Of a DNA stretch of 64,000 bases, positions 1 through 64,000 are shown in pieces (position 1 is the stretch's first letter; each line of letters begins with the position of its first letter). The translations under genes were made by a program, and so were the position numbers. This stretch comes from Nitrospiraceae bacterium (lineage in GTDB: Bacteria; Nitrospirota; Nitrospiria; Nitrospirales; Nitrospiraceae). The notes below the pieces were generated by a model. That model ran no database searches. It had not been told where the DNA came from and was given only the letters and a program-made list of their open reading frames with translations. Location: assembly GCA_037442105.1 (NCBI GenBank), contig JBBIQV010000001.1, forward strand, positions 62,001 through 126,000, given 5' to 3'.

Positions 1-276
1 CATTTGCTCGAGTGCTACCGCCCCGGCTTTGCGGACGGCCTCATCGTCATCTCGAAGGAGTCCCACCAACGCAACGCCGGCTTGCGGGTCCTTGACGCGG
101 GCCAGCATCCCGGCCGCTTCGATTTTCAGCGCCGCCTGGCCACTCTCCAATGCATGGATAAGCGCGTGGACCGCGCGCGGCCCGCCCGACAAGCAGGCAG
201 CGGTGGCCCGCATTCGCCGCCAATCTTCCTCATGAACAAGTTCGGAGACAAGTGTTTCGATGCTTTCCTTCGGCAT
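1..276 (-). CDS. HEAT-repeat (PBS lyase-like) protein, N-terminal part, runs off the window edge
   Basis: Manual translation MPKESIETLVSELVHEEDWRRMRATAACL...LLRDDDEAVRKAGAVALEQM; AGGT RBS; HEAT pattern like neighbours; absent from ORF track. Confidence 0.8.
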   Translation of the reverse strand, partial: MPKESIETLVSELVHEEDWRRMRATAACLSGGPRAVHALIHALESGQAALKIEAAGMLARVKDPQAGVALVGLLRDDDEAVRKAGAVALEQM

Positions 277-304
277 GGCACCTACGCGCTCTCCGCGCGC
301 GAAC

Positions 305-371
305 TGAAAAATTCACAATGTAAAATAAACAGTTCCCGCCCTTTTGCTTTTTGAATTTTTCATTTTAAATT
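305..371. repeat. AT-rich heptad-repeat inverted-arm element, empty
   Basis: Arms tgaaaaa-ttcacaa-tgtaaaa and ttttgct-ttttgaa-tttttca-ttttaaa; contains stop codon of 365..1447. Confidence 0.65.
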
Positions 372-1447
372 CTCCCCGGTCGCCACCCCACCTGCGCCAG
401 AGTCTCTTTGACGTGATAGCGGACATTCTCGTCGCCTTCCCTCGCCAACAGGGGCAAGAGAACGGGGATGACGGCCGGCCCGAAACTGGTCAAGGCAACC
501 GCGGCATCGGCGCGAGTCACGGTGTCTTGCAATGCCGCGACCAACGTCGGGATGGCTGATTCGTCGCGAATAGTCCCTAACGCCCGCACTGCGGCACTCT
601 TCGTCACCATTTCTTCATCCCATCGATCCCCACAACCGGCAATGGGGCGACTCTCTACCGGGCGACACGCGCCTCTCGCGACTTCCACTAAAACCGGGAC
701 CGCCCTCCGATCCCCGATCCGTCCCAACGCATTGACAGCCAGCGGGCGCAATCCTGGCTCTTTCAGTACGGTAAACAGGAATTCCACCGCCCGCTCATCG
801 CCGATATCCCCCAACGCTCGAACCGCGTCCTCTCGCAACGCCGTATCCCGATCGTTGAATAACACAAAGAGCAATGGCTCAACGGCCTCCGGCGATTTTG
901 TTTTCCCCAGCGCCTCGATCGCGTGCAGGCGGACCAGCCATTCTTCATGCTTCAAGGCTTGGAGCAGCGAGGGAATGGCGGCCGCTCCAATAGCGGCCAG
1001 GGCGCCGGTCGCCTCGGCTCGGACGGCTTTGACCTTATCCTGTAGAAACGGAATCAATGCTTCGACTGCCGTGGCATCCTTGATTCGTCCCAATGCCTTG
1101 GCTGCGTGCATCCGCACAATCCAATCGGCGCTCCCCAGGGCTTTCAAGAGCGGGGCGACGACCCGCGCATCTCCGATGGAGGCCAAAATCGACGAGGCCG
1201 CCTCCTGAACCGAGAGCTGCGGATCGGATAAACACGCGCCTAAGACCTCCACCGACGGCTCGCCGATCGCGGTTAATGCGCCGATAGCCGCTTCACGGAC
1301 AGCCCGGTCCTCGTCTCGCAGCACAGCGACCAGCGGGATGACCGCGCGAGGATCTCTCAGGGTGCCCAACGCCAGGGCGGCGTCCTCACGAACCACCCAG
1401 TCTTCATCTTTCAGAGCGGCGATCTGTTCGGCCACCTGATCCGCCAT
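365..1447 (-). CDS. HEAT-repeat (PBS lyase) protein
   Basis: Repeated LxDxDxxVRxxAAxALGxIGDxRAVxPL units. Confidence 0.9.
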   Translation of the reverse strand: MADQVAEQIAALKDEDWVVREDAALALGTLRDPRAVIPLVAVLRDEDRAVREAAIGALTAIGEPSVEVLGACLSDPQLSVQEAASSILASIGDARVVAPLLKALGSADWIVRMHAAKALGRIKDATAVEALIPFLQDKVKAVRAEATGALAAIGAAAIPSLLQALKHEEWLVRLHAIEALGKTKSPEAVEPLLFVLFNDRDTALREDAVRALGDIGDERAVEFLFTVLKEPGLRPLAVNALGRIGDRRAVPVLVEVARGACRPVESRPIAGCGDRWDEEMVTKSAAVRALGTIRDESAIPTLVAALQDTVTRADAAVALTSFGPAVIPVLLPLLAREGDENVRYHVKETLAQVGWRPGRI

Positions 1448-1638
1448 CGCTCATCCTTCGTCCGAAAGGTATTAAAACTAACACAGGCATTTTCCCAGGG
1501 TCAACGGACGCCGGGGTTCGAATCCTTTTCGCACATATCCGCTCTTAGTCCCGTGAAACGGATAGACCCTAGCCCAAGTAGTCAAGAAGCGCGAGCAGGA
1601 AAAGGGCGCTCGCATCGGTCCCGTCTCGGTGACCCTGA

Positions 1639-1690
1639 TTGACACTCACCGAACCACTCTTTACCATGCAGAATATTCAGCAATGCATTG
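1639..1690 (+). promoter_or_regulatory. sigma70-type promoter with overlapping palindromes
   Basis: TTGACA(1639)-17 bp-TACCAT(1662); near-palindrome TGCAGAATATTCAGCA (1667-1682) and CAATGCATTG (1681-1690). Confidence 0.65.
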
Positions 1691-1768
1691 TGCGAATACC
1701 TATTCTTTCTTTACCGGGCCGTACCCAGGTGAAGCGCACTATTCCACTCCATTCAGAAGGAGGCTGCA

Positions 1769-3019
1769 ATGAACAGACTCAGACAGACATACGTCCGGAC
1801 ATGGCAATCGGCCGGGGCCTTGATGCTGGCCTTCCTGGCGGGTGTCCCGTCTCCCGCGTCCGCCTATGAAGTGTGGCTGACGGATCAGTCGGATACAGCG
1901 AAAGAGAGCGGCGGCTACTTGTACATCTATGATGGCGCCCAGCTTGCCGCCAATCCCTCCACCGCGAAGCCGACGGTCACGATCGATCTGGCCGGCGACA
2001 TCGGGAAGTTCTGCGAGGACGCCACGAAAAAAGCCGTGCGGCGCCCGCACATGCTGTTCTTCACGAAGGACCAGTCCCACGTCATCCTCTCCTTCCTGAG
2101 CGGACAGGTCCTCTTCATGGACGCAGCCACCAGGAAACCGGAGGCCTGCCTCTCCATGGGGAAGAACGTCCATGCGGCCTGGCCGACGCCGGACCAGAAA
2201 ATGGCGATCGCGGCCAACATCGCCGAAAAGAAATTCATCAGAATCTGGACAGACTATGCAGCGCATAAGTTCAGCTTCGATTCCGAGAAGGACGTGATGA
2301 GTCTCGCCGCCTTCGAAGGAGGAGAACGACCGGACACCGCCCCGATCTGCCCGATCACGGACGCCTCCAGCACGTACGCGTTCATCACCCTGCGCGGGGG
2401 CGGTCTGTTGGTGATCGACGTCACCACGACCCCGATGAAAACAGTCGCCAGCCTGGATAACGTGCAGATCCATCCAGCCGGTTGCGGTGGGATTCAGGTC
2501 GGGGACACCCTGTATATCAATTCCGGCGGCGGCTGGCCGGTTGCACCACTTTCCTATGACATCTACGCGCTCGACATCTCGAACCTGCCCAACAAGATCT
2601 CGGCCAGGCTCATCTCCCAACGGGATGAAAAGTTCGCCGACTCGCACGGTATGGCTGCCGTCGGACGGTACTTATGGAGCGCGGACCGCGCGGGAAACAA
2701 CGTCGAAGTGATTGACACGCTCTCAAACCTGAGCGTCAACTCCATCAACCTCGTCGGGTCGCATAGCGATGACCCTGCACCGGACCTCATGGATGTGTCG
2801 CCGGATGGAAACTATGTCTTTGTTGGATTGCGTGGACCGAACCCGCTCACGGGCAACGATAAGAATGTGAATAATGCGAAAGGTTCTACTCCCGGTGTCG
2901 GAGTGATCAAGGTGACGAACGGAGGGAAAAGCGGTGAGTTTGCCGGGAATGCCCGCATCACCAACATGAAGGACGGGAAGGAGACCGCCGACACCCACGG
3001 GATCGCGGTTCGAAAATAA
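1769..3019 (+). CDS. Exported YncE-like beta-propeller protein
   Basis: AGGAGG RBS, signal peptide ending ASA, propeller-blade motifs (SPDGNYVFV, VEVIDT). Confidence 0.75.
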   Translation: MNRLRQTYVRTWQSAGALMLAFLAGVPSPASAYEVWLTDQSDTAKESGGYLYIYDGAQLAANPSTAKPTVTIDLAGDIGKFCEDATKKAVRRPHMLFFTKDQSHVILSFLSGQVLFMDAATRKPEACLSMGKNVHAAWPTPDQKMAIAANIAEKKFIRIWTDYAAHKFSFDSEKDVMSLAAFEGGERPDTAPICPITDASSTYAFITLRGGGLLVIDVTTTPMKTVASLDNVQIHPAGCGGIQVGDTLYINSGGGWPVAPLSYDIYALDISNLPNKISARLISQRDEKFADSHGMAAVGRYLWSADRAGNNVEVIDTLSNLSVNSINLVGSHSDDPAPDLMDVSPDGNYVFVGLRGPNPLTGNDKNVNNAKGSTPGVGVIKVTNGGKSGEFAGNARITNMKDGKETADTHGIAVRK

Positions 3020-3061
3020 ACATTGCGGCAGGCTCAGGTTGTGAAGCTAACCCTATGCCCG

Positions 3062-4429
3062 TCACTTGGCCCCTTTGGCGATGTCGCCGGAGGGGCCGAA
3101 CCTCCCGATGTTGCCGAGCGGTTGATCCACCCGCAGATTGTCGGCCTGACTGGAATCCGTCATCGCCTCTTCCGGCGGCAGTGTCCATCCCAGCTTCTCC
3201 AACGTTTCGAGGACCAGTTGCCGCAGCGCATCCTTCGCGCTGAGTCGCGCGGAGGCAAACGACAGCACGCGCTCCCCCTCAGATTCCACTTCGGATGCCT
3301 TCGGATCGTGGAGAAACGACACCAATGGCTCGATCGCCGTATCGCCGATCAGCACCAGAGCGGCGGCCGCCTTTTCGCGCAACACGCCGTCTTTGAGCAA
3401 CATGATTAAATCGGGAATCACGCGCGGATCGCGGAAGTGACCGAGCGCGATCGCGGCAGCTTCCTTAATGAATGCGTCCTCGCTGACGATGCAGCCGGGC
3501 GTCGGAGTCCCTTCCTGACGAATCCCTTTTCCCTTGAGTGCGTCTAAGACCGGCGGGAGCGCGCGCGGGTCGCCGATCATGCCGAGCGACGCGATCGCAT
3601 GGCGCTTCACCGCACCGTCCTTCATGGCCTCGATCAAGGGATCGATCGCCCGGGGGTCGCCGATCATCCCCAGCGCAATGGTCGCATCCTCCCGTACCGC
3701 GCGGTCCGGATCCTTCAGAGCTGCGACGAGCGCTTCCACGACCCGCGATTCTCTGACCCACGGCCGCCCGATCTGATAGTCTGTGGTCATCCCGCCCAAC
3801 GCGCGGGCCGCGTGGCAACGGACGACAAAGTCTTTATCTTTCAAAGACTCGATCAGCGGATCCACCGACGGAAGCCCGATCGTCACCAGTGCGGTTCCGG
3901 CAGTCTCCCGAACGATCTTCGAGGAATCGCGGAACAGTTTGATGAGCGCGGGAACCGCCTTCGCGTCTCCGATCTTCCCCAGCGACTCAGCCGCCGCACT
4001 CTTGACCGCACCGTCGCGATCCCGGCAGACGAAGAGCAATGGGTCCACCGCGCGCCTGTCCTTGATTTCGCCGCAGGCCTTCGCCGCATGTTCCCGAACC
4101 CGCCACCGCTCGTCCTTCAGCGCCGCAATGAGCCGGTCCACCACAGCCGGGCCCAACTGCACCGTCGCTGCTACCGCTTCATTGCGGACTTCCATGATCG
4201 AATCATTGAAGAGATTCACCAGCGACTCGACGGCCTTCGGCCCGCCGATTTTTGCCACGCCCCATCCGGCGTGCACGCGCACGGCCCAGAAATCATCACC
4301 GCAAGCCTGGATCAAAGCATCGAGCGTCTGGGGGTCCGCCAGCGCCGCCAAACTCTTGGCCGCTTCCTCGCGCGTCGCATCATCGACATCTTCCAATGCT
4401 TCGAGCAAATCATCCACTGCCGGTGTCAT
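3062..4429 (-). CDS. HEAT-repeat (PBS lyase) protein
   Basis: Many HEAT repeats; ATG at 4429 with GAGGT RBS. Confidence 0.9.
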   Translation of the reverse strand: MTPAVDDLLEALEDVDDATREEAAKSLAALADPQTLDALIQACGDDFWAVRVHAGWGVAKIGGPKAVESLVNLFNDSIMEVRNEAVAATVQLGPAVVDRLIAALKDERWRVREHAAKACGEIKDRRAVDPLLFVCRDRDGAVKSAAAESLGKIGDAKAVPALIKLFRDSSKIVRETAGTALVTIGLPSVDPLIESLKDKDFVVRCHAARALGGMTTDYQIGRPWVRESRVVEALVAALKDPDRAVREDATIALGMIGDPRAIDPLIEAMKDGAVKRHAIASLGMIGDPRALPPVLDALKGKGIRQEGTPTPGCIVSEDAFIKEAAAIALGHFRDPRVIPDLIMLLKDGVLREKAAAALVLIGDTAIEPLVSFLHDPKASEVESEGERVLSFASARLSAKDALRQLVLETLEKLGWTLPPEEAMTDSSQADNLRVDQPLGNIGRFGPSGDIAKGAK

Positions 4430-4461
4430 AACGAACCTCAACGGTTTTCAACATCCTGCCG

Positions 4462-4911
4462 CTAATAGTCGCGGGTCCCGCTAAACGGCACGGTCTTGGT
4501 GCACCGGACCGTCAGCATCTGCGTGCCGCGCCCCTCGACGCACTGATCGAGAGACTGGGCAAACTCCAGCGTGCCTTGCAGCGTCACGCTGAAGGGAAAA
4601 TCAAAGGTAAAGGTGCCGAAGCGATACTTCCCCGGCTTCAATTTCAGCTCCTTGCGCTCCGTGGTGCGGAACGCGTCGGAGCTATCGGGATCGAGCGTCA
4701 TGATCATGGGTGTCACGCCGGGAACCTGCCACCAAGTCGGAGGATTCAACGCCGTCGCGTCGATCGTGATGGGATACTCTTTCGTCAGCGCCGCCGGGGG
4801 CGCGGCGGTCACCAGGGACGCGCGACCAGCCACCAGTACCGCAAGCAGAAGGAGCGATACACACCCGACTCGCCGCGCCGACTCACGCCACATGCCATTC
4901 CCGTTGCGCAT
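4462..4911 (-). CDS. Exported hypothetical protein
   Basis: Signal-peptide-like N-terminus, tight operon spacing. Confidence 0.65.
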   Translation of the reverse strand: MRNGNGMWRESARRVGCVSLLLLAVLVAGRASLVTAAPPAALTKEYPITIDATALNPPTWWQVPGVTPMIMTLDPDSSDAFRTTERKELKLKPGKYRFGTFTFDFPFSVTLQGTLEFAQSLDQCVEGRGTQMLTVRCTKTVPFSGTRDY

Positions 4912-4917
4912 GAACGA

Positions 4918-5979
4918 TCACCGCTTGCCCTCAGAAGCAGCGGGAGACGCGGATGCCGTGCGGAATATCTCCTCTACAGCGTGACTCTCCCATTCGGTGT
5001 GCGTCTGTAATCCTAACGTGCGCAGGACCGTCGCGCCGGTATCGATGATCGACACCGGCTGGCGGATCACATGCCCGGCCTTGATTCCCACTCCGGACGC
5101 GATCCACGGAACCTGCGGTAACGGGCCTCCAACCGCTGCCTCGACCGTGCTGGCCTTCGACTCTCCCATCCCGCTGAGCGAGGTGACGAAGACGGTCGTT
5201 CGATCGAGCAAGCCGAGTTCGCGATAAAGGTCGAGCACCGCGCCCATCGCCTTGTCGACCGTACGGAGCGACTCGCGGTACCGGGGGGACGTCCATCCCT
5301 GTTCTCCCCCCGCTCGCCCGGCTTCAGGAAGATGCACCACCAAAAAATGAGGGAGTGCCAAAATTGCGTGACCGTACCCGTGACCGCTGGTCGCTTTTTG
5401 GAAATACTGCCGGATGTAGGCCACCACCCGGTCCGTACTGCATTCCGGTTTGAGCGGTCCGCACATCTGATAGTCCGTGTAGGGCTCCGGCTTGGCAAGT
5501 TGATACAATGATTCGTCCATGAAGAAGATCGTACTGTCCCGGCCGCCGCTGAGGTCGAGATAGTCGAACACCGTCGGCGGGCGAGGATACCCACGGTTGA
5601 ATTCAAACGAGTTCCAGGTGACACCGTGCTTTTCGACAGGCATGCCGGTTAACAAGGACGCCATCGTCGGTAGCCGCAGCGCCGGCTGCACGGCCGTTGC
5701 CGACCAAGTCACTGCTCCCTCTTTCACCAGCCGGCCCAACACCGGCATCGTGCCGCCCTTGAGGGACTGCTGCCCGAACCCCTCGAGCACGAACAGAATG
5801 ACATGTTCGGTCGTGCCTGAAGCAGTCGAGGCGACCGCGTCCGTGGATGAACCGGCAGCCTGTTTAGCACCGGAGGCGGCCGGGATGGATACCAACGCCA
5901 AGGCCGTCAGGAGAAACCCACTGACGATGATCCGGCGCGAGAATGTTTGCGTTGGACGAGAAGAGGACGACACCGACAT
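4918..5979 (-). CDS. Alkaline phosphatase/nucleotide pyrophosphatase superfamily protein (degenerate site)
   Basis: HVILFVLEG, SLLTGMPVEKHG, VPWIASGVGI, IIDTGATV motifs; signal peptide. Confidence 0.75.
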   Translation of the reverse strand: MSVSSSSRPTQTFSRRIIVSGFLLTALALVSIPAASGAKQAAGSSTDAVASTASGTTEHVILFVLEGFGQQSLKGGTMPVLGRLVKEGAVTWSATAVQPALRLPTMASLLTGMPVEKHGVTWNSFEFNRGYPRPPTVFDYLDLSGGRDSTIFFMDESLYQLAKPEPYTDYQMCGPLKPECSTDRVVAYIRQYFQKATSGHGYGHAILALPHFLVVHLPEAGRAGGEQGWTSPRYRESLRTVDKAMGAVLDLYRELGLLDRTTVFVTSLSGMGESKASTVEAAVGGPLPQVPWIASGVGIKAGHVIRQPVSIIDTGATVLRTLGLQTHTEWESHAVEEIFRTASASPAASEGKR

Positions 5980-6175
5980 TGCCTTTCGTTCATGCGTTCA
6001 TAAAAAGGATTTGTACCTTAACACGCCAATTTTCTTGAAGGCAAGGGAGCCAAGGCTTCGCGCTCTAGCGTAAGCTGAAGAACGGTGTTATGCTTTTGCC
6101 GATTGCTCCGATCGGCAGGATACTGCCGACGAACCGGCCGCTGGTGCGTTTTCTCAAGGAAATGTGGTGAGGGCC

Positions 6176-7369
6176 ATGCCTGAAGTTGCATCCCGCGGGT
6201 TCAGCCGGCCACGGCCGCAACTTGTCCCTCCCCTTCACTCCTCTCCCGTTCTTCTTGCGACTCTTGCGTTCGGTTCCCTGATCACCACTTTGCTCCCCCA
6301 CGAGGTCGAAGCCGAGGTCCGGATCGTCACGGCTCAAGGCGAGCATCGCATGGGTGACCGGGATACGAAGGAGGATGCTATCCGGCTGGCCACGGAGGCA
6401 GCCAAACGGAACGCTCTTGAACAGGTCGCCACCTACCTGGAGAGCGTGACGGTCGTGACAGACCTCGATGTGACGAAAGACGAAATTCATACCTACACCG
6501 CCGGCGTGGTGCTCGTGTTAGACCAACAAGTGAGCACCGCACTGGATGGGGACGCGATTGTGATCCGAGCCGACTTGACCGCGCAAATCGACACCGACGA
6601 AGTAATCCAAGCCATCGGCGCACTGCGCGAGAACCAAGATGCCCGCCAGGAATTAGTGGCGCTCAAGCAGGAGGTTGACCAGCTCCATCAGGAGCTGGAC
6701 GCTGCCAATCAAGCTCTGGTCCATGCCACAACCACGGAACAGATCGAAGCGGCGACCCAGCAACGGCAGGATATCTTGAACAGAGTCCAGTCGAATCAGA
6801 TGGTGTCTCAAGCCTGGACCGACTGGGTGTTGGTCGTCCCCGCGATCAGTCCCTATCCATGGGTCGGTTTGGCACAAGTGCAGGCACTGCTCAATATGGC
6901 CGGCCGACTGAACCCGAAGAATCCCCATGTCCATGCCGTCCAACATGCCATTGCCGCTCGCCCGGTCCCCGCGCCGCCGCTACCGCCGGCACCTTCTGCG
7001 CCGAACGGTTCGCCGGCGAAGATGCCGACTTATCAGATCGTCCCGCAACAGCCCGTGACAGCAGGACCAACGCCCCCGACCCTCAACGAAATTCATCAAT
7101 TGCCGCCGCCCCGGAACTCCTCCACGAGACCCGTTCCTCTTCCCTCAACCATCCAGCCGATGACGGCGCCGACGGCGGACGGGGCTCGCACACATGCACA
7201 GGCGGCGCCCCCATTTGCAGGGAAACGGCTACCGCCGACCATCAATCAGATCCACCCGCCCATTCCACATCAAGTGCCGCGCGTCCCATATCAGCCTCAG
7301 CCTCGAGTGAAGGGAGGCGGTGGGCATGGCGGCGGACACGGAGGCGGAGGCAAGGGAGGCAAACGGTGA
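6176..7369 (+). CDS. Exported protein: FlgT-N/LPP20-like domain, coiled coil, Pro-rich tail
   Basis: VTAQGE...AKRNALEQV motif; low-complexity C-terminus. Confidence 0.65.
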   Translation: MPEVASRGFSRPRPQLVPPLHSSPVLLATLAFGSLITTLLPHEVEAEVRIVTAQGEHRMGDRDTKEDAIRLATEAAKRNALEQVATYLESVTVVTDLDVTKDEIHTYTAGVVLVLDQQVSTALDGDAIVIRADLTAQIDTDEVIQAIGALRENQDARQELVALKQEVDQLHQELDAANQALVHATTTEQIEAATQQRQDILNRVQSNQMVSQAWTDWVLVVPAISPYPWVGLAQVQALLNMAGRLNPKNPHVHAVQHAIAARPVPAPPLPPAPSAPNGSPAKMPTYQIVPQQPVTAGPTPPTLNEIHQLPPPRNSSTRPVPLPSTIQPMTAPTADGARTHAQAAPPFAGKRLPPTINQIHPPIPHQVPRVPYQPQPRVKGGGGHGGGHGGGGKGGKR

Positions 7370-7935
7370 GAAGCCGATGGACTGTTGTGGCGTTGTGTGT
7401 GAGCCTGGCTGGAGAATCGGAGCTTTTCCCTATGATAACAGAAGCAGCCGATTCAACAGTGACCCCGCCCGTCCGCCAACATGCGGAGCGGTCGTTTCAA
7501 CAACTCCACCAACACGAACGATCGGGGGGAGCACCAACCCTACAGGCCGGGCAAGACGAGGCAAACAGCGGGGCGTATTCCTCAGACCAGTACTTGATCG
7601 GCAAAGGCCAAGGCGATCTGGCCAAGGGGAAGATCGTCTGCCAGCGCGTCTCCGAATTGGCCGCGCGGACCGATCTTGCGAAGCAGATTCGTGTTCTGGT
7701 CAAGGAACACGCGATTGATCGCGTGCGCGAGCGAAGCGGTCGCGAGGCCGAGCAGGATATCGAAGTGATCCGGGAAGAAATCGTCCAAGAGTATCTCCAG
7801 GGTGTGAAGATCGTCGATCGCCGGATCGACGAGGCCGGCGGCACTTGTTCCAGCACCGCCGTCATGCCGAAGACGCAGATTGCCCCCAAGCCGGCCCCCG
7901 ACGCTCCAGAACCCACCCCAACGGTGATCCGCTAA
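7366..7935 (+). CDS. LPP20-like exported protein
   Basis: GTG overlapping previous TGA, GGAGG RBS; YLIGKG...AARTDLAKQIRV...LQGVKIVD. Confidence 0.6.
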   Translation: MRSRWTVVALCVSLAGESELFPMITEAADSTVTPPVRQHAERSFQQLHQHERSGGAPTLQAGQDEANSGAYSSDQYLIGKGQGDLAKGKIVCQRVSELAARTDLAKQIRVLVKEHAIDRVRERSGREAEQDIEVIREEIVQEYLQGVKIVDRRIDEAGGTCSSTAVMPKTQIAPKPAPDAPEPTPTVIR

Positions 7936-8002
7936 GCCACGCCGCTTCCCATTTCCAACTCCATTGCGCTTCATGCTTTCTTTCAGGTAAGTAAGTCGCG
8001 TC

Positions 8003-9274
8003 ATGCCGATCGAGAACAACTTTCAGCACGATGAGATGTCGCGGAAGAATCCGGGCGAGCGGCTCGCGGTGCGCGAGTGTTCGTCCGGGCCACCGCCGGA
8101 CTCGCCCGCATGGCAAGAGGCCATGGCTTCACTCGGCACCCAACTGTCTCAAGCCGGTGTGCGGGTGGTGATGTTCCTGCATGGCACCTTTCTCGGCACC
8201 GATCTCTTCGGCATGCAGCGGCTCGACGAGGCGGGCGGGTTAAAACGGGGCTATTCCCGGGGCATTTCCGGGCTCGATGCGCTGCTGGCGCTCATGCGGG
8301 AAGGCACCAACGGGATTCTTCCCTTACCCGGTGGCCTCACCCCTCCGTTGAAGAATGACGATGCAACGAAAAGACTGCTCGACGATCAAGTCGGCGACGC
8401 AGGCAACTTTACAACCGCTTACGTCGAGCTGTTCCGCAAGGCCGTGAATCAAAAAGTGTCGCGGCTGATTGCTTGTCGGAGGGAGCTATGGTCTTGCGAG
8501 AACCATCATCTCGGACGAGCCATCGCAGCTTGCGTGACGCTCGACCGCTTAAGGGACTTGTGCGCGGAGCACAAGTTCGGTACAGGTGATCGCATTCTCG
8601 TGCAGGCCCACGGCCATGCCGGACAGGTGCTCGCCCTCGCGTCGAATCTGCTGTTTCCCGGCCCCTCCGCAAGCCGCAAGACACTATTCGAGATTCTGAC
8701 CGCCTACGCACAACAAACTCACAACACCGAGATTCCTGCGGTCGTGCAACGCATCGACCCCCTGCTTCCGACCGGCACTTTGCTCAACGGTGCCGCGCTC
8801 GATGTCGTCACGTTCGGCACGCCGGTTCGTTATGGGTGGAACCCGACGGGAATGGGCAAGCTCTTGCACATGGTGAATCACCGCACGTTGCGGACGGATG
8901 GGAAGAATTGGCTGGCGAAGATCGAGTTGCCTCAAATCACGATGGAGATGCCCGTCGCCTGGGGCGGGGACTATGTGCAGCAATTGGCCGTGGCAGGGAG
9001 CGACGCGGTTCCAAGCACCGAGCAAGCGAAGGCGGCCAACAAAGCCCTTTGGGAATTGGTCGAACCATTCGATGGATTTGAACGGTGGCTGGAATGCGCC
9101 CGTCGGGCTGTTCGTTTCCCGGCCGACGGTCTGTGCGTATCGGTGGACTACAAAGACTGCACCGGCTCCACAAACCCCCGCGACCACATCTACGGCCACG
9201 CGGTCTATACGCGGACGAACGCGATGCTGTTCAATGCTGGTGCGATCGTCGAGTCGCTCTACTCCGCGCTTTGA
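8003..9274 (+). CDS. Hypothetical protein, alpha/beta-hydrolase-like
   Basis: FLHGT, AHGHAG, VTFGTP motifs. Confidence 0.6.
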   Translation: MPIENNFQHDEMSRKNPGERLAVRECSSGPPPDSPAWQEAMASLGTQLSQAGVRVVMFLHGTFLGTDLFGMQRLDEAGGLKRGYSRGISGLDALLALMREGTNGILPLPGGLTPPLKNDDATKRLLDDQVGDAGNFTTAYVELFRKAVNQKVSRLIACRRELWSCENHHLGRAIAACVTLDRLRDLCAEHKFGTGDRILVQAHGHAGQVLALASNLLFPGPSASRKTLFEILTAYAQQTHNTEIPAVVQRIDPLLPTGTLLNGAALDVVTFGTPVRYGWNPTGMGKLLHMVNHRTLRTDGKNWLAKIELPQITMEMPVAWGGDYVQQLAVAGSDAVPSTEQAKAANKALWELVEPFDGFERWLECARRAVRFPADGLCVSVDYKDCTGSTNPRDHIYGHAVYTRTNAMLFNAGAIVESLYSAL

Positions 9275-9366
9275 GACCCTCACCTATCGCTATTCATGAC
9301 GGTTCGGCTCGAAATCGGATGGAAGCCAGGCGAGGGGGTTCTGGGCACGAGGCGAGAGGAAAGACA

Positions 9367-10398
9367 CTACACCTTATAGTAATCTCGATACCACTGCACA
9401 AACCGGGGAATGCCGACCTCGATGGGTGTGGAGGGCTTGAACCCGACGTCGCGCGAGAGGTCGTCGATGTCGGCGTAGGTGGCGGGGACATCGCCGGGCT
9501 GCAGCGGCATCAGCTTTTTCTCCGCCTTCTTGCCCAGCGCCCGTTCGAGTACGTCGATAAAGCGGAACAGCTCGACCGGCTGATGGTTCCCGATGTTGTA
9601 AATCCGGGCCGGAGCTGAACTGGTTCCCGGGTCCGGCTTGTCTCCTGACCAGCGGGGATTGGGCTGTGCGGTGTGGTCCAGCGTGCGCACGACCCCTTCG
9701 ACGATATCGTCGACATACGTAAAGTCGCGCTGCATCTTTCCCTGGTTGAACACCTCGATCGGTCGCCCCTCCAAGATCGCTTTCGTGAAAATGAAGAGCG
9801 CCATGTCGGGCCTCCCCCAAGGCCCATAGACGGTGAAGAAGCGAAGCCCGGTGCACGGAAGACGGTAGAGATGCGCGTAGCAATGGGCCATCAGCTCGTT
9901 GGCCTTTTTGCTCGCCGCGTAGAGCGATACAGGATGGTCCACGTTGTCGTGGATTGAGAACGGCATGTGCGTGTTGCCGCCATAAACGGAACTGGATGAG
10001 GCGTACACGAGATGCTCTATCTTGGCGTGGCGACAGCCTTCCAGGATATTCATGAACCCTTCGATGTTGCTATCGGTATACGCGTGAGGATTGACCAACG
10101 AATAGCGAACCCCCGCCTGGGCCGCGAGGTGCACGACCCGCCGGATAGGCTGGTCCGCAAAGAGCGCCCGCATTCCCTCGCGATCAGCGAGATTCAGCTT
10201 GACGAACCGGAACCGCTCGAACGGACGGAGCTGCGCGAGCCTCGCTTCTTTGAGGCGGACGTCATAGTAATCATTGAGATTGTCCAGCCCCAGAACCTGA
10301 TCGCCTCGCTCAAGCAACCGCTTGGCGACGTGGAAGCCGATAAAGCCGGCTGCCCCCGTGACCAGAATCGTCGACGTGGTCTTGGAATGATGGCTCAT
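9367..10398 (-). CDS. NAD-dependent epimerase (UDP-glucuronate 4-epimerase type)
   Basis: [42 protein letters not shown]. Confidence 0.93.
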
Positions 10399-10420
10399 GC
10401 ATCGTCCTCTGACGAAATGC

Positions 10421-12031
10421 CTATTTCATGAACGGCGGCACGCCGTGATCGAGCTGATAGAGCGCGATGGGATTGGCCGGCTCGACCACGGAGCTCACAG
10501 CGATCTCTCCGTCCGGTCGCGGACGAAAGAGATCGAGCGCGTGACTGTAATGATACTCACACCCCTGCTGAGCGAGAAGCTCTTTCAGTTTTTCCGGCGG
10601 CTCCCAATTGGCAGTGAGCAGCGCGGCGCGCGCGGGATTGCGCCCGCTGAACGTAAACGACAGGTGATCGGGGAGCCAATCCGCGCCGCCCGTCGCATAG
10701 GAGACGAACTGGCGCGCCTGCGCGACGCGGCACAGATCCGCCAAGTAGCCATTGGTCAGATAGCCGTTCTCTCCCACATCGAGCCAGCGTCCAGGATGGC
10801 AGAACGGGGCATGGGCCGCATAGGTCCGCACTTCCTTCAACTGCTGCTGCGACGCGAGGACCAGTTGCAACGGACCATGTCGCCGAACCAGCTCGTCGAT
10901 GACGCCCTCCTTGATCGCCGACCGCCCCGAGTTGGTCGGACCGCTATCCGCGTGTACCAGAACATTGTAGCCACGGTCGACGACCAGATAGCAGTTACGC
11001 GGCATTTCGAGATCGCAGGGGTCTTCGCCGTAGAACGGGACCGAGACCACAGCCCCTCCCTCGAAGTTCCAGGATTCGCCGTGCGCCAGCTCGATGACGT
11101 GCGCGAAGCCCAGCTCTCTCAGCAGCGGCAGGTAGTCATAGTAGAGCTTTCGCCGATTGCGCCGGCTTGGCACGATGATCGGGGTGTCCTTCGGCACATG
11201 GAGCAAGGTGCGGGGGTCCACGTGATCGTCGTGGTCATGGGTCAAAAAGATCGCCGCGGGACGGGGAAGCAGCGACACCCAGAGGGACGGCACGTCGGAT
11301 TCCGCAAACCACGGGAGCAGCCAGGGGTCGAACAACAAGAAGGTGTCGCGTTGCCGGTACATCAGCGCCGCATGGCCGAGGTGAATCGTATCCCGGTCCT
11401 GAGTGATCTCGATCCACCGGCTGCGAATCGACGCCTGAGAAGTATGCAGTAGGCACTCGTGCTGGTGCAGCAATTCCAAGAGACGCGTCAAGGTCCGCTC
11501 GGCATCTCTTCCTGAAGCCATCACCACGGTTTGAACTTCTCCGGCCTGGCGGGTTCCACCCAGCAGTCCCAACACCTTCCCGACTGCCGGCCCCATCGGG
11601 CGCTCGAATCCCAACGGGATCGCCTGCCGTTTCACTGCATTGAAAATCCGCAGACCGGTATTGGTGACAGTGGCGGATTTCGTCGGGTCCAACGGGTACT
11701 CCCACTGGAAGGTCCCATCGGGTTTCCGCCCGCAACGGATGTGTTGGCGGAGATAGGGGCGAGACTGGACCAGCTCGGCATAGGCATCTTCGAGGCGGCG
11801 CTGGATCGTGGGATCATCGAGGGAGGCACGGCGCGAGAACACATCGCTGATCGCAGTCTCCACACAACTCAACAGCAAGCTATGGGCGTTATGCAGAGAG
11901 GCCACTACCTCTGGCGCCACGCCGCCGATGAATGGAAAGGGACCAGGCGCCTCGGCGCTCTCCAATTGCACCCACGTCCAGGGTGCGAGACCGATGTACT
12001 CCTCGCGCGGCAGTTTGTCCCAAATCTTCAT
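10421..12031 (-). CDS. MBL-fold metalloprotein with long N-terminal domain
   Basis: HLGHA, FDPW, THDHDDH, PFYGE, HADS motifs. Confidence 0.8.
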
Positions 12032-12035
12032 GACC

Positions 12036-12124
12036 GTGATGCGTGATAAGTGATGGGTGATGGGTGTGGAGCGGACTCTTTCTAGTCTTTCAACTGTTCA
12101 CTCATCACCGATCACTCATCACTT
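12036..12124. repeat. Heptad-repeat inverted-arm element (GTGATNN), empty
   Basis: gtgatgc-gtgataa-gtgatgg-gtgatgg ... ttcactc-atcaccg-atcactc-atcactt; contains VOC stop codon. Confidence 0.8.
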
Positions 12125-12548
12125 CCCACTTGAGTTTGCTGATCGTCGGCTCGTACAGCGCCTGAATCACGTTGCCGTCCGGATCGGCAAAATAGAACGA
12201 GTAACTGCCATCGCGGTGGCGCTTCGGCGGTTTGACGATGGCGGCCCCGAACTGCGCTGCCCTCCGTTCGACGTGCCGGAACATCTCATCTACGGCTTCG
12301 GAGCTGTCGAGGATCACGCCGAAATGGTCCAGCAACTGGCCGCATGGCGGCTGATAGCTCGACAGCTCAGCCTGCGGAATCTGGTGCAACGCCAGATTGT
12401 CCGTGCCGGAGCTGAAATAGACATTGTCAGGGTCCGGTTCCCACACGGCTTTCATGCCTAGGAGCTGCTCGTAAAAGCCGCGCGAGCGCGGCAGGTTGGT
12501 GACGCGAAGAGCCAGATGGCGTAAGCCGCGATGGAGTGGCATCGTCAT
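12105..12548 (-). CDS. VOC/glyoxalase family protein
   Basis: GLRHLALRV, FYEQLLG, DHFG, YFADPDGNVIQ. Confidence 0.88.
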   Translation of the reverse strand: MTMPLHRGLRHLALRVTNLPRSRGFYEQLLGMKAVWEPDPDNVYFSSGTDNLALHQIPQAELSSYQPPCGQLLDHFGVILDSSEAVDEMFRHVERRAAQFGAAIVKPPKRHRDGSYSFYFADPDGNVIQALYEPTISKLKWEVMSDR

Positions 12549-12767
12549 GTAGTCACTGATGATCGCGTTGGAGTTGAAAGACTGCGATCCCCCAAGCCGA
12601 CTACGTATAGTAGGTAGGAGCCCTTCTTCCGTCAATCGAAATTCCCGCCGGCTTGCTTTCCGCACTTGCGGATGATCCTACCACGACCGTTCGTGGCTGT
12701 CGCTTCGCACACGCGCTATGGTACGATCACGCAGCCATGTTGCTTTGAACCCAAGGAGTGGAGGACC

Positions 12768-13613
12768 ATGTCTCGACGTATCCTGTTGCTGCTATTCGGC
12801 GCCTCGTTCTTGTTCGATTCGTCCATGTCTTTTGCCGCCGGTCCGGAGAGCCGCACTTCCGTAGCCGGCACCGGGAAGGATGGTGCGCCGCTTGTACTGG
12901 TCCCAGCCGGCCCCTTTCCCATGGGCGTGCCACCGGGAGACCGCGACGGCGGGCGCGATGAGTACCCGCGTCACACGGTGGACCTGGATGCCTTTTACAT
13001 CGACAAGTACGAAATCACAAACGGCCGGTATCTCGACTTCGTCAAAGCCACAGGTCACCGCGTGCCCCAGAACCCGAAAAACCCGACACGCAATCTTTGG
13101 GAAGGAGACCGCATTTCTGAATCCCTCGCCGACCGACCGGTCGTGAACGTGGACTGGTTTGACGCCGACGCTTACTGTACATGGGCCGGCCGCCGCCTGC
13201 CGACTGAAGCCGAATGGGAAAAGGCGGCGCGGGGTACGGATGACCGGCGGTTTCCCTGGGGCAATGTCGAACCCACTGCGAAGCACCTCAACTACAATCA
13301 AAGATGGATCGGCGAAAAGACGCTGATGCCCGTGGGCAGCTATGAAGCCGGCAAGAGCCCCTACGGGGCCTACGACATGGCGGGCAATGTGTGGGAATGG
13401 GTCAACGATTGGTACGACGCGCGATACTACGAGAAGACCCCATCCGCCAATCCGAAAGGTCCGGAGAGCGGCACGAAGAAAGTCATCCGCGGCGCCGGGT
13501 GGCAGAACGAGACGCCCACAGTCCGCATCTTCACCCGCGTCGAAAGCGATCCGACGATCCGCAATGAGTCGACCGGCTTCAGATGCGCCGCCGATGCGGC
13601 AATGCAAAAGTAA
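12768..13613 (+). CDS. FGE-sulfatase (SUMF1/EgtB/PvdO) domain exported protein
   Basis: RLPTEAEWEKAARG, DMAGNVWEW, GFRCA; GGAGG RBS. Confidence 0.9.
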   Translation: MSRRILLLLFGASFLFDSSMSFAAGPESRTSVAGTGKDGAPLVLVPAGPFPMGVPPGDRDGGRDEYPRHTVDLDAFYIDKYEITNGRYLDFVKATGHRVPQNPKNPTRNLWEGDRISESLADRPVVNVDWFDADAYCTWAGRRLPTEAEWEKAARGTDDRRFPWGNVEPTAKHLNYNQRWIGEKTLMPVGSYEAGKSPYGAYDMAGNVWEWVNDWYDARYYEKTPSANPKGPESGTKKVIRGAGWQNETPTVRIFTRVESDPTIRNESTGFRCAADAAMQK

Positions 13614-13632
13614 AAATGCAAAATGAAAAATT
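13601..13632. repeat. Left heptad arm of four-helix-bundle cassette 1
   Basis: tgcaaaa-gtaaaaa-tgcaaaa-tgaaaaa; contains upstream TAA and the cassette ATG. Confidence 0.75.
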
Positions 13633-13996
13633 ACGGACGGCTCGCGATATCGTAGAGCGCACGTTTTCATTCGCCCTCGACATTGTCAAACTCTGCAAGC
13701 GATTAAACCAGAAACCTGGGGTCGAAAAAATCCTCTCGCTCCAGTTACTCCGCTCCGGCACTTCGATAGGGGCGAATGTCGAGGAGGCCCAGGCAGCCCA
13801 GAGCAAAGCTGACTTCGCCAGCAAAATGTCCATTGCTCTCAAGGAAGCACGCGAGACTCATTACTGGCTCCGGCTCATCAGAAACTCTGGTTCAGCGGAG
13901 ACCGAAACCTTCGCGAGTCTGATCAAGGAAGCCGGAGAACTCGGTAAAGTCCTGGGCGCGATCATCGCGCGATCCAAACAGATATCGCGGAACTAA
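13616..13996 (+). CDS. Four-helix-bundle protein (23S rRNA IVS protein/TIGR02436-like)
   Basis: QLLRSGTSIGANVEEA, SKADF, IALKEARETHYWL. Confidence 0.9.
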   Translation: MQNEKLRTARDIVERTFSFALDIVKLCKRLNQKPGVEKILSLQLLRSGTSIGANVEEAQAAQSKADFASKMSIALKEARETHYWLRLIRNSGSAETETFASLIKEAGELGKVLGAIIARSKQISRN

Positions 13997-13999
13997 CCC

Positions 14000-14030
14000 T
14001 TCTGCATTTTGCACTTTTAATTTTTCATTC
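14000..14030. repeat. Right heptad arm of four-helix-bundle cassette 1
   Basis: ttctgca-ttttgca-cttttaa-tttttca, complementary to left arm. Confidence 0.75.
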
Positions 14031-14035
14031 CTGCC

Positions 14036-14875
14036 ATGAACCAAAGAAAAGACTTCGATGGCCTTACCGTCGCCGCTTTCGAAAGCCGACTGGCTGTTGA
14101 AATGACTCGCTTGATCGAGCGCTATGGCGGACAACCGCTCGTAGCCCCCGCGCTACGGGAGATCCCGCTGGAGAACAACACAGAAGCCCTTCGGTTCGGT
14201 ACGCATCTGCTCGCCGGTGAGATCGACCTGCTCATCTTACTGACAGGGGTCGGCACTCGCACACTCGTTGAAGTCCTGCGGACTCGCCACTCGTTGGACT
14301 CCATCAAGGCTGCTCTCAAGAAAGCGACGCTCGTCGCGCGCGGTCCGAAGCCGGTGGCCGCCTTGAAAGAGCTTGGCCTCACGCCGACGCTGACGGTTCC
14401 CGAACCGAATACGTGGCGCGATATCCTCCGGACGCTGGATACTCAGAAGCCGGTACAGGGGCTGCGAGTCGCCGTCCAGGAGTACGGCGTCTCAAATGCC
14501 GAGTTATTGGACGCGCTGCGACAGCGCGGGGCGTCCGTGACGAGAGTTCCGGTTTATCGGTGGGCACTGCCGGAGGACACGGCACCGCTGAAACGGGTGA
14601 TCGAAGCAATCCTGGCCGGACAGGCGGACGTGATGCTGATTACCAACGCCGCTCAGATCGATCACGTGATGCAGTTGCTGGCGCAGGTGGGAAAAGTGAA
14701 ACAGTTCCAGCGGGCTTGCACCCGAATAGTCGTCGCCTCTATCGGCCCCACCGCCAGCGAACGTCTTCACCATTACGACCTCCCTGTAGACCTCGAACCC
14801 TCGCACCCCAAGATGGGCCTCCTCGTCAAAGAAACGAGCGAACGCGCCTACTCCATTCTTGCTGGGAAAACCTAG
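14036..14875 (+). CDS. hemD: Uroporphyrinogen-III synthase
   Basis: ESR, ARGPKP, PEPNT, VYRW, IGPTA, PSHPKMG motifs. Confidence 0.85.
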   Translation: MNQRKDFDGLTVAAFESRLAVEMTRLIERYGGQPLVAPALREIPLENNTEALRFGTHLLAGEIDLLILLTGVGTRTLVEVLRTRHSLDSIKAALKKATLVARGPKPVAALKELGLTPTLTVPEPNTWRDILRTLDTQKPVQGLRVAVQEYGVSNAELLDALRQRGASVTRVPVYRWALPEDTAPLKRVIEAILAGQADVMLITNAAQIDHVMQLLAQVGKVKQFQRACTRIVVASIGPTASERLHHYDLPVDLEPSHPKMGLLVKETSERAYSILAGKT

Positions 14876-14916
14876 CCCGCTGCCGGAAAAAGAGAAGGGC
14901 CTACTGACAAGCCCAC

Positions 14917-15996
14917 TCATGTCAGGTGATCTTGTGGCAACGCGAGAGGTGCCATGTCAGCGGCAGGGCCATGACAGCCGGTCTGACGACTCCGATGAAG
15001 GAGCGAGCGGCGGGTTTCCAGCAATTGGTACAACACGGGCAGAACGACCAGCGTCAAGAGCGTGGAACTCAAGAGTCCCCCGATCACCACGGTCGCCAGC
15101 GGCCGTTGCACCTCCGAACCGATTCCGTTCGCGAAAGCCAAAGGGAGGAGACCGAGCAGCGCCACGATGCCGCCGATGAAGGAGAACGGCAAATTGGCGA
15201 TGATCAATCCCGCGTGCCGCAGCGAGTTGAACGACGAGAACAGGAGAAAGAAGATCAGGCCGATGGTGATCGGCACGATGATCCGGAGCCTCGCCATAGC
15301 CCGCTGCATATTTTCGAACGCGCCGCCCCATTCGATGGAGTACCCTGTGGGAAGCCGAAGGTGAGCCGCGAGCTTCTTCTGTCCCTCCTCCACGACACGT
15401 TGATCCCGTAGCGGGCGATCTTCCGGCGATCGATGTCCACCGTCAGATAGGATTGCCCGGCCTGCTGCTCGACTTTGACGTCACGGACTTCCGCGACGGT
15501 GCCCATGATCCTGGCGATCTCTTGGCCTTCTCCCTGAGGAGGTCCAAGCCATCGCCGAAGAGCTTGATCGCGATCTCATTTTTGACGCCGGAAATCAGCT
15601 CCTCGACCCGCTCTTGAATCGGTTGACTCATCAGCACGGCGATGCCGAGGATCTGCGCTAACCGCCGGCGCATCATCTCGACCAACGTCTCCTTAATCGC
15701 GTGCCGAGGTCCATTGGTCTCGGGGTTTGAGCGTCACGATTGCGTCGCTTTCGTTCGGTTCCATGGGTTCCACCGCGATTTCCGATCGTCCGATCTTGCT
15801 CACGATGGAGAGGACTTCCGGAAACTCAAGCAGGGCTCGTTGCGCGTCCATTTCGACCCGGACGGAATTGTCGAGCGAGATATCCGGAAGCCGAAGCACC
15901 TGCGGCGTCAGCGACCCTTCGTCGACGGAGCCGTCCACCAACATGCCGATCGCAATCGCCAGACCACCCAGCGACATCAGGTTGGCCGACAGCCCG
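14917..15996 (-). pseudogene. czcA: CzcA/CusA heavy-metal RND pump remnant (internal deletions, frameshifts)
   Basis: Fragments SANLMSLGGLAIAIGMLVDGSV, DEGS, SQPIQERV, IDRRKIARYGINV, WGGAFEN, GSEVQRPLATVVIGG in different frames. Confidence 0.88.
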
Positions 15997-16314
15997 CACG
16001 TTTTCCCCGAGATCGGCGTTGACCTCGACGACCCGGCCTCGGACCAGCCCCGTGATCTCGGCCAAGGCGTTCTCGTTCGGTTTGATCGTTCCGTGGAAGT
16101 CGCGATGGGTCTGGAACATCCTGCGCGCAACGGGTTCGACCCGAATGCCGGCGCGCTCGATCACGTCCTTGGCCAGGCTGAGTGTGCTGGGGCTATGCAG
16201 CGCGGCCGGCTTCGACGAGGTCATGTCGCCGCCGGACTCTTGTGTGCAGCCGAAGAACGTCAGGATTCTGACAAGGGCCAATGCGCCCCATTCCGCCCTC
16301 CCGACAATCCTCAT
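15997..16314 (-). pseudogene. czcB: CzcB/CusB membrane-fusion protein, N-terminal remnant
   Basis: AGIRVEPV...GTIKPNE...GRVVEVNADLGENV, then abrupt junction into czcA sequence. Confidence 0.75.
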
Positions 16315-16334
16315 GGTCCTTCGGGCCACCCTTG

Positions 16335-16729
16335 CAGGATGAACCGGCGACACCCGCTTCAGCCGCTTCTCGCCGCGCCAGTCTCTTCCCATACCATTCG
16401 AACGGCTGGCTCGACGCAATCTGATATTCGGTCCGCGCGAGGTCCAAGCTCGGATCGCGAATCGCGCCGCGCCCCGTTTGCCCGGTGATGGTGGGATTGG
16501 GATAGGCGCCGGCGGTGATCTCCCGGCCTCGCGTTTCGTCGATCGTGCCTTCCGCCCGTGCGATGAGCGGATTTCTCGCTTCCGCAAGATGGATGACGGT
16601 ATCGAGTTGAAACACGGGAAGGGGTGGCTCTTCCGCTGTCGCGCCGCCGGCGAGACAAATAAGACTCCACACCCATGCAACGCAAGCCGGAAAGACCCAG
16701 CGCGGGGCCGAAGTTGTGAACCGGTTCAT
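16335..16729 (-). pseudogene. czcC: CzcC/TolC-family outer-membrane factor, N-terminal remnant
   Basis: ARNPLI, AGAYPNP, SQPFEWYGKRLARREAA; only about 130 aa. Confidence 0.75.
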
Positions 16730-16820
16730 AGCCACCCTTGGAAACGTACGGAAATCAGAAAGGCCCGTTCGCGCAAGGCCGCGCCCCCGAGCGGCCGGCT
16801 CCGAAGCGCAGCGCCGTTGG

Positions 16821-17008
16821 TAGGAGCCTGTCCGACATTGCCGTTCGTGACGAGGCGAAGGAGATGCGGCCAGATGCAAGGCCGCAGGCCCGGAAAAACC
16901 GGAGGCGTATTCGCTGGAATACGTTGAGGATTTTTTCGGGCCGAGAACGACGCAGATGGGTGCAGATCGTTCGCCACAGTAGAAAGGTCAATGTCGGACA
17001 GGCTCCTA
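16821..17008. mobile_element. 188-bp MITE-like element, copy 1
   Basis: Perfect 20-bp terminal inverted repeats TAGGAGCCTGTCCGACATTG; second copy at 20909. Confidence 0.85.
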
Positions 17009-17035
17009 GAGTTCCGAAGGCGAGCTCTGTGCGAA

Positions 17036-17302
17036 CTATCCGGTGATGGAAGATGATGGAGCGGTGGGAGGATGGAAGACGTCGTGATCTCGAAGAACCG
17101 AGCGGAGTCTCGACATGCCGCCGATGTTGCACGACAGGACATGCGAGGGCCTGATCAAGGGATGATCCGTGGGGATCGCAAACCCTTCAAGGAAGGAAGA
17201 GATGTCTCCCTCGACGGAGGCATCCAAGTCCAAAAACGTGACGGGTACGCCCAGCATCTGCATAAAAACGAAGACACAGAGGCACATCTGAAAGGCCAGC
17301 AA
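17036..17302 (-). CDS. Small membrane-anchored 'FHPP' protein upstream of czc remnant (start possibly frameshifted)
   Basis: Paralog of 17493..17771: MQMLGVP, EGFAIP, DHDVFHPP. Confidence 0.65.
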   Translation of the reverse strand: MLAFQMCLCVFVFMQMLGVPVTFLDLDASVEGDISSFLEGFAIPTDHPLIRPSHVLSCNIGGMSRLRSVLRDHDVFHPPTAPSSSITG

Positions 17303-17426
17303 AGCGGTGCCGGCACTGAAAAAGGAGCCCCCTACTGGTCCTGCGCATCATCATGAGCGTGCCGTGATCTTAGGAGTTCGGTGTTGCCAAGTTAATCCAT
17401 TGGAGAGACAACTGGCCCCCACAGGG

Positions 17427-17456
17427 TTGACAAGAGGGTGCATTGACACCTAGATT
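17427..17456 (+). promoter_or_regulatory. Putative sigma70 promoter
   Basis: TTGACA-18 bp-TAGATT upstream of 17493. Confidence 0.45.
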
Positions 17457-17492
17457 ACCGCGCGCTTGCGTTCATGGGGGCACATGGTGGGC

Positions 17493-17771
17493 ATGAACGG
17501 CTCCAAGATTCGCATCCTGACCTGCCTCATGGTGGTCGTCCTCTGTCTCTGCGTGACCATGCAGGTGTTGGGCGTTCCTACCACACTATGGGACCCCTCC
17601 ATGACTGCTGACACGCTCAGCGCGTCAATTTTCGAAGGGTTCTCCATCCCACCGAGTCTCCCTTCACCGCATGTGATTTCATCGGGTGTTCTCGATACTC
17701 AGTCGATTCCCTCTACGCGGGTCTCTCTCCTCGATCATTCTCTGTTCCATCCGCCCTGCTCGGTTCTCTAG
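17493..17771 (+). CDS. Small membrane-anchored 'FHPP' protein
   Basis: Hydrophobic N-terminus, MQVLGVP, EGFSIP, DHSLFHPP. Confidence 0.7.
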   Translation: MNGSKIRILTCLMVVVLCLCVTMQVLGVPTTLWDPSMTADTLSASIFEGFSIPPSLPSPHVISSGVLDTQSIPSTRVSLLDHSLFHPPCSVL

Positions 17772-18013
17772 CTCCTGCTCCTCAGTCCGAACCGGACGCG
17801 CAGCATTCATCGGCGCATCAGGTTCGTCGGTCGTGAGGTTTCATCGCCACCAATAAGGGCGCTCTCGATCGCTGACCTGGTCAGCACGCTGCTTTCGCTG
17901 AAATGTTCGACGCTTCTGTCCGGATGACGGAGGAGAAGAACGGACCCTGGTGTTTTACCGAGATGCGACAGACGAGCTAACGGCGATGGACTCCGAGGAA
18001 ATCAGGAGGAAGA

Positions 18014-18427
18014 ATGAGACATATCCCTGTCGTAGGTCTTGTGTTGGTGGCAGTCCTTGCCGCCTGCAACCACGGGCGCGAGGCCGGCCAGCCGGCACGC
18101 GTCCATTATGTGCAGATTCGAGAAACCGTGACGCCCATGACGCTCTACGCCAAAGTCGGGGATGAAATTCGGTGGCAGAACCTTCGGAAGAAGTCCGTCA
18201 AGATCGGATTCCTCGGGAGTCCGAAGCTCGACACGGTGGCCTGCCAGAAGGGGTTTTCCTGGATGGGCTCCATCCAGGATTTGGTGACGGTGAAACCGTC
18301 GGAGTTCGTCAGCCTCTGTTTCACGGAGCCGGCCACGATTCGCTTCAACGTCTGGCTGGATGCGGAGAATCTCGTGAGCGACATGAGCCCGACAGCGACC
18401 ATCCGCATCTCGACTGAAGCGGGATGA
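18014..18427 (+). CDS. Hypothetical lipoprotein, possibly cupredoxin-like fold
   Basis: AGGAGG RBS, lipobox LAAC, VGDEIRWQN. Confidence 0.7.
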   Translation: MRHIPVVGLVLVAVLAACNHGREAGQPARVHYVQIRETVTPMTLYAKVGDEIRWQNLRKKSVKIGFLGSPKLDTVACQKGFSWMGSIQDLVTVKPSEFVSLCFTEPATIRFNVWLDAENLVSDMSPTATIRISTEAG

Positions 18428-18446
18428 TGCCGAACAGGCTACAACC

Positions 18447-18650
18447 GACATCGACCACTGCGCGGCCGCCCTCTTTACGGCGCTGACGATGTCCCCGACC
18501 GAGCAGCGCACCCGCATGCGGAGCATGCGAGCGCTGATTCAAGAATTCAACGTCTACCGCTGGGCCGGGAGGATGCTGATGGATGCCGCCCGAATTCGCC
18601 AGCGCCAGCGGGTGATGCAGCAGGTGGGCCAACCGAATCTGCTCCTGTAA
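18447..18650 (+). pseudogene. otsA: C-terminal remnant of trehalose-6-phosphate synthase
   Basis: Manual translation DIDHCAAALFTALTMSPTEQRTRMRSMRALIQEFNVYRWAGRMLMDAA; directly upstream of otsB. Confidence 0.8.
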
Positions 18651-18662
18651 GCGAGCGGGACG

Positions 18663-19475
18663 ATGCAGTATCTCTTCACGGAAGCCGGCAAGCGACGGTT
18701 GAGCGAATTGGCTCGCCCGTCCACCCTCTTCGCGTTCGACTTCGACGGCACCCTCTCGCAGATCGTGCGGCAACACCAGGAGGCGCAGCTCGCTCCGCTG
18801 ATTCGGACTCAGCTCGTGGAACTGGGAAAGGTCGCGCCGACGGCGATTCTCTCCGGCCGCTCGCTCGCCGATCTGCAGGCACGCGTGGACGGAGCGGCGG
18901 CGCACCTGGTCGGCAATCATGGGCTGGAAGGCCTTGGCGCCTCATCCGAGGCGTTGCAACGGGCTCGCGACACCTGCCTGGCATGGATGCACCAAGTGGA
19001 GGCGCGATGCATGCCCTTGTTCACGCAGATCGGGGTGACGGTCGAGGACAAGACCTACTCCCTGGCGATCCATTACCGCACGGCCCGGTGGAAGCCTGCC
19101 GCCAAGCATGCCATCAGGCAGTTGTTACCGCTGCTCTCCCCTGCGCCGCGCGTGCTGCCGGGAAAATCGGTGTGGAATCTCCTCCCGCCTGACGCGCCGC
19201 ACAAGGGCACGGCGCTGCTCGCTCTCATGACTCGGCTGGGCTGCAGGGCGGCCCTGTACATCGGCGATGACGACACGGATGAAGATGTCTTCGCGCTGGA
19301 CGATCTCCGGGTCATGGCAGTTCGTGTCGGCAAGACACAACACTCACGTGCGCAATTCTACGTGAAGCGTCAAGCGGAAGTAGCCAGCGCGATCGCATAT
19401 CTGGTGCGAAGCCTGAATCGAGTATCCTCGTTGCGGCGAAGCGTGGGAGGAGAAGGATCACCCAATGATGAATGA
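18663..19475 (+). CDS. otsB: Trehalose-6-phosphate phosphatase
   Basis: DFDGTL, SGRS, GNHGLE, HYR, KGTAL, YIGDDDTDEDVF. Confidence 0.92.
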   Translation: MQYLFTEAGKRRLSELARPSTLFAFDFDGTLSQIVRQHQEAQLAPLIRTQLVELGKVAPTAILSGRSLADLQARVDGAAAHLVGNHGLEGLGASSEALQRARDTCLAWMHQVEARCMPLFTQIGVTVEDKTYSLAIHYRTARWKPAAKHAIRQLLPLLSPAPRVLPGKSVWNLLPPDAPHKGTALLALMTRLGCRAALYIGDDDTDEDVFALDDLRVMAVRVGKTQHSRAQFYVKRQAEVASAIAYLVRSLNRVSSLRRSVGGEGSPNDE

Positions 19476-19502
19476 ACGCATCTTCTAAGGAGGGGGCCGG
19501 CA

Positions 19503-19727
19503 ATGGCAAGGATCGACCTGGTGTTGAATTGCGTGATGTGTCGACGGGTCAAGGATGAGGATTGGGATGGCGTCAGCGGCGGGGAATGGTGTCCTCTCGT
19601 GGACTATCTTCGGCGGCACCAGATGAGCGTGTCTGACCTGATCCCTTCAGAAACCTATTGCCCGGACTGTTCCCTATCCTACGATCGGCTCATCATGTAT
19701 GGGAAGAATGGCCAGGAGTTTGTGTAG
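19503..19727 (+). CDS. Small CxxC...CxxC protein
   Basis: AAGGAGG RBS, CVMC and YCPDC. Confidence 0.65.
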   Translation: MARIDLVLNCVMCRRVKDEDWDGVSGGEWCPLVDYLRRHQMSVSDLIPSETYCPDCSLSYDRLIMYGKNGQEFV

Positions 19728-19807
19728 TTGAACGCCGACAAGGCAAGTTGGCGCACGAATAATCGTCGCCCCTATCGGCCTCTTGCCGCCGGCAAACGCC
19801 TCCGGTC

Positions 19808-20344
19808 TTATTCCACGACCCAGAGAGTGAACCCGGAGGCATCGCGCAGCAACTGATCGGCAACGCCGCTGCCGAAGAGCCGTTTCCCCCCGGGTACGCC
19901 GTGGCGGCTGATCACGATGGTCCCGAACCCCCCATTTCGCGCTTCGTCGAGAACATTCTGAGCGATATTATCTTCATGTCCGAACTTCAGCGTGACGCGA
20001 TCCAGAGGAAAGCCGGTCTTCCCGAACACCTCCAGCGCTTTCAGCAAAATGGGGTATTCGATCGCACTTTCCGCCCGGACCCAGTCCTCCTGATCCTTTC
20101 GCAAACCCTCAGCCAGCCTTACTTCAACCGCGGGATCTTCGGACCCACCATGTTCCAGCAGCTCGCGCGGCATGGGTTTCAGCACGTGGAACAACGTGAT
20201 GTGCGCGTCGCGAGTATCACGCAGTAGGGTTCCGACATATCGCAGTGCCCGCTCGGAGTGCTCAGAGTCATCGACCGCAACCAGAATGCGTGTGACGAGG
20301 GTGTTCCCACGACGGCTCGCCGTTGGACGATGCGGTTGCTCCAT
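19808..20344 (-). CDS. Universal stress protein (UspA family)
   Basis: RILVAVDDSEHSERAL, FGSGVADQLL. Confidence 0.88.
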   Translation of the reverse strand: MEQPHRPTASRRGNTLVTRILVAVDDSEHSERALRYVGTLLRDTRDAHITLFHVLKPMPRELLEHGGSEDPAVEVRLAEGLRKDQEDWVRAESAIEYPILLKALEVFGKTGFPLDRVTLKFGHEDNIAQNVLDEARNGGFGTIVISRHGVPGGKRLFGSGVADQLLRDASGFTLWVVE

Positions 20345-20347
20345 ACG

Positions 20348-20830
20348 TCACCACACCTCGGAGGGAGCGCGGTGGAACTCCGCCACCGTCGGAAAGACGA
20401 GCGCGGCAAAATCCATGTATCGCATCCGGATCGCCTCGGAATGGGTCCCCGCTTGAAAGGTGATTTCCTCATCTTCCGTGAGCGACCGATCGACGTATAC
20501 GGAGAGCCCGTAAAGGATACCGAACGGGGGCATTGCGCCCAGATCGCAATCCGGAAAGAGATCTTTGATCTCATCCTCAGTCGCCAAGCGTACATGGTTG
20601 GTCAGAAAAACGTCTCTCAGCCGGTGGAGGTCCACGTTCCAACTGGCTGGAAGGACCGTCATGACGACACGCTCCTCGACCTTCACGATCACGACCTTGG
20701 CCATCTCCTTCTCCGGGGTATGGAGGGCTTGCGCGATCGCGGCGGCGCGGAAGGCCTCCGGGTGAGGCAGGACATCGTAGTGCACATGTTCACGATCGAG
20801 ATACTCTTTGAGTTTTCGTGAGATGGACAT
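20348..20830 (-). CDS. YbaK/aminoacyl-tRNA deacylase family protein
   Basis: AKVVIVK, FPDCDLGAMPPFG, FQAGTH. Confidence 0.9.
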   Translation of the reverse strand: MSISRKLKEYLDREHVHYDVLPHPEAFRAAAIAQALHTPEKEMAKVVIVKVEERVVMTVLPASWNVDLHRLRDVFLTNHVRLATEDEIKDLFPDCDLGAMPPFGILYGLSVYVDRSLTEDEEITFQAGTHSEAIRMRYMDFAALVFPTVAEFHRAPSEVW

Positions 20831-20908
20831 GGCTGCACCTCCTCTTCCTATCGGATGCTTATCAGACAGTCGGTCACACTGTCGACTCGTGAGTTCTGAG
20901 TCTTAGTC

Positions 20909-21096
20909 TAGGAGCCTGTCCGACATTGACCGTTCTACTGCGGCGAACGATCCGCGGCCATCTGCGTCGTTCTCGGCCCCGAAAAATCCTCAATGTATTC
21001 CAGCGAATACACCTCCGGTTTTTCGCGGCCTGCGGCCTCGCATCTGGCCCGCACCTCATTCGCCTCGTCACGAAGGCAATGTCGGACAGGCTCCCA
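20909..21096. mobile_element. 188-bp MITE-like element, copy 2, opposite orientation
   Basis: Same terminal repeats; interior is a diverged reverse complement of 16821..17008. Confidence 0.85.
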
Positions 21097-21340
21097 GAAG
21101 AAGCGTTTATGACGCACAAACTCGCAGCTCAAAACTTAACTGAATATTATAATACTGCTTATGACCGGTCGCAGCCCTGAAGAGGGACCGGCGCGGGTTC
21201 CCACCGGCTTGACAGGTTCCATCCGCCTTCTTAGACTCGTGGGCCTCCGTTCGGCAACCCGGTGAGTACGCCCGTCGCAACGGTGTACCGGGTTGACACG
21301 CTCATCTTCACGCTTCGCATTCAACCGCCGGGTTGGTCCC

Positions 21341-23749
21341 ATGTACGACCTCAGATCATTTTCTCTCCGCGAGATGACCGAATGCTGCGCCGCGTTCCGT
21401 AACTTGGGCGAAGGGGCGACCAACGTGCAGGAGGTCGCGGACCGCATGGTGCGCTATCTGTACAAACATTTCGGCGACCAGGAGAGTGGATCGACGTCTC
21501 TTGCGCTCGTGCGGTTCTTTCACACGCTGCCCTTTGGCGACCTCGATGCTACTTGCCGGCGTCTCGTGCGCGAGGCACTGGGCGGGGGACCTGTGTCGCC
21601 GGCGATGAAATGTTTGACCCTGCTGGGAACCGCCGGGGATCAACCGGACTGGAACGTGAAGGAACGCTCGCGACGATACCGCGCCTTTCCGCTGGCCAGT
21701 GAGGAGTTTGTCGCCCGGTTTCCCATGTTCTCGCAGCTCCTCAAACAATTCGGCGTGAAGCTGCCCGGCGTCGTCCAAGCGGGATCACATCTCTTAGTCG
21801 ATGTCGATGAGACGGCCTTCAACGTCTTTTATGTGCCCGACGCGGCCGGCAGTCCCTCTGTGCTGAGACAGGACGACTTCGTCATCCCGTACGGCATCAA
21901 GTCCGTACTGGGATTCGGCGGCCTCTTTCCCTCGAAAGAGTTTTTCGCCGTCATTCTATTCTCGAAGGTGCCCATCCCCCATGAGACGGCGGAGCTGTTC
22001 AAGACGTTGGCGCTCGCCACCAAGCTCGCCGTCCTGCCCTTCGATGCGCGGCGAGCGTCCGAGAAGAGTCCGGGGAGGATTCGCGCGACGAGGGCACCTC
22101 GCCGTGGGGTGAAGGCTGAGCGTGAAAGAGCCGACAATATCGTGTTGCACCGTCTGTTGGACGCGTACGAACAGGCCGTCTGCAAGCAATCCGAGAAATT
22201 CGAGATCGCGATGGAGAAGCTCCGGCGTAGCGCCGCGTCGCTCGATCGGTCCGACGAGGCTTTGCGCACGCAAACTCGGCTGTTGCATGCCATCGTCCGC
22301 TGCATGGGCGAGGGCGTGGTGGTGATCGATCGAGAAGGGATGCCCGTGTTGTTCAACCCGGTGGCCGAACGGATCCTCGGCCTTCCTCCGACGGGGTGCT
22401 CGCTGGAGGATTGGATGAAGCGAGTGGGCCTGGAAGTGCCGGGCCTCATTGCGCCTTCGTTGAAAACGGACGTGCCCGTGCTGGACGTGCTCCGGGGAGG
22501 CGCAGTCAACAACGTGGAGCTGCTGATCCGCCGTTCAGGGAGCCAGGAGGGCACCTGGCTGGATGTAAGCGCGAGGACATTGAAAGATGAAACCGGCACG
22601 GCGCTGGGGAGCGTGCTCGTGTTTCACGACCTCACCCGCCGCAAGCTCGTTGAGGAGGCCTTGCGGGCGAGCGAGGAGCGGTACCGGATGTTGATCGAAC
22701 AGGCGCCCGTCGTGAGTTGGACCGCGGACGAACACGGTCGCACCTCTTATATCAGCCCCAATGTGACCGCCGTGTACGGCTATACGCCGGAAGAAATCTG
22801 TGAAGGGGAAGCGGCTCTGTGGCTCGATCGGATCCATCCGGAGGACACCGACAGGGTCAGAAACGCCTATGCCGCGCTCTTCACCACCCACTCGTTTGAG
22901 ATCGAGTACCGGATACGGCGAAAAGACGGACAGTGGATATGGGCGCATGATCGGGCGATAGCAACGTTCGAAAAAGACGGGGTTCGGTGGGCACAGGGCG
23001 TGTTGTTAGACATCACCGACCTGAAGCAAGTGGAAGAACAATTGCAGCTCGCCTTGGATCGGTTGCGCACGTTTTCCACGCGTCTGGAAACCGTGCGAGA
23101 GGAGGAACGGGCTCGCATCGCCCGTGAATTGCATGATGAACTGGGAGTGGCGTTGACCTGCATCAAAATCGATCTGTCACGGCTGAACACGATGATAGAG
23201 CGCGCCCCCGTCACCTCGGACCGCGCTCAGCTACAGAGCAGGATCCGGTCGATGGTGGAATTCATCGACAAGACAATTCCTGCCGTTCAGAGGATCGTCA
23301 CCCAATTGCGGCCCAGCGTGTTGGACGATTTGGGGCTGGTCGCCGCCATTGAGTGGCAATGCCGGGATTTTCAGAAGCACACCGGAATCGCCTGCGCTTG
23401 CACTGCCTCCACCGAGGACATTCGGCTCGACCCGGCTCCGGCGACCGCGGTATTCCGCATTTGCCAGGAGGCGCTCACGAACGTGGCGCGCCACGCCTCT
23501 GCAACCACCGTGACCGTCAGCTTAGAGGACAAACCCGGTCATCTCGTGCTGACGGTGCAAGACAACGGCGTGGGCATTCCGGAAGAGAAGGTCACCGATC
23601 CCCAATCGCTCGGGCTACTGGGGATACGGGAACGCGCCAGCCTGTTCGGAGGACGCCTGAGCATTAAAGGAAGCCCAGGCAAAGGAACGACGGTAACACT
23701 TTATTTACCGGAAGGACCCAAGGACATCCGCAAGGAGCCGTTGCGTTGA
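21341..23749 (+). CDS. PAS-domain sensor histidine kinase (HisKA_3/UhpB type)
   Basis: Two PAS domains, EERARIARELHDELG, QEALTNVARH, DNGVG, SLGLLGIRERA. Confidence 0.9.
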   Translation: MYDLRSFSLREMTECCAAFRNLGEGATNVQEVADRMVRYLYKHFGDQESGSTSLALVRFFHTLPFGDLDATCRRLVREALGGGPVSPAMKCLTLLGTAGDQPDWNVKERSRRYRAFPLASEEFVARFPMFSQLLKQFGVKLPGVVQAGSHLLVDVDETAFNVFYVPDAAGSPSVLRQDDFVIPYGIKSVLGFGGLFPSKEFFAVILFSKVPIPHETAELFKTLALATKLAVLPFDARRASEKSPGRIRATRAPRRGVKAERERADNIVLHRLLDAYEQAVCKQSEKFEIAMEKLRRSAASLDRSDEALRTQTRLLHAIVRCMGEGVVVIDREGMPVLFNPVAERILGLPPTGCSLEDWMKRVGLEVPGLIAPSLKTDVPVLDVLRGGAVNNVELLIRRSGSQEGTWLDVSARTLKDETGTALGSVLVFHDLTRRKLVEEALRASEERYRMLIEQAPVVSWTADEHGRTSYISPNVTAVYGYTPEEICEGEAALWLDRIHPEDTDRVRNAYAALFTTHSFEIEYRIRRKDGQWIWAHDRAIATFEKDGVRWAQGVLLDITDLKQVEEQLQLALDRLRTFSTRLETVREEERARIARELHDELGVALTCIKIDLSRLNTMIERAPVTSDRAQLQSRIRSMVEFIDKTIPAVQRIVTQLRPSVLDDLGLVAAIEWQCRDFQKHTGIACACTASTEDIRLDPAPATAVFRICQEALTNVARHASATTVTVSLEDKPGHLVLTVQDNGVGIPEEKVTDPQSLGLLGIRERASLFGGRLSIKGSPGKGTTVTLYLPEGPKDIRKEPLR

Positions 23750-23950
23750 GCGTTCTCATTGCCGACTAGAACTTCCCTCGGGTCGTCGTACAAACCACGA
23801 CATTGCTCCCTCTAATCGTTCGACAGCAGAATCGAAACTCTGCGGATAGTCTTCCCTGGCCGCAGGCGGTATATGTGTCGCTATTCGATTCGGCGAGACC
23901 GGCCGAGAGGATATCCGATGCGACGGGCCATCGAAAAGCGGGAGGACATC

Positions 23951-24229
23951 ATGGGACCGGCTTATGAGATAGAGCATGCGCTTCTCTCTGATCTGGAACA
24001 AATCGGTCCGTCCTCCTTGGAAACCATGGTCCGCAGGCTTCCTTCGTATTCGTGGAGTCAGGTCTTTGCCGCGGTGGATCGGCTAAGCCGGGAGGGGCTC
24101 CTCACGCTCCAGCGTCCTACCCGGTTTGACTATCTCCTTTCAGTCCCCCCACGCCAACCGGGGGCAGTTCCAGACCCTCTGCCCAGCGAAGCAGAGGGTC
24201 GCAGGTCGTACCGTCTCACCGGATCGTAA
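23951..24229 (+). CDS. Small hypothetical protein, winged-helix-like
   Basis: GGAGG RBS; SWSQVFAAVDRLSREG. Confidence 0.6.
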   Translation: MGPAYEIEHALLSDLEQIGPSSLETMVRRLPSYSWSQVFAAVDRLSREGLLTLQRPTRFDYLLSVPPRQPGAVPDPLPSEAEGRRSYRLTGS

Positions 24230-24258
24230 CTGTCCGCACGGTCGAGGAGGAGCAGTCT

Positions 24259-24459
24259 GTGCCTTGTCATCGCTGCCGAGGGTTGATGCTTCCCGTCGAG
24301 TTACGTGATTGGGCCGGCGGCAAGGGCTATGACGGTTCAGAGGCGTTCCAATGTCTGTCGTGCGGAGAGACCATCGACCTGGTCATCCTCAGCAATCGTA
24401 TCAGAACGGCAGCGCAGCGCGTCGATGGACGGAAGCAGCATGCGCGGCATCCGGTTTGA
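24259..24459 (+). CDS. Small zinc-ribbon protein
   Basis: CHRC...CLSCG; GAGGAG RBS. Confidence 0.65.
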   Translation: MPCHRCRGLMLPVELRDWAGGKGYDGSEAFQCLSCGETIDLVILSNRIRTAAQRVDGRKQHARHPV

Positions 24460-24481
24460 GCGGTGCCGGCAGGATAAGGCG

Positions 24482-24910
24482 GTGAACAGACAAGGGAGGG
24501 CATCAAACGTGTTTACAGATCTCTTTCATTCAAGTCCGATCCCTTTATCAGCCGAGGGCCGCTGCGCCGGTTCAGGCGTGATCGTCCTGACGTCTTCGAT
24601 GCGAGTACTGCACGTGAATCAACAAGCAGTAGAGGTCGCCAAATACCTCCCTCAAGAAGAGAGCGAGGTGGCGAATCAGAATCCATGGCGCGGTCTGTTC
24701 CCCCGCACGGTAGCTGAGTTTGGGGCCGAACTTGTGCGAGCCCTGAAGAAATGTATGGAAGGAAAGGACAAGAAACAGTTTGAAGTCACACGTCTGGCCG
24801 GTGACGGAAGAAGATCGGTGCGCTTGCGCGGATTCGTGTTGCCTGATGCCCGTGGAATAGAACAGTCACGTTTGGTTATTACGCTGGAAGAGATCGGCAG
24901 CCGGCTGTGA
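24482..24910 (+). CDS. Hypothetical PAS-like protein (start uncertain)
   Basis: GVIVLTSSMRVLHVNQQA; coupled to next gene by GTGA. Confidence 0.55.
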   Translation: MNRQGRASNVFTDLFHSSPIPLSAEGRCAGSGVIVLTSSMRVLHVNQQAVEVAKYLPQEESEVANQNPWRGLFPRTVAEFGAELVRALKKCMEGKDKKQFEVTRLAGDGRRSVRLRGFVLPDARGIEQSRLVITLEEIGSRL

Positions 24911-25215
24911 AGAAGATGGTCATGATTGTATTTCGGCATTCTCTGAATGAAGAGATCCATGCTCTCTTGAACGAACTGGGTGTCAAAGGCTTTAGTGAGG
25001 CCCCCAAAATGTTGGGCGTTGGTGAGACCGGCAAGGCCTTCGGTTCCTTTCACGAAGGAGGACTCAACTCCATGATCCTGGCATCCATGGAGGAGTCTCA
25101 GGCCGCCGCAGTCACCGAGAAACTGAAACAGTTTCGAGATGATCTCGCGCAGGAGAGCCATGGAATCAAGATCCCCTTGAAGGTTTTCATTCTCCCGTGT
25201 GAAGAAGCGCTCTAG
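24907..25215 (+). CDS. P-II-like (PG0541-type) protein
   Basis: About 100 aa, GVKGFSE...GVGETG, FILPCEE. Confidence 0.7.
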   Translation: MKKMVMIVFRHSLNEEIHALLNELGVKGFSEAPKMLGVGETGKAFGSFHEGGLNSMILASMEESQAAAVTEKLKQFRDDLAQESHGIKIPLKVFILPCEEAL

Positions 25216-25221
25216 CGGGGT

Positions 25222-26091
25222 TTATCGGCGCTTGGGGAACTGAAGGAACCAGCGGAGCAACGCATCCTGCATTCGGTCCGGCAGGCACGCGGCGAGGACG
25301 GCGCGGAATTTCGCGTCAGCGCCGATCAGGTAGTGGGTCCTGGGGCGAACGGCGGTCAATGCATGCTCAACAGCTCGAACCACGGCCCCGGGCGGTATGG
25401 CGCGTCGCTCCGCTTCAGCCACCACCTTGCGGACGCACGCAAGGTGCTCCGTATAAAGAGACAGCCGTTCATGGCCGACCTTGGCCTGGAGTTGATCGGC
25501 AGCCTTGGTCGATTTCTCCCAGATCGGTGTCGCAATCGCGCCCGGCTCGATGATCGACACCTCGATCCCCCAAGCATCGAGCTCCAGACGGAGAGCGGTG
25601 GTCATTGCTTCCAGAGCAAATTTGGACATCGAGTAGGAACCGAGACACGGCATCGTCGCCCGCCCGGCAATCGAACCCATATTCACGATGCGCCCACGCC
25701 CTCGGCGAAGCAGCGGGAGAAAGGCCTGCGTCACGGCCACGTGACCGATCACGTTCACTTCCAGTTGGCGACGGAGTTCGTCCAGCGGTAACACCTCGAG
25801 CGGGCCACCGACTGCAATGCCGGCATTGTTTACGAGACCGGCCAATCCTTGGTCTCCGACAGCGCCGGCCACTTCCCGGCTTGCCGAGTCAATCGAGCAC
25901 TGGTCCGTGACATCCAGCAGAACAGGGGTAATGGATGCGCTCTTCGCCTGAAGCGCCTCCCCATCGGCAGAGCGCCTGACTCCTGCAAAGACACGGAAAC
26001 CACGACCGGCCAAATGCACGGCGCATGCGGCGCCGATCCCGGTCGATGCTCCGGTGATGACAACCCCGTTTGGCTTGATCGTCGAAGCCAT
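25222..26091 (-). CDS. SDR family oxidoreductase
   Basis: TGASTGIG, NNAG, YSMSK. Confidence 0.92.
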   Translation of the reverse strand: MASTIKPNGVVITGASTGIGAACAVHLAGRGFRVFAGVRRSADGEALQAKSASITPVLLDVTDQCSIDSASREVAGAVGDQGLAGLVNNAGIAVGGPLEVLPLDELRRQLEVNVIGHVAVTQAFLPLLRRGRGRIVNMGSIAGRATMPCLGSYSMSKFALEAMTTALRLELDAWGIEVSIIEPGAIATPIWEKSTKAADQLQAKVGHERLSLYTEHLACVRKVVAEAERRAIPPGAVVRAVEHALTAVRPRTHYLIGADAKFRAVLAACLPDRMQDALLRWFLQFPKRR

Positions 26092-26119
26092 GCAGAAGGG
26101 GGGACAGGCTCCTAGCCCG

Positions 26120-27040
26120 TTAGCGGATCGAGGGGGGAGAATCGCTGCTTTCTTTCACATCGCGCGCGCAGCGGAAGCCGAGCCAGTTCATCTTGGTGTT
26201 GGGATCGGTGCCGTTCCGTTGCGCGGCGCGCACGCTGGGCGTGCTGTCGATCCAGCCTCCGCCTCGGAAGCTCTTCTGCGTGCCCTTCTCCGGTCCCTTG
26301 GGATTTTTCTCAGGCGCCGTCGCGTAATACTTGGGCTCGTACCAGTCCGCGATCCATTCCGCCACATTGCCCACCATCTGGAACACCCCGTATGGACTCG
26401 CAGCGTTCTCGTACTTGTCCACGGAAATGATGGGTGGATACAACAAGAGTCGCTCGGGGCGATCACGGACCGGTCCGGAGAGACCGCTTCGGCCATAATT
26501 CGCCCGCGAAAGTCCGGCCATCTGATTGCCCCAAGGATAGATCCGGCCGTCTTCGCCGCGCGCCGCCTTTTCCCATTCGGCTTCCGTCGGGAGCCGTTTG
26601 CCCGCCCATTTGCAGTAGGCGTCGGCGTCATACCACGACACGTGCATCACGGGATGGCTGGCCATCGTGTTCTGGAAATTGCCTCCGTCGTATTTCCAGT
26701 CCACGAGCGGAGGACGATCCGTCGCCAGGATGAACTTCAGGTACTGCACGGTCGTGACTTCGTATTTGTCGATCTCGTACGCGTCCAGAAAGACTTTTCG
26801 CTGGGGAAACTCCGGCAGATAGGCGTTGCGGTCCACCTTTTTGTCGCTGCCCATAATGAACCAGCCCGCCGGAACCTGCACCATCTCGTCGTGCGCCGGC
26901 AGCTTCGCCCGTTCCGCCGCAAGCTTCTTTCCTTCCGCCGTCCACTCGGGCGTCACGTCTGCCACATCCAGAGCCCACCCACTGCCGATGCTTCCCACGC
27001 TTATCAGCATGACCCATAGCAAGGTACTTCTGATTTTCAC
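26120..27040 (-). CDS. FGE-sulfatase (SUMF1) domain exported protein
   Basis: RLPTEAEWEKAARG, GNVAEW, GFRCA. Confidence 0.9.
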   Translation of the reverse strand: MKIRSTLLWVMLISVGSIGSGWALDVADVTPEWTAEGKKLAAERAKLPAHDEMVQVPAGWFIMGSDKKVDRNAYLPEFPQRKVFLDAYEIDKYEVTTVQYLKFILATDRPPLVDWKYDGGNFQNTMASHPVMHVSWYDADAYCKWAGKRLPTEAEWEKAARGEDGRIYPWGNQMAGLSRANYGRSGLSGPVRDRPERLLLYPPIISVDKYENAASPYGVFQMVGNVAEWIADWYEPKYYATAPEKNPKGPEKGTQKSFRGGGWIDSTPSVRAAQRNGTDPNTKMNWLGFRCARDVKESSDSPPSIR

Positions 27041-27063
27041 TTCCACTCCTCTTTTCGCAGATT

Positions 27064-27134
27064 CGTCAAGCGTCACTCGTCATCCGTCAACCGCTGGAGA
27101 TCTCGATTGACGAGTGACGGTTGACGACAGACGA
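27064..27134. repeat. Heptad-repeat inverted-arm element (CGTCANN), empty
   Basis: cgtcaag-cgtcact-cgtcatc-cgtcaac ... ttgacga-gtgacgg-ttgacga-cagacga. Confidence 0.8.
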
Positions 27135-27135
27135 C

Positions 27136-27729
27136 CTACATCGCCTGTTCTTTCGGTTCTTCCTTCTCCGGCTGATCGAACTCTTCCAGCGGCTGGAAAT
27201 TGACCGGCAACTGGAACAAATAGTCGGATACGGACCTCAGCTTCACGTGGTGATATTCGACGATCCAGCTCCCATCCTTCCTGGCCAGCTTCATCGGAAA
27301 CTTGATGTCCGTCGCGAACCACTGGTAGTAGACGTCGGTCCGATCGCCCTGCTTGGTCGTCACTTCGTACAAGATCGTCGGGTGCCCCTCGCGCATCTCT
27401 GTCCCGATCTCCTCGCGTGAGACCTCTCCCTCCAGATGCTCGAACACCTTGAGATCTTGTTCGGCATCGTAAGGAACGGTCTTGAAATGTTTCATGCGCG
27501 AGAGCAACAGCCAGACCACCTGTTTGTCCTTGCGGACGATGCTCACATTGACCGGCCCCAGGCTGTGATGCTCGATCCGCCACATCTCGTCACGATAATA
27601 AATATTGGCCTTGCGGATGTGGCCGCCGACTTTAGTAATCTGGTCGGCCGTGAACTCCAATGCCCAGGCGTGAAGGCCCGGCAGGAGCCCACTCGCAACG
27701 AGCAACGCGATAACCAACCGATAGCGCAT
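27136..27729 (-). CDS. Exported DUF4412-like protein
   Basis: Signal peptide, EFTADQ, SIVRKDK, LFQLP. Confidence 0.7.
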   Translation of the reverse strand: MRYRLVIALLVASGLLPGLHAWALEFTADQITKVGGHIRKANIYYRDEMWRIEHHSLGPVNVSIVRKDKQVVWLLLSRMKHFKTVPYDAEQDLKVFEHLEGEVSREEIGTEMREGHPTILYEVTTKQGDRTDVYYQWFATDIKFPMKLARKDGSWIVEYHHVKLRSVSDYLFQLPVNFQPLEEFDQPEKEEPKEQAM

Positions 27730-27754
27730 AGGCGCGCATCCTACCATAGTTTAA

Positions 27755-27816
27755 ATAGCCGGTAGCGAAGAGCGAGCAGCAAACAGCCGGCGTGAGCTGT
27801 GCGCTATTCGCTATCC
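27755..27816. repeat. Heptad-repeat inverted-arm element (TAGC/GCTA type), empty
   Basis: atagccg-gtagcga-agagcga-gcagcaa-acagccg ... gctgtgc-gctattc-gctatcc; contains adh stop codon. Confidence 0.7.
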
Positions 27817-28812
27817 TACCACCAGCACGCCTGCTCCGCTGAACGAGCCGGCCTTCAGCGCTTGCAAGGCTTGGTTGGCCTCGTCCAAGCGGAACCGCCT
27901 CGTATGAGGACGGATGGGAATGGCCGCGGCCTCGCGCAACAGATCTATACCGTCCTGCCTCGTATTCGCCGTCACGCTGCGGATGACCCGCTCACCAAAC
28001 ACCTCCCGGTCATAGTCAAGCGACGGAATCGGCGACATGTGAATCCCGGCCAGCGCCAGCGTACCGCCACGTTCCAACGCCCGCAGCGCCGGAGGGACCA
28101 ATTCTCCCGCGGGCGCAAAGATGATCGCACCATGAAGTTTGTCCGGCGGCATGTCCATTGCGGCTCCCGTCCAGACTGCGCCAAGCTCGCGCGCCAACCT
28201 GCGGTGCTCTTCTTTCAACGAACAGACATACACCGCACAGCCCCAGTGGCGTGCAACCTGGATCGCAATGTGTGCCGAGGCTCCGAACCCGTACAGACCC
28301 AGCCTTTGGCCCGGCTTGATCCCGCTCAACCGCAACGCACGGTAGCCGATGATCCCGGCACAGAGCAGTGGAGCCGCTTCGTCATCGCTAAACAGGGGCG
28401 GGATCGGATAAGCAAACCGCGCCGGCACCACCGCATACTCTGCATACCCGCCGTCCACCTGATACCCGGTAAACCGGGCCGCTGCGCACAAATTCTCTCG
28501 TCCGCTCCGACAGAACTCGCAGAACCCGCAGGTTCCCTGCAACCATGCGATCCCGACGCGCTCCCCGACCATCACACCTAACACGCCCTCGCCAAGACGT
28601 TCCACTGTTCCCACGACTTGATGACCAGGGATGATCGGTAGTTTGGTTTCCGGCAGCTCGCCCTCCACCACATGCAGATCCGTCCGGCACATACCGCATA
28701 CATGTACACGGACCAGCACACAGCCTGGCCCCGGGTCCGGCTGCTCGACCTCCCGAAGGACGAGCGGGTTTTCGGCGACATCTTGCGTGTGATCCAACAC
28801 CATTGCCTTCAT
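27811..28812 (-). CDS. Zinc-dependent alcohol dehydrogenase family protein
   Basis: CRTDLH, GHQVVG, CGFCEFC...C, CAGIIGY, GFGASA. Confidence 0.92.
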
Positions 28813-28920
28813 GGGACCCATCGGTTTTGACGCTGAGGATGAGGAGCGGTGTTATCGGCGTGAGTACCCACGAGCGGCTACGTCGGCTGGAACCCCATCC
28901 TTTGAGGACAGCCGGGCAGG

Positions 28921-29532
28921 TTATTGCTTAGCCTTGATGCACTCGATATCGAGCTTGATGAACACCTCGTCCCCAACAACGAGACCGCCGCTGTCCAGCG
29001 TCTTATTCCACACCATGCCGAACTCTTTGCGGTTGATCTTGCCCTCCGCGGTGAACCCCGCCCTGGTATTGCTCCACGGATCCTTCGCCACACCGTTGAA
29101 ATTGCCCGCCAACTCGATCTCCTTCGTCACGCCGCGCAAGGTCAAATCGCCGATGGCTGCGTACCCGTCCCCCGCCTTGTGATAGCTTTTCAGCTTGTAG
29201 GTGATCGTCGGGAACTTCTCCGTGTCGAAGAAGTCGGCGCCCCGCAAGTGGCCGTCCCGCTTTTCGTGATTCGTACTCAGGGACGCCGTTTTGATGGTCG
29301 CCTCGATCGTCTTTACCGTCGCGGCCTCGGCATCCATTTCAATGAAGCCGGTGTAGTCGATGAACCGTCCCGTGGTCTTGGACACGACCATGTGAGCGAC
29401 ACGGAACTCGATGCTGGAATGATCGCGGTCGACGTCATAACGAGCCATCTCTGCCTGGACCGGCAGCGCAAGCGCCACCAACCAGGCCGTCAGTACTCCG
29501 ATGCGGAACGTGCGGGTGCGGGGATGCATCAT
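28921..29532 (-). CDS. YceI family protein
   Basis: HSSIEFRVAH, RDGHLRGADFFD, GDLTLRGVTK, INRKEFG. Confidence 0.92.
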   Translation of the reverse strand: MMHPRTRTFRIGVLTAWLVALALPVQAEMARYDVDRDHSSIEFRVAHMVVSKTTGRFIDYTGFIEMDAEAATVKTIEATIKTASLSTNHEKRDGHLRGADFFDTEKFPTITYKLKSYHKAGDGYAAIGDLTLRGVTKEIELAGNFNGVAKDPWSNTRAGFTAEGKINRKEFGMVWNKTLDSGGLVVGDEVFIKLDIECIKAKQ

Positions 29533-29558
29533 CGTCCTCTCCTCATACTGTCCATCGC

Positions 29559-30554
29559 TCACTTCTGTTGCACTGGCGCACTGGCCGAGGATTTGTCCTG
29601 TGGCTGGCCGGTCACCACTTGCGCATCGCGCAGCCCCGTCCGTAGACCGGTGCGCATACGAACATGCACGTCCACCGTCTCAGTCCCCAACTCGGCCGGG
29701 AACGGGGGGAACGGGTGCGCCTGGACTATCGCCTGGATTCCGGCTTCATCGACTTCACGGGCGCCGCTTCCTTTCTCCACTTCAATCAATTGAGCCCTGC
29801 CGCTTGGATAAAGCTTGAATCGCACCCGCACCGTTTCACGCACCGGGGCGCGCCGCACCGAGCGCACATGCCGGCCCCAGCTCCGGCTGATCAAGTGGCT
29901 CACCTGTTGCCAATACGGCTTGCCTTCGTTGGGCGCCGGCAAGGGCATCAGGTCTTCCTCTGCAATCAAAGCATTCGCCACCGGCTCGACGTCCGGCTGG
30001 ACTTCATCCGGCGTCGCGCCGCTCTCCGTCTTTTCCACAACGATAGAAGCCGGCACGTCCTGCCCCTCAGTCTGAGGATCGGGACGGCCGATCGTGACAT
30101 ACACCACGCGGGTCAGGATGCGATCAAGCTTCTGGTTCCGTTCCCGGGCAAAGGTCACGCGGATACGCACCGCCTTCGGTTGGATGGACGTCCGGCTCGC
30201 GGGATGGGGCGCCAGTGCAGCCATCCCCCGCCAAACCAAGGGAGTGGAATCCTGCGAGAGGTAGACCCGTTGAGACTGAAACGCGGCCGATTCGAACATG
30301 GCGATGATCGGATCGCCCCCCGCCGGCACCCCACCGAGCACGACAGCCAGCTCGATGGCTTTGCCTCGCGGCACAACGCCTTGGGCCGAGGAATTCTGCA
30401 AATCGAAGATCACCCAGCGCTTGGGAAGTACACGAGGCTGGAAGAATGCCGTCTGGTCCACCGCGAGCGCGACACTATCGATGGAGAGCACCACACCGGA
30501 GGCCACCATGAGAAGAAGAGCCGCCCGTCTCATGTGCCGCATTATCGACCGCAT
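29559..30554 (-). CDS. TonB C-terminal domain protein
   Basis: VRVRFKL..SG, SG..EVDEA, AHPFPPFP. Confidence 0.75.
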   Translation of the reverse strand: MRSIMRHMRRAALLLMVASGVVLSIDSVALAVDQTAFFQPRVLPKRWVIFDLQNSSAQGVVPRGKAIELAVVLGGVPAGGDPIIAMFESAAFQSQRVYLSQDSTPLVWRGMAALAPHPASRTSIQPKAVRIRVTFARERNQKLDRILTRVVYVTIGRPDPQTEGQDVPASIVVEKTESGATPDEVQPDVEPVANALIAEEDLMPLPAPNEGKPYWQQVSHLISRSWGRHVRSVRRAPVRETVRVRFKLYPSGRAQLIEVEKGSGAREVDEAGIQAIVQAHPFPPFPAELGTETVDVHVRMRTGLRTGLRDAQVVTGQPQDKSSASAPVQQK

Positions 30555-30646
30555 GGCCGAATCCTACCGAGGAGGCCGGTTCGGTGCAACCCGTTTTTTT
30601 CGCCACCACACTCGCGCTGCCGAACCAACTTGCTATAATGAGGAGC

Positions 30647-31681
30647 ATGCGAGCGCTTGTTAAACTCGCCGCGCAACCGGGCCTGACCGAGACCGACTGG
30701 CCCGATCCTATTCCCGGCCCTTCCGACGTGGTCGTTCGCGTGAAGGCCACGTCACTCTGCGGCACCGACGCGCACATTTACAACTGGGACGAATGGGCGC
30801 ACAGCCGCGTGACGCCGCCACGGATCATCGGGCATGAACTGTGCGGCGAGGTGGTCGGGATCGGCTCCGAGGTCTCGCGGGCGAAGGTCGGCGACTACGT
30901 TGCCGCGGAGTCCCACATCACGTGCGGCCATTGTTTCCAATGCAGAACCGGACGAGCGCACGTCTGCAAAAGCTACCGGATTCTCGGCATCGATCGCGAT
31001 GGTTCCTGCGCCCAATACGTCGCGCTTCCTGAAAGCGTGCTCTGGAAGAGCTCGCCGGAGATTCCTCCGGAACTCGCCTGCGTGCAGGAACCGCTCGGCA
31101 ACGCTGTCGATGCCGCACTCGTGGAGGACCTGACCGCCCAGACGGTCCTGATTACCGGTTGCGGACCGGCGGGCCTCTTCGCGACAGCCGTGGCTCGCGT
31201 GGCCGGTGCCGCGACCATCATTGCATCCGACATCAGCGACTACCGGTTAGGACTTGCCAAACAGCTCGGCGCAGACCATATCGTGAATGCCAAGGCCGAC
31301 TCGTCCGAAGCGATCGCCGCCCTCATCCAGACCATCACGGAAGGGGAAGGCGTGGACGTCTCGCTGGAGATGTCCGGCGATCCCACAGCGCTGCATCAAG
31401 CCTTCCGCGCGGTAAAGAACGGCGGCCGCGTGACATTGTTCGGAATTCCCACCGAACAGGTCTGTTTCGATCTCACGAATGAGATTATCTTCAAAGGCAT
31501 CCGCGTGTACGGGGTGACGGGACGCCGGCTGTTTGGAACGTGGTATCGATTGGCCGGGCTCTTCAAGGCGGGCCTGAATATCCGGCCGGTCATCACCCAC
31601 ATGTTTCCGATGAGCGAGTTCGCCACGGGCTTCGAGCTCATCAAAACCGGCCAGTGCGGGAAAGTGGTGCTGTTCCCGTAG
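30647..31681 (+). CDS. tdh: L-threonine 3-dehydrogenase
   Basis: CGTDAHIYNWDEWA, GHE, EPLGNAV, LEMSG; adjacent to kbl; TGCTATAAT extended -10 at 30631. Confidence 0.93.
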   Translation: MRALVKLAAQPGLTETDWPDPIPGPSDVVVRVKATSLCGTDAHIYNWDEWAHSRVTPPRIIGHELCGEVVGIGSEVSRAKVGDYVAAESHITCGHCFQCRTGRAHVCKSYRILGIDRDGSCAQYVALPESVLWKSSPEIPPELACVQEPLGNAVDAALVEDLTAQTVLITGCGPAGLFATAVARVAGAATIIASDISDYRLGLAKQLGADHIVNAKADSSEAIAALIQTITEGEGVDVSLEMSGDPTALHQAFRAVKNGGRVTLFGIPTEQVCFDLTNEIIFKGIRVYGVTGRRLFGTWYRLAGLFKAGLNIRPVITHMFPMSEFATGFELIKTGQCGKVVLFP

Positions 31682-31757
31682 CGAGCGAGCAGCGAGCAGC
31701 CAGTCGCTCGGATAGATTCACTCCTGGCTATCTGCTATTCGCTATTAGCGACTCGCT
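31678..31757. repeat. Heptad-repeat inverted-arm element (TAGC/GCTA type), empty
   Basis: tagcga-gcgagca-gcgagca-gccagtc ... gctatct-gctattc-gctatta-gcgactc; begins at tdh stop. Confidence 0.75.
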
Positions 31758-31765
31758 GGATTCAT

Positions 31766-32965
31766 ATGGCCTACGAAACCTTCAAAAAAGCGGTTGAGCA
31801 ACAACTCGCCGACATCCGCGCTGCTGGACTCTATAAAACGGAACGGCAATTGCTCGGCCCGCAGGGAGCCGAGATCCGCGTCACGCAAGGCGAGGTGCTT
31901 AACCTCTGCGCCAACAACTATCTCGGATTGGCGAACCATCCTGCTATTCGGAAGGCCGCTTTGGAGGGCCTTGACCGCCACGGCTACGGCATGGCTTCAG
32001 TCCGGTTCATCTGCGGCACCCAGGATCTGCACCAACAGCTCGAACAGGCTATCAGCCGATTCCTCGGGACCGAGGACACCATTCTCTACAGTTCTTGCTT
32101 CGACGCGAACGGAGGGCTCTTCGAAACCCTGCTCGATGAACGGGACGCCGTCATCAGCGACGCGCTGAATCACGCCAGCTTGATCGACGGCATTCGACTC
32201 TGCAAGGCGCAACGCTTCCGCTACGCCCACTCAGACATGGACGAACTGGAAACCCGACTCAAGGAGGCGGCCTCGTGCCGCCTCCGGCTGATCGCTACCG
32301 ATGGCGTGTTTTCGATGGACGGAGATCTCGCCAAGCTGGATCGGATCGTGAAATTGGCCGACCGCTATGACGCGGCCGTCGTCGTGGACGACAGCCATGC
32401 AACCGGCGTGTTGGGCGCCGGCGGGCGCGGCACGCCTGACCACTATGGCGTGGCCGACCGGATCGACATCATCACCAGTACGTTGGGCAAGGCGCTCGGC
32501 GGCGCAACGGGGGGCTTTACGTCCGGACGTAAGGAGATCGTCGAGTTGCTGCGGCAGCGATCCCGCCCCTATCTGTTTTCGAATGCGCTTCCCCCGGTGA
32601 TCACAGCCGCTTCACTTCAAGCTTTGAAGCTCGTGGAGCAGGGCGAGATGTTGCGGGCCGCCCTCCGTGAGAATGCCGTCTTTTTTCGAACGCGCCTGGC
32701 CTCGCTTGGCTTCACACTCGTCTCCGGCACACATCCGATCATTCCGGTCATGCTGGGGGAGGCAACGTTGGCAACCCGCATGGCGGACCGCCTACTTCAG
32801 GAAGGCGTCTACGTGATCGGGTTCAGCTACCCTGTTGTGCCGAAAGGCCAGGCGCGCATTCGCGTCCAGATGTCAGCGGTCCACACGCGTACCCAACTGG
32901 AACGTGCCGTCGCAGCCTTCGCCAAAGTCGGCCGGGCACTGGGCGTGATTCCGCACGGGGGATAA
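31766..32965 (+). CDS. kbl: Glycine C-acetyltransferase (2-amino-3-ketobutyrate CoA ligase)
   Basis: [36 protein letters not shown]. Confidence 0.95.
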
Positions 32966-32969
32966 AGGC

Positions 32970-33036
32970 CGTCATGCGTGATGCGCGGCAAATACATTTC
33001 TCTGGCTCCTCACGCATCACCCATCACGCTTCACGG
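32970..33036. repeat. Heptad-repeat inverted-arm element (CGTGANN), empty
   Basis: cgtcatg-cgtgatg ... ctcacgc-atcaccc-atcacgc-ttcacgg, between convergent kbl and vacJ. Confidence 0.65.
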
Positions 33037-33038
33037 GT

Positions 33039-34013
33039 TTACTCGCGGATCGCCCGTGCCCGCTTCTGGAGATACGCATTGCGAACGGCGGTGTAAAGGT
33101 CAAGCGTCGCTTCCTCCACACCTTGGAACTTCTCTAGATTGAGCGAACGATCGTTCACAATCTCGCCCACGCGAGTCCCCAACTGTCCAAAGGTGAATGT
33201 GTTTCGGTTCTTATGAGCGATCAGTGACGGAACGCCCTCAATTTCGATGATCGGGAACACGAACCAGTTGATCGGGTCGAGCGCGATGTCGCCGATGAAT
33301 CCAACCGCGTCGCGCAAGTTCAGGGGTGGCAGCAGCGGCAACACTACGTAGGGCCCCGGCTTCAGCCCATAGACACCCAAGGTCTGGCCGGTATCCTCAT
33401 CCGGCGTCTGTAGATTCCATCCCTCTTTCGCCACGTCATAGATCCCCGCCACGCCGAACGTGCTGTTGATCAGAAACCGCCCCATTTCGATGCCGGCCCC
33501 TTTGAACTTGCCTTGGAAAAGGTTGTTCATGAAGCGAGGCACGAAACGAACATTGCGGATGAAATTGCTGACGCTCACCTGGACGGCATCGGGCAAGACA
33601 AAGTTATAAGCCTGGGCCACCGGCTTCAGCACAAAGCGGTCCACCTTCCGGTTGAACTCAAACATAACGCTGTTGAACGGCTCCCACGGATCGTACTCCT
33701 CACCCGCCTCTCCTTCGCCCGGCTTGGCGAAAGGATCGTAATACTCATCCGGCACGGGGTCTTTCTGGGTTGACGGGTGGGCAACGAGCCCATCGGAATC
33801 AGCCACAGCACTGGCGGCATATAGTGGTTGTACATGAGTCGGTTCCGCCGACAGGGGCATCCTCTGCGGAGCAGACGCAGTGGAACAGCCGGTCGATCCG
33901 GCAAGCGCCACGACGGCAACGGCGAACACCAGCCTCTTCGCGAATCTGCCCTGTCTCCGCTCTAACGACACGCACCCCTCCTGTGTGGTCAACGTTGCGC
34001 GGTCCCGACTCAT
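33039..34013 (-). CDS. mlaA: VacJ/MlaA lipoprotein
   Basis: DPWEPFN, RFLINSTFG, EDTGQTLG, GPYVVLP, YTAVRNAYLQ. Confidence 0.9.
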   Translation of the reverse strand: MSRDRATLTTQEGCVSLERRQGRFAKRLVFAVAVVALAGSTGCSTASAPQRMPLSAEPTHVQPLYAASAVADSDGLVAHPSTQKDPVPDEYYDPFAKPGEGEAGEEYDPWEPFNSVMFEFNRKVDRFVLKPVAQAYNFVLPDAVQVSVSNFIRNVRFVPRFMNNLFQGKFKGAGIEMGRFLINSTFGVAGIYDVAKEGWNLQTPDEDTGQTLGVYGLKPGPYVVLPLLPPLNLRDAVGFIGDIALDPINWFVFPIIEIEGVPSLIAHKNRNTFTFGQLGTRVGEIVNDRSLNLEKFQGVEEATLDLYTAVRNAYLQKRARAIRE

Positions 34014-34077
34014 GGTTGTCGACGCAAAAGCCGCCGCACTTTACCAAATGTCCCGCCGAGCCACAAATATTTCCCGC

Positions 34078-34137
34078 TAGCGCACAGCCAATAGCCAGCA
34101 GCGAGTGGCTCGGAGCTATTCGCTATTAGCTATTCGC
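34078..34137. repeat. Heptad-repeat inverted-arm element (TAGC/GCTA type), empty
   Basis: tagcgca-cagccaa-tagccag-cagcgag ... gctattc-gctatta-gctattc; contains hydrolase stop codon. Confidence 0.78.
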
Positions 34138-34902
34138 TCCTTGGCGGCGGACAGCAGCCGCAATGAACTCGACCAGCTTTGCAAAGTACGCGCGCCCGCC
34201 CACGAAGGGGAGATTGTTATGGTCGGCGCCCCGGACCACATAGAACGACTTGGGTGGGAGCGCCGCTTCGAAGACCTGCTTGCCCAATTCGAGCGGGACG
34301 ATGTCGTCCTGATCGCCATGGACGAACAGTTTCGGAAGCGAGAGCTGGGGCAGACGATCAATCAACCGGTATTCCGCTCCAAGAAGCAAGTGTACGGGCA
34401 GACCGCCATAGTGGAACTTGGCCACGGACTCAATCGACGGGAAGCACGATTCCGGGATGAGCCCGGACGCTGGCTCCTGCGTGGCTACTTCACCCGCGAC
34501 CGCCGCGCCCAGCGAGCGCCCGAAGAGAATCAGGCGCTCGGGCCTGATGTGGCGGGTGCGCGTGAGATAGGCATAGGCGCCGAGAGCATCCTCGTACAGG
34601 CCCTGCTCGGACGGCCGTCCCTGGCTCCGGCCATAGCCACGGTAGTCAAACAGGAAGACCGACAATCCGTTCCGGTAGAGCTCACGAAGATTCTCCAGCC
34701 GGTTGATGATATTCCCGGCGTTGCCGTGGCACCAGAGCAACACCGCCGAGGTGGCCGACGCTTCCACGTACCAGCCGAAGAGCTTCGTCCCGCCGGCAGA
34801 TTGAAACCAAACATCCTCCAGCGGCAGGCCGCTAATCCTGGCCCAGTCCCGATCCTGCCAGGAAGCCGGATGATAGACGAAGAATTGGTCGAGAAGACTC
34901 AC
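34126..34902 (-). CDS. Alpha/beta hydrolase (ABHD-like)
   Basis: HGNAGN, DYRGYG, GRSLG, HGDQD, ADHN. Confidence 0.9.
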   Translation of the reverse strand: MSLLDQFFVYHPASWQDRDWARISGLPLEDVWFQSAGGTKLFGWYVEASATSAVLLWCHGNAGNIINRLENLRELYRNGLSVFLFDYRGYGRSQGRPSEQGLYEDALGAYAYLTRTRHIRPERLILFGRSLGAAVAGEVATQEPASGLIPESCFPSIESVAKFHYGGLPVHLLLGAEYRLIDRLPQLSLPKLFVHGDQDDIVPLELGKQVFEAALPPKSFYVVRGADHNNLPFVGGRAYFAKLVEFIAAAVRRQGANS

Positions 34903-34914
34903 CTGCAACCTACA

Positions 34915-35041
34915 GTGAATGGCGAGTAGCGAACAGCGAGTAGCAGCCACCCCCACCCTTCCCTCCCCCTTGTAAAGGGGGAGGGATTGAGGGAGGGGGC
35001 CTGTCCGTGGGCTGTTGGCTATTTGCTATCGGCTACTCGCT
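34915..35041. repeat. Heptad-repeat element with a REP-like palindrome in its loop
   Basis: gcgagta-gcgaaca-gcgagta ... gctgttg-gctattt-gctatcg-gctactc; loop holds ccctcccccttgtaaagggggaggg. Confidence 0.75.
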
Positions 35042-35043
35042 CT

Positions 35044-37068
35044 CTAGAAGAACGCCTGGACCGTGAACGACACATCGTTGTCATGGTCCCGATGGTTATA
35101 TTCGAACCTAAGCGCCCAGTTCTGAGCAAGTGTGTAGCGTTGGCCGACGGTCCAGCGAAAATCGTCCGACTTCTCGCCGAGCGCATAGCGCAGGTAGCTG
35201 CCCGTCACCATCAGCTTCCACCGATCTGCGAGATCGGCGAGCATGCCCACCGTCCCGCCTCCGCCGACACGGTGGCGCTCCTCGTAGGCGCGACTATAGT
35301 TCGATTCCGCCTCCGCAAAGGCAAAGTACACCTCGCGTTTCAGCCACTGCGATTCGATCGCGGCGCCAACCCCGCCGCTGAGAACTCCGTTGCTGCAAAG
35401 TTGACAGCCGCCGTGTCGAATGGTCTGCATGCCGGCGTTGATCTTCCACGATGGTGAATGGAACAGCGAATCCATCGGCGAGAGCGACAGCACATTGGCC
35501 AGCGTCGCCCGCTCGATCCTCGTGTGATCGGCCCGGTTGTAACGGCGAAGACCGACCGATCCGATCTCGATCTGCGCATCCGGCGTGTAGCCGATCTCCG
35601 GGTCGAGCAGATCGTGATACCCGGCGCGAACGGTGAGTTCCTCAAACGTGTCGTTGTTCCGCCAGCCGCCGCCGAGACTGACCCGCGATGTCTTGTGCCC
35701 CATATCGGGGTTCTTGGCAAACGGCGCGATCCGGATTTCTTCAGACGGAATCCTCAGTTCGCTCCTCGCGGTCAATAGGATTCGATTCTTTTCCTTGTAA
35801 GTGGTTGCACGGGATCGATCCGTCTCACTCTTGTAACGCAGGTAATCCGACGCAAGATCGAGGAGAAATGCCAGGCGGTCAATGGGCAGAGCTTTGAATT
35901 GAGGAGACGTGATCAGTGAGACATCTTCCGTCATCGCCGTTGAGAGCCGGCGCTCTTCCGGCGAGAGACGCTCCCCTTTTCGCAGGATGACCGTCCGGCG
36001 CGAGGGTCGAAACACGACTTGTTGCACAAGCCCCGGCTGGGCTGCAATCAGTCGCACCGTGTCGGCGGGCACGGTCCACGCAAAAAACCGGTCTGTCAGA
36101 TGAAGGTTCGGGTCCGCATACTCGAGCAACGAGAGCAGGTGATAGGAACAGTTCTCCTTAAAGAAGAAGTAGTCGAAGTACGCGTTGCCGAGTTCCCACG
36201 CATGTTCGAGCAGTCGGCGGACCTGGGCTTCCGTAAAATTGAGGCGATACTCCCAGATATCACGGTTCTCGATATCCCGGTACTCCTGTACCTTCAGATA
36301 ATAGGGCGGCGTCATGAAGTAGCCTTTGAAGCCTCCGAACATGCCTTTGATGGGATAGAAAGCCCCCTCGCCCGGCGGCACGTCCGCCGCATAGTTAATG
36401 GTGTAGGCAAGCAGGCGCGTCTGTTCGGTTTGTCCCTTCTGATCCACCCGAAGGAAGGTGTGCCCGAACATGGAGGCGGGGTTATTGAGGAATGCCGAGG
36501 CAAAGATAAGCGTGATCGACTGGGGGTTGAATTCGGTGAACCAGTTCTCGAATCGTTCGCAGCGACGAGTCGGGAGGCGCGCCTCGTCAAAGGCGAGCCT
36601 CTCCTTCAACCAGTGATAGCGGGCGATAAATGCACATTGGGCCGGCTGCTTTGAGCGGCCAACAAGTTCTTCGGAAAAGAACTGTCTCAGCGTGGCTTCA
36701 AGTTCTGCTTGGGGATCAGTCTTGCCGGTTGGAGCAAGGAAGAAGCCAGGGTCATCTTGCTCGCTGGTGACACCCTCGAAGAGATTCGGTCGATAGTGCA
36801 GGAGGAGATGCCACTCGCGTTCGTCCGCAAGCTTCTGTTCCGTTGCTCGCCGTATCAACTCTACGAAATAGGCGCGGTCATCTACCTCGCCTGCGGACGT
36901 TGGTGAACAATAGAGAACAACAACGACCATCAAGGCAAGAACCATTGAAAAGAGCACAATGAAGCAAGCACGACAAGTTACGGTGAACCAACGAGGAGGC
37001 CCGAACGAATGGTCACCCTGCAAAAGGGCAAGCTTGGCGAACTGGTTCGATGACAAGAAGATGGTCAA
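35044..37068 (-). CDS. DUF4105 domain protein (start uncertain)
   Basis: WHLLLHY, NNPASMFGHTFL, ENRDIWEY, YFFFKENCSY; beta-strand-rich C-terminus ending in F. Confidence 0.85.
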   Translation of the reverse strand: MTIFLSSNQFAKLALLQGDHSFGPPRWFTVTCRACFIVLFSMVLALMVVVVLYCSPTSAGEVDDRAYFVELIRRATEQKLADEREWHLLLHYRPNLFEGVTSEQDDPGFFLAPTGKTDPQAELEATLRQFFSEELVGRSKQPAQCAFIARYHWLKERLAFDEARLPTRRCERFENWFTEFNPQSITLIFASAFLNNPASMFGHTFLRVDQKGQTEQTRLLAYTINYAADVPPGEGAFYPIKGMFGGFKGYFMTPPYYLKVQEYRDIENRDIWEYRLNFTEAQVRRLLEHAWELGNAYFDYFFFKENCSYHLLSLLEYADPNLHLTDRFFAWTVPADTVRLIAAQPGLVQQVVFRPSRRTVILRKGERLSPEERRLSTAMTEDVSLITSPQFKALPIDRLAFLLDLASDYLRYKSETDRSRATTYKEKNRILLTARSELRIPSEEIRIAPFAKNPDMGHKTSRVSLGGGWRNNDTFEELTVRAGYHDLLDPEIGYTPDAQIEIGSVGLRRYNRADHTRIERATLANVLSLSPMDSLFHSPSWKINAGMQTIRHGGCQLCSNGVLSGGVGAAIESQWLKREVYFAFAEAESNYSRAYEERHRVGGGGTVGMLADLADRWKLMVTGSYLRYALGEKSDDFRWTVGQRYTLAQNWALRFEYNHRDHDNDVSFTVQAFF

Positions 37069-37077
37069 AGTACCGGA

Positions 37078-37500
37078 TTAGTGGGGCCGATGGCGGCGCC
37101 GCTGTGCGCTTGCGGCCTCCATCAGACGGCGATCGTGCGACAGAAAGTGGACATCGCCGCGATCGAGGAGCTCAGCGAAAGAAGCGAGGTGAATGGAATC
37201 CATGCCACGAAGCCTGAACCGTGTTGCCAAGGCACCGGCTCGTACGGCGACCGGAAGAGAACAAAACACCACGAGCAAGCGAAACCAGGACTCGCGAAAC
37301 TCTTCGATGATCGCTTCGAAGTCTCTCTTGCCGATGGCGCCTTCTCTGTGCCGGCGAGTAATTGCAGCATGCGCCTCAGGGTAGGCGATAATGGACGTGG
37401 CTACATGATCCGCCGCGTCGGCACGAGATTTGACCTCCTGTGTGCCCTCTTCCTCCACATATAACTTGAGAAGACTGGACGTATCCAAATAAAGAATCAT
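37078..37500 (-). CDS. VapC PIN-domain toxin
   Basis: YLDTSSLLKLY, LRGMDSIHLAS, SHDRRL. Confidence 0.88.
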   Translation of the reverse strand: MILYLDTSSLLKLYVEEEGTQEVKSRADAADHVATSIIAYPEAHAAITRRHREGAIGKRDFEAIIEEFRESWFRLLVVFCSLPVAVRAGALATRFRLRGMDSIHLASFAELLDRGDVHFLSHDRRLMEAASAQRRRHRPH

Positions 37501-37766
37501 CCCCGATCCTCAAGGACGGCATCCGCGAGATGAGCAGGGCCCTTGCGAAGTTTACGAGGATGAAAGCAAGGCTTCCCACCCTCCCACATGGCAATGCCCT
37601 CATCGACGAGAGAGCGTGCAAGGCGTTCTGATTCCGTCAGGGATGCGCCGGACAGGTTGGCGACTGCCCGGCGACGATCAAGGATTCGTATCGTTTCCCC
37701 AGCTTTGGCCAAACGAACATACTCGCTCAGTTTTGCCTTCAAGGTCGCGATATTGACCGTCTTCAT
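37497..37766 (-). CDS. Phd/YefM antitoxin
   Basis: LKAKLSEYV...GETIRI; overlaps toxin start. Confidence 0.88.
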   Translation of the reverse strand: MKTVNIATLKAKLSEYVRLAKAGETIRILDRRRAVANLSGASLTESERLARSLVDEGIAMWEGGKPCFHPRKLRKGPAHLADAVLEDRG

Positions 37767-37779
37767 GGACCCTCCAAAT

Positions 37780-37821
37780 CTAGTCACGACTGCTTATCGC
37801 AGATGACTAGCTTGCTGTCAA
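37780..37821 (-). promoter_or_regulatory. TA promoter with operator-like inverted repeat
   Basis: Minus strand TTGACA-17 bp-GATAAG; CTAGTCA...TGACTAG inverted repeat. Confidence 0.55.
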
Positions 37822-37912
37822 GGTCCGGAAGCAGGCGACGACTTGAATGACACCGTGGAAGCGCCGTCGTGGCGGCTTTGCCATTGTCGGAAAGGGATAA
37901 GCGGAACACGCT

Positions 37913-37940
37913 GGGGCTCCGGCCTTGTTGCCGGAGCCCC
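37913..37940 (-). terminator. GC-rich hairpin after DUF3015 gene
   Basis: ggggctccggc-cttgtt-gccggagcccc; no clear U tract. Confidence 0.5.
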
Positions 37941-37950
37941 AATATGACCA

Positions 37951-38472
37951 TTACCGAGTGGAGACCTTGGCCAGCACCGGATGCGCGGCGATCGCGTCGT
38001 TGATCGCTTTCACCAGTGCAATCGGGGACGCTTCGCCCGCCTTGACCAAGGAGGTGTACCGCTCTTGGGTCATCGCGAAGAACTCCGCCTGATGCTCCGC
38101 CGGCACTCCCATGAGGGTTGCCAGCGAGGCCAGGTGCTCGCCTTGCCCCTGTGCCATTTCCTGGGACAGGTTTTCGAAATTCAGCTCGGCGAACATGTTA
38201 ACCTTCTGCTCCGCCCAGACCTTTCCGTTGTTCTTGCAGCCGAAGATCCCGGTGGTGATCCCGAATGCCTGCCATGGAAGGATGGTATTGTTGGTCGTAG
38301 AAATCAGAAGTTGGGCGCCAACTGTGTTGGTGTCCACTTTCGCATCCTGCCATGCAACTTTTCCCAACCCGCAACCCGGCCCGGTATCAGCAATTCCGCC
38401 AGCCAGGGCGAATCCGCTCTGAACGGCGAACCATGCTGCAACAACTTGAATGATGAGTAGCCTTCTGCGCAT
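37951..38472 (-). CDS. DUF3015 family exported protein
   Basis: GPGCGLG, QAFGITTG..GC, MAQGQGEHLASLA. Confidence 0.88.
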   Translation of the reverse strand: MRRRLLIIQVVAAWFAVQSGFALAGGIADTGPGCGLGKVAWQDAKVDTNTVGAQLLISTTNNTILPWQAFGITTGIFGCKNNGKVWAEQKVNMFAELNFENLSQEMAQGQGEHLASLATLMGVPAEHQAEFFAMTQERYTSLVKAGEASPIALVKAINDAIAAHPVLAKVSTR

Positions 38473-38580
38473 TGCCAATCCCCCTTATTATTGAGTTGGA
38501 TGTGATGGGAACAACTTATTCTGATTACCAGAAACTGGAAATACATGGCCAGTGTAAACGCTCAATGTTCATGCCGTATG

Positions 38581-39093
38581 TCAGCGCCCAACGTTCAGTT
38601 TCGCGAGTACCGGATGCCTCCCCATCGCCTCGTACAGGGCTGCCACCACTGCCGCGGCCGAGGGTTCCCCTTCTCGAATCGGCGAGCCATAGTGCTCCTG
38701 GGCCATCGCGAAAAATTCCTGGTGTTGCTCGTCTGGAACTCCCATCAAAGTGGCCAGCGAGGCCAGGTGCTCGCCTTGTCCCTGTGCCATGTCCTGCGCC
38801 AAATTTTCAAAATTAAGCTCTGCAAACAGGGTGACCTTGTACTCGGACATAAAGACGCCGTCATTCGAGCAACCGGACGTGCCGAAGCTGATGGCGAACG
38901 TCTGGAACCCTGTGACATTCGTGGTCGCCATCATGACTTGAGGCAGGATGTTTTTTTGGTTCTTGAAATTTTTCCAAAGCTCTTTGCCCAGGCCACAGCC
39001 GGGGCCTGTGTCAGGATTAGGTATGGCGAGCACGACACTCGCCGGCGAACAGACCGCAGACATAACGAACAACAGGGCAACCACCTTCCTCAT
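38581..39093 (-). CDS. DUF3015 family exported protein (tandem paralog)
   Basis: GPGCGLG, QTFAISFGTSGC, MAQGQGEHLASLA. Confidence 0.88.
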   Translation of the reverse strand: MRKVVALLFVMSAVCSPASVVLAIPNPDTGPGCGLGKELWKNFKNQKNILPQVMMATTNVTGFQTFAISFGTSGCSNDGVFMSEYKVTLFAELNFENLAQDMAQGQGEHLASLATLMGVPDEQHQEFFAMAQEHYGSPIREGEPSAAAVVAALYEAMGRHPVLAKLNVGR

Positions 39094-39506
39094 CAGGACA
39101 GACCCCCTTGTGATGTTTCAATCTTCAGAGAAGCACGGGCGGAGTATAACACAGCCGATTGCGACAGCTTGGACCATCCCAAAAAGCCCCCCTTATTCTT
39201 TGTCCGTCGTGCTCTTGTGTATATGAAATGGGGATAGCCCGGTAAATGAATCACTCCCCGATGAGGATCAGGTCCTGTCCGACCCCCTCTCGGCTGGGGG
39301 TTGCACTCCTTCCTTTCAGCTCTCCCACCAGGCTCAACGCGACCCAGAAGAAGTGGCGGTCATTGAACCGGCGAAGCGCATCACAAAGCGATGAAGTCGC
39401 GAGAGGTGAACGCATGCAATGTGTGATTGCAAGACCTGACCCTTATTCCTCGGGGGGGGCTGCCAGATGACAATGTCCAGATCTTATATCTCTGTGCTGG
39501 GCACAC

Positions 39507-39543
39507 AAAGAAAAGGGCCGCGGTGTTCGTACCGCAGCCCTTT
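39507..39543 (-). terminator. Rho-independent terminator
   Basis: Minus strand aaagggctgcggtacgaacaccgcggccc followed by ttttcttt. Confidence 0.7.
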
Positions 39544-39603
39544 GTGAATTCCACCTGGCAGCCTCAAGACGCCAGTCTGACCAACCGTATGTACAATCGC
39601 TAC

Positions 39604-39969
39604 CTAACGCCTATACGAAGCGGTCTGAGAAACCGTGCCCGCAATTTCCATGCATTGCTGCCCCCAAATGTACGGGATCGCCCAACCTTTAGCAGTCAGT
39701 ACGATGTCAACCATCACATCCCCTTTGCCTCGTTCTAGCGCCTGGTCCATTGCATTTTTCCAATTCACATCGCCCAGAGGGATCATGCCAAAAAGCATAC
39801 CTACGCAGTCCTCCCCCGAATACCGGTCGCCCGGCTTCACTCCCGAGACATCTACATTCTTCGTGCTTATCACGGTAAAATCGCCTAGCCGAGTCGTGCA
39901 GGCCGTCACCAGAAACATGCTTGCGCACAGCATGACAGCCAGTAGTGTACGGTTCACTGAGATTCCCAT
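39604..39969 (-). CDS. TRL-like small lipoprotein
   Basis: Lipobox VTAC, GDFTVISTKN, GEDC, C-terminal CMEIAG. Confidence 0.72.
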   Translation of the reverse strand: MGISVNRTLLAVMLCASMFLVTACTTRLGDFTVISTKNVDVSGVKPGDRYSGEDCVGMLFGMIPLGDVNWKNAMDQALERGKGDVMVDIVLTAKGWAIPYIWGQQCMEIAGTVSQTASYRR

Positions 39970-40040
39970 TGGGTCCCCCCTTGTTTTTAAGGCAAGCTCC
40001 TCATAGTTGAACTGGACAGATGGTTTATAGAAGCCTAAAG

Positions 40041-40406
40041 TTATTTTTTCCCCAATTCTGCTCTAGCCACCTTCCCCTCTACCTTGAAGCAGTGCTGATT
40101 GAAAATACCTGTGACGATACGACTTTCCCACATCACAGCATCTGCGACCACATCACCCTTGGCTCTTTCTAAAGCCTTGTCCACCGCTGTCTTAAAATAA
40201 GGCATCATAGGACCAGAGATCGGGATCATTCCCAAAAGATTGCTGGAACAATCTTCGCCTTCAACGTGATCTCCCTTTTGAGAAAGCTGGCTGATGTTTT
40301 TTGAACTCCCTACGGTGAAATCACCGACCCTCACCGCACACCCACCCAGCAAGCACCCCATAAGCAAAACCACAAAAGTGCGTCTCACACCGATACCTGG
40401 AAGCAT
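40041..40406 (-). CDS. TRL-like small lipoprotein (paralog)
   Basis: Lipobox LGGC, GDFTVGSSKN, GEDC, CFKVEG. Confidence 0.72.
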   Translation of the reverse strand: MLPGIGVRRTFVVLLMGCLLGGCAVRVGDFTVGSSKNISQLSQKGDHVEGEDCSSNLLGMIPISGPMMPYFKTAVDKALERAKGDVVADAVMWESRIVTGIFNQHCFKVEGKVARAELGKK

Positions 40407-40456
40407 ATTCCCTCCTCTACATTTATAAAAATGGTGAGTGAATCTGACCTACTGCG

Positions 40457-41737
40457 CTACTGCCCTGCTACCGTCACTTGTATTTTGCCCCTGTTGCCTA
40501 TTTGCTCAAGCGGAGGCTGGAGAAGGGGGGTCTGATCGCGATTGAGTTCTTCTGATGCGACCGAAACGACACCATTCCGTACATACTGAAACAATTCCGC
40601 GACCTCCACAGTGCCACTTTTGTCGCTATCCGCCTCCCCTCGCAGCCCCTTCAACACGTAGTAAGTAAAGAGACCATGTTGCTCCTTGTCGTAATCGGAA
40701 CTGATCTGTGTGCCGGTAGCGGCGGCGAGAATGGCAAGCTTTCCAGATGCCAGCACTGGATTCTCAATCGCAATACCCACCGGTCGAGCGCCTGATGGAA
40801 GCACTGATCTTCCGGAAGCCCCGGAAAAGCATGAATCGAGCATCACAACCACTTCCTTGGCCGGCAACCGTTCGAGATTCTCATACAGCCGATCAAGAGG
40901 ATAGAGTTTGTTTTGAAAATCGGGGTGGCCATCGTAGGGGAGGAGAAACGCTTTGCCTGTGGCCGGGTTCGGGGTTCCATGCCCCGCGTAATAGACAACC
41001 ACCGTCGTGTCCTTTGACACTCTGCGAGGCAGCCATTCTTCGACATAGGCTGAGAGATCGCTATGTGTCGCCCCCTCATCTGTGAGGACCTTTATTCTCG
41101 ATCGAGCAATACCGCTTATTGATTCCAAGTAAGCAGCCATGATTTCGGCATCACGTTTCGCATACCGCACCTGTGGGATTGCCTCGTCCCGATACTTTGA
41201 GATGCCGATGACAAGCGCAACCGCGTCCCGACTCTTGTCCAACTTCCTTGATTGTGGAATCGCATCCACATCACTGAGTTTTTTTGGAGTTTCCCGTAAC
41301 GCTTGCCTCTCGCCACCGCGACGTGAAGCGACGACCGTTTCTTTCTCCTCTGCAAATGGAGCGAGGGAGTAAAAGTACACAGGATCCAATCGATATGTCA
41401 GTCGCATAGAATCCCACTGGCGCGTGATGACCCTGATCACCGGTTCATACCCTTCCTTCCTTATCTCGATGGTGAAGGTCTTTTGTGAACCGGACGGATC
41501 ATGAAACGTGACAGGGCTGAGTCCGAGTTCTCGGCCATCCAGAAGAACCTTGGCACCGGATGGATCAGTCTTCACTACAACCTGTACAGAAGGGTCGCCG
41601 TGAACGATCGACATCGGCCCTCCCCCTATCCCGGACCCACATCCACCGACCAAGAGACCGGTGATGCCGAAGAGCATTGCGCGCACCCAGGTTGCAAGGG
41701 ACGAGATAGGCGTACATACCAAGCCTCTATTCGACAT
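40457..41737 (-). CDS. PEGA + caspase-family (peptidase C14) lipoprotein (start uncertain)
   Basis: LVGGC lipobox, TDPSGAKVLLDG PEGA, ALVIGISKY, YAGHG, LDSCFSG. Confidence 0.88.
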   Translation of the reverse strand: MSNRGLVCTPISSLATWVRAMLFGITGLLVGGCGSGIGGGPMSIVHGDPSVQVVVKTDPSGAKVLLDGRELGLSPVTFHDPSGSQKTFTIEIRKEGYEPVIRVITRQWDSMRLTYRLDPVYFYSLAPFAEEKETVVASRRGGERQALRETPKKLSDVDAIPQSRKLDKSRDAVALVIGISKYRDEAIPQVRYAKRDAEIMAAYLESISGIARSRIKVLTDEGATHSDLSAYVEEWLPRRVSKDTTVVVYYAGHGTPNPATGKAFLLPYDGHPDFQNKLYPLDRLYENLERLPAKEVVVMLDSCFSGASGRSVLPSGARPVGIAIENPVLASGKLAILAAATGTQISSDYDKEQHGLFTYYVLKGLRGEADSDKSGTVEVAELFQYVRNGVVSVASEELNRDQTPLLQPPLEQIGNRGKIQVTVAGQ

Positions 41738-41939
41738 TGCGTGTACCTTGTAGTACAAACCAGTGCTACCGGCGACTTTGCTCAAGCGAAGCTGGAAATC
41801 CAGCCGAACGATCCCCGATAGAGCCATTGGAAAAACTTCATCATCCCGTGGAAGATTCCTAGAGTCCCCTGTCTAACATCAGCCGCGATACTGTGCGAGT
41901 TCAACACTTTTGTCAAGGTGTTAAAATCTACTGCAATGT

Positions 41940-42299
41940 CTACTTTCTCACTTCATACAGAACAGTCATCTCGGCCCACTCCGCTTCATCCAGGAGAGAA
42001 AGCTCCTTGAGGAGGTCGGTAACCAGGGCCGTATCCTTTCCTGCATAGACTTGGTATACCCCCTCGCGGACTTTGCCTTTCATCAGATCAATCTGTTTCG
42101 TCGTCGCAATGACTTTGATCTTCTCCACGGCTTTCCTTTCGCCTTGGGGAGGGAAGACCCGGAGTCGAATCCCCATCGCCCTTTGCGAGTCATCAGGAAA
42201 GATCAATTCTTGCTCAGCCCGGACAGCATTGCTCGATGTGAACCGATTCGGGAGCAGCACGGTGACCGCATCATCTTGTCCGATGTTGAAGATATGCAA
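41940..42299 (-). pseudogene. 5'-truncated DUF4384 domain, diverged duplicate of the 3' end of 44430..45713
   Basis: LHIFNIGQDDAVTVLLPNRF identical to paralog; no RBS or ATG. Confidence 0.75.
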
Positions 42300-42379
42300 G
42301 AGACAGGGTCGGGTCTTGCCATCGCACAGTGGGGGAACGATCTGCGCCGGAAATGATTCCCGACCCTATTGCTCCGACG

Positions 42380-43825
42380 CTAGCGAGTTGCCCGTTCGAG
42401 GAGCCGCACCGTCTTGGCCACGACCGGATCGCCCAAGAGTTGCGGCGTCTGCTCCTGGTGCAGCTCCTTGCGCGCCGTCTGCTCGACCTGCGGCCGGACG
42501 TAGCGGTACAGTTCCTCCAAGCCGATCATCCCGTCCCGATCCTGGTCCGCCTCGCCCTTGAGCCCCTTGAGGAGAAAATAGGTGAGGAGCCCGTGCCCTT
42601 GCGAAAGGATCGTGCCGGAGACCTGGGTGCCGGTGCTCGCCGTCAACGCTACGACCTTTCCACCGGCCAGAAGAGAGTGTTCCGGGACCAGAACCACCGG
42701 CCGCATGCCTGGGGCCAACACCGAACGGCCGCCCGCTCCGGAAAAACAGGCATCCAGCACCACAATGACTTCCTTGGCCGGCAACTTCGCCAGATGCCCA
42801 TACAACCGTGTCACCGGGTACCCCGTCGCCTCGATGAAGGCCGGATCGCCGTCGTAGGGAACCAGGTACGGCTCGCCGGTCTTGGGATTCGGCGCGCCGT
42901 GGCCGGAGAAATAGACCAGCACCGTATCGTCCGGCCCCACGCGATCCGGCAGCCAGTGCTCGACATACTTCTCGAGGTCCGCCTTGGCGGCCCGGTCGTC
43001 CCGCAGCACCGCCACCTGGTGCGCCGGATAGCCCATCGCCCGGAGCAGATAGGTCTCCACCGTCTCGGCATCGCGGGCGGCGAACTCGGCGGGCGGCAGG
43101 GCATTCCGGTACCGTTCGATCCCCACAACCACCGCATGGGCCTTGGGCTGAGGCGACGGCGTCCCGGTCGGCGGAACATCCACCGCACTGCGTGGAGGAG
43201 CAGGCCTGGTCGGAGCGGCCACGGACGGCAGACGTGGAGGCGCCGATGGTCCCGCCAGCGCCGCCTCCAGCATCTGCACGATCGAGGCGCGCCCCTGACG
43301 GCGCGCCACATCGAGGGGGGTCTCGCCGGTCCGGTCTTTCACGCCTACATAGGCATCATGGGCGAGCAAGAGCGCAATGATTCCGGCATGGCCCTGCTCT
43401 GCGGCCAAGTGCAGCGGCGTACGCTGGTCTTGATTCCGTGCCGCCACATGCGCGCCCTTCTCCAGCAGGAGCCGCGCCACGACTTCGTGGCCCTTCCAGG
43501 CAGCCCCGTGCAGGGGCGTCACCCCATCTTTCGTAGCCGCGTTGACATGCGCCCCCTTTTCCAGCAGGAGCCGCGCCACGGCTTCGTGGCCTTCAAGGGC
43601 AGCCCCGTACAGGGGCGTCCACCCATCTTCCGTAGCCGCGTTGACGGTCGCCCCTTGCTTGAGGAGCGTCTCCATCTGCGCAAGGTTGCCCTCGCGAGCC
43701 GCTTGGAGAAGCTGCTCGTCCTGTGGAGCGAGGCCCGTGAGCACTCCCCATGTGGCAATCAAGCCGATGCTCGCCAGCCACTTGGCTCGTAGTTTCCATC
43801 TTGCGGTGCATATCGTCGTCTGCAT
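42380..43825 (-). CDS. Ankyrin-repeat + caspase-family (peptidase C14) exported protein
   Basis: TPLH/TPLY ankyrin repeats, AVVVGIERY, FSGHG, LDACFSG; GGGAGGG RBS. Confidence 0.9.
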   Translation of the reverse strand: MQTTICTARWKLRAKWLASIGLIATWGVLTGLAPQDEQLLQAAREGNLAQMETLLKQGATVNAATEDGWTPLYGAALEGHEAVARLLLEKGAHVNAATKDGVTPLHGAAWKGHEVVARLLLEKGAHVAARNQDQRTPLHLAAEQGHAGIIALLLAHDAYVGVKDRTGETPLDVARRQGRASIVQMLEAALAGPSAPPRLPSVAAPTRPAPPRSAVDVPPTGTPSPQPKAHAVVVGIERYRNALPPAEFAARDAETVETYLLRAMGYPAHQVAVLRDDRAAKADLEKYVEHWLPDRVGPDDTVLVYFSGHGAPNPKTGEPYLVPYDGDPAFIEATGYPVTRLYGHLAKLPAKEVIVVLDACFSGAGGRSVLAPGMRPVVLVPEHSLLAGGKVVALTASTGTQVSGTILSQGHGLLTYFLLKGLKGEADQDRDGMIGLEELYRYVRPQVEQTARKELHQEQTPQLLGDPVVAKTVRLLERATR

Positions 43826-43863
43826 GATGGCGCCCTCCCCGTCGACTGCTCAATTAGAAAACG

Positions 43864-43943
43864 AAAAAGGGGTCGGTCGACGAAAAAGGGGTCGGGAGTC
43901 TTAATTGCCACAGCGCCGTCTAGAAAAGACTCCCGACCCCTTT
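43864..43943. repeat. REP-like inverted repeat
   Basis: aaaggggtcgggagtctt ... aagactcccgaccccttt, with a partial tandem copy of the left arm. Confidence 0.75.
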
Positions 43944-44116
43944 CTCTCTTCTGAACCTCCTCTCTGTGGTGGGTACACAGCACGCCTCCATGACGTGACG
44001 TTATCCTCCACGTGAGGAGCCTTCGAGATGATTATCAGGAGTCATTGTTTTGGCCTTGCGAAGCGACTGCTGTTGCGTGACTCGGCTCTCGTCCCTACGC
44101 TCCGATCGGAGAAATG

Positions 44117-44256
44117 AGGGGCAGAGTGCAATTTCCGAGCGCAATTTCTTTTGGCCGAGGCAGACGCGTCATGGTCGCGAGACCGTGCAACCCAATAAGG
44201 TACGCAACCTACATTATTGCTGACCTTACTGTCGGTGAAATTGTTCTCTGACCCTA
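44117..44256. repeat. REP doublet-like inverted repeat
   Basis: aggggcagagtgcaatttc ... gaaattgttctctgacccta. Confidence 0.6.
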
Positions 44257-44407
44257 ACCCGCATTATTCATGAGCGCTTCTGCTGTAACCGCGCATTCGC
44301 TGCTGCGACAAGCCTTCGGCGGGCAGGCTCGCGACGCGACTGCGCCTGCCTGTGCGGACACGCAGACAGGCGATTTCGCGACGAACCGTCATGAATAATG
44401 CGGGCTA
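44255..44407. mobile_element. About 150-bp MITE-like element with nested palindromes
   Basis: Terminal repeats TAACCCGCATTATTCATGA / TCATGAATAATGCGGGCTA; internal cctgcctgtgcggacacgcagacagg. Confidence 0.75.
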
Positions 44408-44429
44408 ATATCATCTTCGACACTCCCGT

Positions 44430-45713
44430 CTATCTTCTCACTTCGTATGGAACGGTGACCTCCGCCCATTCCGACTCATCCAGATGGGCCAGCTCCCTCA
44501 GCAGATCGGTGATGAGGGCGGTATCTTTCCCCGTGTAGACTTGATACACCCCTTCCTGGATCTTGCCTTTCATGAACTCTATCGGCTTCGTCGTCGCAAT
44601 GAGCTTCATTTTTTCCACGGCCTTTTGGGTGCCCGCTGGGGGAAAGACCCGCAGCCGAATGCCCAGGCTGCGTTGCTCTTCGTCCGGGAAGACAAGTTCC
44701 TGGTGAGCACGCAGCACGTTGCGGTGGACGAAGCGATTCGGCAGCAGGACAGTGACGGCATCATCTTGTCCAATGTTGAAGATGTGCAGATACGCATCCC
44801 TCGTGGCAACCGCCCGGATCTGCATCTCCTCCCCTTCACTGAACACCGTCTTATTGAGGTCCGCCTTGACGGCAAAGTCACCTCGCCGTTCTATTCGCAC
44901 CGGCTTCACTTTGGCTTTGAGCTTGGTGGCATAGAGCAGCGCGGGGGCTCCTGTCTCCTGACCAAGCTGGCGCACCCCCTCTTCTAGGATCTGTTCTTCC
45001 ACGACGATGCCCCGAACCAGAGAGTGGACGAGATCCTCGGCCACTTGCGCGTTATACACCACCCTTTGACCTTTCACGAACACTCCCACAGCTTGCTCGA
45101 TAGCCTTCCGCCGAGCTTCATCCCGCGCACGGGTCTTGGCTTCCGCCAAGGTCGTATCTGGTCCGAACGGAGCCACTCCTTCGCTCGTCACCCAGACCGG
45201 TTCCTTCCTCTCCAGTTGCTCTTGAAGCCCGGATTCCTCCGGCGTTGTCGCGCTCTCTGAGAAACGGAGAATCCGCGCCACCTCTGATCGGGGTACTACC
45301 GCCACGGCATAGGCGTGTCCGGTCGAAGGGTCCTTGCCCCGGTCAACAATCTCGACGCCCTGTACGAGTTCTTCAACCCGGCTTTCAAGGACACGGGACA
45401 CTTCTTGCTCCGCATGGCCCCCGCGCTCGCGGAGCAGATCGGTCCACACAACCTTCACGGCCACTCTCGCCTGTTTCAGAAGATCGGCACGGGCCAGTTC
45501 CGTTGCTGCCGTATCCGACTCTGCCTCCCCCATCCCTACGAGGAACTGGTTACTTGGATACTGCTGGGAGACCTTCGCGAATCTGGAATGATCTCGTTCC
45601 TTTGAAGCAGGGGGAGATGAGAGCTGGGACTCTGGCGTGGTTGGCGGCGTAGCGCAAGCGACGAGAATTCCGATGGCGACACATCCGATGATGGCAGCAC
45701 TCGCTCGCATCAT
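44430..45713 (-). CDS. Lipoprotein with LPP20-like, FlgT-N-like and DUF4384 domains
   Basis: Lipobox LVAC; ARRKAIEQAVGV; YLHIFNI...VTVLLPN. Confidence 0.8.
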   Translation of the reverse strand: MMRASAAIIGCVAIGILVACATPPTTPESQLSSPPASKERDHSRFAKVSQQYPSNQFLVGMGEAESDTAATELARADLLKQARVAVKVVWTDLLRERGGHAEQEVSRVLESRVEELVQGVEIVDRGKDPSTGHAYAVAVVPRSEVARILRFSESATTPEESGLQEQLERKEPVWVTSEGVAPFGPDTTLAEAKTRARDEARRKAIEQAVGVFVKGQRVVYNAQVAEDLVHSLVRGIVVEEQILEEGVRQLGQETGAPALLYATKLKAKVKPVRIERRGDFAVKADLNKTVFSEGEEMQIRAVATRDAYLHIFNIGQDDAVTVLLPNRFVHRNVLRAHQELVFPDEEQRSLGIRLRVFPPAGTQKAVEKMKLIATTKPIEFMKGKIQEGVYQVYTGKDTALITDLLRELAHLDESEWAEVTVPYEVRR

Positions 45714-46167
45714 TGGCCTGTTGGAGCTTTCCTGAGAGAGAACGCCTACCGTGTCAAGCTGTCGGCACGACGTATTATAGACTGAGAAGACACTCTAAAG
45801 GAAAGACAAGTGAGAGATAATTCTACTCCGGGGTGAGGTGGCTTTCTCCTTTAGGGTGTGATGGCACACAGAAACCTTGTGGGCACCAGGCGATCTACGG
45901 CTCCCTTCCCATGTGAAGGATCGTACAGCAAGACCTGAGAACAGGTATGTCCTCTGCGACGATCCCGCACTCTTCGTTCCAATGTGTCGGCTGGCGAGAC
46001 CAGCCCGCACCCCTTGGACCCAATAATTCAGAAGGTCCCTTTTCCTGTCTGCCCGCCTGTCCTCCCCGCCCCCTTTCCTCTTCTCCGGATAGGCTTCATA
46101 ATGAGTTTAGAATTGAGCGACAATTATAAAGTGACTGTTATGATAAAACGTGTGTACACTAGCCGAC

Positions 46168-47412
46168 ATGTTCAGCCGCTGGTACGCCAAACCGCTGGCC
46201 GACAAACTGAATCGCCCCTTCGTCCACTTGTTGTTCGGCGCCCGGCAGACGGGAAAGTCCACGCTGCTCCGAGCCTTGTTGCCTGACGATACGCTGGTCT
46301 TCGATCTGGCCGATCCCGGGGAGCGTTCGCGGCTGTTGGCCAAGCCGGAGTTGTTCGTTCAGGCATGCCGGGCCTTGCCGGCCGATCGAAAGGGCCAGCC
46401 GGTCTTGGTAGATGAAGCCCAGACCGTGCCGGCGTTGTTCGACGCAGTCCAGCACTTGTACGACACGGACAAGCAGCACTGGCGTTTCGTGCTGTGCGGG
46501 AGTTCCGCGCGCAAGTTGCGGGTGACAGGCGCCAATCTCTTGCCGGGCCGCAGTTTCCTCCATCGACTGTATCCACTGACGCTCACCGAGCATCCCCCGT
46601 CACCCCAACCCCCCAGACACGCGGAATCCCCCCTGCCCTTGCCGTGGCCGACCGGACGTACGCCGGAACACCGGTTTCCGGCGTGGGAGTTGGAGCCTCG
46701 GCTGGCCTATGGCGCATTGCCTGGGATCGTGGCGAGCGAACCGCGGGATCGGCCGGAGTTGCTGAAAGCCTTCGCCGTCGTCCATCTGGAAGAAGAGATT
46801 CGGCGCGAGGCGTTGGTGCGGGACTGGGGCGCATTCGTGCGTTTCCTCCAATTGGCGGCCCGTGAATCGGGACAGGTGCTCAACTATGCCGCGATCTCGC
46901 GGGAAGCGGGCATTTCCCAGCCGACGGTGAAAGGCTACTACCAACTGCTGGAGGACATGTTCGTCGGCTTCCGGGTGCCCGCCTACGGGCGCAGTTCTCG
47001 CAAGAACCTGCTGTCCACCCCGAAGTTCCTGTTGTTCGACCTCGGGGTCCGGCACACGGCCGCCGGCCTCACGCCATCCGAGGCCTTGGTACAGGCCGAC
47101 CCCGGGCCGCTGCTGGAACAATGGGTCGGCATCGAGCTGTGGAAGCGGCTCCAGTATCTCGGCGACGGAGGGCTGTACTACCAGCGAACGCGCGATGGGG
47201 CCGAAGTGGACTTCATCGTGGAGCATGGTGGTCGCCTCACGCCCATCGAGGTCAAGTGGTCGGAGCATCCGACCGTCTCGGATGCGCGGCATGTGTTGAC
47301 CTTCATCGGCGAGCATCCCCGGCAAGCCCATCATGGATATGTCATCTGCCGGTGCCCCCGCCCGTTGCAGTTGCACGACAAGATCACGGCGCTCCCCTGG
47401 TTTTGCCTGTGA
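46168..47412 (+). CDS. AAA_14 ATPase with DUF4143 (PD-(D/E)xK-like) C-terminus
   Basis: GARQTGKS, VDEAQ, GSSA, PKFLLFDLG, EVDFI...IEVK. Confidence 0.9.
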   Translation: MFSRWYAKPLADKLNRPFVHLLFGARQTGKSTLLRALLPDDTLVFDLADPGERSRLLAKPELFVQACRALPADRKGQPVLVDEAQTVPALFDAVQHLYDTDKQHWRFVLCGSSARKLRVTGANLLPGRSFLHRLYPLTLTEHPPSPQPPRHAESPLPLPWPTGRTPEHRFPAWELEPRLAYGALPGIVASEPRDRPELLKAFAVVHLEEEIRREALVRDWGAFVRFLQLAARESGQVLNYAAISREAGISQPTVKGYYQLLEDMFVGFRVPAYGRSSRKNLLSTPKFLLFDLGVRHTAAGLTPSEALVQADPGPLLEQWVGIELWKRLQYLGDGGLYYQRTRDGAEVDFIVEHGGRLTPIEVKWSEHPTVSDARHVLTFIGEHPRQAHHGYVICRCPRPLQLHDKITALPWFCL

Positions 47413-47923
47413 CGCCTTCTGTGACCAAAAACGATTCCCGCCCCGCTCTTCTCCTCCCATCGACGGCTCCTTCGTGACCCATACTCGCTGTCCACGAACA
47501 ACCTCATCGAACGCCCCGGGACCACGGACCGGCCCTCGGCCCCTCCTTTTCCTCCTCCTGCGCCCCTTTGACTGGTCCAGACCTTCCTTAAGAGTAGACT
47601 TTTCAAACCATTTCCAGCAGTTCAGTAAAACGCGTTCTTTTACTGCTCGTATCGCGAGGAACTTCACTGCATCCAAGATGGGGGGTATCCCCTCATCCAC
47701 GCACGATCTGCGAGCGTGATTCCGCAAAAGCTCTCGCCCGGCATGAACGATCGACAAAGGGCTGAGGACAAACTTTGTGGCGGTGAAAACCTTGGCGAGC
47801 AATCTGATTGAGACGGGGACGTTCCTCAGCGAGAGGCTGGCCACTTGTCACCTCGGCTGCCGACAAGAAGGCCACCTATTTCCCTTAGATCAAGTCAATA
47901 AAGGCGAGGTCTTTCGCCACCGA

Positions 47924-48110
47924 TTAGGATATGCTTCGGGGCCACTCCCTCCTTCTCAAGGACAAGGAGGCCCAGGCAACGTGGCAACGTAAATCGTTTC
48001 GGTCCCGCCGAGCCGGGATTGAAGAGCAGCGTTGTGCCCAACCACTCTGCTTTCGGCCGGTGAGTGTGGCCGAAGATGCAGATGTCCGATTACTCACAGT
48101 CCAAAGGGAA
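47924..48110 (-). pseudogene. C-terminal remnant of YfcE-type metallophosphoesterase
   Basis: LDCE*SDICIFGHTHRP...LLFNPGSAGPKRFTLPR; paralog of 49634..50227 with in-frame TAA. Confidence 0.8.
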
Positions 48111-48140
48111 TAGCCGCATTCGTTGGTGTTTCTTCACCGC

Positions 48141-48169
48141 TTGACGTTATCGAACTAGTTGATTAAGCT
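48141..48169 (+). promoter_or_regulatory. TA operon sigma70 promoter
   Basis: TTGACG-17 bp-TAAGCT with palindrome AACTAGTT in the spacer. Confidence 0.55.
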
Positions 48170-48198
48170 GGTTGAATAATTCTGAGCGTGGAGGCCCC

Positions 48199-48453
48199 AT
48201 GAGCACGAAACCGGCTGAGGTCAGCGCCTTCGAGGCCAAGACGCGGCTGTCAGAACTCTTGCGAGAAACGGAAGCTGGACGCTCCTTTGTGATCCGGCGG
48301 CGAGGCAAGGAAGTGGCTCAACTCATCCCGCCCCACAAAGGCAAGAACCAGTTCTCCCCCAAGGATGTCGCAGCATCGTTCCGGGCCATCCGTCTCCGCA
48401 TCAAGGGACCGCTCAAGGTCCGCGCGCTGATTGAGGAAGGACGGCGCTTCTGA
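48199..48453 (+). CDS. Phd/YefM antitoxin
   Basis: FEAKTRLSELL...IRRRGKEVAQLIP. Confidence 0.9.
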   Translation: MSTKPAEVSAFEAKTRLSELLRETEAGRSFVIRRRGKEVAQLIPPHKGKNQFSPKDVAASFRAIRLRIKGPLKVRALIEEGRRF

Positions 48454-48869
48454 TGGAGTGGGTGCTGGACTGTTCCGTGGCCCTGGCATGGGCACTCCCG
48501 GATGAAGCCGCCGGCAAATCCACGAGATTTCTCGAATCGCTGGACCCGAACGATCGGCTCTGGGTCCCGGCGCTTTGGTGGTACGAACTGTCCAACGGGC
48601 TCGTCGTCGCCCAGCGGCGGCATCGGCTGACCGAAGCCGAGCGCTTACGACTGACTCAGCTCTACGAGACTCTTCCGATTCACACCGACGCCCATTTGAA
48701 CGCCGATACGGCGTGGCGATTTCAAACTATCGCCAAAGCAGAAGGCCTGTCGGCTTACGATGCCGCTTACTTGGAATTGGCTCAGCGCAGGGGCATCGGG
48801 CTCGCGACGCTCGACAAGCATCTCACCACTGCCGCCCGCAAGGCGGGCGTTCACGTCCCACACCTGTGA
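48453..48869 (+). CDS. VapC PIN-domain toxin
   Basis: VLDCSVALAW, LSAYDAAYLELA, LATLD. Confidence 0.9.
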   Translation: MEWVLDCSVALAWALPDEAAGKSTRFLESLDPNDRLWVPALWWYELSNGLVVAQRRHRLTEAERLRLTQLYETLPIHTDAHLNADTAWRFQTIAKAEGLSAYDAAYLELAQRRGIGLATLDKHLTTAARKAGVHVPHL

Positions 48870-48902
48870 CGGCGTCTCTCCCATTGAATTTTGACCAGAG
48901 TC

Positions 48903-49400
48903 TTAGCTGTCGGAGGGCGTTCGGCCTTCGCGTTCTTCGAGCAGTGCTTCCAACTCGGCCACCGCTTCGAGATCGTGCGGCCTTCCGGCTGCCCGCTTGA
49001 CTTCGATCAAGCGTTTGAGGCCGAGACAGCGGCAAGAGGCCCCGAATACGGTGATGGTGATCGCGTGAGGGATTAAGTCCTCGTAACGGCCCCCCTCGGG
49101 AATTTCTCCGAAGAGATCAAGATCTCCCAGATCGGTCGTGAGCGTAAAATTCAGGCCGCGCTGGATTGTCTGCGCATCCAGCTGAAAGGGCAACCCGGGG
49201 GGCGCGCCCCGCAGGTACGGTTTGTGGGGAGCGAGACAGGCGGCGAGCTTCTCGATATTGCCTGGGGTACGACCATAGACGACGTCGAGGTCTTCGGTCA
49301 GTCGGGCCGAACCGTGAGTGGTCGCCGCGGCCCCTCCGATAATGATGAAGTCGATGTTGTGCTTGACCAGGAGTCGAATGAGGGTCTCGAAATCCGTCAT
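48903..49400 (-). CDS. Nucleotidyltransferase-fold protein
   Basis: IIGGAA..HG..RLTEDLD; KRAAGRPHD. Confidence 0.8.
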   Translation of the reverse strand: MTDFETLIRLLVKHNIDFIIIGGAAATTHGSARLTEDLDVVYGRTPGNIEKLAACLAPHKPYLRGAPPGLPFQLDAQTIQRGLNFTLTTDLGDLDLFGEIPEGGRYEDLIPHAITITVFGASCRCLGLKRLIEVKRAAGRPHDLEAVAELEALLEEREGRTPSDS

Positions 49401-49612
49401 GGGGCGCTGGCCGAGCCGGCTTTGCGCAGCTCAGTGGCGAACCGTTGAAGATTGCGCAACTTCAGGAATCGCTGCTCGACCGTCAATTTCAAGTTTTCTC
49501 GGAGCAACGTCCGGTCGAGATCCCGTTTGTACGCTTCAACTACCGGGTCCGGCTGGAGTCTTGTGGCGCTCTTGTGCTCGCTAGATTCCTCATGGCTGGT
49601 TTTTATCGTCAT
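49397..49612 (-). CDS. Small partner protein of the nucleotidyltransferase
   Basis: DRTLLRENLKLTVEQR; ATGA overlap with next gene. Confidence 0.7.
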   Translation of the reverse strand: MTIKTSHEESSEHKSATRLQPDPVVEAYKRDLDRTLLRENLKLTVEQRFLKLRNLQRFATELRKAGSASAP

Positions 49613-49633
49613 GTTCGGCCCGCTCCGAAAAGT

Positions 49634-50227
49634 TTAGCACTTTCTTCCGCGCTGCTTCAACGCGGGCTTGCTTTCAACACCTTTATGCCCTCTCGCACGT
49701 GGATGCTCAGCCGCGCGGGTCGCAAATTGACCGGACATGGTTTGCCCTGCCTGGTCGGCCAACGCGACGAGGCGAGCCTCAAGCGTGCCATTGGTGATGG
49801 TGACAATACCGATTCCTCGCGGCAGCGTAAATCGTTTCGGTCCCGCCGATCCGGGATTGAACAGCAGCGTCTTGCCGAACCATTCGACTCTGGGCTGATG
49901 CGTGTGGCCGAAGATGCAGATGTCGGGCTGCTCCCGTTCCAGAAACAGGCGGCCTTCTTTGGTCATCTTCCTGCCTTCATAGAGGATGTGACGGATGGCG
50001 ATCCGTCGGCCGGCCAGCTCGATCAGCGTCTCCGGCGGAACACCGCTGCGCCCATATTCGTCCACATTCCCCGACACAGCGGTGACCGGCGCGATGGTTT
50101 CGAGTTGCGTGATGACCGACCGGTCCCCGATGTCGCCCGCATGGACGATATGATCGACTCCGCGAAAGAGTCGGATGATCGCCCGATCGAACAGCCCATG
50201 CGTATCCGCAATTACGCCGATGCGCAT
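49634..50227 (-). CDS. YfcE-family metallophosphoesterase
   Basis: ADTHG, HAGD, GNVD, GHTH, NPGS. Confidence 0.92.
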   Translation of the reverse strand: MRIGVIADTHGLFDRAIIRLFRGVDHIVHAGDIGDRSVITQLETIAPVTAVSGNVDEYGRSGVPPETLIELAGRRIAIRHILYEGRKMTKEGRLFLEREQPDICIFGHTHQPRVEWFGKTLLFNPGSAGPKRFTLPRGIGIVTITNGTLEARLVALADQAGQTMSGQFATRAAEHPRARGHKGVESKPALKQRGRKC

Positions 50228-50230
50228 GCG

Positions 50231-51379
50231 TCACTCTGCCTTTGCCGCCGGAAGCTGGGCCGCCCCGAGGGATTCGTGAATCTTCTGCCAATCGAATGTG
50301 AAGGGCTCTGGTGCTTGTTTCGACAGTGCGGCGGCTTCGGCTTTCAACCGCGCCGCCCGCCCGGCGCTCATCGGGTGGGTGGAGAGCCATTCCACACGCC
50401 CCCCCTCCTGCTCGGAAAGCCGTTCAAAGAACCGGATCATCCCGTCGGGCGGAATTTTGGCGCGATGGAGCAGCTTGAGGCCTTCGACGTCGGCTTCCGT
50501 TTCCTGCTCCCGACCGAACTTCAACGTGAGCAGTTCGACACCCAATTCCTTCGCCAAGCCGATTAATCCCTGTTGATCCCCGATGAGGATCGTCACCACT
50601 GCAACGAGACCGAGCGTTTTCATGATCCGCTCCAGCCCGTGGCGTTTCAGCACATGGTTCAGCTCATGTCCTAACACACCGGCTACCTCTTCCGGACCTT
50701 CCGCTTTCGTCAGCAGCCCCGTGAAGACGACCACATACCCGCCCGGCAAGGCAAAGGCATTCACGACGTCGCTCTTGACCACGGTGACATGGAACTTGTA
50801 GGGCTTGTCCTGAAGACGGTCCGTCAGCCGGCTCGTGATCTCTTGCACAGCGGTGACGGCGGGTCCCTCATGAATGACCGTCTGCCCCGCAAGGAATTCT
50901 TTCTCAGCCGATTCCCCGATCTTCTGCTCCCACTCGACGGGAATCCGGGCGACGGCCATTTCTACCAACGTGTCCGACCCGAACCACAACGCCAGCAGCA
51001 ATCCCGCCAGCACCCCGCCTGTGACCAGCAGGGCAGTCCGTCGCCGGTGCCGCACACGCCGGACTTGCTCGACCGTATGCTCCAGTGGTTTCGTCAGTTC
51101 TGGAGGCGCGGCCTGTCGAAAGGCACGAATGAGTCCGGACTCCCTGAGATAGAGCGTGCGTTCCGACCTGTCGGCGACCCACTTCACCACAAGCTGATCA
51201 TGGTCGAATCCGCCGGCTGAGACCGTGAGCGAGGAGAAGGATACGGACTCCACCTTGTCTTCATCGGACGCGCCGACGAAGCGGATGGCCAGACCTGTGG
51301 CCGTGACTTCAACGAAGCAGGGCGCTCCCGTTGCAGGAAACTCCTGGCCGAAACAAAGGGCGTTGGGGATCGACGTCAT
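50231..51379 (-). CDS. M48 family metallopeptidase
   Basis: VNAFALPGG, HELNH, ETEAD, STHP. Confidence 0.9.
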   Translation of the reverse strand: MTSIPNALCFGQEFPATGAPCFVEVTATGLAIRFVGASDEDKVESVSFSSLTVSAGGFDHDQLVVKWVADRSERTLYLRESGLIRAFRQAAPPELTKPLEHTVEQVRRVRHRRRTALLVTGGVLAGLLLALWFGSDTLVEMAVARIPVEWEQKIGESAEKEFLAGQTVIHEGPAVTAVQEITSRLTDRLQDKPYKFHVTVVKSDVVNAFALPGGYVVVFTGLLTKAEGPEEVAGVLGHELNHVLKRHGLERIMKTLGLVAVVTILIGDQQGLIGLAKELGVELLTLKFGREQETEADVEGLKLLHRAKIPPDGMIRFFERLSEQEGGRVEWLSTHPMSAGRAARLKAEAAALSKQAPEPFTFDWQKIHESLGAAQLPAAKAE

Positions 51380-51398
51380 CGTAACGTGACGTGAGTAA

Positions 51399-52082
51399 TC
51401 ACTCGGACACCGGAATGAACTGTCTGATCCAGTTGCCGAATCCGCCGGGATTCCGGGTTTGGATGTAGACAACTCCTGGTCCCCGGAACCGGCAGACGAA
51501 TCCTTCGCCGGAGGTGAAGCTGGCCACCCAGCCGGACGCCGCTTTCTCGATGTTGTAACTGGTGGTGGCACTCCAGGCGACGAGATGGCTGTTATCGACG
51601 ATGTATTCCTGATCCGGCTTCAAGTCGATCTTGTGAATGGCGCCGAAGCTGTTCAAGATCAGCGGACCGGTCCCGCCGATCTTCAGAATAAAGAAGCCTT
51701 CGCCGCCTAACAGCCCCCGGCTCAGGCTCTGCATGCGGCTCTCGATCTTCACGGACTCGGCGCCCGCCAGAAAACCGTCCTTCTGGACCATGTATTCGTT
51801 CACGCCGTCGAGCTCCATAATCACAATTTCACCAGGCACGGTCGGCGCTAACAAGACTTCACCCGGCCCACGGCTGGCCCGCAGCGTCTGAAAGAAAAAC
51901 TTTTCGCCCGTGAGCAACTTGCGCGACAATGCCCCGAGAAAGCCGCCCTCCATCTTGCTCTCGACATCGATGGTTGGTGATGCCCCGACCATTGCGCCGG
52001 ACTCCGCCTTGATGGTCTCTCCCGCCGTCAACTCCACCCGCACCATCGGAAACGCCCCCGGATAGAGAATTTCAGATTTCAT
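51399..52082 (-). CDS. AIM24/TIGR00266 family protein
   Basis: AESGAMV, GEKFF, GGEGFF, SGEGFVCRFRGPG, QTRN. Confidence 0.9.
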   Translation of the reverse strand: MKSEILYPGAFPMVRVELTAGETIKAESGAMVGASPTIDVESKMEGGFLGALSRKLLTGEKFFFQTLRASRGPGEVLLAPTVPGEIVIMELDGVNEYMVQKDGFLAGAESVKIESRMQSLSRGLLGGEGFFILKIGGTGPLILNSFGAIHKIDLKPDQEYIVDNSHLVAWSATTSYNIEKAASGWVASFTSGEGFVCRFRGPGVVYIQTRNPGGFGNWIRQFIPVSE

Positions 52083-52100
52083 GCATCGATCCTCCCGATT

Positions 52101-52130
52101 CGTAAGGGGTTAGGCGTGAGGCGTCAGGCG
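52101..52130. repeat. Heptad arm of four-helix-bundle cassette 2 (3' side)
   Basis: cgtaagg-ggttagg-cgtgagg-cgtcagg-cg. Confidence 0.78.
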
Positions 52131-52157
52131 CAAAATACGCCCAGCCAAGATCCACCA

Positions 52158-52529
52158 TTAGCGCTTGCCGCCGTTAGCCTTCTGATGACGAATGAGCCCG
52201 CCAAGCATCTTGTCAATTCGCTCAACTTGCTGATCAAAGATCAGCCAATTGTCGTGCCCAAGGTACCCAAGCCTTTTTGCAAGTTCGAGTTGAGTATCTA
52301 ATTCGCTCAGCGACCCTTGCGCCATGTGCAGGTAGTTGATGAATTCTTTTCGAGTTTGACGACCTGCTCCCTCGGCGACATTGCTCGGCACACTCACAGC
52401 AGCCCTTCGGATTTGGTCGGTGAGACTATACCGTTCGTCCTTGGGAAAGTCTTCTGTAGCTCGGTAAATATTAGCCGCCAGTTCCATAGCTGTATTCCAT
52501 AGGTCTAGTTTTTTATGCGGCTTGTCCAT
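52158..52529 (-). CDS. Four-helix-bundle protein (23S rRNA IVS protein/TIGR02436-like)
   Basis: FPKDERYSLTDQIRRAAVSVPSNVAEG, AQGSLSELDTQL. Confidence 0.92.
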   Translation of the reverse strand: MDKPHKKLDLWNTAMELAANIYRATEDFPKDERYSLTDQIRRAAVSVPSNVAEGAGRQTRKEFINYLHMAQGSLSELDTQLELAKRLGYLGHDNWLIFDQQVERIDKMLGGLIRHQKANGGKR

Positions 52530-52552
52530 GTCTTGGCCGCTTTCTGAAATAT

Positions 52553-52582
52553 CGCCTCACACCTTACGCCTCACGCCTCACG
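52553..52582. repeat. Heptad arm of four-helix-bundle cassette 2 (5' side)
   Basis: cg-cctcaca-ccttacg-cctcacg-cctcacg, complementary to 52101..52130. Confidence 0.78.
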
Positions 52583-52586
52583 GCAT

Positions 52587-54068
52587 CTATCCCGCTACCC
52601 AGCCATACAGCCGATGGCTCGGTTCCGGCCCTTCTTCCAGATAACTCATCCGCATGCGGCCCAAATAATCTTTGGGCACTTCATTGCGCTTGGCGGTGAC
52701 ATCCACCCCAAACAGGCGCGCCGCGTTCAGGCCGAAGATGTTCTCCTTCACCTCTCGTGTGAGCGGGCCATAGCCGCGCTGCTCGATCAACTGATCGGGA
52801 ATCTGAAATCGCCGGAAGGCTTCGATCTGCCACTGCGGCGTGCCGTACCAGATCGAGTCGGTACCCCACAGAACGTGATCAACTCCGAACGTGCCGATGA
52901 TTTCGCCGAGCAGATGTGCGCAGATCGCCGGATGGGTCGTGACGAGCTGGCCAAAGGTCGAACCCAACTCCATGTAAATGTTCCGGATGCCCGGCTCCGA
53001 TTTCTTCATCCGGCAGAACTCGCTCGTCCAGGGAATCTGGCCGGTCTTGGCGAACTCTTCTTCGATGGACGCAGCGCCACGGAAGCCTGAATGATAGACC
53101 AGAAAGTTCAGGTCGGGAAAATCCTTGGCAGCCTTGATTAGGTCGCGCGGGTGGTTGAAATCCGGCACGGGGCCGAGCGGCAGACCTTTATGCACGCAGA
53201 CATGTGGCACCTTCAGCTTGCGGGCCTGTTCGAGCATCGGATAGGCGATCTTCTCGTCATCCATCCACCAGCCCTGGTCGAATCCCTTGGGACAGGAGCC
53301 GGTGTAACATTTCCAGGCATCGACCTTGAGCGTCTCCGCCTGCATGGCCATGAACTCACGATCGGCGGCTCCGAGTTGCGGCGTCGCCAGTCCGTGCGCG
53401 AGCATCCGTTGTGAGCCGGCCACACGATTGATCTCGTCGCGAATATGGGCCATCTCATGGGGAGGCACCACCGCCTCCTGCGGGTAAGGCCCCGGTGGGG
53501 TGCTGATGAGACCGACCGAGGTTTCGCTATCCAGGAAGACTTCTTTGACGAAATTTTCCCATGAGAGGTCGTCGATTGTCCCACGGTCGCCGGCCAGTTT
53601 CGGATTCAACCCTGCTTCGCGCGCGCGCCGGCGGAGGAACAGCAGCGCCTGTTTCCTCACCGCACCCTTCCGTTGCGCTTCAGCATCGGCCTGATCGTAG
53701 TGCGCTCCCACGTAGTGGGTCTGCACATCGAACACGAACAACGGCTCTCCCTGCCGCTCGGAGAACGCCGCCGCCTCCACCAGTTCGTCGTCCAGCACAT
53801 CGAAGAACCGGCCGAAGACGGCGTTCATCGCGAGAAAGGCCGCCGCATACCCGCCCGTCGTTCTGAGAAAATCCCGCCGCGTGAGCCCGAGCCTGCGTCC
53901 CACCCGATCACCGAGAGATGCCAAACGTTGATTCACCTGCGCTTGGGCCCGCGTCTGGGCCGGTGGCATGAACTCTTCGTTCGAGACAATGCGGGTGGGT
54001 ACGGGAGAAAGAGAGGTGACTCCTTGTTTCAACCCCGGCGTGGGTAGCCACCGTCTGTGCTGTGTCAT
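52587..54068 (-). CDS. Amidohydrolase_2 family protein
   Basis: DVQTH, VHKG, YHSG, WGTDS, GLNAARL. Confidence 0.88.
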   Translation of the reverse strand: MTQHRRWLPTPGLKQGVTSLSPVPTRIVSNEEFMPPAQTRAQAQVNQRLASLGDRVGRRLGLTRRDFLRTTGGYAAAFLAMNAVFGRFFDVLDDELVEAAAFSERQGEPLFVFDVQTHYVGAHYDQADAEAQRKGAVRKQALLFLRRRAREAGLNPKLAGDRGTIDDLSWENFVKEVFLDSETSVGLISTPPGPYPQEAVVPPHEMAHIRDEINRVAGSQRMLAHGLATPQLGAADREFMAMQAETLKVDAWKCYTGSCPKGFDQGWWMDDEKIAYPMLEQARKLKVPHVCVHKGLPLGPVPDFNHPRDLIKAAKDFPDLNFLVYHSGFRGAASIEEEFAKTGQIPWTSEFCRMKKSEPGIRNIYMELGSTFGQLVTTHPAICAHLLGEIIGTFGVDHVLWGTDSIWYGTPQWQIEAFRRFQIPDQLIEQRGYGPLTREVKENIFGLNAARLFGVDVTAKRNEVPKDYLGRMRMSYLEEGPEPSHRLYGWVAG

Positions 54069-54340
54069 TGCCGTGCTCTCCCCTGTTGTGACCGCGCAAG
54101 GATTCTGTGGAAAGCGGCGTGTCCTGTCAAGGCGCTTCCGCTCAGGCATTCGACCGCCCACTTGACGACCGGACTTCCGAGGAGCATGCTAATCTCAGAT
54201 CTTCTCTTGGAGGGCTTACCATGCAACCGGGGTAAGCGGCCGTATCAGTTCGGTCGTTGGTTCCGCAAGCAGCGATCACTGTGCCTTCTTGGGCCGACCG
54301 CCTGAGGAGGCATTTTTGTTTTCACGAAAGGAGGATGGCC

Positions 54341-54706
54341 ATGAAAAGCGCGCTTGTCACGATCATCATCATTGGCGGTGTACTCCTGTGTTTTTCAGTC
54401 GCTTCGGCGAATCCGGCCATGCTGCCCAAACACCCCGGCTATCCTGCCTCGAACGATATCTCTCCCGTGACGGGCCAGCCGTTGGCCAACGATCCCGGAC
54501 AAATGAACGCGAGCGGCGAGCAAGCCGCGCTCGAGGCCGCGGGCTTCGACGATGTACATTCCATGCAGAAGCTGTCGATCAACGAAAACGATCAGAGACT
54601 GCTGGAGAAGCCAGGCGCGGGTCTTCTGCCTAAGGTTCAAGGCCCGGACATTAAGATCGAACCGCCGGTAAAGGAGGCTACAAAAGTATTTGCGCCGGCT
54701 CCGTGA
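54341..54706 (+). CDS. Small exported protein
   Basis: AAGGAGG RBS, signal peptide ending ASA. Confidence 0.75.
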   Translation: MKSALVTIIIIGGVLLCFSVASANPAMLPKHPGYPASNDISPVTGQPLANDPGQMNASGEQAALEAAGFDDVHSMQKLSINENDQRLLEKPGAGLLPKVQGPDIKIEPPVKEATKVFAPAP

Positions 54707-55003
54707 GCTATCGGGGATCCCCCACGAGCCCCAATTCGAGCGGATTGTTTTCGGCGCGAGCCGGACCGACACTGTCACTCCCCAAGGGGAGGGGGCCGGA
54801 GGATGGAGGGGGCGACCGTTCTGGCGAAAGGAACGATCCTGAGGCGAGCCGGGATGCTCGCCCCTGAATTCCTGCAGAAGCTGCGGGCGAAATTCACACC
54901 TTTCTTCCTGCGACGGATGCCGCCGCTCGCTCATTGCCTGGCACAGATCTTCGTTGATAACTAAATCGGAGAAGGAACAAAAACGAGCGGGAAGGAGGGA
55001 CGA

Positions 55004-58000
55004 TTATTTTGCCTCGGCAAGGACGTTATGCTTGATGTCGCTGCCGGCAGTTGTTGTAGAGGACGGAAGAATGGAGACGGCTATATCGAACTTGGGATCG
55101 CCTTCCTGGTCTTTTCCATCGCGGCCGACGCTATAGATCAGCCCTTTCTTCGAGTTAATAAGCATGGGCAGCCCCGTGAAGGGGTCATAGAAGTTTTGGC
55201 CCGCTTTGGCGATCCTGGTTGCCAATCCCTCCTCTGACGGCCCCTTGCGAACCCAGGCCTGCAAACTGACTAGCCGGAGCCGCACGTCGGCTTCAAGCAC
55301 TCGTGAGCTGTAGTCTCCCCAACGTGGAAGCGGCTCAATCCCTACCACGTGCTCGATGGGGTTGAGGAGGTAATCCAGCCAACTGGTGACCGGTGTCCTG
55401 ATGTATGTGGACAGTTTCGGCATCGACGTCGGGTACGCTTCCGCGGACGATTTGTTGGCTGCTTCATAATAATCCGCGTAGGCATTGAACCGCCTCTGTT
55501 TCGGTAAGGGCATTGCCGCGACGACGGACACGTACCACGGTCGCTCATCGCCTTTGTCCCGCCTGAGATCACTGTCCAGAGTTTTCGTCGCGAGCACAAA
55601 CTGGCTGCGCATCGGCCACCGCACCGACTGCTCGACCTGATCCAACGGGCGCATCAGCTTGAGCAGCCGCGGTACATGCTTAGGGTCGAGGTCCGGCCTG
55701 GTCAACAGTCCGGAGGCGAGAGCCACATCGTCATTGACCGCCTCAATCGCCATCATCTTGACCGCCAACGTTTTGGCCTGCGCTAAGGCTGTGCGCCAGG
55801 CGGTCATGTCGGCTTCGAGCCGGTCCATCCCGGAGTCCAGATCCTGCGCAAAGCCTTCCGCTAAATACAACCGATGGACGGCCACGATCTGCCGGCAATT
55901 GGGAACGATGGGCCGGCCATGGCCCCAGTCGTCAAACGGCATCTTGAGCCATTGGCGATACCGTCCGAGCATCACATCGGATTGGGCAAGCCAGATCTGA
56001 ACACCAGCCGCTTGACTCTGGAATTGAGCAGCCGGATCCGCCGCTCGTAACCAACCGCTCAGCACTTGCGCAGAGGCCGAGCCGGTCGTCGTTCGCCCGT
56101 CGCCTCCCATGAGGCAGGCTCGCATCGTGTCACGATCCATCTCCTCAAATTTCCTCTCGTACCCCACTTGCAGCGGATCGCGCGTAGGTGCGGCATCGAT
56201 ACCGAGCAGCATAATATAGCCGTTCTTTTTTGGATCGCTGATGATCCGCTGGGGTAGGGTAGTGAGGTTATGGTACGCGTTGTTCGGACGCTCCTCCATG
56301 ACGACCCATAGCAACCCTAGGACACCGACACAAGTGATCGCCGTCGCGACGCCAAGACCGACAAGACTCAGCAGAGCGATGACCAGCGACCGCGTCGTGC
56401 TCATGCAATTTCGGACAAACAACACCAATCCTGTTCGTACATAGGCGAGAGAACACGTCCGCCGTTTCGCGAGCTTGGGTGTGGCAGGCGTATCGTGTAC
56501 CGATATCTGCGAAAGTTTTTCGGTCTGCTCGAAGAGTGTCTCGACGGCGGAGGTCATGGTTGCCGTGCTGGGTGCGATGGATGCCGCAATTGGCTCAGAC
56601 ACCGAAGCCTGTATTTCAGGCATCGGAGCCTGCGCCGGAACTGTCGACAGTTCCGGTGTAACAACCTCGGGCTCTGGCTCAGGGTCCGGAATGCGCAGCC
56701 ATGGTGGGTCTTCAGCCTGGTGCTCTTCCTTGACTGACGCCGCTTCAGGCGGGTGAAGCTTTAACGTGATCGGGTCTTCGCTCGCCTGTGAAATGATTTC
56801 TTCACAATCAGGCTCGGTATTATTAAGCGGCGCGGGACCGGAAACGACAGGCGGCTCGATCCTTTCGACCACGTCTTGCAAGGGCGCGTACGGAGCTAAC
56901 GGAGCTATTGGGTCGAGCGGTTCACGTTCCGGTTGTGGACGGAGGTCGCAGATATCAACTTCCGGCACAGCCGGCTCGACCGTGGGCAATGTCGCGGCAG
57001 TTTCCACTTCTGCCAGGACAGCCTTTTCAGTCTCTGGGGCTGTTTCCTCGTGTGCTGCCGACGCCAGAGTTGGCAGGACCGGCCTCAGCTCCTCGAACAT
57101 TGGTTCCTGCACAATGGTGGGAGGCACAGGAAATGGTGGGGCCAGCGTGGCTCCGGCGTCTTGCTGGTCGAGAACCGGCTCTCGTACATCCTTAGACTCG
57201 GTTGACGTCACCGGCTCCGACCCTGTCGAGGAGACTTCACCGGACGGCCCCGTTTCCAACGGCTGTTCGGACGCAACAGCCAAGCGAAATTCCTGTTCAG
57301 GCTGAACGGGGCTTGCTTCAACGGCCAGTTCCACTTCCGCTTGAACGGGTTCGACAGGAGATGGGGGAATTTCTGGAACGGGAGACTCAGTGATCGTCCG
57401 GTTCACCGACACACTCTCGGCCGGCGAAGGCATATCCACACATTCAAGGCTTGAAACAATGGCCTCTTCTGGTTCCACCGTATGGGTTTCGGTCAGCTCT
57501 GGCTCGGGTGGGGGAATGGGAACCGACACCTCCAACACCTGTTCCCAAGGCATGGGAGTTGGCAAGACTCCGGCTTCCCCGTTCGCGACCTCAAGATCGG
57601 GAGAAGGAGTTGCCGGAAATGGAGTCGCCGGCTCAGCGATCGTGTGCACGGTCTCATCGCCCGCAACAGGCTCTTCAGTTGTCGGGCTCGCGAGTTCCGC
57701 TTCGAAAATCAGCGCGGGACTTATCGGCGCCTCATGACTTTGTCCCTGCTCTGCTTCTTGTGGGGTTGCCGATGGGGTGGACTTTCGAGAGGAAAGGCCA
57801 AGTTGCTCAAGAATCTCTTCCCAGGAAGGCGCAGAAGATCTCAATTCAGCCGCTATGCTGAGCTGTGGCTCTTCGGGCTTCGGTGGCGCTATGACTGTTT
57901 CGGCAGTTTCCGGACTCGAGTCTCCCCTCTGTTCGATTGTCTGATCGCTGGCTACAGACGCCGTTGCCTTTGGCTCTGTCAATATGGCGCTGGTCGCCTC

Positions 58001-59359
58001 GGCTGGAAACCCCTCTGGTAGGGAACGTGTTTCTGACTCTACCGCGAGAGGGGGTGTTGGTTGAGGTTCGGGTGGCAGGATATGGATCTCCGCTTCCTCG
58101 ACTTGTTCCCACGGCATCGGCGCCGGGAAAGGAGCCTGAATGACGCTTGATTCGCTCACGAATCGGAGCTCTGATTCGGACTCCTGCACTGTCGTCGGCG
58201 GTTCCACCGTACTTACCATCCCACTAACGGCCTCAAACAAACTTTCTTCCCTGACACCTTCCGACGCCCTCGACTCTGCGAAGCCGGCATCATTCCCCTC
58301 CACAACCTTTTCCAGCGGGAATGTTTCTTCAGCTCTTGACTCATCAACGATGGTGAGACCAAGGGCGGGCAGGGCTTGCGCATCAACAGCCGGTGAGGGA
58401 AGCGTCGTATCCACAGAACTTGCCGGCTGGGAGGCTTGTTCAGGCGCTTGTTCAGCGGAGGGCGATAGAACTTCCATGATCCAAGAACCAGCAGCTTGAG
58501 TAGATTCGCTCTCTCCGGTGACAGCGTGCCGTTGAGGTTCTGCTCCGGCCACAGACGGTTTAACAACCGACCGATGATTCTGAAATTCCGACGCCGGCAC
58601 CTCAGCAGCACATCCTGCTTCCTCCAAGACCGCGGGCGGCGCTAGAGAGGTGGGACTCTCCGCCTTCTCCCATGGCATCGACTGCTCGTTCTGCTCACCC
58701 GTAGTCCCATCGCACGCCTCTACCTCTAGTTGAGGAACGGCTGGGGGAACGCTCTCGGTGGGAGCCTCAAGAGGGGGAGAACTCCGGATCTTGCCGGTCG
58801 CGGCGTCGAACATTGCCGATAAGCGAAAGGCGACGGGACTGGCCGGGGCCAGCTCTCGGATCTTCGCGTATAGCTCGGCCGGCCGATCAGGGCGGTCGGG
58901 ATCAACGTCCTCGATTAAGATCTCGATGGCTTTCCCATACTCGGCCACAGCCGCCATGGGATCCCCTTTTTCCTCATACACATGGGCCAGCATCTCGAGG
59001 AAGGGAACACACCGTGGGCCAGCAACCAGGTACTCCTTAAGTAGAGATTCAGCAAGCCAGTAGTCTTGTCGCTTGAGGGCCTCGTTCGCAAGAGACTCGA
59101 AAGCCGACCTTGCAGTCATCAAGCTTCCTAGACGGAGATGCAAGGTCGCGAAGAGCCGACGAGCCTCTGTGTTCAGGGGATCAAGCGCGAGGAGTTCTTT
59201 GAGTGCGGCAGTGGACCGGCCATATTTGCCGGCATTCATCTGGGTGATCGCTTCTTCGAGTAGTGCGCTTTTCCTGCTATAACCGGCAGCGCCTCGTTTG
59301 TGGGCACGGGAAGGTGCTTTCTTATCGGCTCTGGGAGAGGATTTCCGTTCGGTTCGCAC
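55004..59359 (-). CDS. Large TPR + acidic/Pro-rich linker + TM + C-terminal domain protein
   Basis: N-terminal TPR-like helices, long E/P-rich region, hydrophobic segment, C-terminal YDPFTG...IYSVGRDG. Confidence 0.8.
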   Translation of the reverse strand: MRTERKSSPRADKKAPSRAHKRGAAGYSRKSALLEEAITQMNAGKYGRSTAALKELLALDPLNTEARRLFATLHLRLGSLMTARSAFESLANEALKRQDYWLAESLLKEYLVAGPRCVPFLEMLAHVYEEKGDPMAAVAEYGKAIEILIEDVDPDRPDRPAELYAKIRELAPASPVAFRLSAMFDAATGKIRSSPPLEAPTESVPPAVPQLEVEACDGTTGEQNEQSMPWEKAESPTSLAPPAVLEEAGCAAEVPASEFQNHRSVVKPSVAGAEPQRHAVTGESESTQAAGSWIMEVLSPSAEQAPEQASQPASSVDTTLPSPAVDAQALPALGLTIVDESRAEETFPLEKVVEGNDAGFAESRASEGVREESLFEAVSGMVSTVEPPTTVQESESELRFVSESSVIQAPFPAPMPWEQVEEAEIHILPPEPQPTPPLAVESETRSLPEGFPAEATSAILTEPKATASVASDQTIEQRGDSSPETAETVIAPPKPEEPQLSIAAELRSSAPSWEEILEQLGLSSRKSTPSATPQEAEQGQSHEAPISPALIFEAELASPTTEEPVAGDETVHTIAEPATPFPATPSPDLEVANGEAGVLPTPMPWEQVLEVSVPIPPPEPELTETHTVEPEEAIVSSLECVDMPSPAESVSVNRTITESPVPEIPPSPVEPVQAEVELAVEASPVQPEQEFRLAVASEQPLETGPSGEVSSTGSEPVTSTESKDVREPVLDQQDAGATLAPPFPVPPTIVQEPMFEELRPVLPTLASAAHEETAPETEKAVLAEVETAATLPTVEPAVPEVDICDLRPQPEREPLDPIAPLAPYAPLQDVVERIEPPVVSGPAPLNNTEPDCEEIISQASEDPITLKLHPPEAASVKEEHQAEDPPWLRIPDPEPEPEVVTPELSTVPAQAPMPEIQASVSEPIAASIAPSTATMTSAVETLFEQTEKLSQISVHDTPATPKLAKRRTCSLAYVRTGLVLFVRNCMSTTRSLVIALLSLVGLGVATAITCVGVLGLLWVVMEERPNNAYHNLTTLPQRIISDPKKNGYIMLLGIDAAPTRDPLQVGYERKFEEMDRDTMRACLMGGDGRTTTGSASAQVLSGWLRAADPAAQFQSQAAGVQIWLAQSDVMLGRYRQWLKMPFDDWGHGRPIVPNCRQIVAVHRLYLAEGFAQDLDSGMDRLEADMTAWRTALAQAKTLAVKMMAIEAVNDDVALASGLLTRPDLDPKHVPRLLKLMRPLDQVEQSVRWPMRSQFVLATKTLDSDLRRDKGDERPWYVSVVAAMPLPKQRRFNAYADYYEAANKSSAEAYPTSMPKLSTYIRTPVTSWLDYLLNPIEHVVGIEPLPRWGDYSSRVLEADVRLRLVSLQAWVRKGPSEEGLATRIAKAGQNFYDPFTGLPMLINSKKGLIYSVGRDGKDQEGDPKFDIAVSILPSSTTTAGSDIKHNVLAEAK

Positions 59360-59815
59360 ACTACAACCTTAGCAGATACACGGAGGTTCGATAGCCAAAC
59401 CGGTATTGGGCTTGGACCGCACGACGTCCTTGAAACCCACCATAAATCTGATGGGCAAACCGCTAACGCAGATGCAAAGGGGGTGCCCCTCCCGATCACT
59501 CGAAGCCCAGCTTGAACAAGGCATGATTTCGCGCAGTTGTCGACCAGGCTCGCTATCACTTAACTCATTTCTCAGGTCCTCGAACGAATTTGGACACTCT
59601 CGCTAGAAATACCCTCCGATTGCGCCCGGAGCTTGGTGAGGCGGGCATTCCCACTTTCTTCCCGACACAGTGGATTCCCTGCTGAGGGTTGCTTGCCGGT
59701 TGGCTGGCTGGCACAAACGACCACCAACTAAAGAGTTCGGAGCCCAACGCCGATATAACACTGTTTTCTCCTGTGTCCTTGAGCATCGAGGCGAAATGAG
59801 GAAAAGCCAGAGGGG

Positions 59816-60157
59816 ATGATGAAGCGGATCCTGATTGACGAGGCCGAACCGGGCATGACACTCGCCAAGCCGGTGAGCAATGCGGCGGGCTTACCCTTCC
59901 TCCCGACGGAAACGATACTGGATGCTGGCATGATCGAGCGATTGGCCAAGATGGGGCTGACCTCTATCTTCGTGGAATGCGGGCCGGAAAGCACAACAGG
60001 GGGTAAGACTCTTGCTGAATTAGAATCGGAATTGGCCCATCGATTCCGGCGCGTCATCCATGACCCTCTTCAACAGACCATTCATGATGCGCTCCGCGCG
60101 CACCTCCGACGGGCCCACGGAATTGCCGAGCACTCCGAAGGAACTCCGCCAGCATGA
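59816..60157 (+). CDS. Hypothetical protein resembling the N-terminus of HD-GYP proteins
   Basis: IDEAEPGMTLAKPV...G; coupled to HDOD gene. Confidence 0.65.
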   Translation: MMKRILIDEAEPGMTLAKPVSNAAGLPFLPTETILDAGMIERLAKMGLTSIFVECGPESTTGGKTLAELESELAHRFRRVIHDPLQQTIHDALRAHLRRAHGIAEHSEGTPPA

Positions 60158-60990
60158 CACACCTGACGGCAGCGATGCTCAAGAGCCGCATCGACCAGAT
60201 CGGCGAGCTTCCTACGCTCCCGCACGTCGTACAGAAGATTGCCTCAATGATCGGGCAGCCGACGACCTCCGCGGAAGACCTCGGTCAGCTCATCGAAAGG
60301 GATCAGGTCTTATCGGCAAAAGTGCTCCGGCTCGCCAACTCCCCGTTCTACGGATTTCCGGCCCGTATTGCCTCAGTGGCGCACGCCGTCGTGGTGCTTG
60401 GGCTCAACGTCGTCAAAGGCCTTACGTTGTGCGCGACCGCCTTCGATATGATGAAGGCGGCCGGCATGGATCAACTCTGGCGCCACTCCCTCGGAGTCGC
60501 CATGACCGCCCATATCCTCGGTGCTCGCGCGCAGATGAAAAACCCCGAGGAGGTCTTTGTAGCAGGCCTGCTGCACGACATCGGGAAAGTTGTCCTGTAT
60601 GTGAAATGGCCGGATGTCGGCAGTCAGGTGGAGCGAGCGGCTCGGGAGAAAGACGGATTCATGCTGGAGGCAGAACGGGAATTGCTGGAACTGACCCACG
60701 CCGACATTGGAGGCTTACTCGCCACGTCGTGGCACTTGCCGGTGTCGCTGCGAGAGCCGATCATGTACCACCACAATCCCACATCGGCGCAAGAAGCGGC
60801 CCTGCAGTCGGCCATCGTGCACGTGGCGGATATCCTCGTAAAAGGGCTCGCCTGCGGCCATTCCGGTGATGACCTGATTCCTCCGCTCTGTCACGACGCC
60901 TGGGCGCTGCTCAATCTCAACGAAAACGAGCTCTCCGCTTGCCTGGACAAAGCGGCAGAGGAGTTTCACACGATTGATGATTACCTATGA
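60154..60990 (+). CDS. HDOD domain protein
   Basis: LPTLP, KVLRLANSPFYG, LWRHS, GLLHDIGK, WHLP, YHH. Confidence 0.92.
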   Translation: MTHLTAAMLKSRIDQIGELPTLPHVVQKIASMIGQPTTSAEDLGQLIERDQVLSAKVLRLANSPFYGFPARIASVAHAVVVLGLNVVKGLTLCATAFDMMKAAGMDQLWRHSLGVAMTAHILGARAQMKNPEEVFVAGLLHDIGKVVLYVKWPDVGSQVERAAREKDGFMLEAERELLELTHADIGGLLATSWHLPVSLREPIMYHHNPTSAQEAALQSAIVHVADILVKGLACGHSGDDLIPPLCHDAWALLNLNENELSACLDKAAEEFHTIDDYL

Positions 60991-61970
60991 TGACGGGCGC
61001 GAATGGGACTCGGCGCGTCTTGCTGTTCCACAGCGATCCAGAGGAAGTCGCGCGCTTGTCTGCTGCGCTCGAGCAAAACGGGTTTGGGGTCACGCCTTGC
61101 GAAGTCGGAAGAGTGACCATCGATGAATTCTTCCACCATCCCCCGTGTCTGGTCGTCGTCGCAGAGGGAGCCGGCGGCCGTTCGGTCGAAACCCTTGCGC
61201 GCGACCTGAAAGCAGATCCGTTTCTCGGCCGGCTCCCGCTTGTCGCCTTCATTCGGGACATCCGCGTGAACGACATCGATTGGGCCTCTTTAGGAATCGA
61301 CGACTACATCGGCATCCCTTACAACTTGGCCGAAGTGGTACAACGGCTGCGGCTGTGTCTGAGCCGCCTGGCGCGTTCGCTGGACGCCAACCCGCTCACG
61401 CGCCTGCCCGGTAATACGACCATCCTGTTCGAAACCACCCGCCGCATCGAGAGCGGGAAACCCTTCGCGCTGGCTTACCTGGATATCGACAATTTCAAGT
61501 CGTTCAATGACCGATACGGCTACGCACGGGGCGACGAAGTTCTGGGCGTCGCCTGCCGGCTTCTGACTACCGTGGTCAGCGAACTGGCCGGATCCGATGG
61601 CTTCGTCGGCCATGTGGGCGGAGATGACTTCGTATTCATGAGCACTCCCGGCATCATCGACGCCCTCTGCCGGACCGTGATCAAACGTTTCGATTTAGTG
61701 ATCCCGGACTTCTACGACCGGGACGATCGTCTACGGGGGTACATCGATTCCGTAGACCGGCGAGGCAACCACGAGCAATTCCCGATCATGAGCTTATCCA
61801 TCGCCGTCGTCACGAACGAGCATCAAGCTATCACCCACCCAGGCGACGTCAGCAAGATCGCATCCGAGCTCAAGAAGGCGGCCAAAGCCGTAAAGGGCAG
61901 TGTCTACGTGAAAGACCGGCGCGGCGCTCAAGGAGATCAGAGGTCCGACACCTCAAGCGTTCATGACTAA
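60987..61970 (+). CDS. Receiver-like + GGDEF domain protein
   Basis: NPLTRLPGN, DIDNFKSFNDRYG, HVGGDDF. Confidence 0.9.
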   Translation: MMTGANGTRRVLLFHSDPEEVARLSAALEQNGFGVTPCEVGRVTIDEFFHHPPCLVVVAEGAGGRSVETLARDLKADPFLGRLPLVAFIRDIRVNDIDWASLGIDDYIGIPYNLAEVVQRLRLCLSRLARSLDANPLTRLPGNTTILFETTRRIESGKPFALAYLDIDNFKSFNDRYGYARGDEVLGVACRLLTTVVSELAGSDGFVGHVGGDDFVFMSTPGIIDALCRTVIKRFDLVIPDFYDRDDRLRGYIDSVDRRGNHEQFPIMSLSIAVVTNEHQAITHPGDVSKIASELKKAAKAVKGSVYVKDRRGAQGDQRSDTSSVHD

Positions 61971-61976
61971 TGTGGG

Positions 61977-62360
61977 TTAGAGGCAGGGTTCGAAGTCGTC
62001 GTGGTCCTGTGGAGAGAATTGGTTGCCGACTTGGTACACGTATCCAGGAGTGAATCCGCCCGCTTGCCTGTCCGAGGTACGACATAGGACGGCCGCACAC
62101 TTCAAACAATGCTGAATCCCTTCCCACGAGACCTCCCCCGCCAGGTGTTGGATCACCCGAGTCGGCGTCTCGCACTGTTCCGGCATGAGAACTTTCCGTA
62201 CTTCTGACACCAGTCGGTTCGCGTGGTCCGAGCGGGTCAGCTCCGACCCATCCAGCACCAGCACCAGAAGACCCAATGCCCGGACCGGATCTCCCTGCGC
62301 CTCCTCCAACAGTCGTTGAGCGAAGGCTTGCACCTTGCTCTGAATATGTTGTTGGTCCAT
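61977..62360 (-). CDS. Hypothetical protein
   Basis: AAGGA RBS; CLKC motif. Confidence 0.55.
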   Translation of the reverse strand: MDQQHIQSKVQAFAQRLLEEAQGDPVRALGLLVLVLDGSELTRSDHANRLVSEVRKVLMPEQCETPTRVIQHLAGEVSWEGIQHCLKCAAVLCRTSDRQAGGFTPGYVYQVGNQFSPQDHDDFEPCL

Positions 62361-63337
62361 CAGCAGAATCCTTTCGTCAGACTCCTCCTCACTACTTGCC
62401 ATTGATGAGACGTGAAGCTGGCTGCCACCAGAGACGTTCCATCAAGTCTATCGGCTCTATTCTCCGAAACGTGAGCCGGACATCTATGAAAGTATAGCTC
62501 ATACGAGAGAGAGGGAACCCGGAGGTCCTCCCGAAGAGAAAGTTGCACCATGTACAAGCAGGGTTTGGCCGGCAAAGCCTACGCTGGCAGTGTGTGAATC
62601 AGGGCCATTTGGACAGTGCAAACTAGAGCCATAAGAATGGGATATATCATTCTTGACAATCATCAGCATCCTGTGGCATTGATGCCAGTACCCTACCATT
62701 AATTGTAGGTTGAAGATCGGCTTATATCATCGTAATCGAGCGTATTGACCTATTATACATACCGTGCACCACATTTATTCTCGCAGTTCACGCACGCCGA
62801 GCTTTTTCTTTCTGAGCACGGGTGCGTGTGTCCTCACAGCGTGGGCTCCACAATGTAACAAGGAGTAATTCTAACCCCACCACGGTCGAGATCTACGCGG
62901 GAGGTGTCGTTACGGAGCGTGTAAACCTCACCTCGATGAAGACCCAACCTGGCCGTCCGGCGACGCAGGCGCTGGCAAAGTCGGTCACGACGCGGTCTCG
63001 CGTTCGTTTGGTCACTACCCCCTCCCCTTCTCGTAAAAAAGCTTGGATCAACCCACAAGCTGACCGGCAACGACGACTGAAGACACACCTCATTATTCTC
63101 CAATCATATGCAGGGCGGATCATGTAGCGACCGAGGAGAACGGCACATGTGCGGGCGCGGTTCGAGTCGACCATGCCAATTCCATAGGACCTACGCCGGA
63201 TCCCTACAGTTCGGAACGGCAATCTCTTCATCCTCTTCATCGTCACGCGCCCCGCCCAGGCTCTATAAGTTGCCCTGATTTGCTAAGCATTAACCACGTT
63301 GACCATCGAGCGCAGACTCGTGAGATGAGAGGAGCCT

Positions 63338-64000
63338 ATGGACACGACGCCCACTGATCTGATGAAGGATCTCGATAGCATCACGCAAACGTTCTCGCAG
63401 CTCAGTCAACGCCTCTCCGAAGTCGCTGACCAGGTTCGCACCCAAGGGATACCGCCCACTGAGGGGTTACTGGAAGAACTCGCCACCTCGCGGCGAAATT
63501 TTGCGGAACTCCGCGATCGGGCCATTGAGCTCGCCGGGTTGCTTACTGCGGCCCCCGCCAAGACACCGGAAGAAATCGGCTCCATCAAGGAACTCGAAGC
63601 CCTCCTCCAATCCGTCACAGAGGCGCAAGCGAAAAAGGCGACAGACGACAAGCTTCGCGAACGAGCCCTCACGGTCCTCGATCGCATCCTTTCACTCACG
63701 CATCGCGATCTGCCTGAATTTGCCCCATTGCTCGAATGCCAAGTGAAAGCCGAAGAGCTGCGGAACGCTGTCATGGCAACCGCCTGGCCTGACACTCACC
63801 CTGATACCTCTGCGCTCGCCCACGGGCGGCATCCGCTTGCCGAGCTGTTGACGCTGGTCGAAGGACACGACGATCTGGACGACGATCTGTGGCTTTTGTT
63901 GAAACACGCGGTGGCGGAAGGATTTGGAAAATCTCTGGCGTTGAGCGCAGCCCGCGGGAAGCTTCTCTTCGGAAGCCGACCGAACGGCCAAATGAATAGA
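63338..64000 (+). CDS. Hypothetical alpha-helical protein, runs off the window edge
   Basis: GAGGAG RBS, ATG at 63338, open frame MDTTPTDLMKDLDS... to the end; absent from ORF track. Confidence 0.75.
   Translation, partial: MDTTPTDLMKDLDSITQTFSQLSQRLSEVADQVRTQGIPPTEGLLEELATSRRNFAELRDRAIELAGLLTAAPAKTPEEIGSIKELEALLQSVTEAQAKKATDDKLRERALTVLDRILSLTHRDLPEFAPLLECQVKAEELRNAVMATAWPDTHPDTSALAHGRHPLAELLTLVEGHDDLDDDLWLLLKHAVAEGFGKSLALSAARGKLLFGSRPNGQMNR

Follow-up and report, generated by a model that had tools for sequence, protein, structure and literature searches.

Our analysis suggests that the heptad-repeat elements of the window (the whole 64,000-nt stretch of DNA analysed here) represent a transposase-less insertion cassette whose pentameric protein reads up to five repeat units and whose empty forms are gene-less members, a reading to which we assign a probability of roughly 0.55. 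A full unit would consist of two inward-facing arrays, each of about 4-5 degenerate units of 7 nt (sometimes 8 or 9), flanking a small gene that encodes an Avd-like homopentamer, with one unit class going with each protein clade. The pentamer may bind an arm at roughly one unit per subunit through a few invariant bases and, together with a putative host enzyme and through a DNA or RNA intermediate, promote insertion or replacement of arm pairs. Permissive sites would be the stretch just past a stop codon and the loops of hairpins already present; as the stem would loop the insert out of the transcript, the operon would tolerate it. Empties would be served in trans, with a few left by local collapse or carried along in another MITE, and an ORF-bearing 23S intervening sequence would be a gene-plus-arms unit that landed in an rRNA helix.

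The introduction of PMC4692102 calls heptamer over-representation in bacterial genomes uncharacterised, and the S23p/PF05635 family, with two solved five-chain structures, has a function that is still obscure. Treating gene and repeats as one insertion system may account for the surplus of 7-base repeats that has long been noted in bacteria, and would link this surplus to S23p/PF05635 function and to the question of where ORF-bearing rRNA intervening sequences come from. It predicts a reading limit of five units, set by the five subunits, and a preference of each clade for its own unit, and it would make the Xanthomonas 'G-quadruplex' repeats one class of many. We advance only tentatively, as a rather doubtful extension, the joint claim that PF05635 proteins are sequence-specific pentameric readers and that, helped by a polymerase or nuclease recruited from the host, they write or move arm pairs of up to five units at hairpins and at the junctions next to stop codons. 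If this extension were true, the system would amount to a new class of mobile element that has a protein-to-heptamer code but no transposase of its own and that is related to the DGR Avd subunit; much of the heptamer excess in bacteria, and the rRNA intervening sequences that bear ORFs, would stem from it.

Heptad arms in the window and its source genome

The ten inverted-arm elements of the original prediction are all real, with inverted arms of period 7, and both four-helix-bundle genes in the window lie between such arms, as follows.

302-325 and 342-366, unstranded: arms of an empty element, AAAATG class, at the stop of a HEAT-repeat gene (365-1447, minus strand)
12035..12131 (arms 12035-12066 and 12098-12131), unstranded: empty element, GTGAT class
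13596..13631, plus strand: 5' arm of loaded cassette 1, AAAATG class
13616..13996, plus strand: four-helix-bundle gene 1 (PF05635, TIGR02436)
14000..14034, plus strand: 3' arm of cassette 1, stopping just short of hemD (14036)
27063..27135, unstranded: empty element, GTCA class
27755..27814, unstranded: empty element, TAGC class, right arm short
31678..31757, unstranded: empty element, TAGC class, at the tdh-kbl junction, beginning at the tdh stop codon
32970..33035, unstranded: empty element, GTGAT/GTGA-type units, at the convergent kbl-mlaA junction
34078..34138, unstranded: empty element, TAGC class, over a hydrolase stop; absent in G001
34922..35040, unstranded: empty element, TAGC class; absent in G001
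52101..52130, minus strand: 3' arm of loaded cassette 2, GTGAGG class, upstream of the AIM24 gene
52158..52529, minus strand: four-helix-bundle gene 2 (PF05635, E 7e-39)
52553..52582, minus strand: 5' arm of cassette 2, 4 nt past the amidohydrolase stop

The start of gene 1 at 13616 is that of the gene call, the longest ORF beginning at 13583; the 5' arm of cassette 1 overlaps both the stop of the FGE-sulfatase gene (13613) and the point where the enclosed gene probably starts. In predicted folds, the arms of both cassettes pair and thereby loop out the ORF. The window contains no Rfam matches. The unit had been described as differing between sites; it does, but units fall into about nine classes. 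The elements other than the cassettes had been described as short-looped; the loop of the one originally placed at 34915 contains an unrelated GC-rich 26-bp hairpin (34946-35000). In the same-genus genome G001, another class is present at 12035..12131, the site at 27063..27135 shares its class but differs in loop and unit order, and the gap of 27755..27814 holds an 8-nt-period element.

The source genome of the window, G000 (2.8 Mb, 87% complete), contains 179 period-7 tracts with a score of at least 12, against 1-26 for each of periods 4-6 and 8-12. An inverted partner lies within 1.2 kb of 214 of 323 tracts (score at least 10), compared with 21 of 323 random genomic places. The genome has 171 paired-arm calls and 133 short-loop elements, the latter sorting into the nine or so unit classes. 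Arm polarity is fixed in 133 of 134 elements, and arms mostly have 3-5 units, more being rare (1 unit, 16 arms; 2, 28; 3, 70; 4, 95; 5, 47; 6, 3; 7, 4), although this cap near five units could also be caused by the instability of long palindromes. Core positions of the unit are 98-100% invariant, including an invariant A on both strands, and the remaining positions are nearly free. Adjacent units are no more alike than random draws (11 identical of 183 against 10.8 expected for TCAGC; 10 of 209 against 19.7 for TAGC), so that slippage is rejected as a recent source of the arms. Within 20 nt of a stop lie 84 of 129 elements, where such positions make up 11% of intergenic bases. Elements are also nested in other hairpins; none lies inside the 27 tRNA/tmRNA genes, and two tRNA genes have an element within 100 nt.

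Loops and arms are almost never common to two empties, which, unlike the pattern of copy-paste elements, counts against a cassette. The few matching pairs among 90 loops are mostly passengers of another MITE, and copy-paste of empties is seen only for such passengers. MITE passengers account for roughly ten sites, counted by eye. Another MITE, present as identical 131-nt copies of which one adjoins a Y1 transposase, encloses some TAGC empties; one of three Y1 loci has a heptad tract, itself inside another MITE. Comparing the loops of empties with cassette interiors gave nothing beyond 10-14 nt matches and arm-like sequence.

The enclosed protein, its relatives and their junctions

Both enclosed ORFs exceed the PF05635 and TIGR02436 cut-offs. 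All five PF05635 genes of G000 lie between protein genes (the 23S gene is missing from the assembly); arms bracket four of them, a pair of whole empties flanks the fifth, and the unit classes of these genes account for 106 of the 133 empties. The gene 2 product has 47-50% identity to the pentameric XCC0516, with a TM of 0.82-0.86 for its model, and the modelled fold matches Avd (Z 14.8-15.2, rmsd 1.6-2.6 over 106-113 residues, ~10% identity), in agreement with the kinship to Avd proposed originally. The Avd family cut-offs are not reached (NF033474, 43.8 vs 80 bits; PF22296, 32.6 vs 40). By homology, the window proteins are probably pentamers. The genes are under purifying selection, with dN/dS of about 0.05-0.2.

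Among the matches listed by a wide fold search, none was catalytic and no nuclease or HEPN stood above generic helical bundles, and an Atlas search returned PF05635 clusters only. No transposase, reverse transcriptase (RT) or nuclease was detected among the 98 neighbours scanned of 145 picked, and this lack of a mover among scanned neighbours counts against a cassette. Scanned ORFs of the window include no RT, and GxxExxY (PF13366) has no match in the 87% complete G000. Relatives were absent from viral contigs (single-protein query) and from a phage collection (E ≤ 1e-8).

The expected enrichment of arms around four-helix-bundle genes was borne out across phyla: arms flank 57 of 80 homologues, compared with 1 of 419 shifted control positions. 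These arms have 4-5 units in 63 of 98 cases and more than five in 20 of 98. The period of 7, said to be kept throughout, holds for the window sites, but relatives also show periods of 8 and 9 nt. Among 120 relatives, clade A3 predicts TCAGC empties (t 3.05) and not GTGAY (t -0.63), whereas clade A4 predicts GTGAY empties (t 2.87) and not TCAGC (t -0.47); on stratification by genus the A3 association stays (p 0.008) and that of A4 does not (p 0.43). The protein tree behind this was built by a quick method, leaves many forks open and served only to assess clade-class concordance, and the association is partly co-descent, because most clades are confined to one or a few conserved loci. Almost no empties occur in 22 genomes without a PF05635 match. 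G001 and several other genomes have 20-46 TCAGC matches without a cognate gene, an observation that counts against a cassette. In Lysobacteraceae (35 genomes with and 35 without the gene), where GGGA-class arms bracket the homologues, there are 133 matches with the gene and 12 without, spread over 21 and 8 genomes, respectively (p 0.003). Empties therefore track the gene, and a class-specific association is seen in the family of the window genome. The 14 of 35 gene-bearing Lysobacteraceae without any GGGA-class match count against a cassette.

Relatives, at about 78% nucleotide identity, are too diverged to define pre-insertion sites and hence any target-site duplication. At FGE-hemD, 13 of 30 genomes are loaded, four of them having 7-nt arms and the other nine 8-nt arms together with a different protein clade; the gap is at most 17 nt in 10 genomes, and 7 are intermediate. 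Loaded, empty and absent states, for which the original prediction named three junctions to compare, occur at FGE-hemD and amidohydrolase-AIM24, but tdh-kbl is loaded in 0 of 30 genomes, with eight classes seen there. Junctions are re-occupied by different classes, mostly other than that of the loaded relative; even within one genus the class at a site changes, and elements are often missing. Architecture rather than sequence is conserved, as had been proposed. The idea that empties are gene-less derivatives stands at the family level, while local cassette collapse fits only a few sites (L085, L105).

Alternative accounts of the arms

A host-serving RNA regulon, in which the pentamer binds heptad stems at mRNA junctions (for processing, stability or RNase III access), autoregulates through its own arms and is gained or lost by ordinary gene flow, is conceivable but unlikely. 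It would account for the concentration of elements at stops, for the persistence of genes at fixed loci under purifying selection and for the sense-strand preference for purine-purine mismatches (50 vs 27 elements, p 0.012), and it is in line with an RNase III site at the first Coxiella heptamer (PMC4990558). It fits poorly with class switching, with frequent site absence and with flanking genes that have no function in common; stems show no G-U excess over A-C on the transcribed strand (127 vs 116), and the sense-strand folding-energy advantage is not clear (61/106, p 0.10). Unrelated loops, unshared arms, units resembling independent draws, fixed polarity and the exchange of one class for another at the same site could all be explained if an Avd-like pentamer and a host polymerase or RT added error-prone units at both ends of a break or nick, making the arm pair on site; Avd is described as an obligate RT partner (bioRxiv 10.1101/2023.10.23.563531). 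We regard such writing as improbable: no template was found, the sole RT match in G000 belongs to a restriction-modification locus, where the gene is broken and heptads are lacking, and the invariant A occurs on both strands, unlike in DGR mutagenesis. Moreover, in orthologous loaded arms separated by a dS of 0.5-0.85, the cores are retained and the free positions drift, so that selection and time can also give the unit pattern.

Arms might instead arise independently of the protein, by slippage or fold-back or by riding other MITEs, with the gene a passenger surviving where the stem loops it out. The TAGC empties within identical MITE copies, and the many empties that can persist in genomes without a cognate gene, agree with this, but MITE passengers are few, the slippage signature is absent, empties are nearly absent where no gene was found in two families, and position-specific invariance implies a reader, making this account improbable as well. 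We give almost no weight to the G-quadruplex reading that was put forward for GGGAATC repeats. The Xanthomonas repeats (PMC4692102) do have the same position, a mode of four units and inverted pairing, and 5' arms are G-rich; as a general account, this is already contradicted by the class profiles, since the main classes (TCAGC, TAGC, AAAATG, GTCA) have no G-runs, and hence not the four able to form a quadruplex, yet keep the whole architecture.

The cassette and published systems

The cassette that we favour resembles the Coxiella burnetii helix 45 intervening sequence, where an S23p gene lies inside terminal inverted repeats with 2-3 tandem GACAGAT heptamers and a degenerate fourth, treated as a local feature in the relevant part of PMC4990558. 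Window cassettes likewise have a PF05635/S23p protein and terminal inverted repeats around the ORF; they differ in lying at mRNA junctions, not in an rRNA helix, and in having over a hundred gene-less copies per genome. Intervening sequences of the 23S type are cut out by RNase III with no religation. The Xanthomonas GGGAATC repeats are intergenic, with a four-unit mode and 70-75 inverted pairs (Rehm et al. 2015, PMC4692102), and their G-rich strand adjoins the stop codon. They match the empty form found here (intergenic, about four units, inverted pairs by stops), but are read as G-quadruplexes, and the pertinent sections of PMC4692102 describe neither a cassette link nor non-G4 classes. Its supplement places repeat 15 six bases past bccP, overlapping the XCC0516 start, so the gene of the crystallised pentamer abuts a published repeat; XCC0516 is not mentioned in the main text. 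Empties and 23S intervening sequences are each in print separately, and we found no paper linking them in a search with most subscription journals outside its coverage.

Avd itself is a pentamer, all five protomers of which bind an RNA stem-loop (4DWL, 8UB7; bioRxiv 10.1101/2023.10.23.563531). The window protein has its four-helix fold in our models, but with no RT adjoining the gene, with about 10% identity and with scores below the Avd family cut-offs. REP/REPIN-RAYT systems and MITEs comprise many imperfect intergenic palindromes past stops, in coding and gene-less forms; REP/REPIN copies flank a Y1 transposase. Such palindromes are also abundant just past stop codons in G000; here, the enclosed gene is not a transposase, the arms are periodic arrays and, unlike MITEs, the heptad elements have no common internal sequence. 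Cyanobacterial STRRs are intergenic heptamer arrays described as direct repeats without a cassette. The same holds for the Beggiatoaceae TAACTGA repeats, in 2-6 copies, for which PMC4679880 does not contain the term 'helix bundle'. Intergenic heptamers are common to both and to our elements; 35 plasmid records, mostly cyanobacterial, contain a relative, and heptad arms lie on both sides of 4 of 6 cyanobacterial plasmid homologues.

Heptad arms and four-helix-bundle genes

All ten sites of inverted arms that the original prediction had placed in the window were recovered, and both open reading frames enclosed by arms encode PF05635/TIGR02436 proteins by profile match:

13616..13996 (+), gene 1, at the FGE-hemD junction
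52158..52529 (-), gene 2, at the amidohydrolase-AIM24 junction

A genome-wide scan of the source assembly (2.81 Mb, 87% complete) detected 179 period-7 tracts, compared with at most 26 for each of periods 4-6 and 8-12. At a relaxed score, 214 of 323 period-7 tracts had an inverted partner, mostly less than 60 nt away, against 21 of 323 control places. Merging left 171 paired-arm calls, some overlapping; 14 were flagged as in-gene by a purpose-made gene caller, and subsequent counts refer to the short-loop intergenic subset, in which arm order was identical in 133 of 134 elements.

Unit classes of short-loop elements, by unit core
TCAGC: 37
TAGC: 35
GTGAT: 18
AAAATG: 15
GTCA: 11
AGGC: 9
AGTT: 4
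CCGT: 3
GTGAGG: 1

Within each class, a few unit positions are 98-100% fixed and the remainder nearly free; cross-stem pairing at free positions only somewhat exceeds chance, and mismatches make up 545 of 2863 stem pairs. Arms most often hold four consecutive core units, with a drop from 47 arms with five to 3 with six. In the shortest TAGC elements the centre spans only five bases. Of 134 loops, 60 contain TCNGA/TCSGG/CCSGA motifs where 28 would be expected, and these motifs often cap the arms on the inside.

Four of the five PF05635 genes in this genome are bracketed by arms and one is flanked by two complete empties (gene-less elements); the arm classes of these genes account for 106 of 133 empties. 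PF05635 matches occur in 164 of 201 same-family genomes (0-12 per genome), and by eye arms are present at nearly all of 31 inspected loci, some with 8-nt, 9-nt or mixed periods. The anticipated enrichment of arms around such genes held across many phyla: among the best 80 of at least 599 confirmed PF05635 loci, 57 passed a strict two-arm test, compared with 1 of 419 shifted controls, with a period of 7 nt in 49, 8 nt in 6 and 9 nt in 2, while several failing loci resemble genes between two whole hairpins. In the same best 80 of at least 599, the 5' arm begins a median of 1 nt from the upstream stop (52 loci); of 98 arms, 94 hold an invariant G and 63 are 4-5 units long. Unit class tracks protein clade in a quick tree.

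At 12 of the 57 loci the four-helix protein ends within its own 3' arm, and at loci L091-L095, L108 and L111 an 8-nt 3' arm seemingly extends into the first hemD codons. One locus labelled Chitinophagaceae (L118) falls in the trxB-thiI clade of the window genome's family with the same flanks and arms, which may reflect transfer or mis-binning. Among cyanobacterial plasmid homologues, heptad arms also occur at loci placed between cas6 and cas4 or following tyrosine integrase genes (L268, L267, L269).

Occupancy of orthologous junctions

Variation among relatives, as predicted, was evident at FGE-hemD, where 30 genomes comprise 13 loaded loci, 10 with a gap of at most 17 nt and 7 intermediates, including a paired 8-nt empty (L105); arms are of 7 nt at 4 loaded loci and of 8 nt at 9, and the enclosed genes represent two distinct protein clades. 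It was likewise found at amidohydrolase-AIM24: of 30 genomes, 3 are loaded, one is empty with the same arms (L085), one is an empty of another class (L076) and two have single arms, the rest being non-syntenic or without heptads. At tdh-kbl none of 30 genomes is loaded; by eye, 17 carry intact elements of eight classes, 7 others are decayed or half, 4 have none or another repeat and 2 are unclear. Four genomes of one genus show four classes.

Nine window sites could be compared with a same-genus genome, which carries an element at 6 of them, just 1 being of the matching class, and none at the other 3. By eye, at four of six loci loaded in relatives and not in the source genome, the latter holds an empty, mostly of another class (p 7e-5 versus 129 of 2699 junctions, after exclusion of one locus of uncertain orthology). 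Nesting was also seen:

8-nt element within a 7-nt element, in a relative (G028)
MITE within arms, in a relative (G081), with arms within that MITE elsewhere
34946-35000, foreign GC-rich REP-like hairpin within heptad element 34915

Since one junction is occupied repeatedly by unrelated cassettes and classes, insertion or replacement, not drift, is implied; element sites are hot spots, repeatedly re-occupied.

A candidate reader and rival readings

Orthologous arms at dS 0.5-0.85 retain fixed core bases, and cores kept among free bases at this divergence imply a reader. The PF05635 protein is the best candidate, given the unit cap near five and a predicted pentamer encoded between the arms. 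Its structure model (pLDDT 95) resembles two five-chain entries, XCC0516 and BT_0352, and then Avd, all five protomers of which are described as touching a stem-loop (bioRxiv 10.1101/2023.10.23.563531). Purifying selection acts on the PF05635 genes (dN/dS about 0.05-0.2, unsaturated pairs), and the best named relative of the gene 2 protein comes from a Nitrospirales genome. The 98 neighbour genes scanned included no transposase, RT or nuclease, only ordinary operon genes or genes with no assignment. The reading we favour, with a probability of roughly 0.55, is a mobile cassette read by its pentamer and moved by the host, in which binding, intermediate and enzyme are all putative: the pentamer from the enclosed gene would read arm units, roughly one per subunit, and a host-supplied enzyme would move the cassette or replace arm pairs.

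In 84 of 129 cases an element begins no more than 20 nt from a stop, versus 11% of intergenic bases, and the elements sit in housekeeping operons (e.g. tuf-rpsJ, nuo, trp, pdh, che). A host RNA regulon is a reading that we consider unlikely. On the transcribed strand, stems show no G-U enrichment (127 versus 116); purine-purine mismatches are weakly enriched there. Less likely again is that arms are written de novo, a reading that would account for several observations: adjacent units are no more similar than random picks from the class pool, whole arms are essentially never common to two elements in the source genome, and 90 compared loops gave few matching pairs.

An origin independent of the protein seems slightly less probable still. 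Among 120 relatives, each at least 90% complete, carriers of the TCAGC-armed clade (n=12) had a median of 10 TCAGC matches versus 1 (p 2e-4; genus-stratified 0.008), and 18 of 22 genomes without PF05635 had none. A GTGAY match occurred in 9 of 13 carriers of the GTGAT-armed clade versus 20 of 107 others (p 2.5e-5), an association gone within genera (p 0.43); in a joint fit either clade predicted its own class alone. Lysobacteraceae held 133 GGGA-class matches in 35 genomes with the gene versus 12 in 35 without, with at least one match in 21 versus 8 genomes (p 0.003, genomes pooled irrespective of genus; G269, unscored, left out). Several genomes retain 20-46 matches without the cognate gene and, as kin are non-independent and matches overlap, the tie between gene and empties is a correlation.

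Lysobacteraceae homologues upstream of accC are bracketed by inverted GGGA-class arms; the names accC and carB are assigned by N-terminus and by the neighbour scan. The Xanthomonas repeats of Rehm et al. are the empty form, interpreted there as G-quadruplexes, and a table in that report lists a repeat of four units that separates bccP from the XCC0516 start (PMC4692102). For the elements as a whole, we regard quadruplexes as highly improbable.

Known systems and other repeats

In Coxiella, the heptamers of an IVS are described as lying upstream of S23p and as the place where RNase III cuts (PMC4990558), and a DGR survey records the PF05635-Avd homology (PMC10053308). Our literature search found no paper linking IVS heptamers, Xanthomonas repeats and that homology. 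The arm-and-gene system is genuine and widely distributed, and it has apparently not been described in print as one system. In its working it resembles an intervening sequence with an ORF, extended to operon junctions and with a large gene-less population. Membership of the 23S IVSs was rejected by location; DGR and classical MITE identity were also rejected.

Other copies of the MITE at 44255-44407 in this genome carry a TAGC heptad hairpin mid-element, two being identical over 131 nt, and one adjoins a Y1 (RAYT-like) transposase (G000:C8:20357). Elsewhere in the assembly, an RT-like gene over two ORFs adjoins a type I restriction specificity gene (L197, G000:C14:86-3358). Further window features are:

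16821-17008 and 20897-21103, both copies of a further inverted-repeat element whose ends are TAGGAGCCTGTCCGACATTG; near 20890, just beyond the latter copy, lies a single TGAGTTC-type 7-nt arm
40457-45713, caspase-domain (PEGA, ankyrin) and DUF4384 gene cluster
43882-43946, GC-rich hairpin of another REP-like family
44255-44407, MITE copy with CATTATTCATGA-type ends
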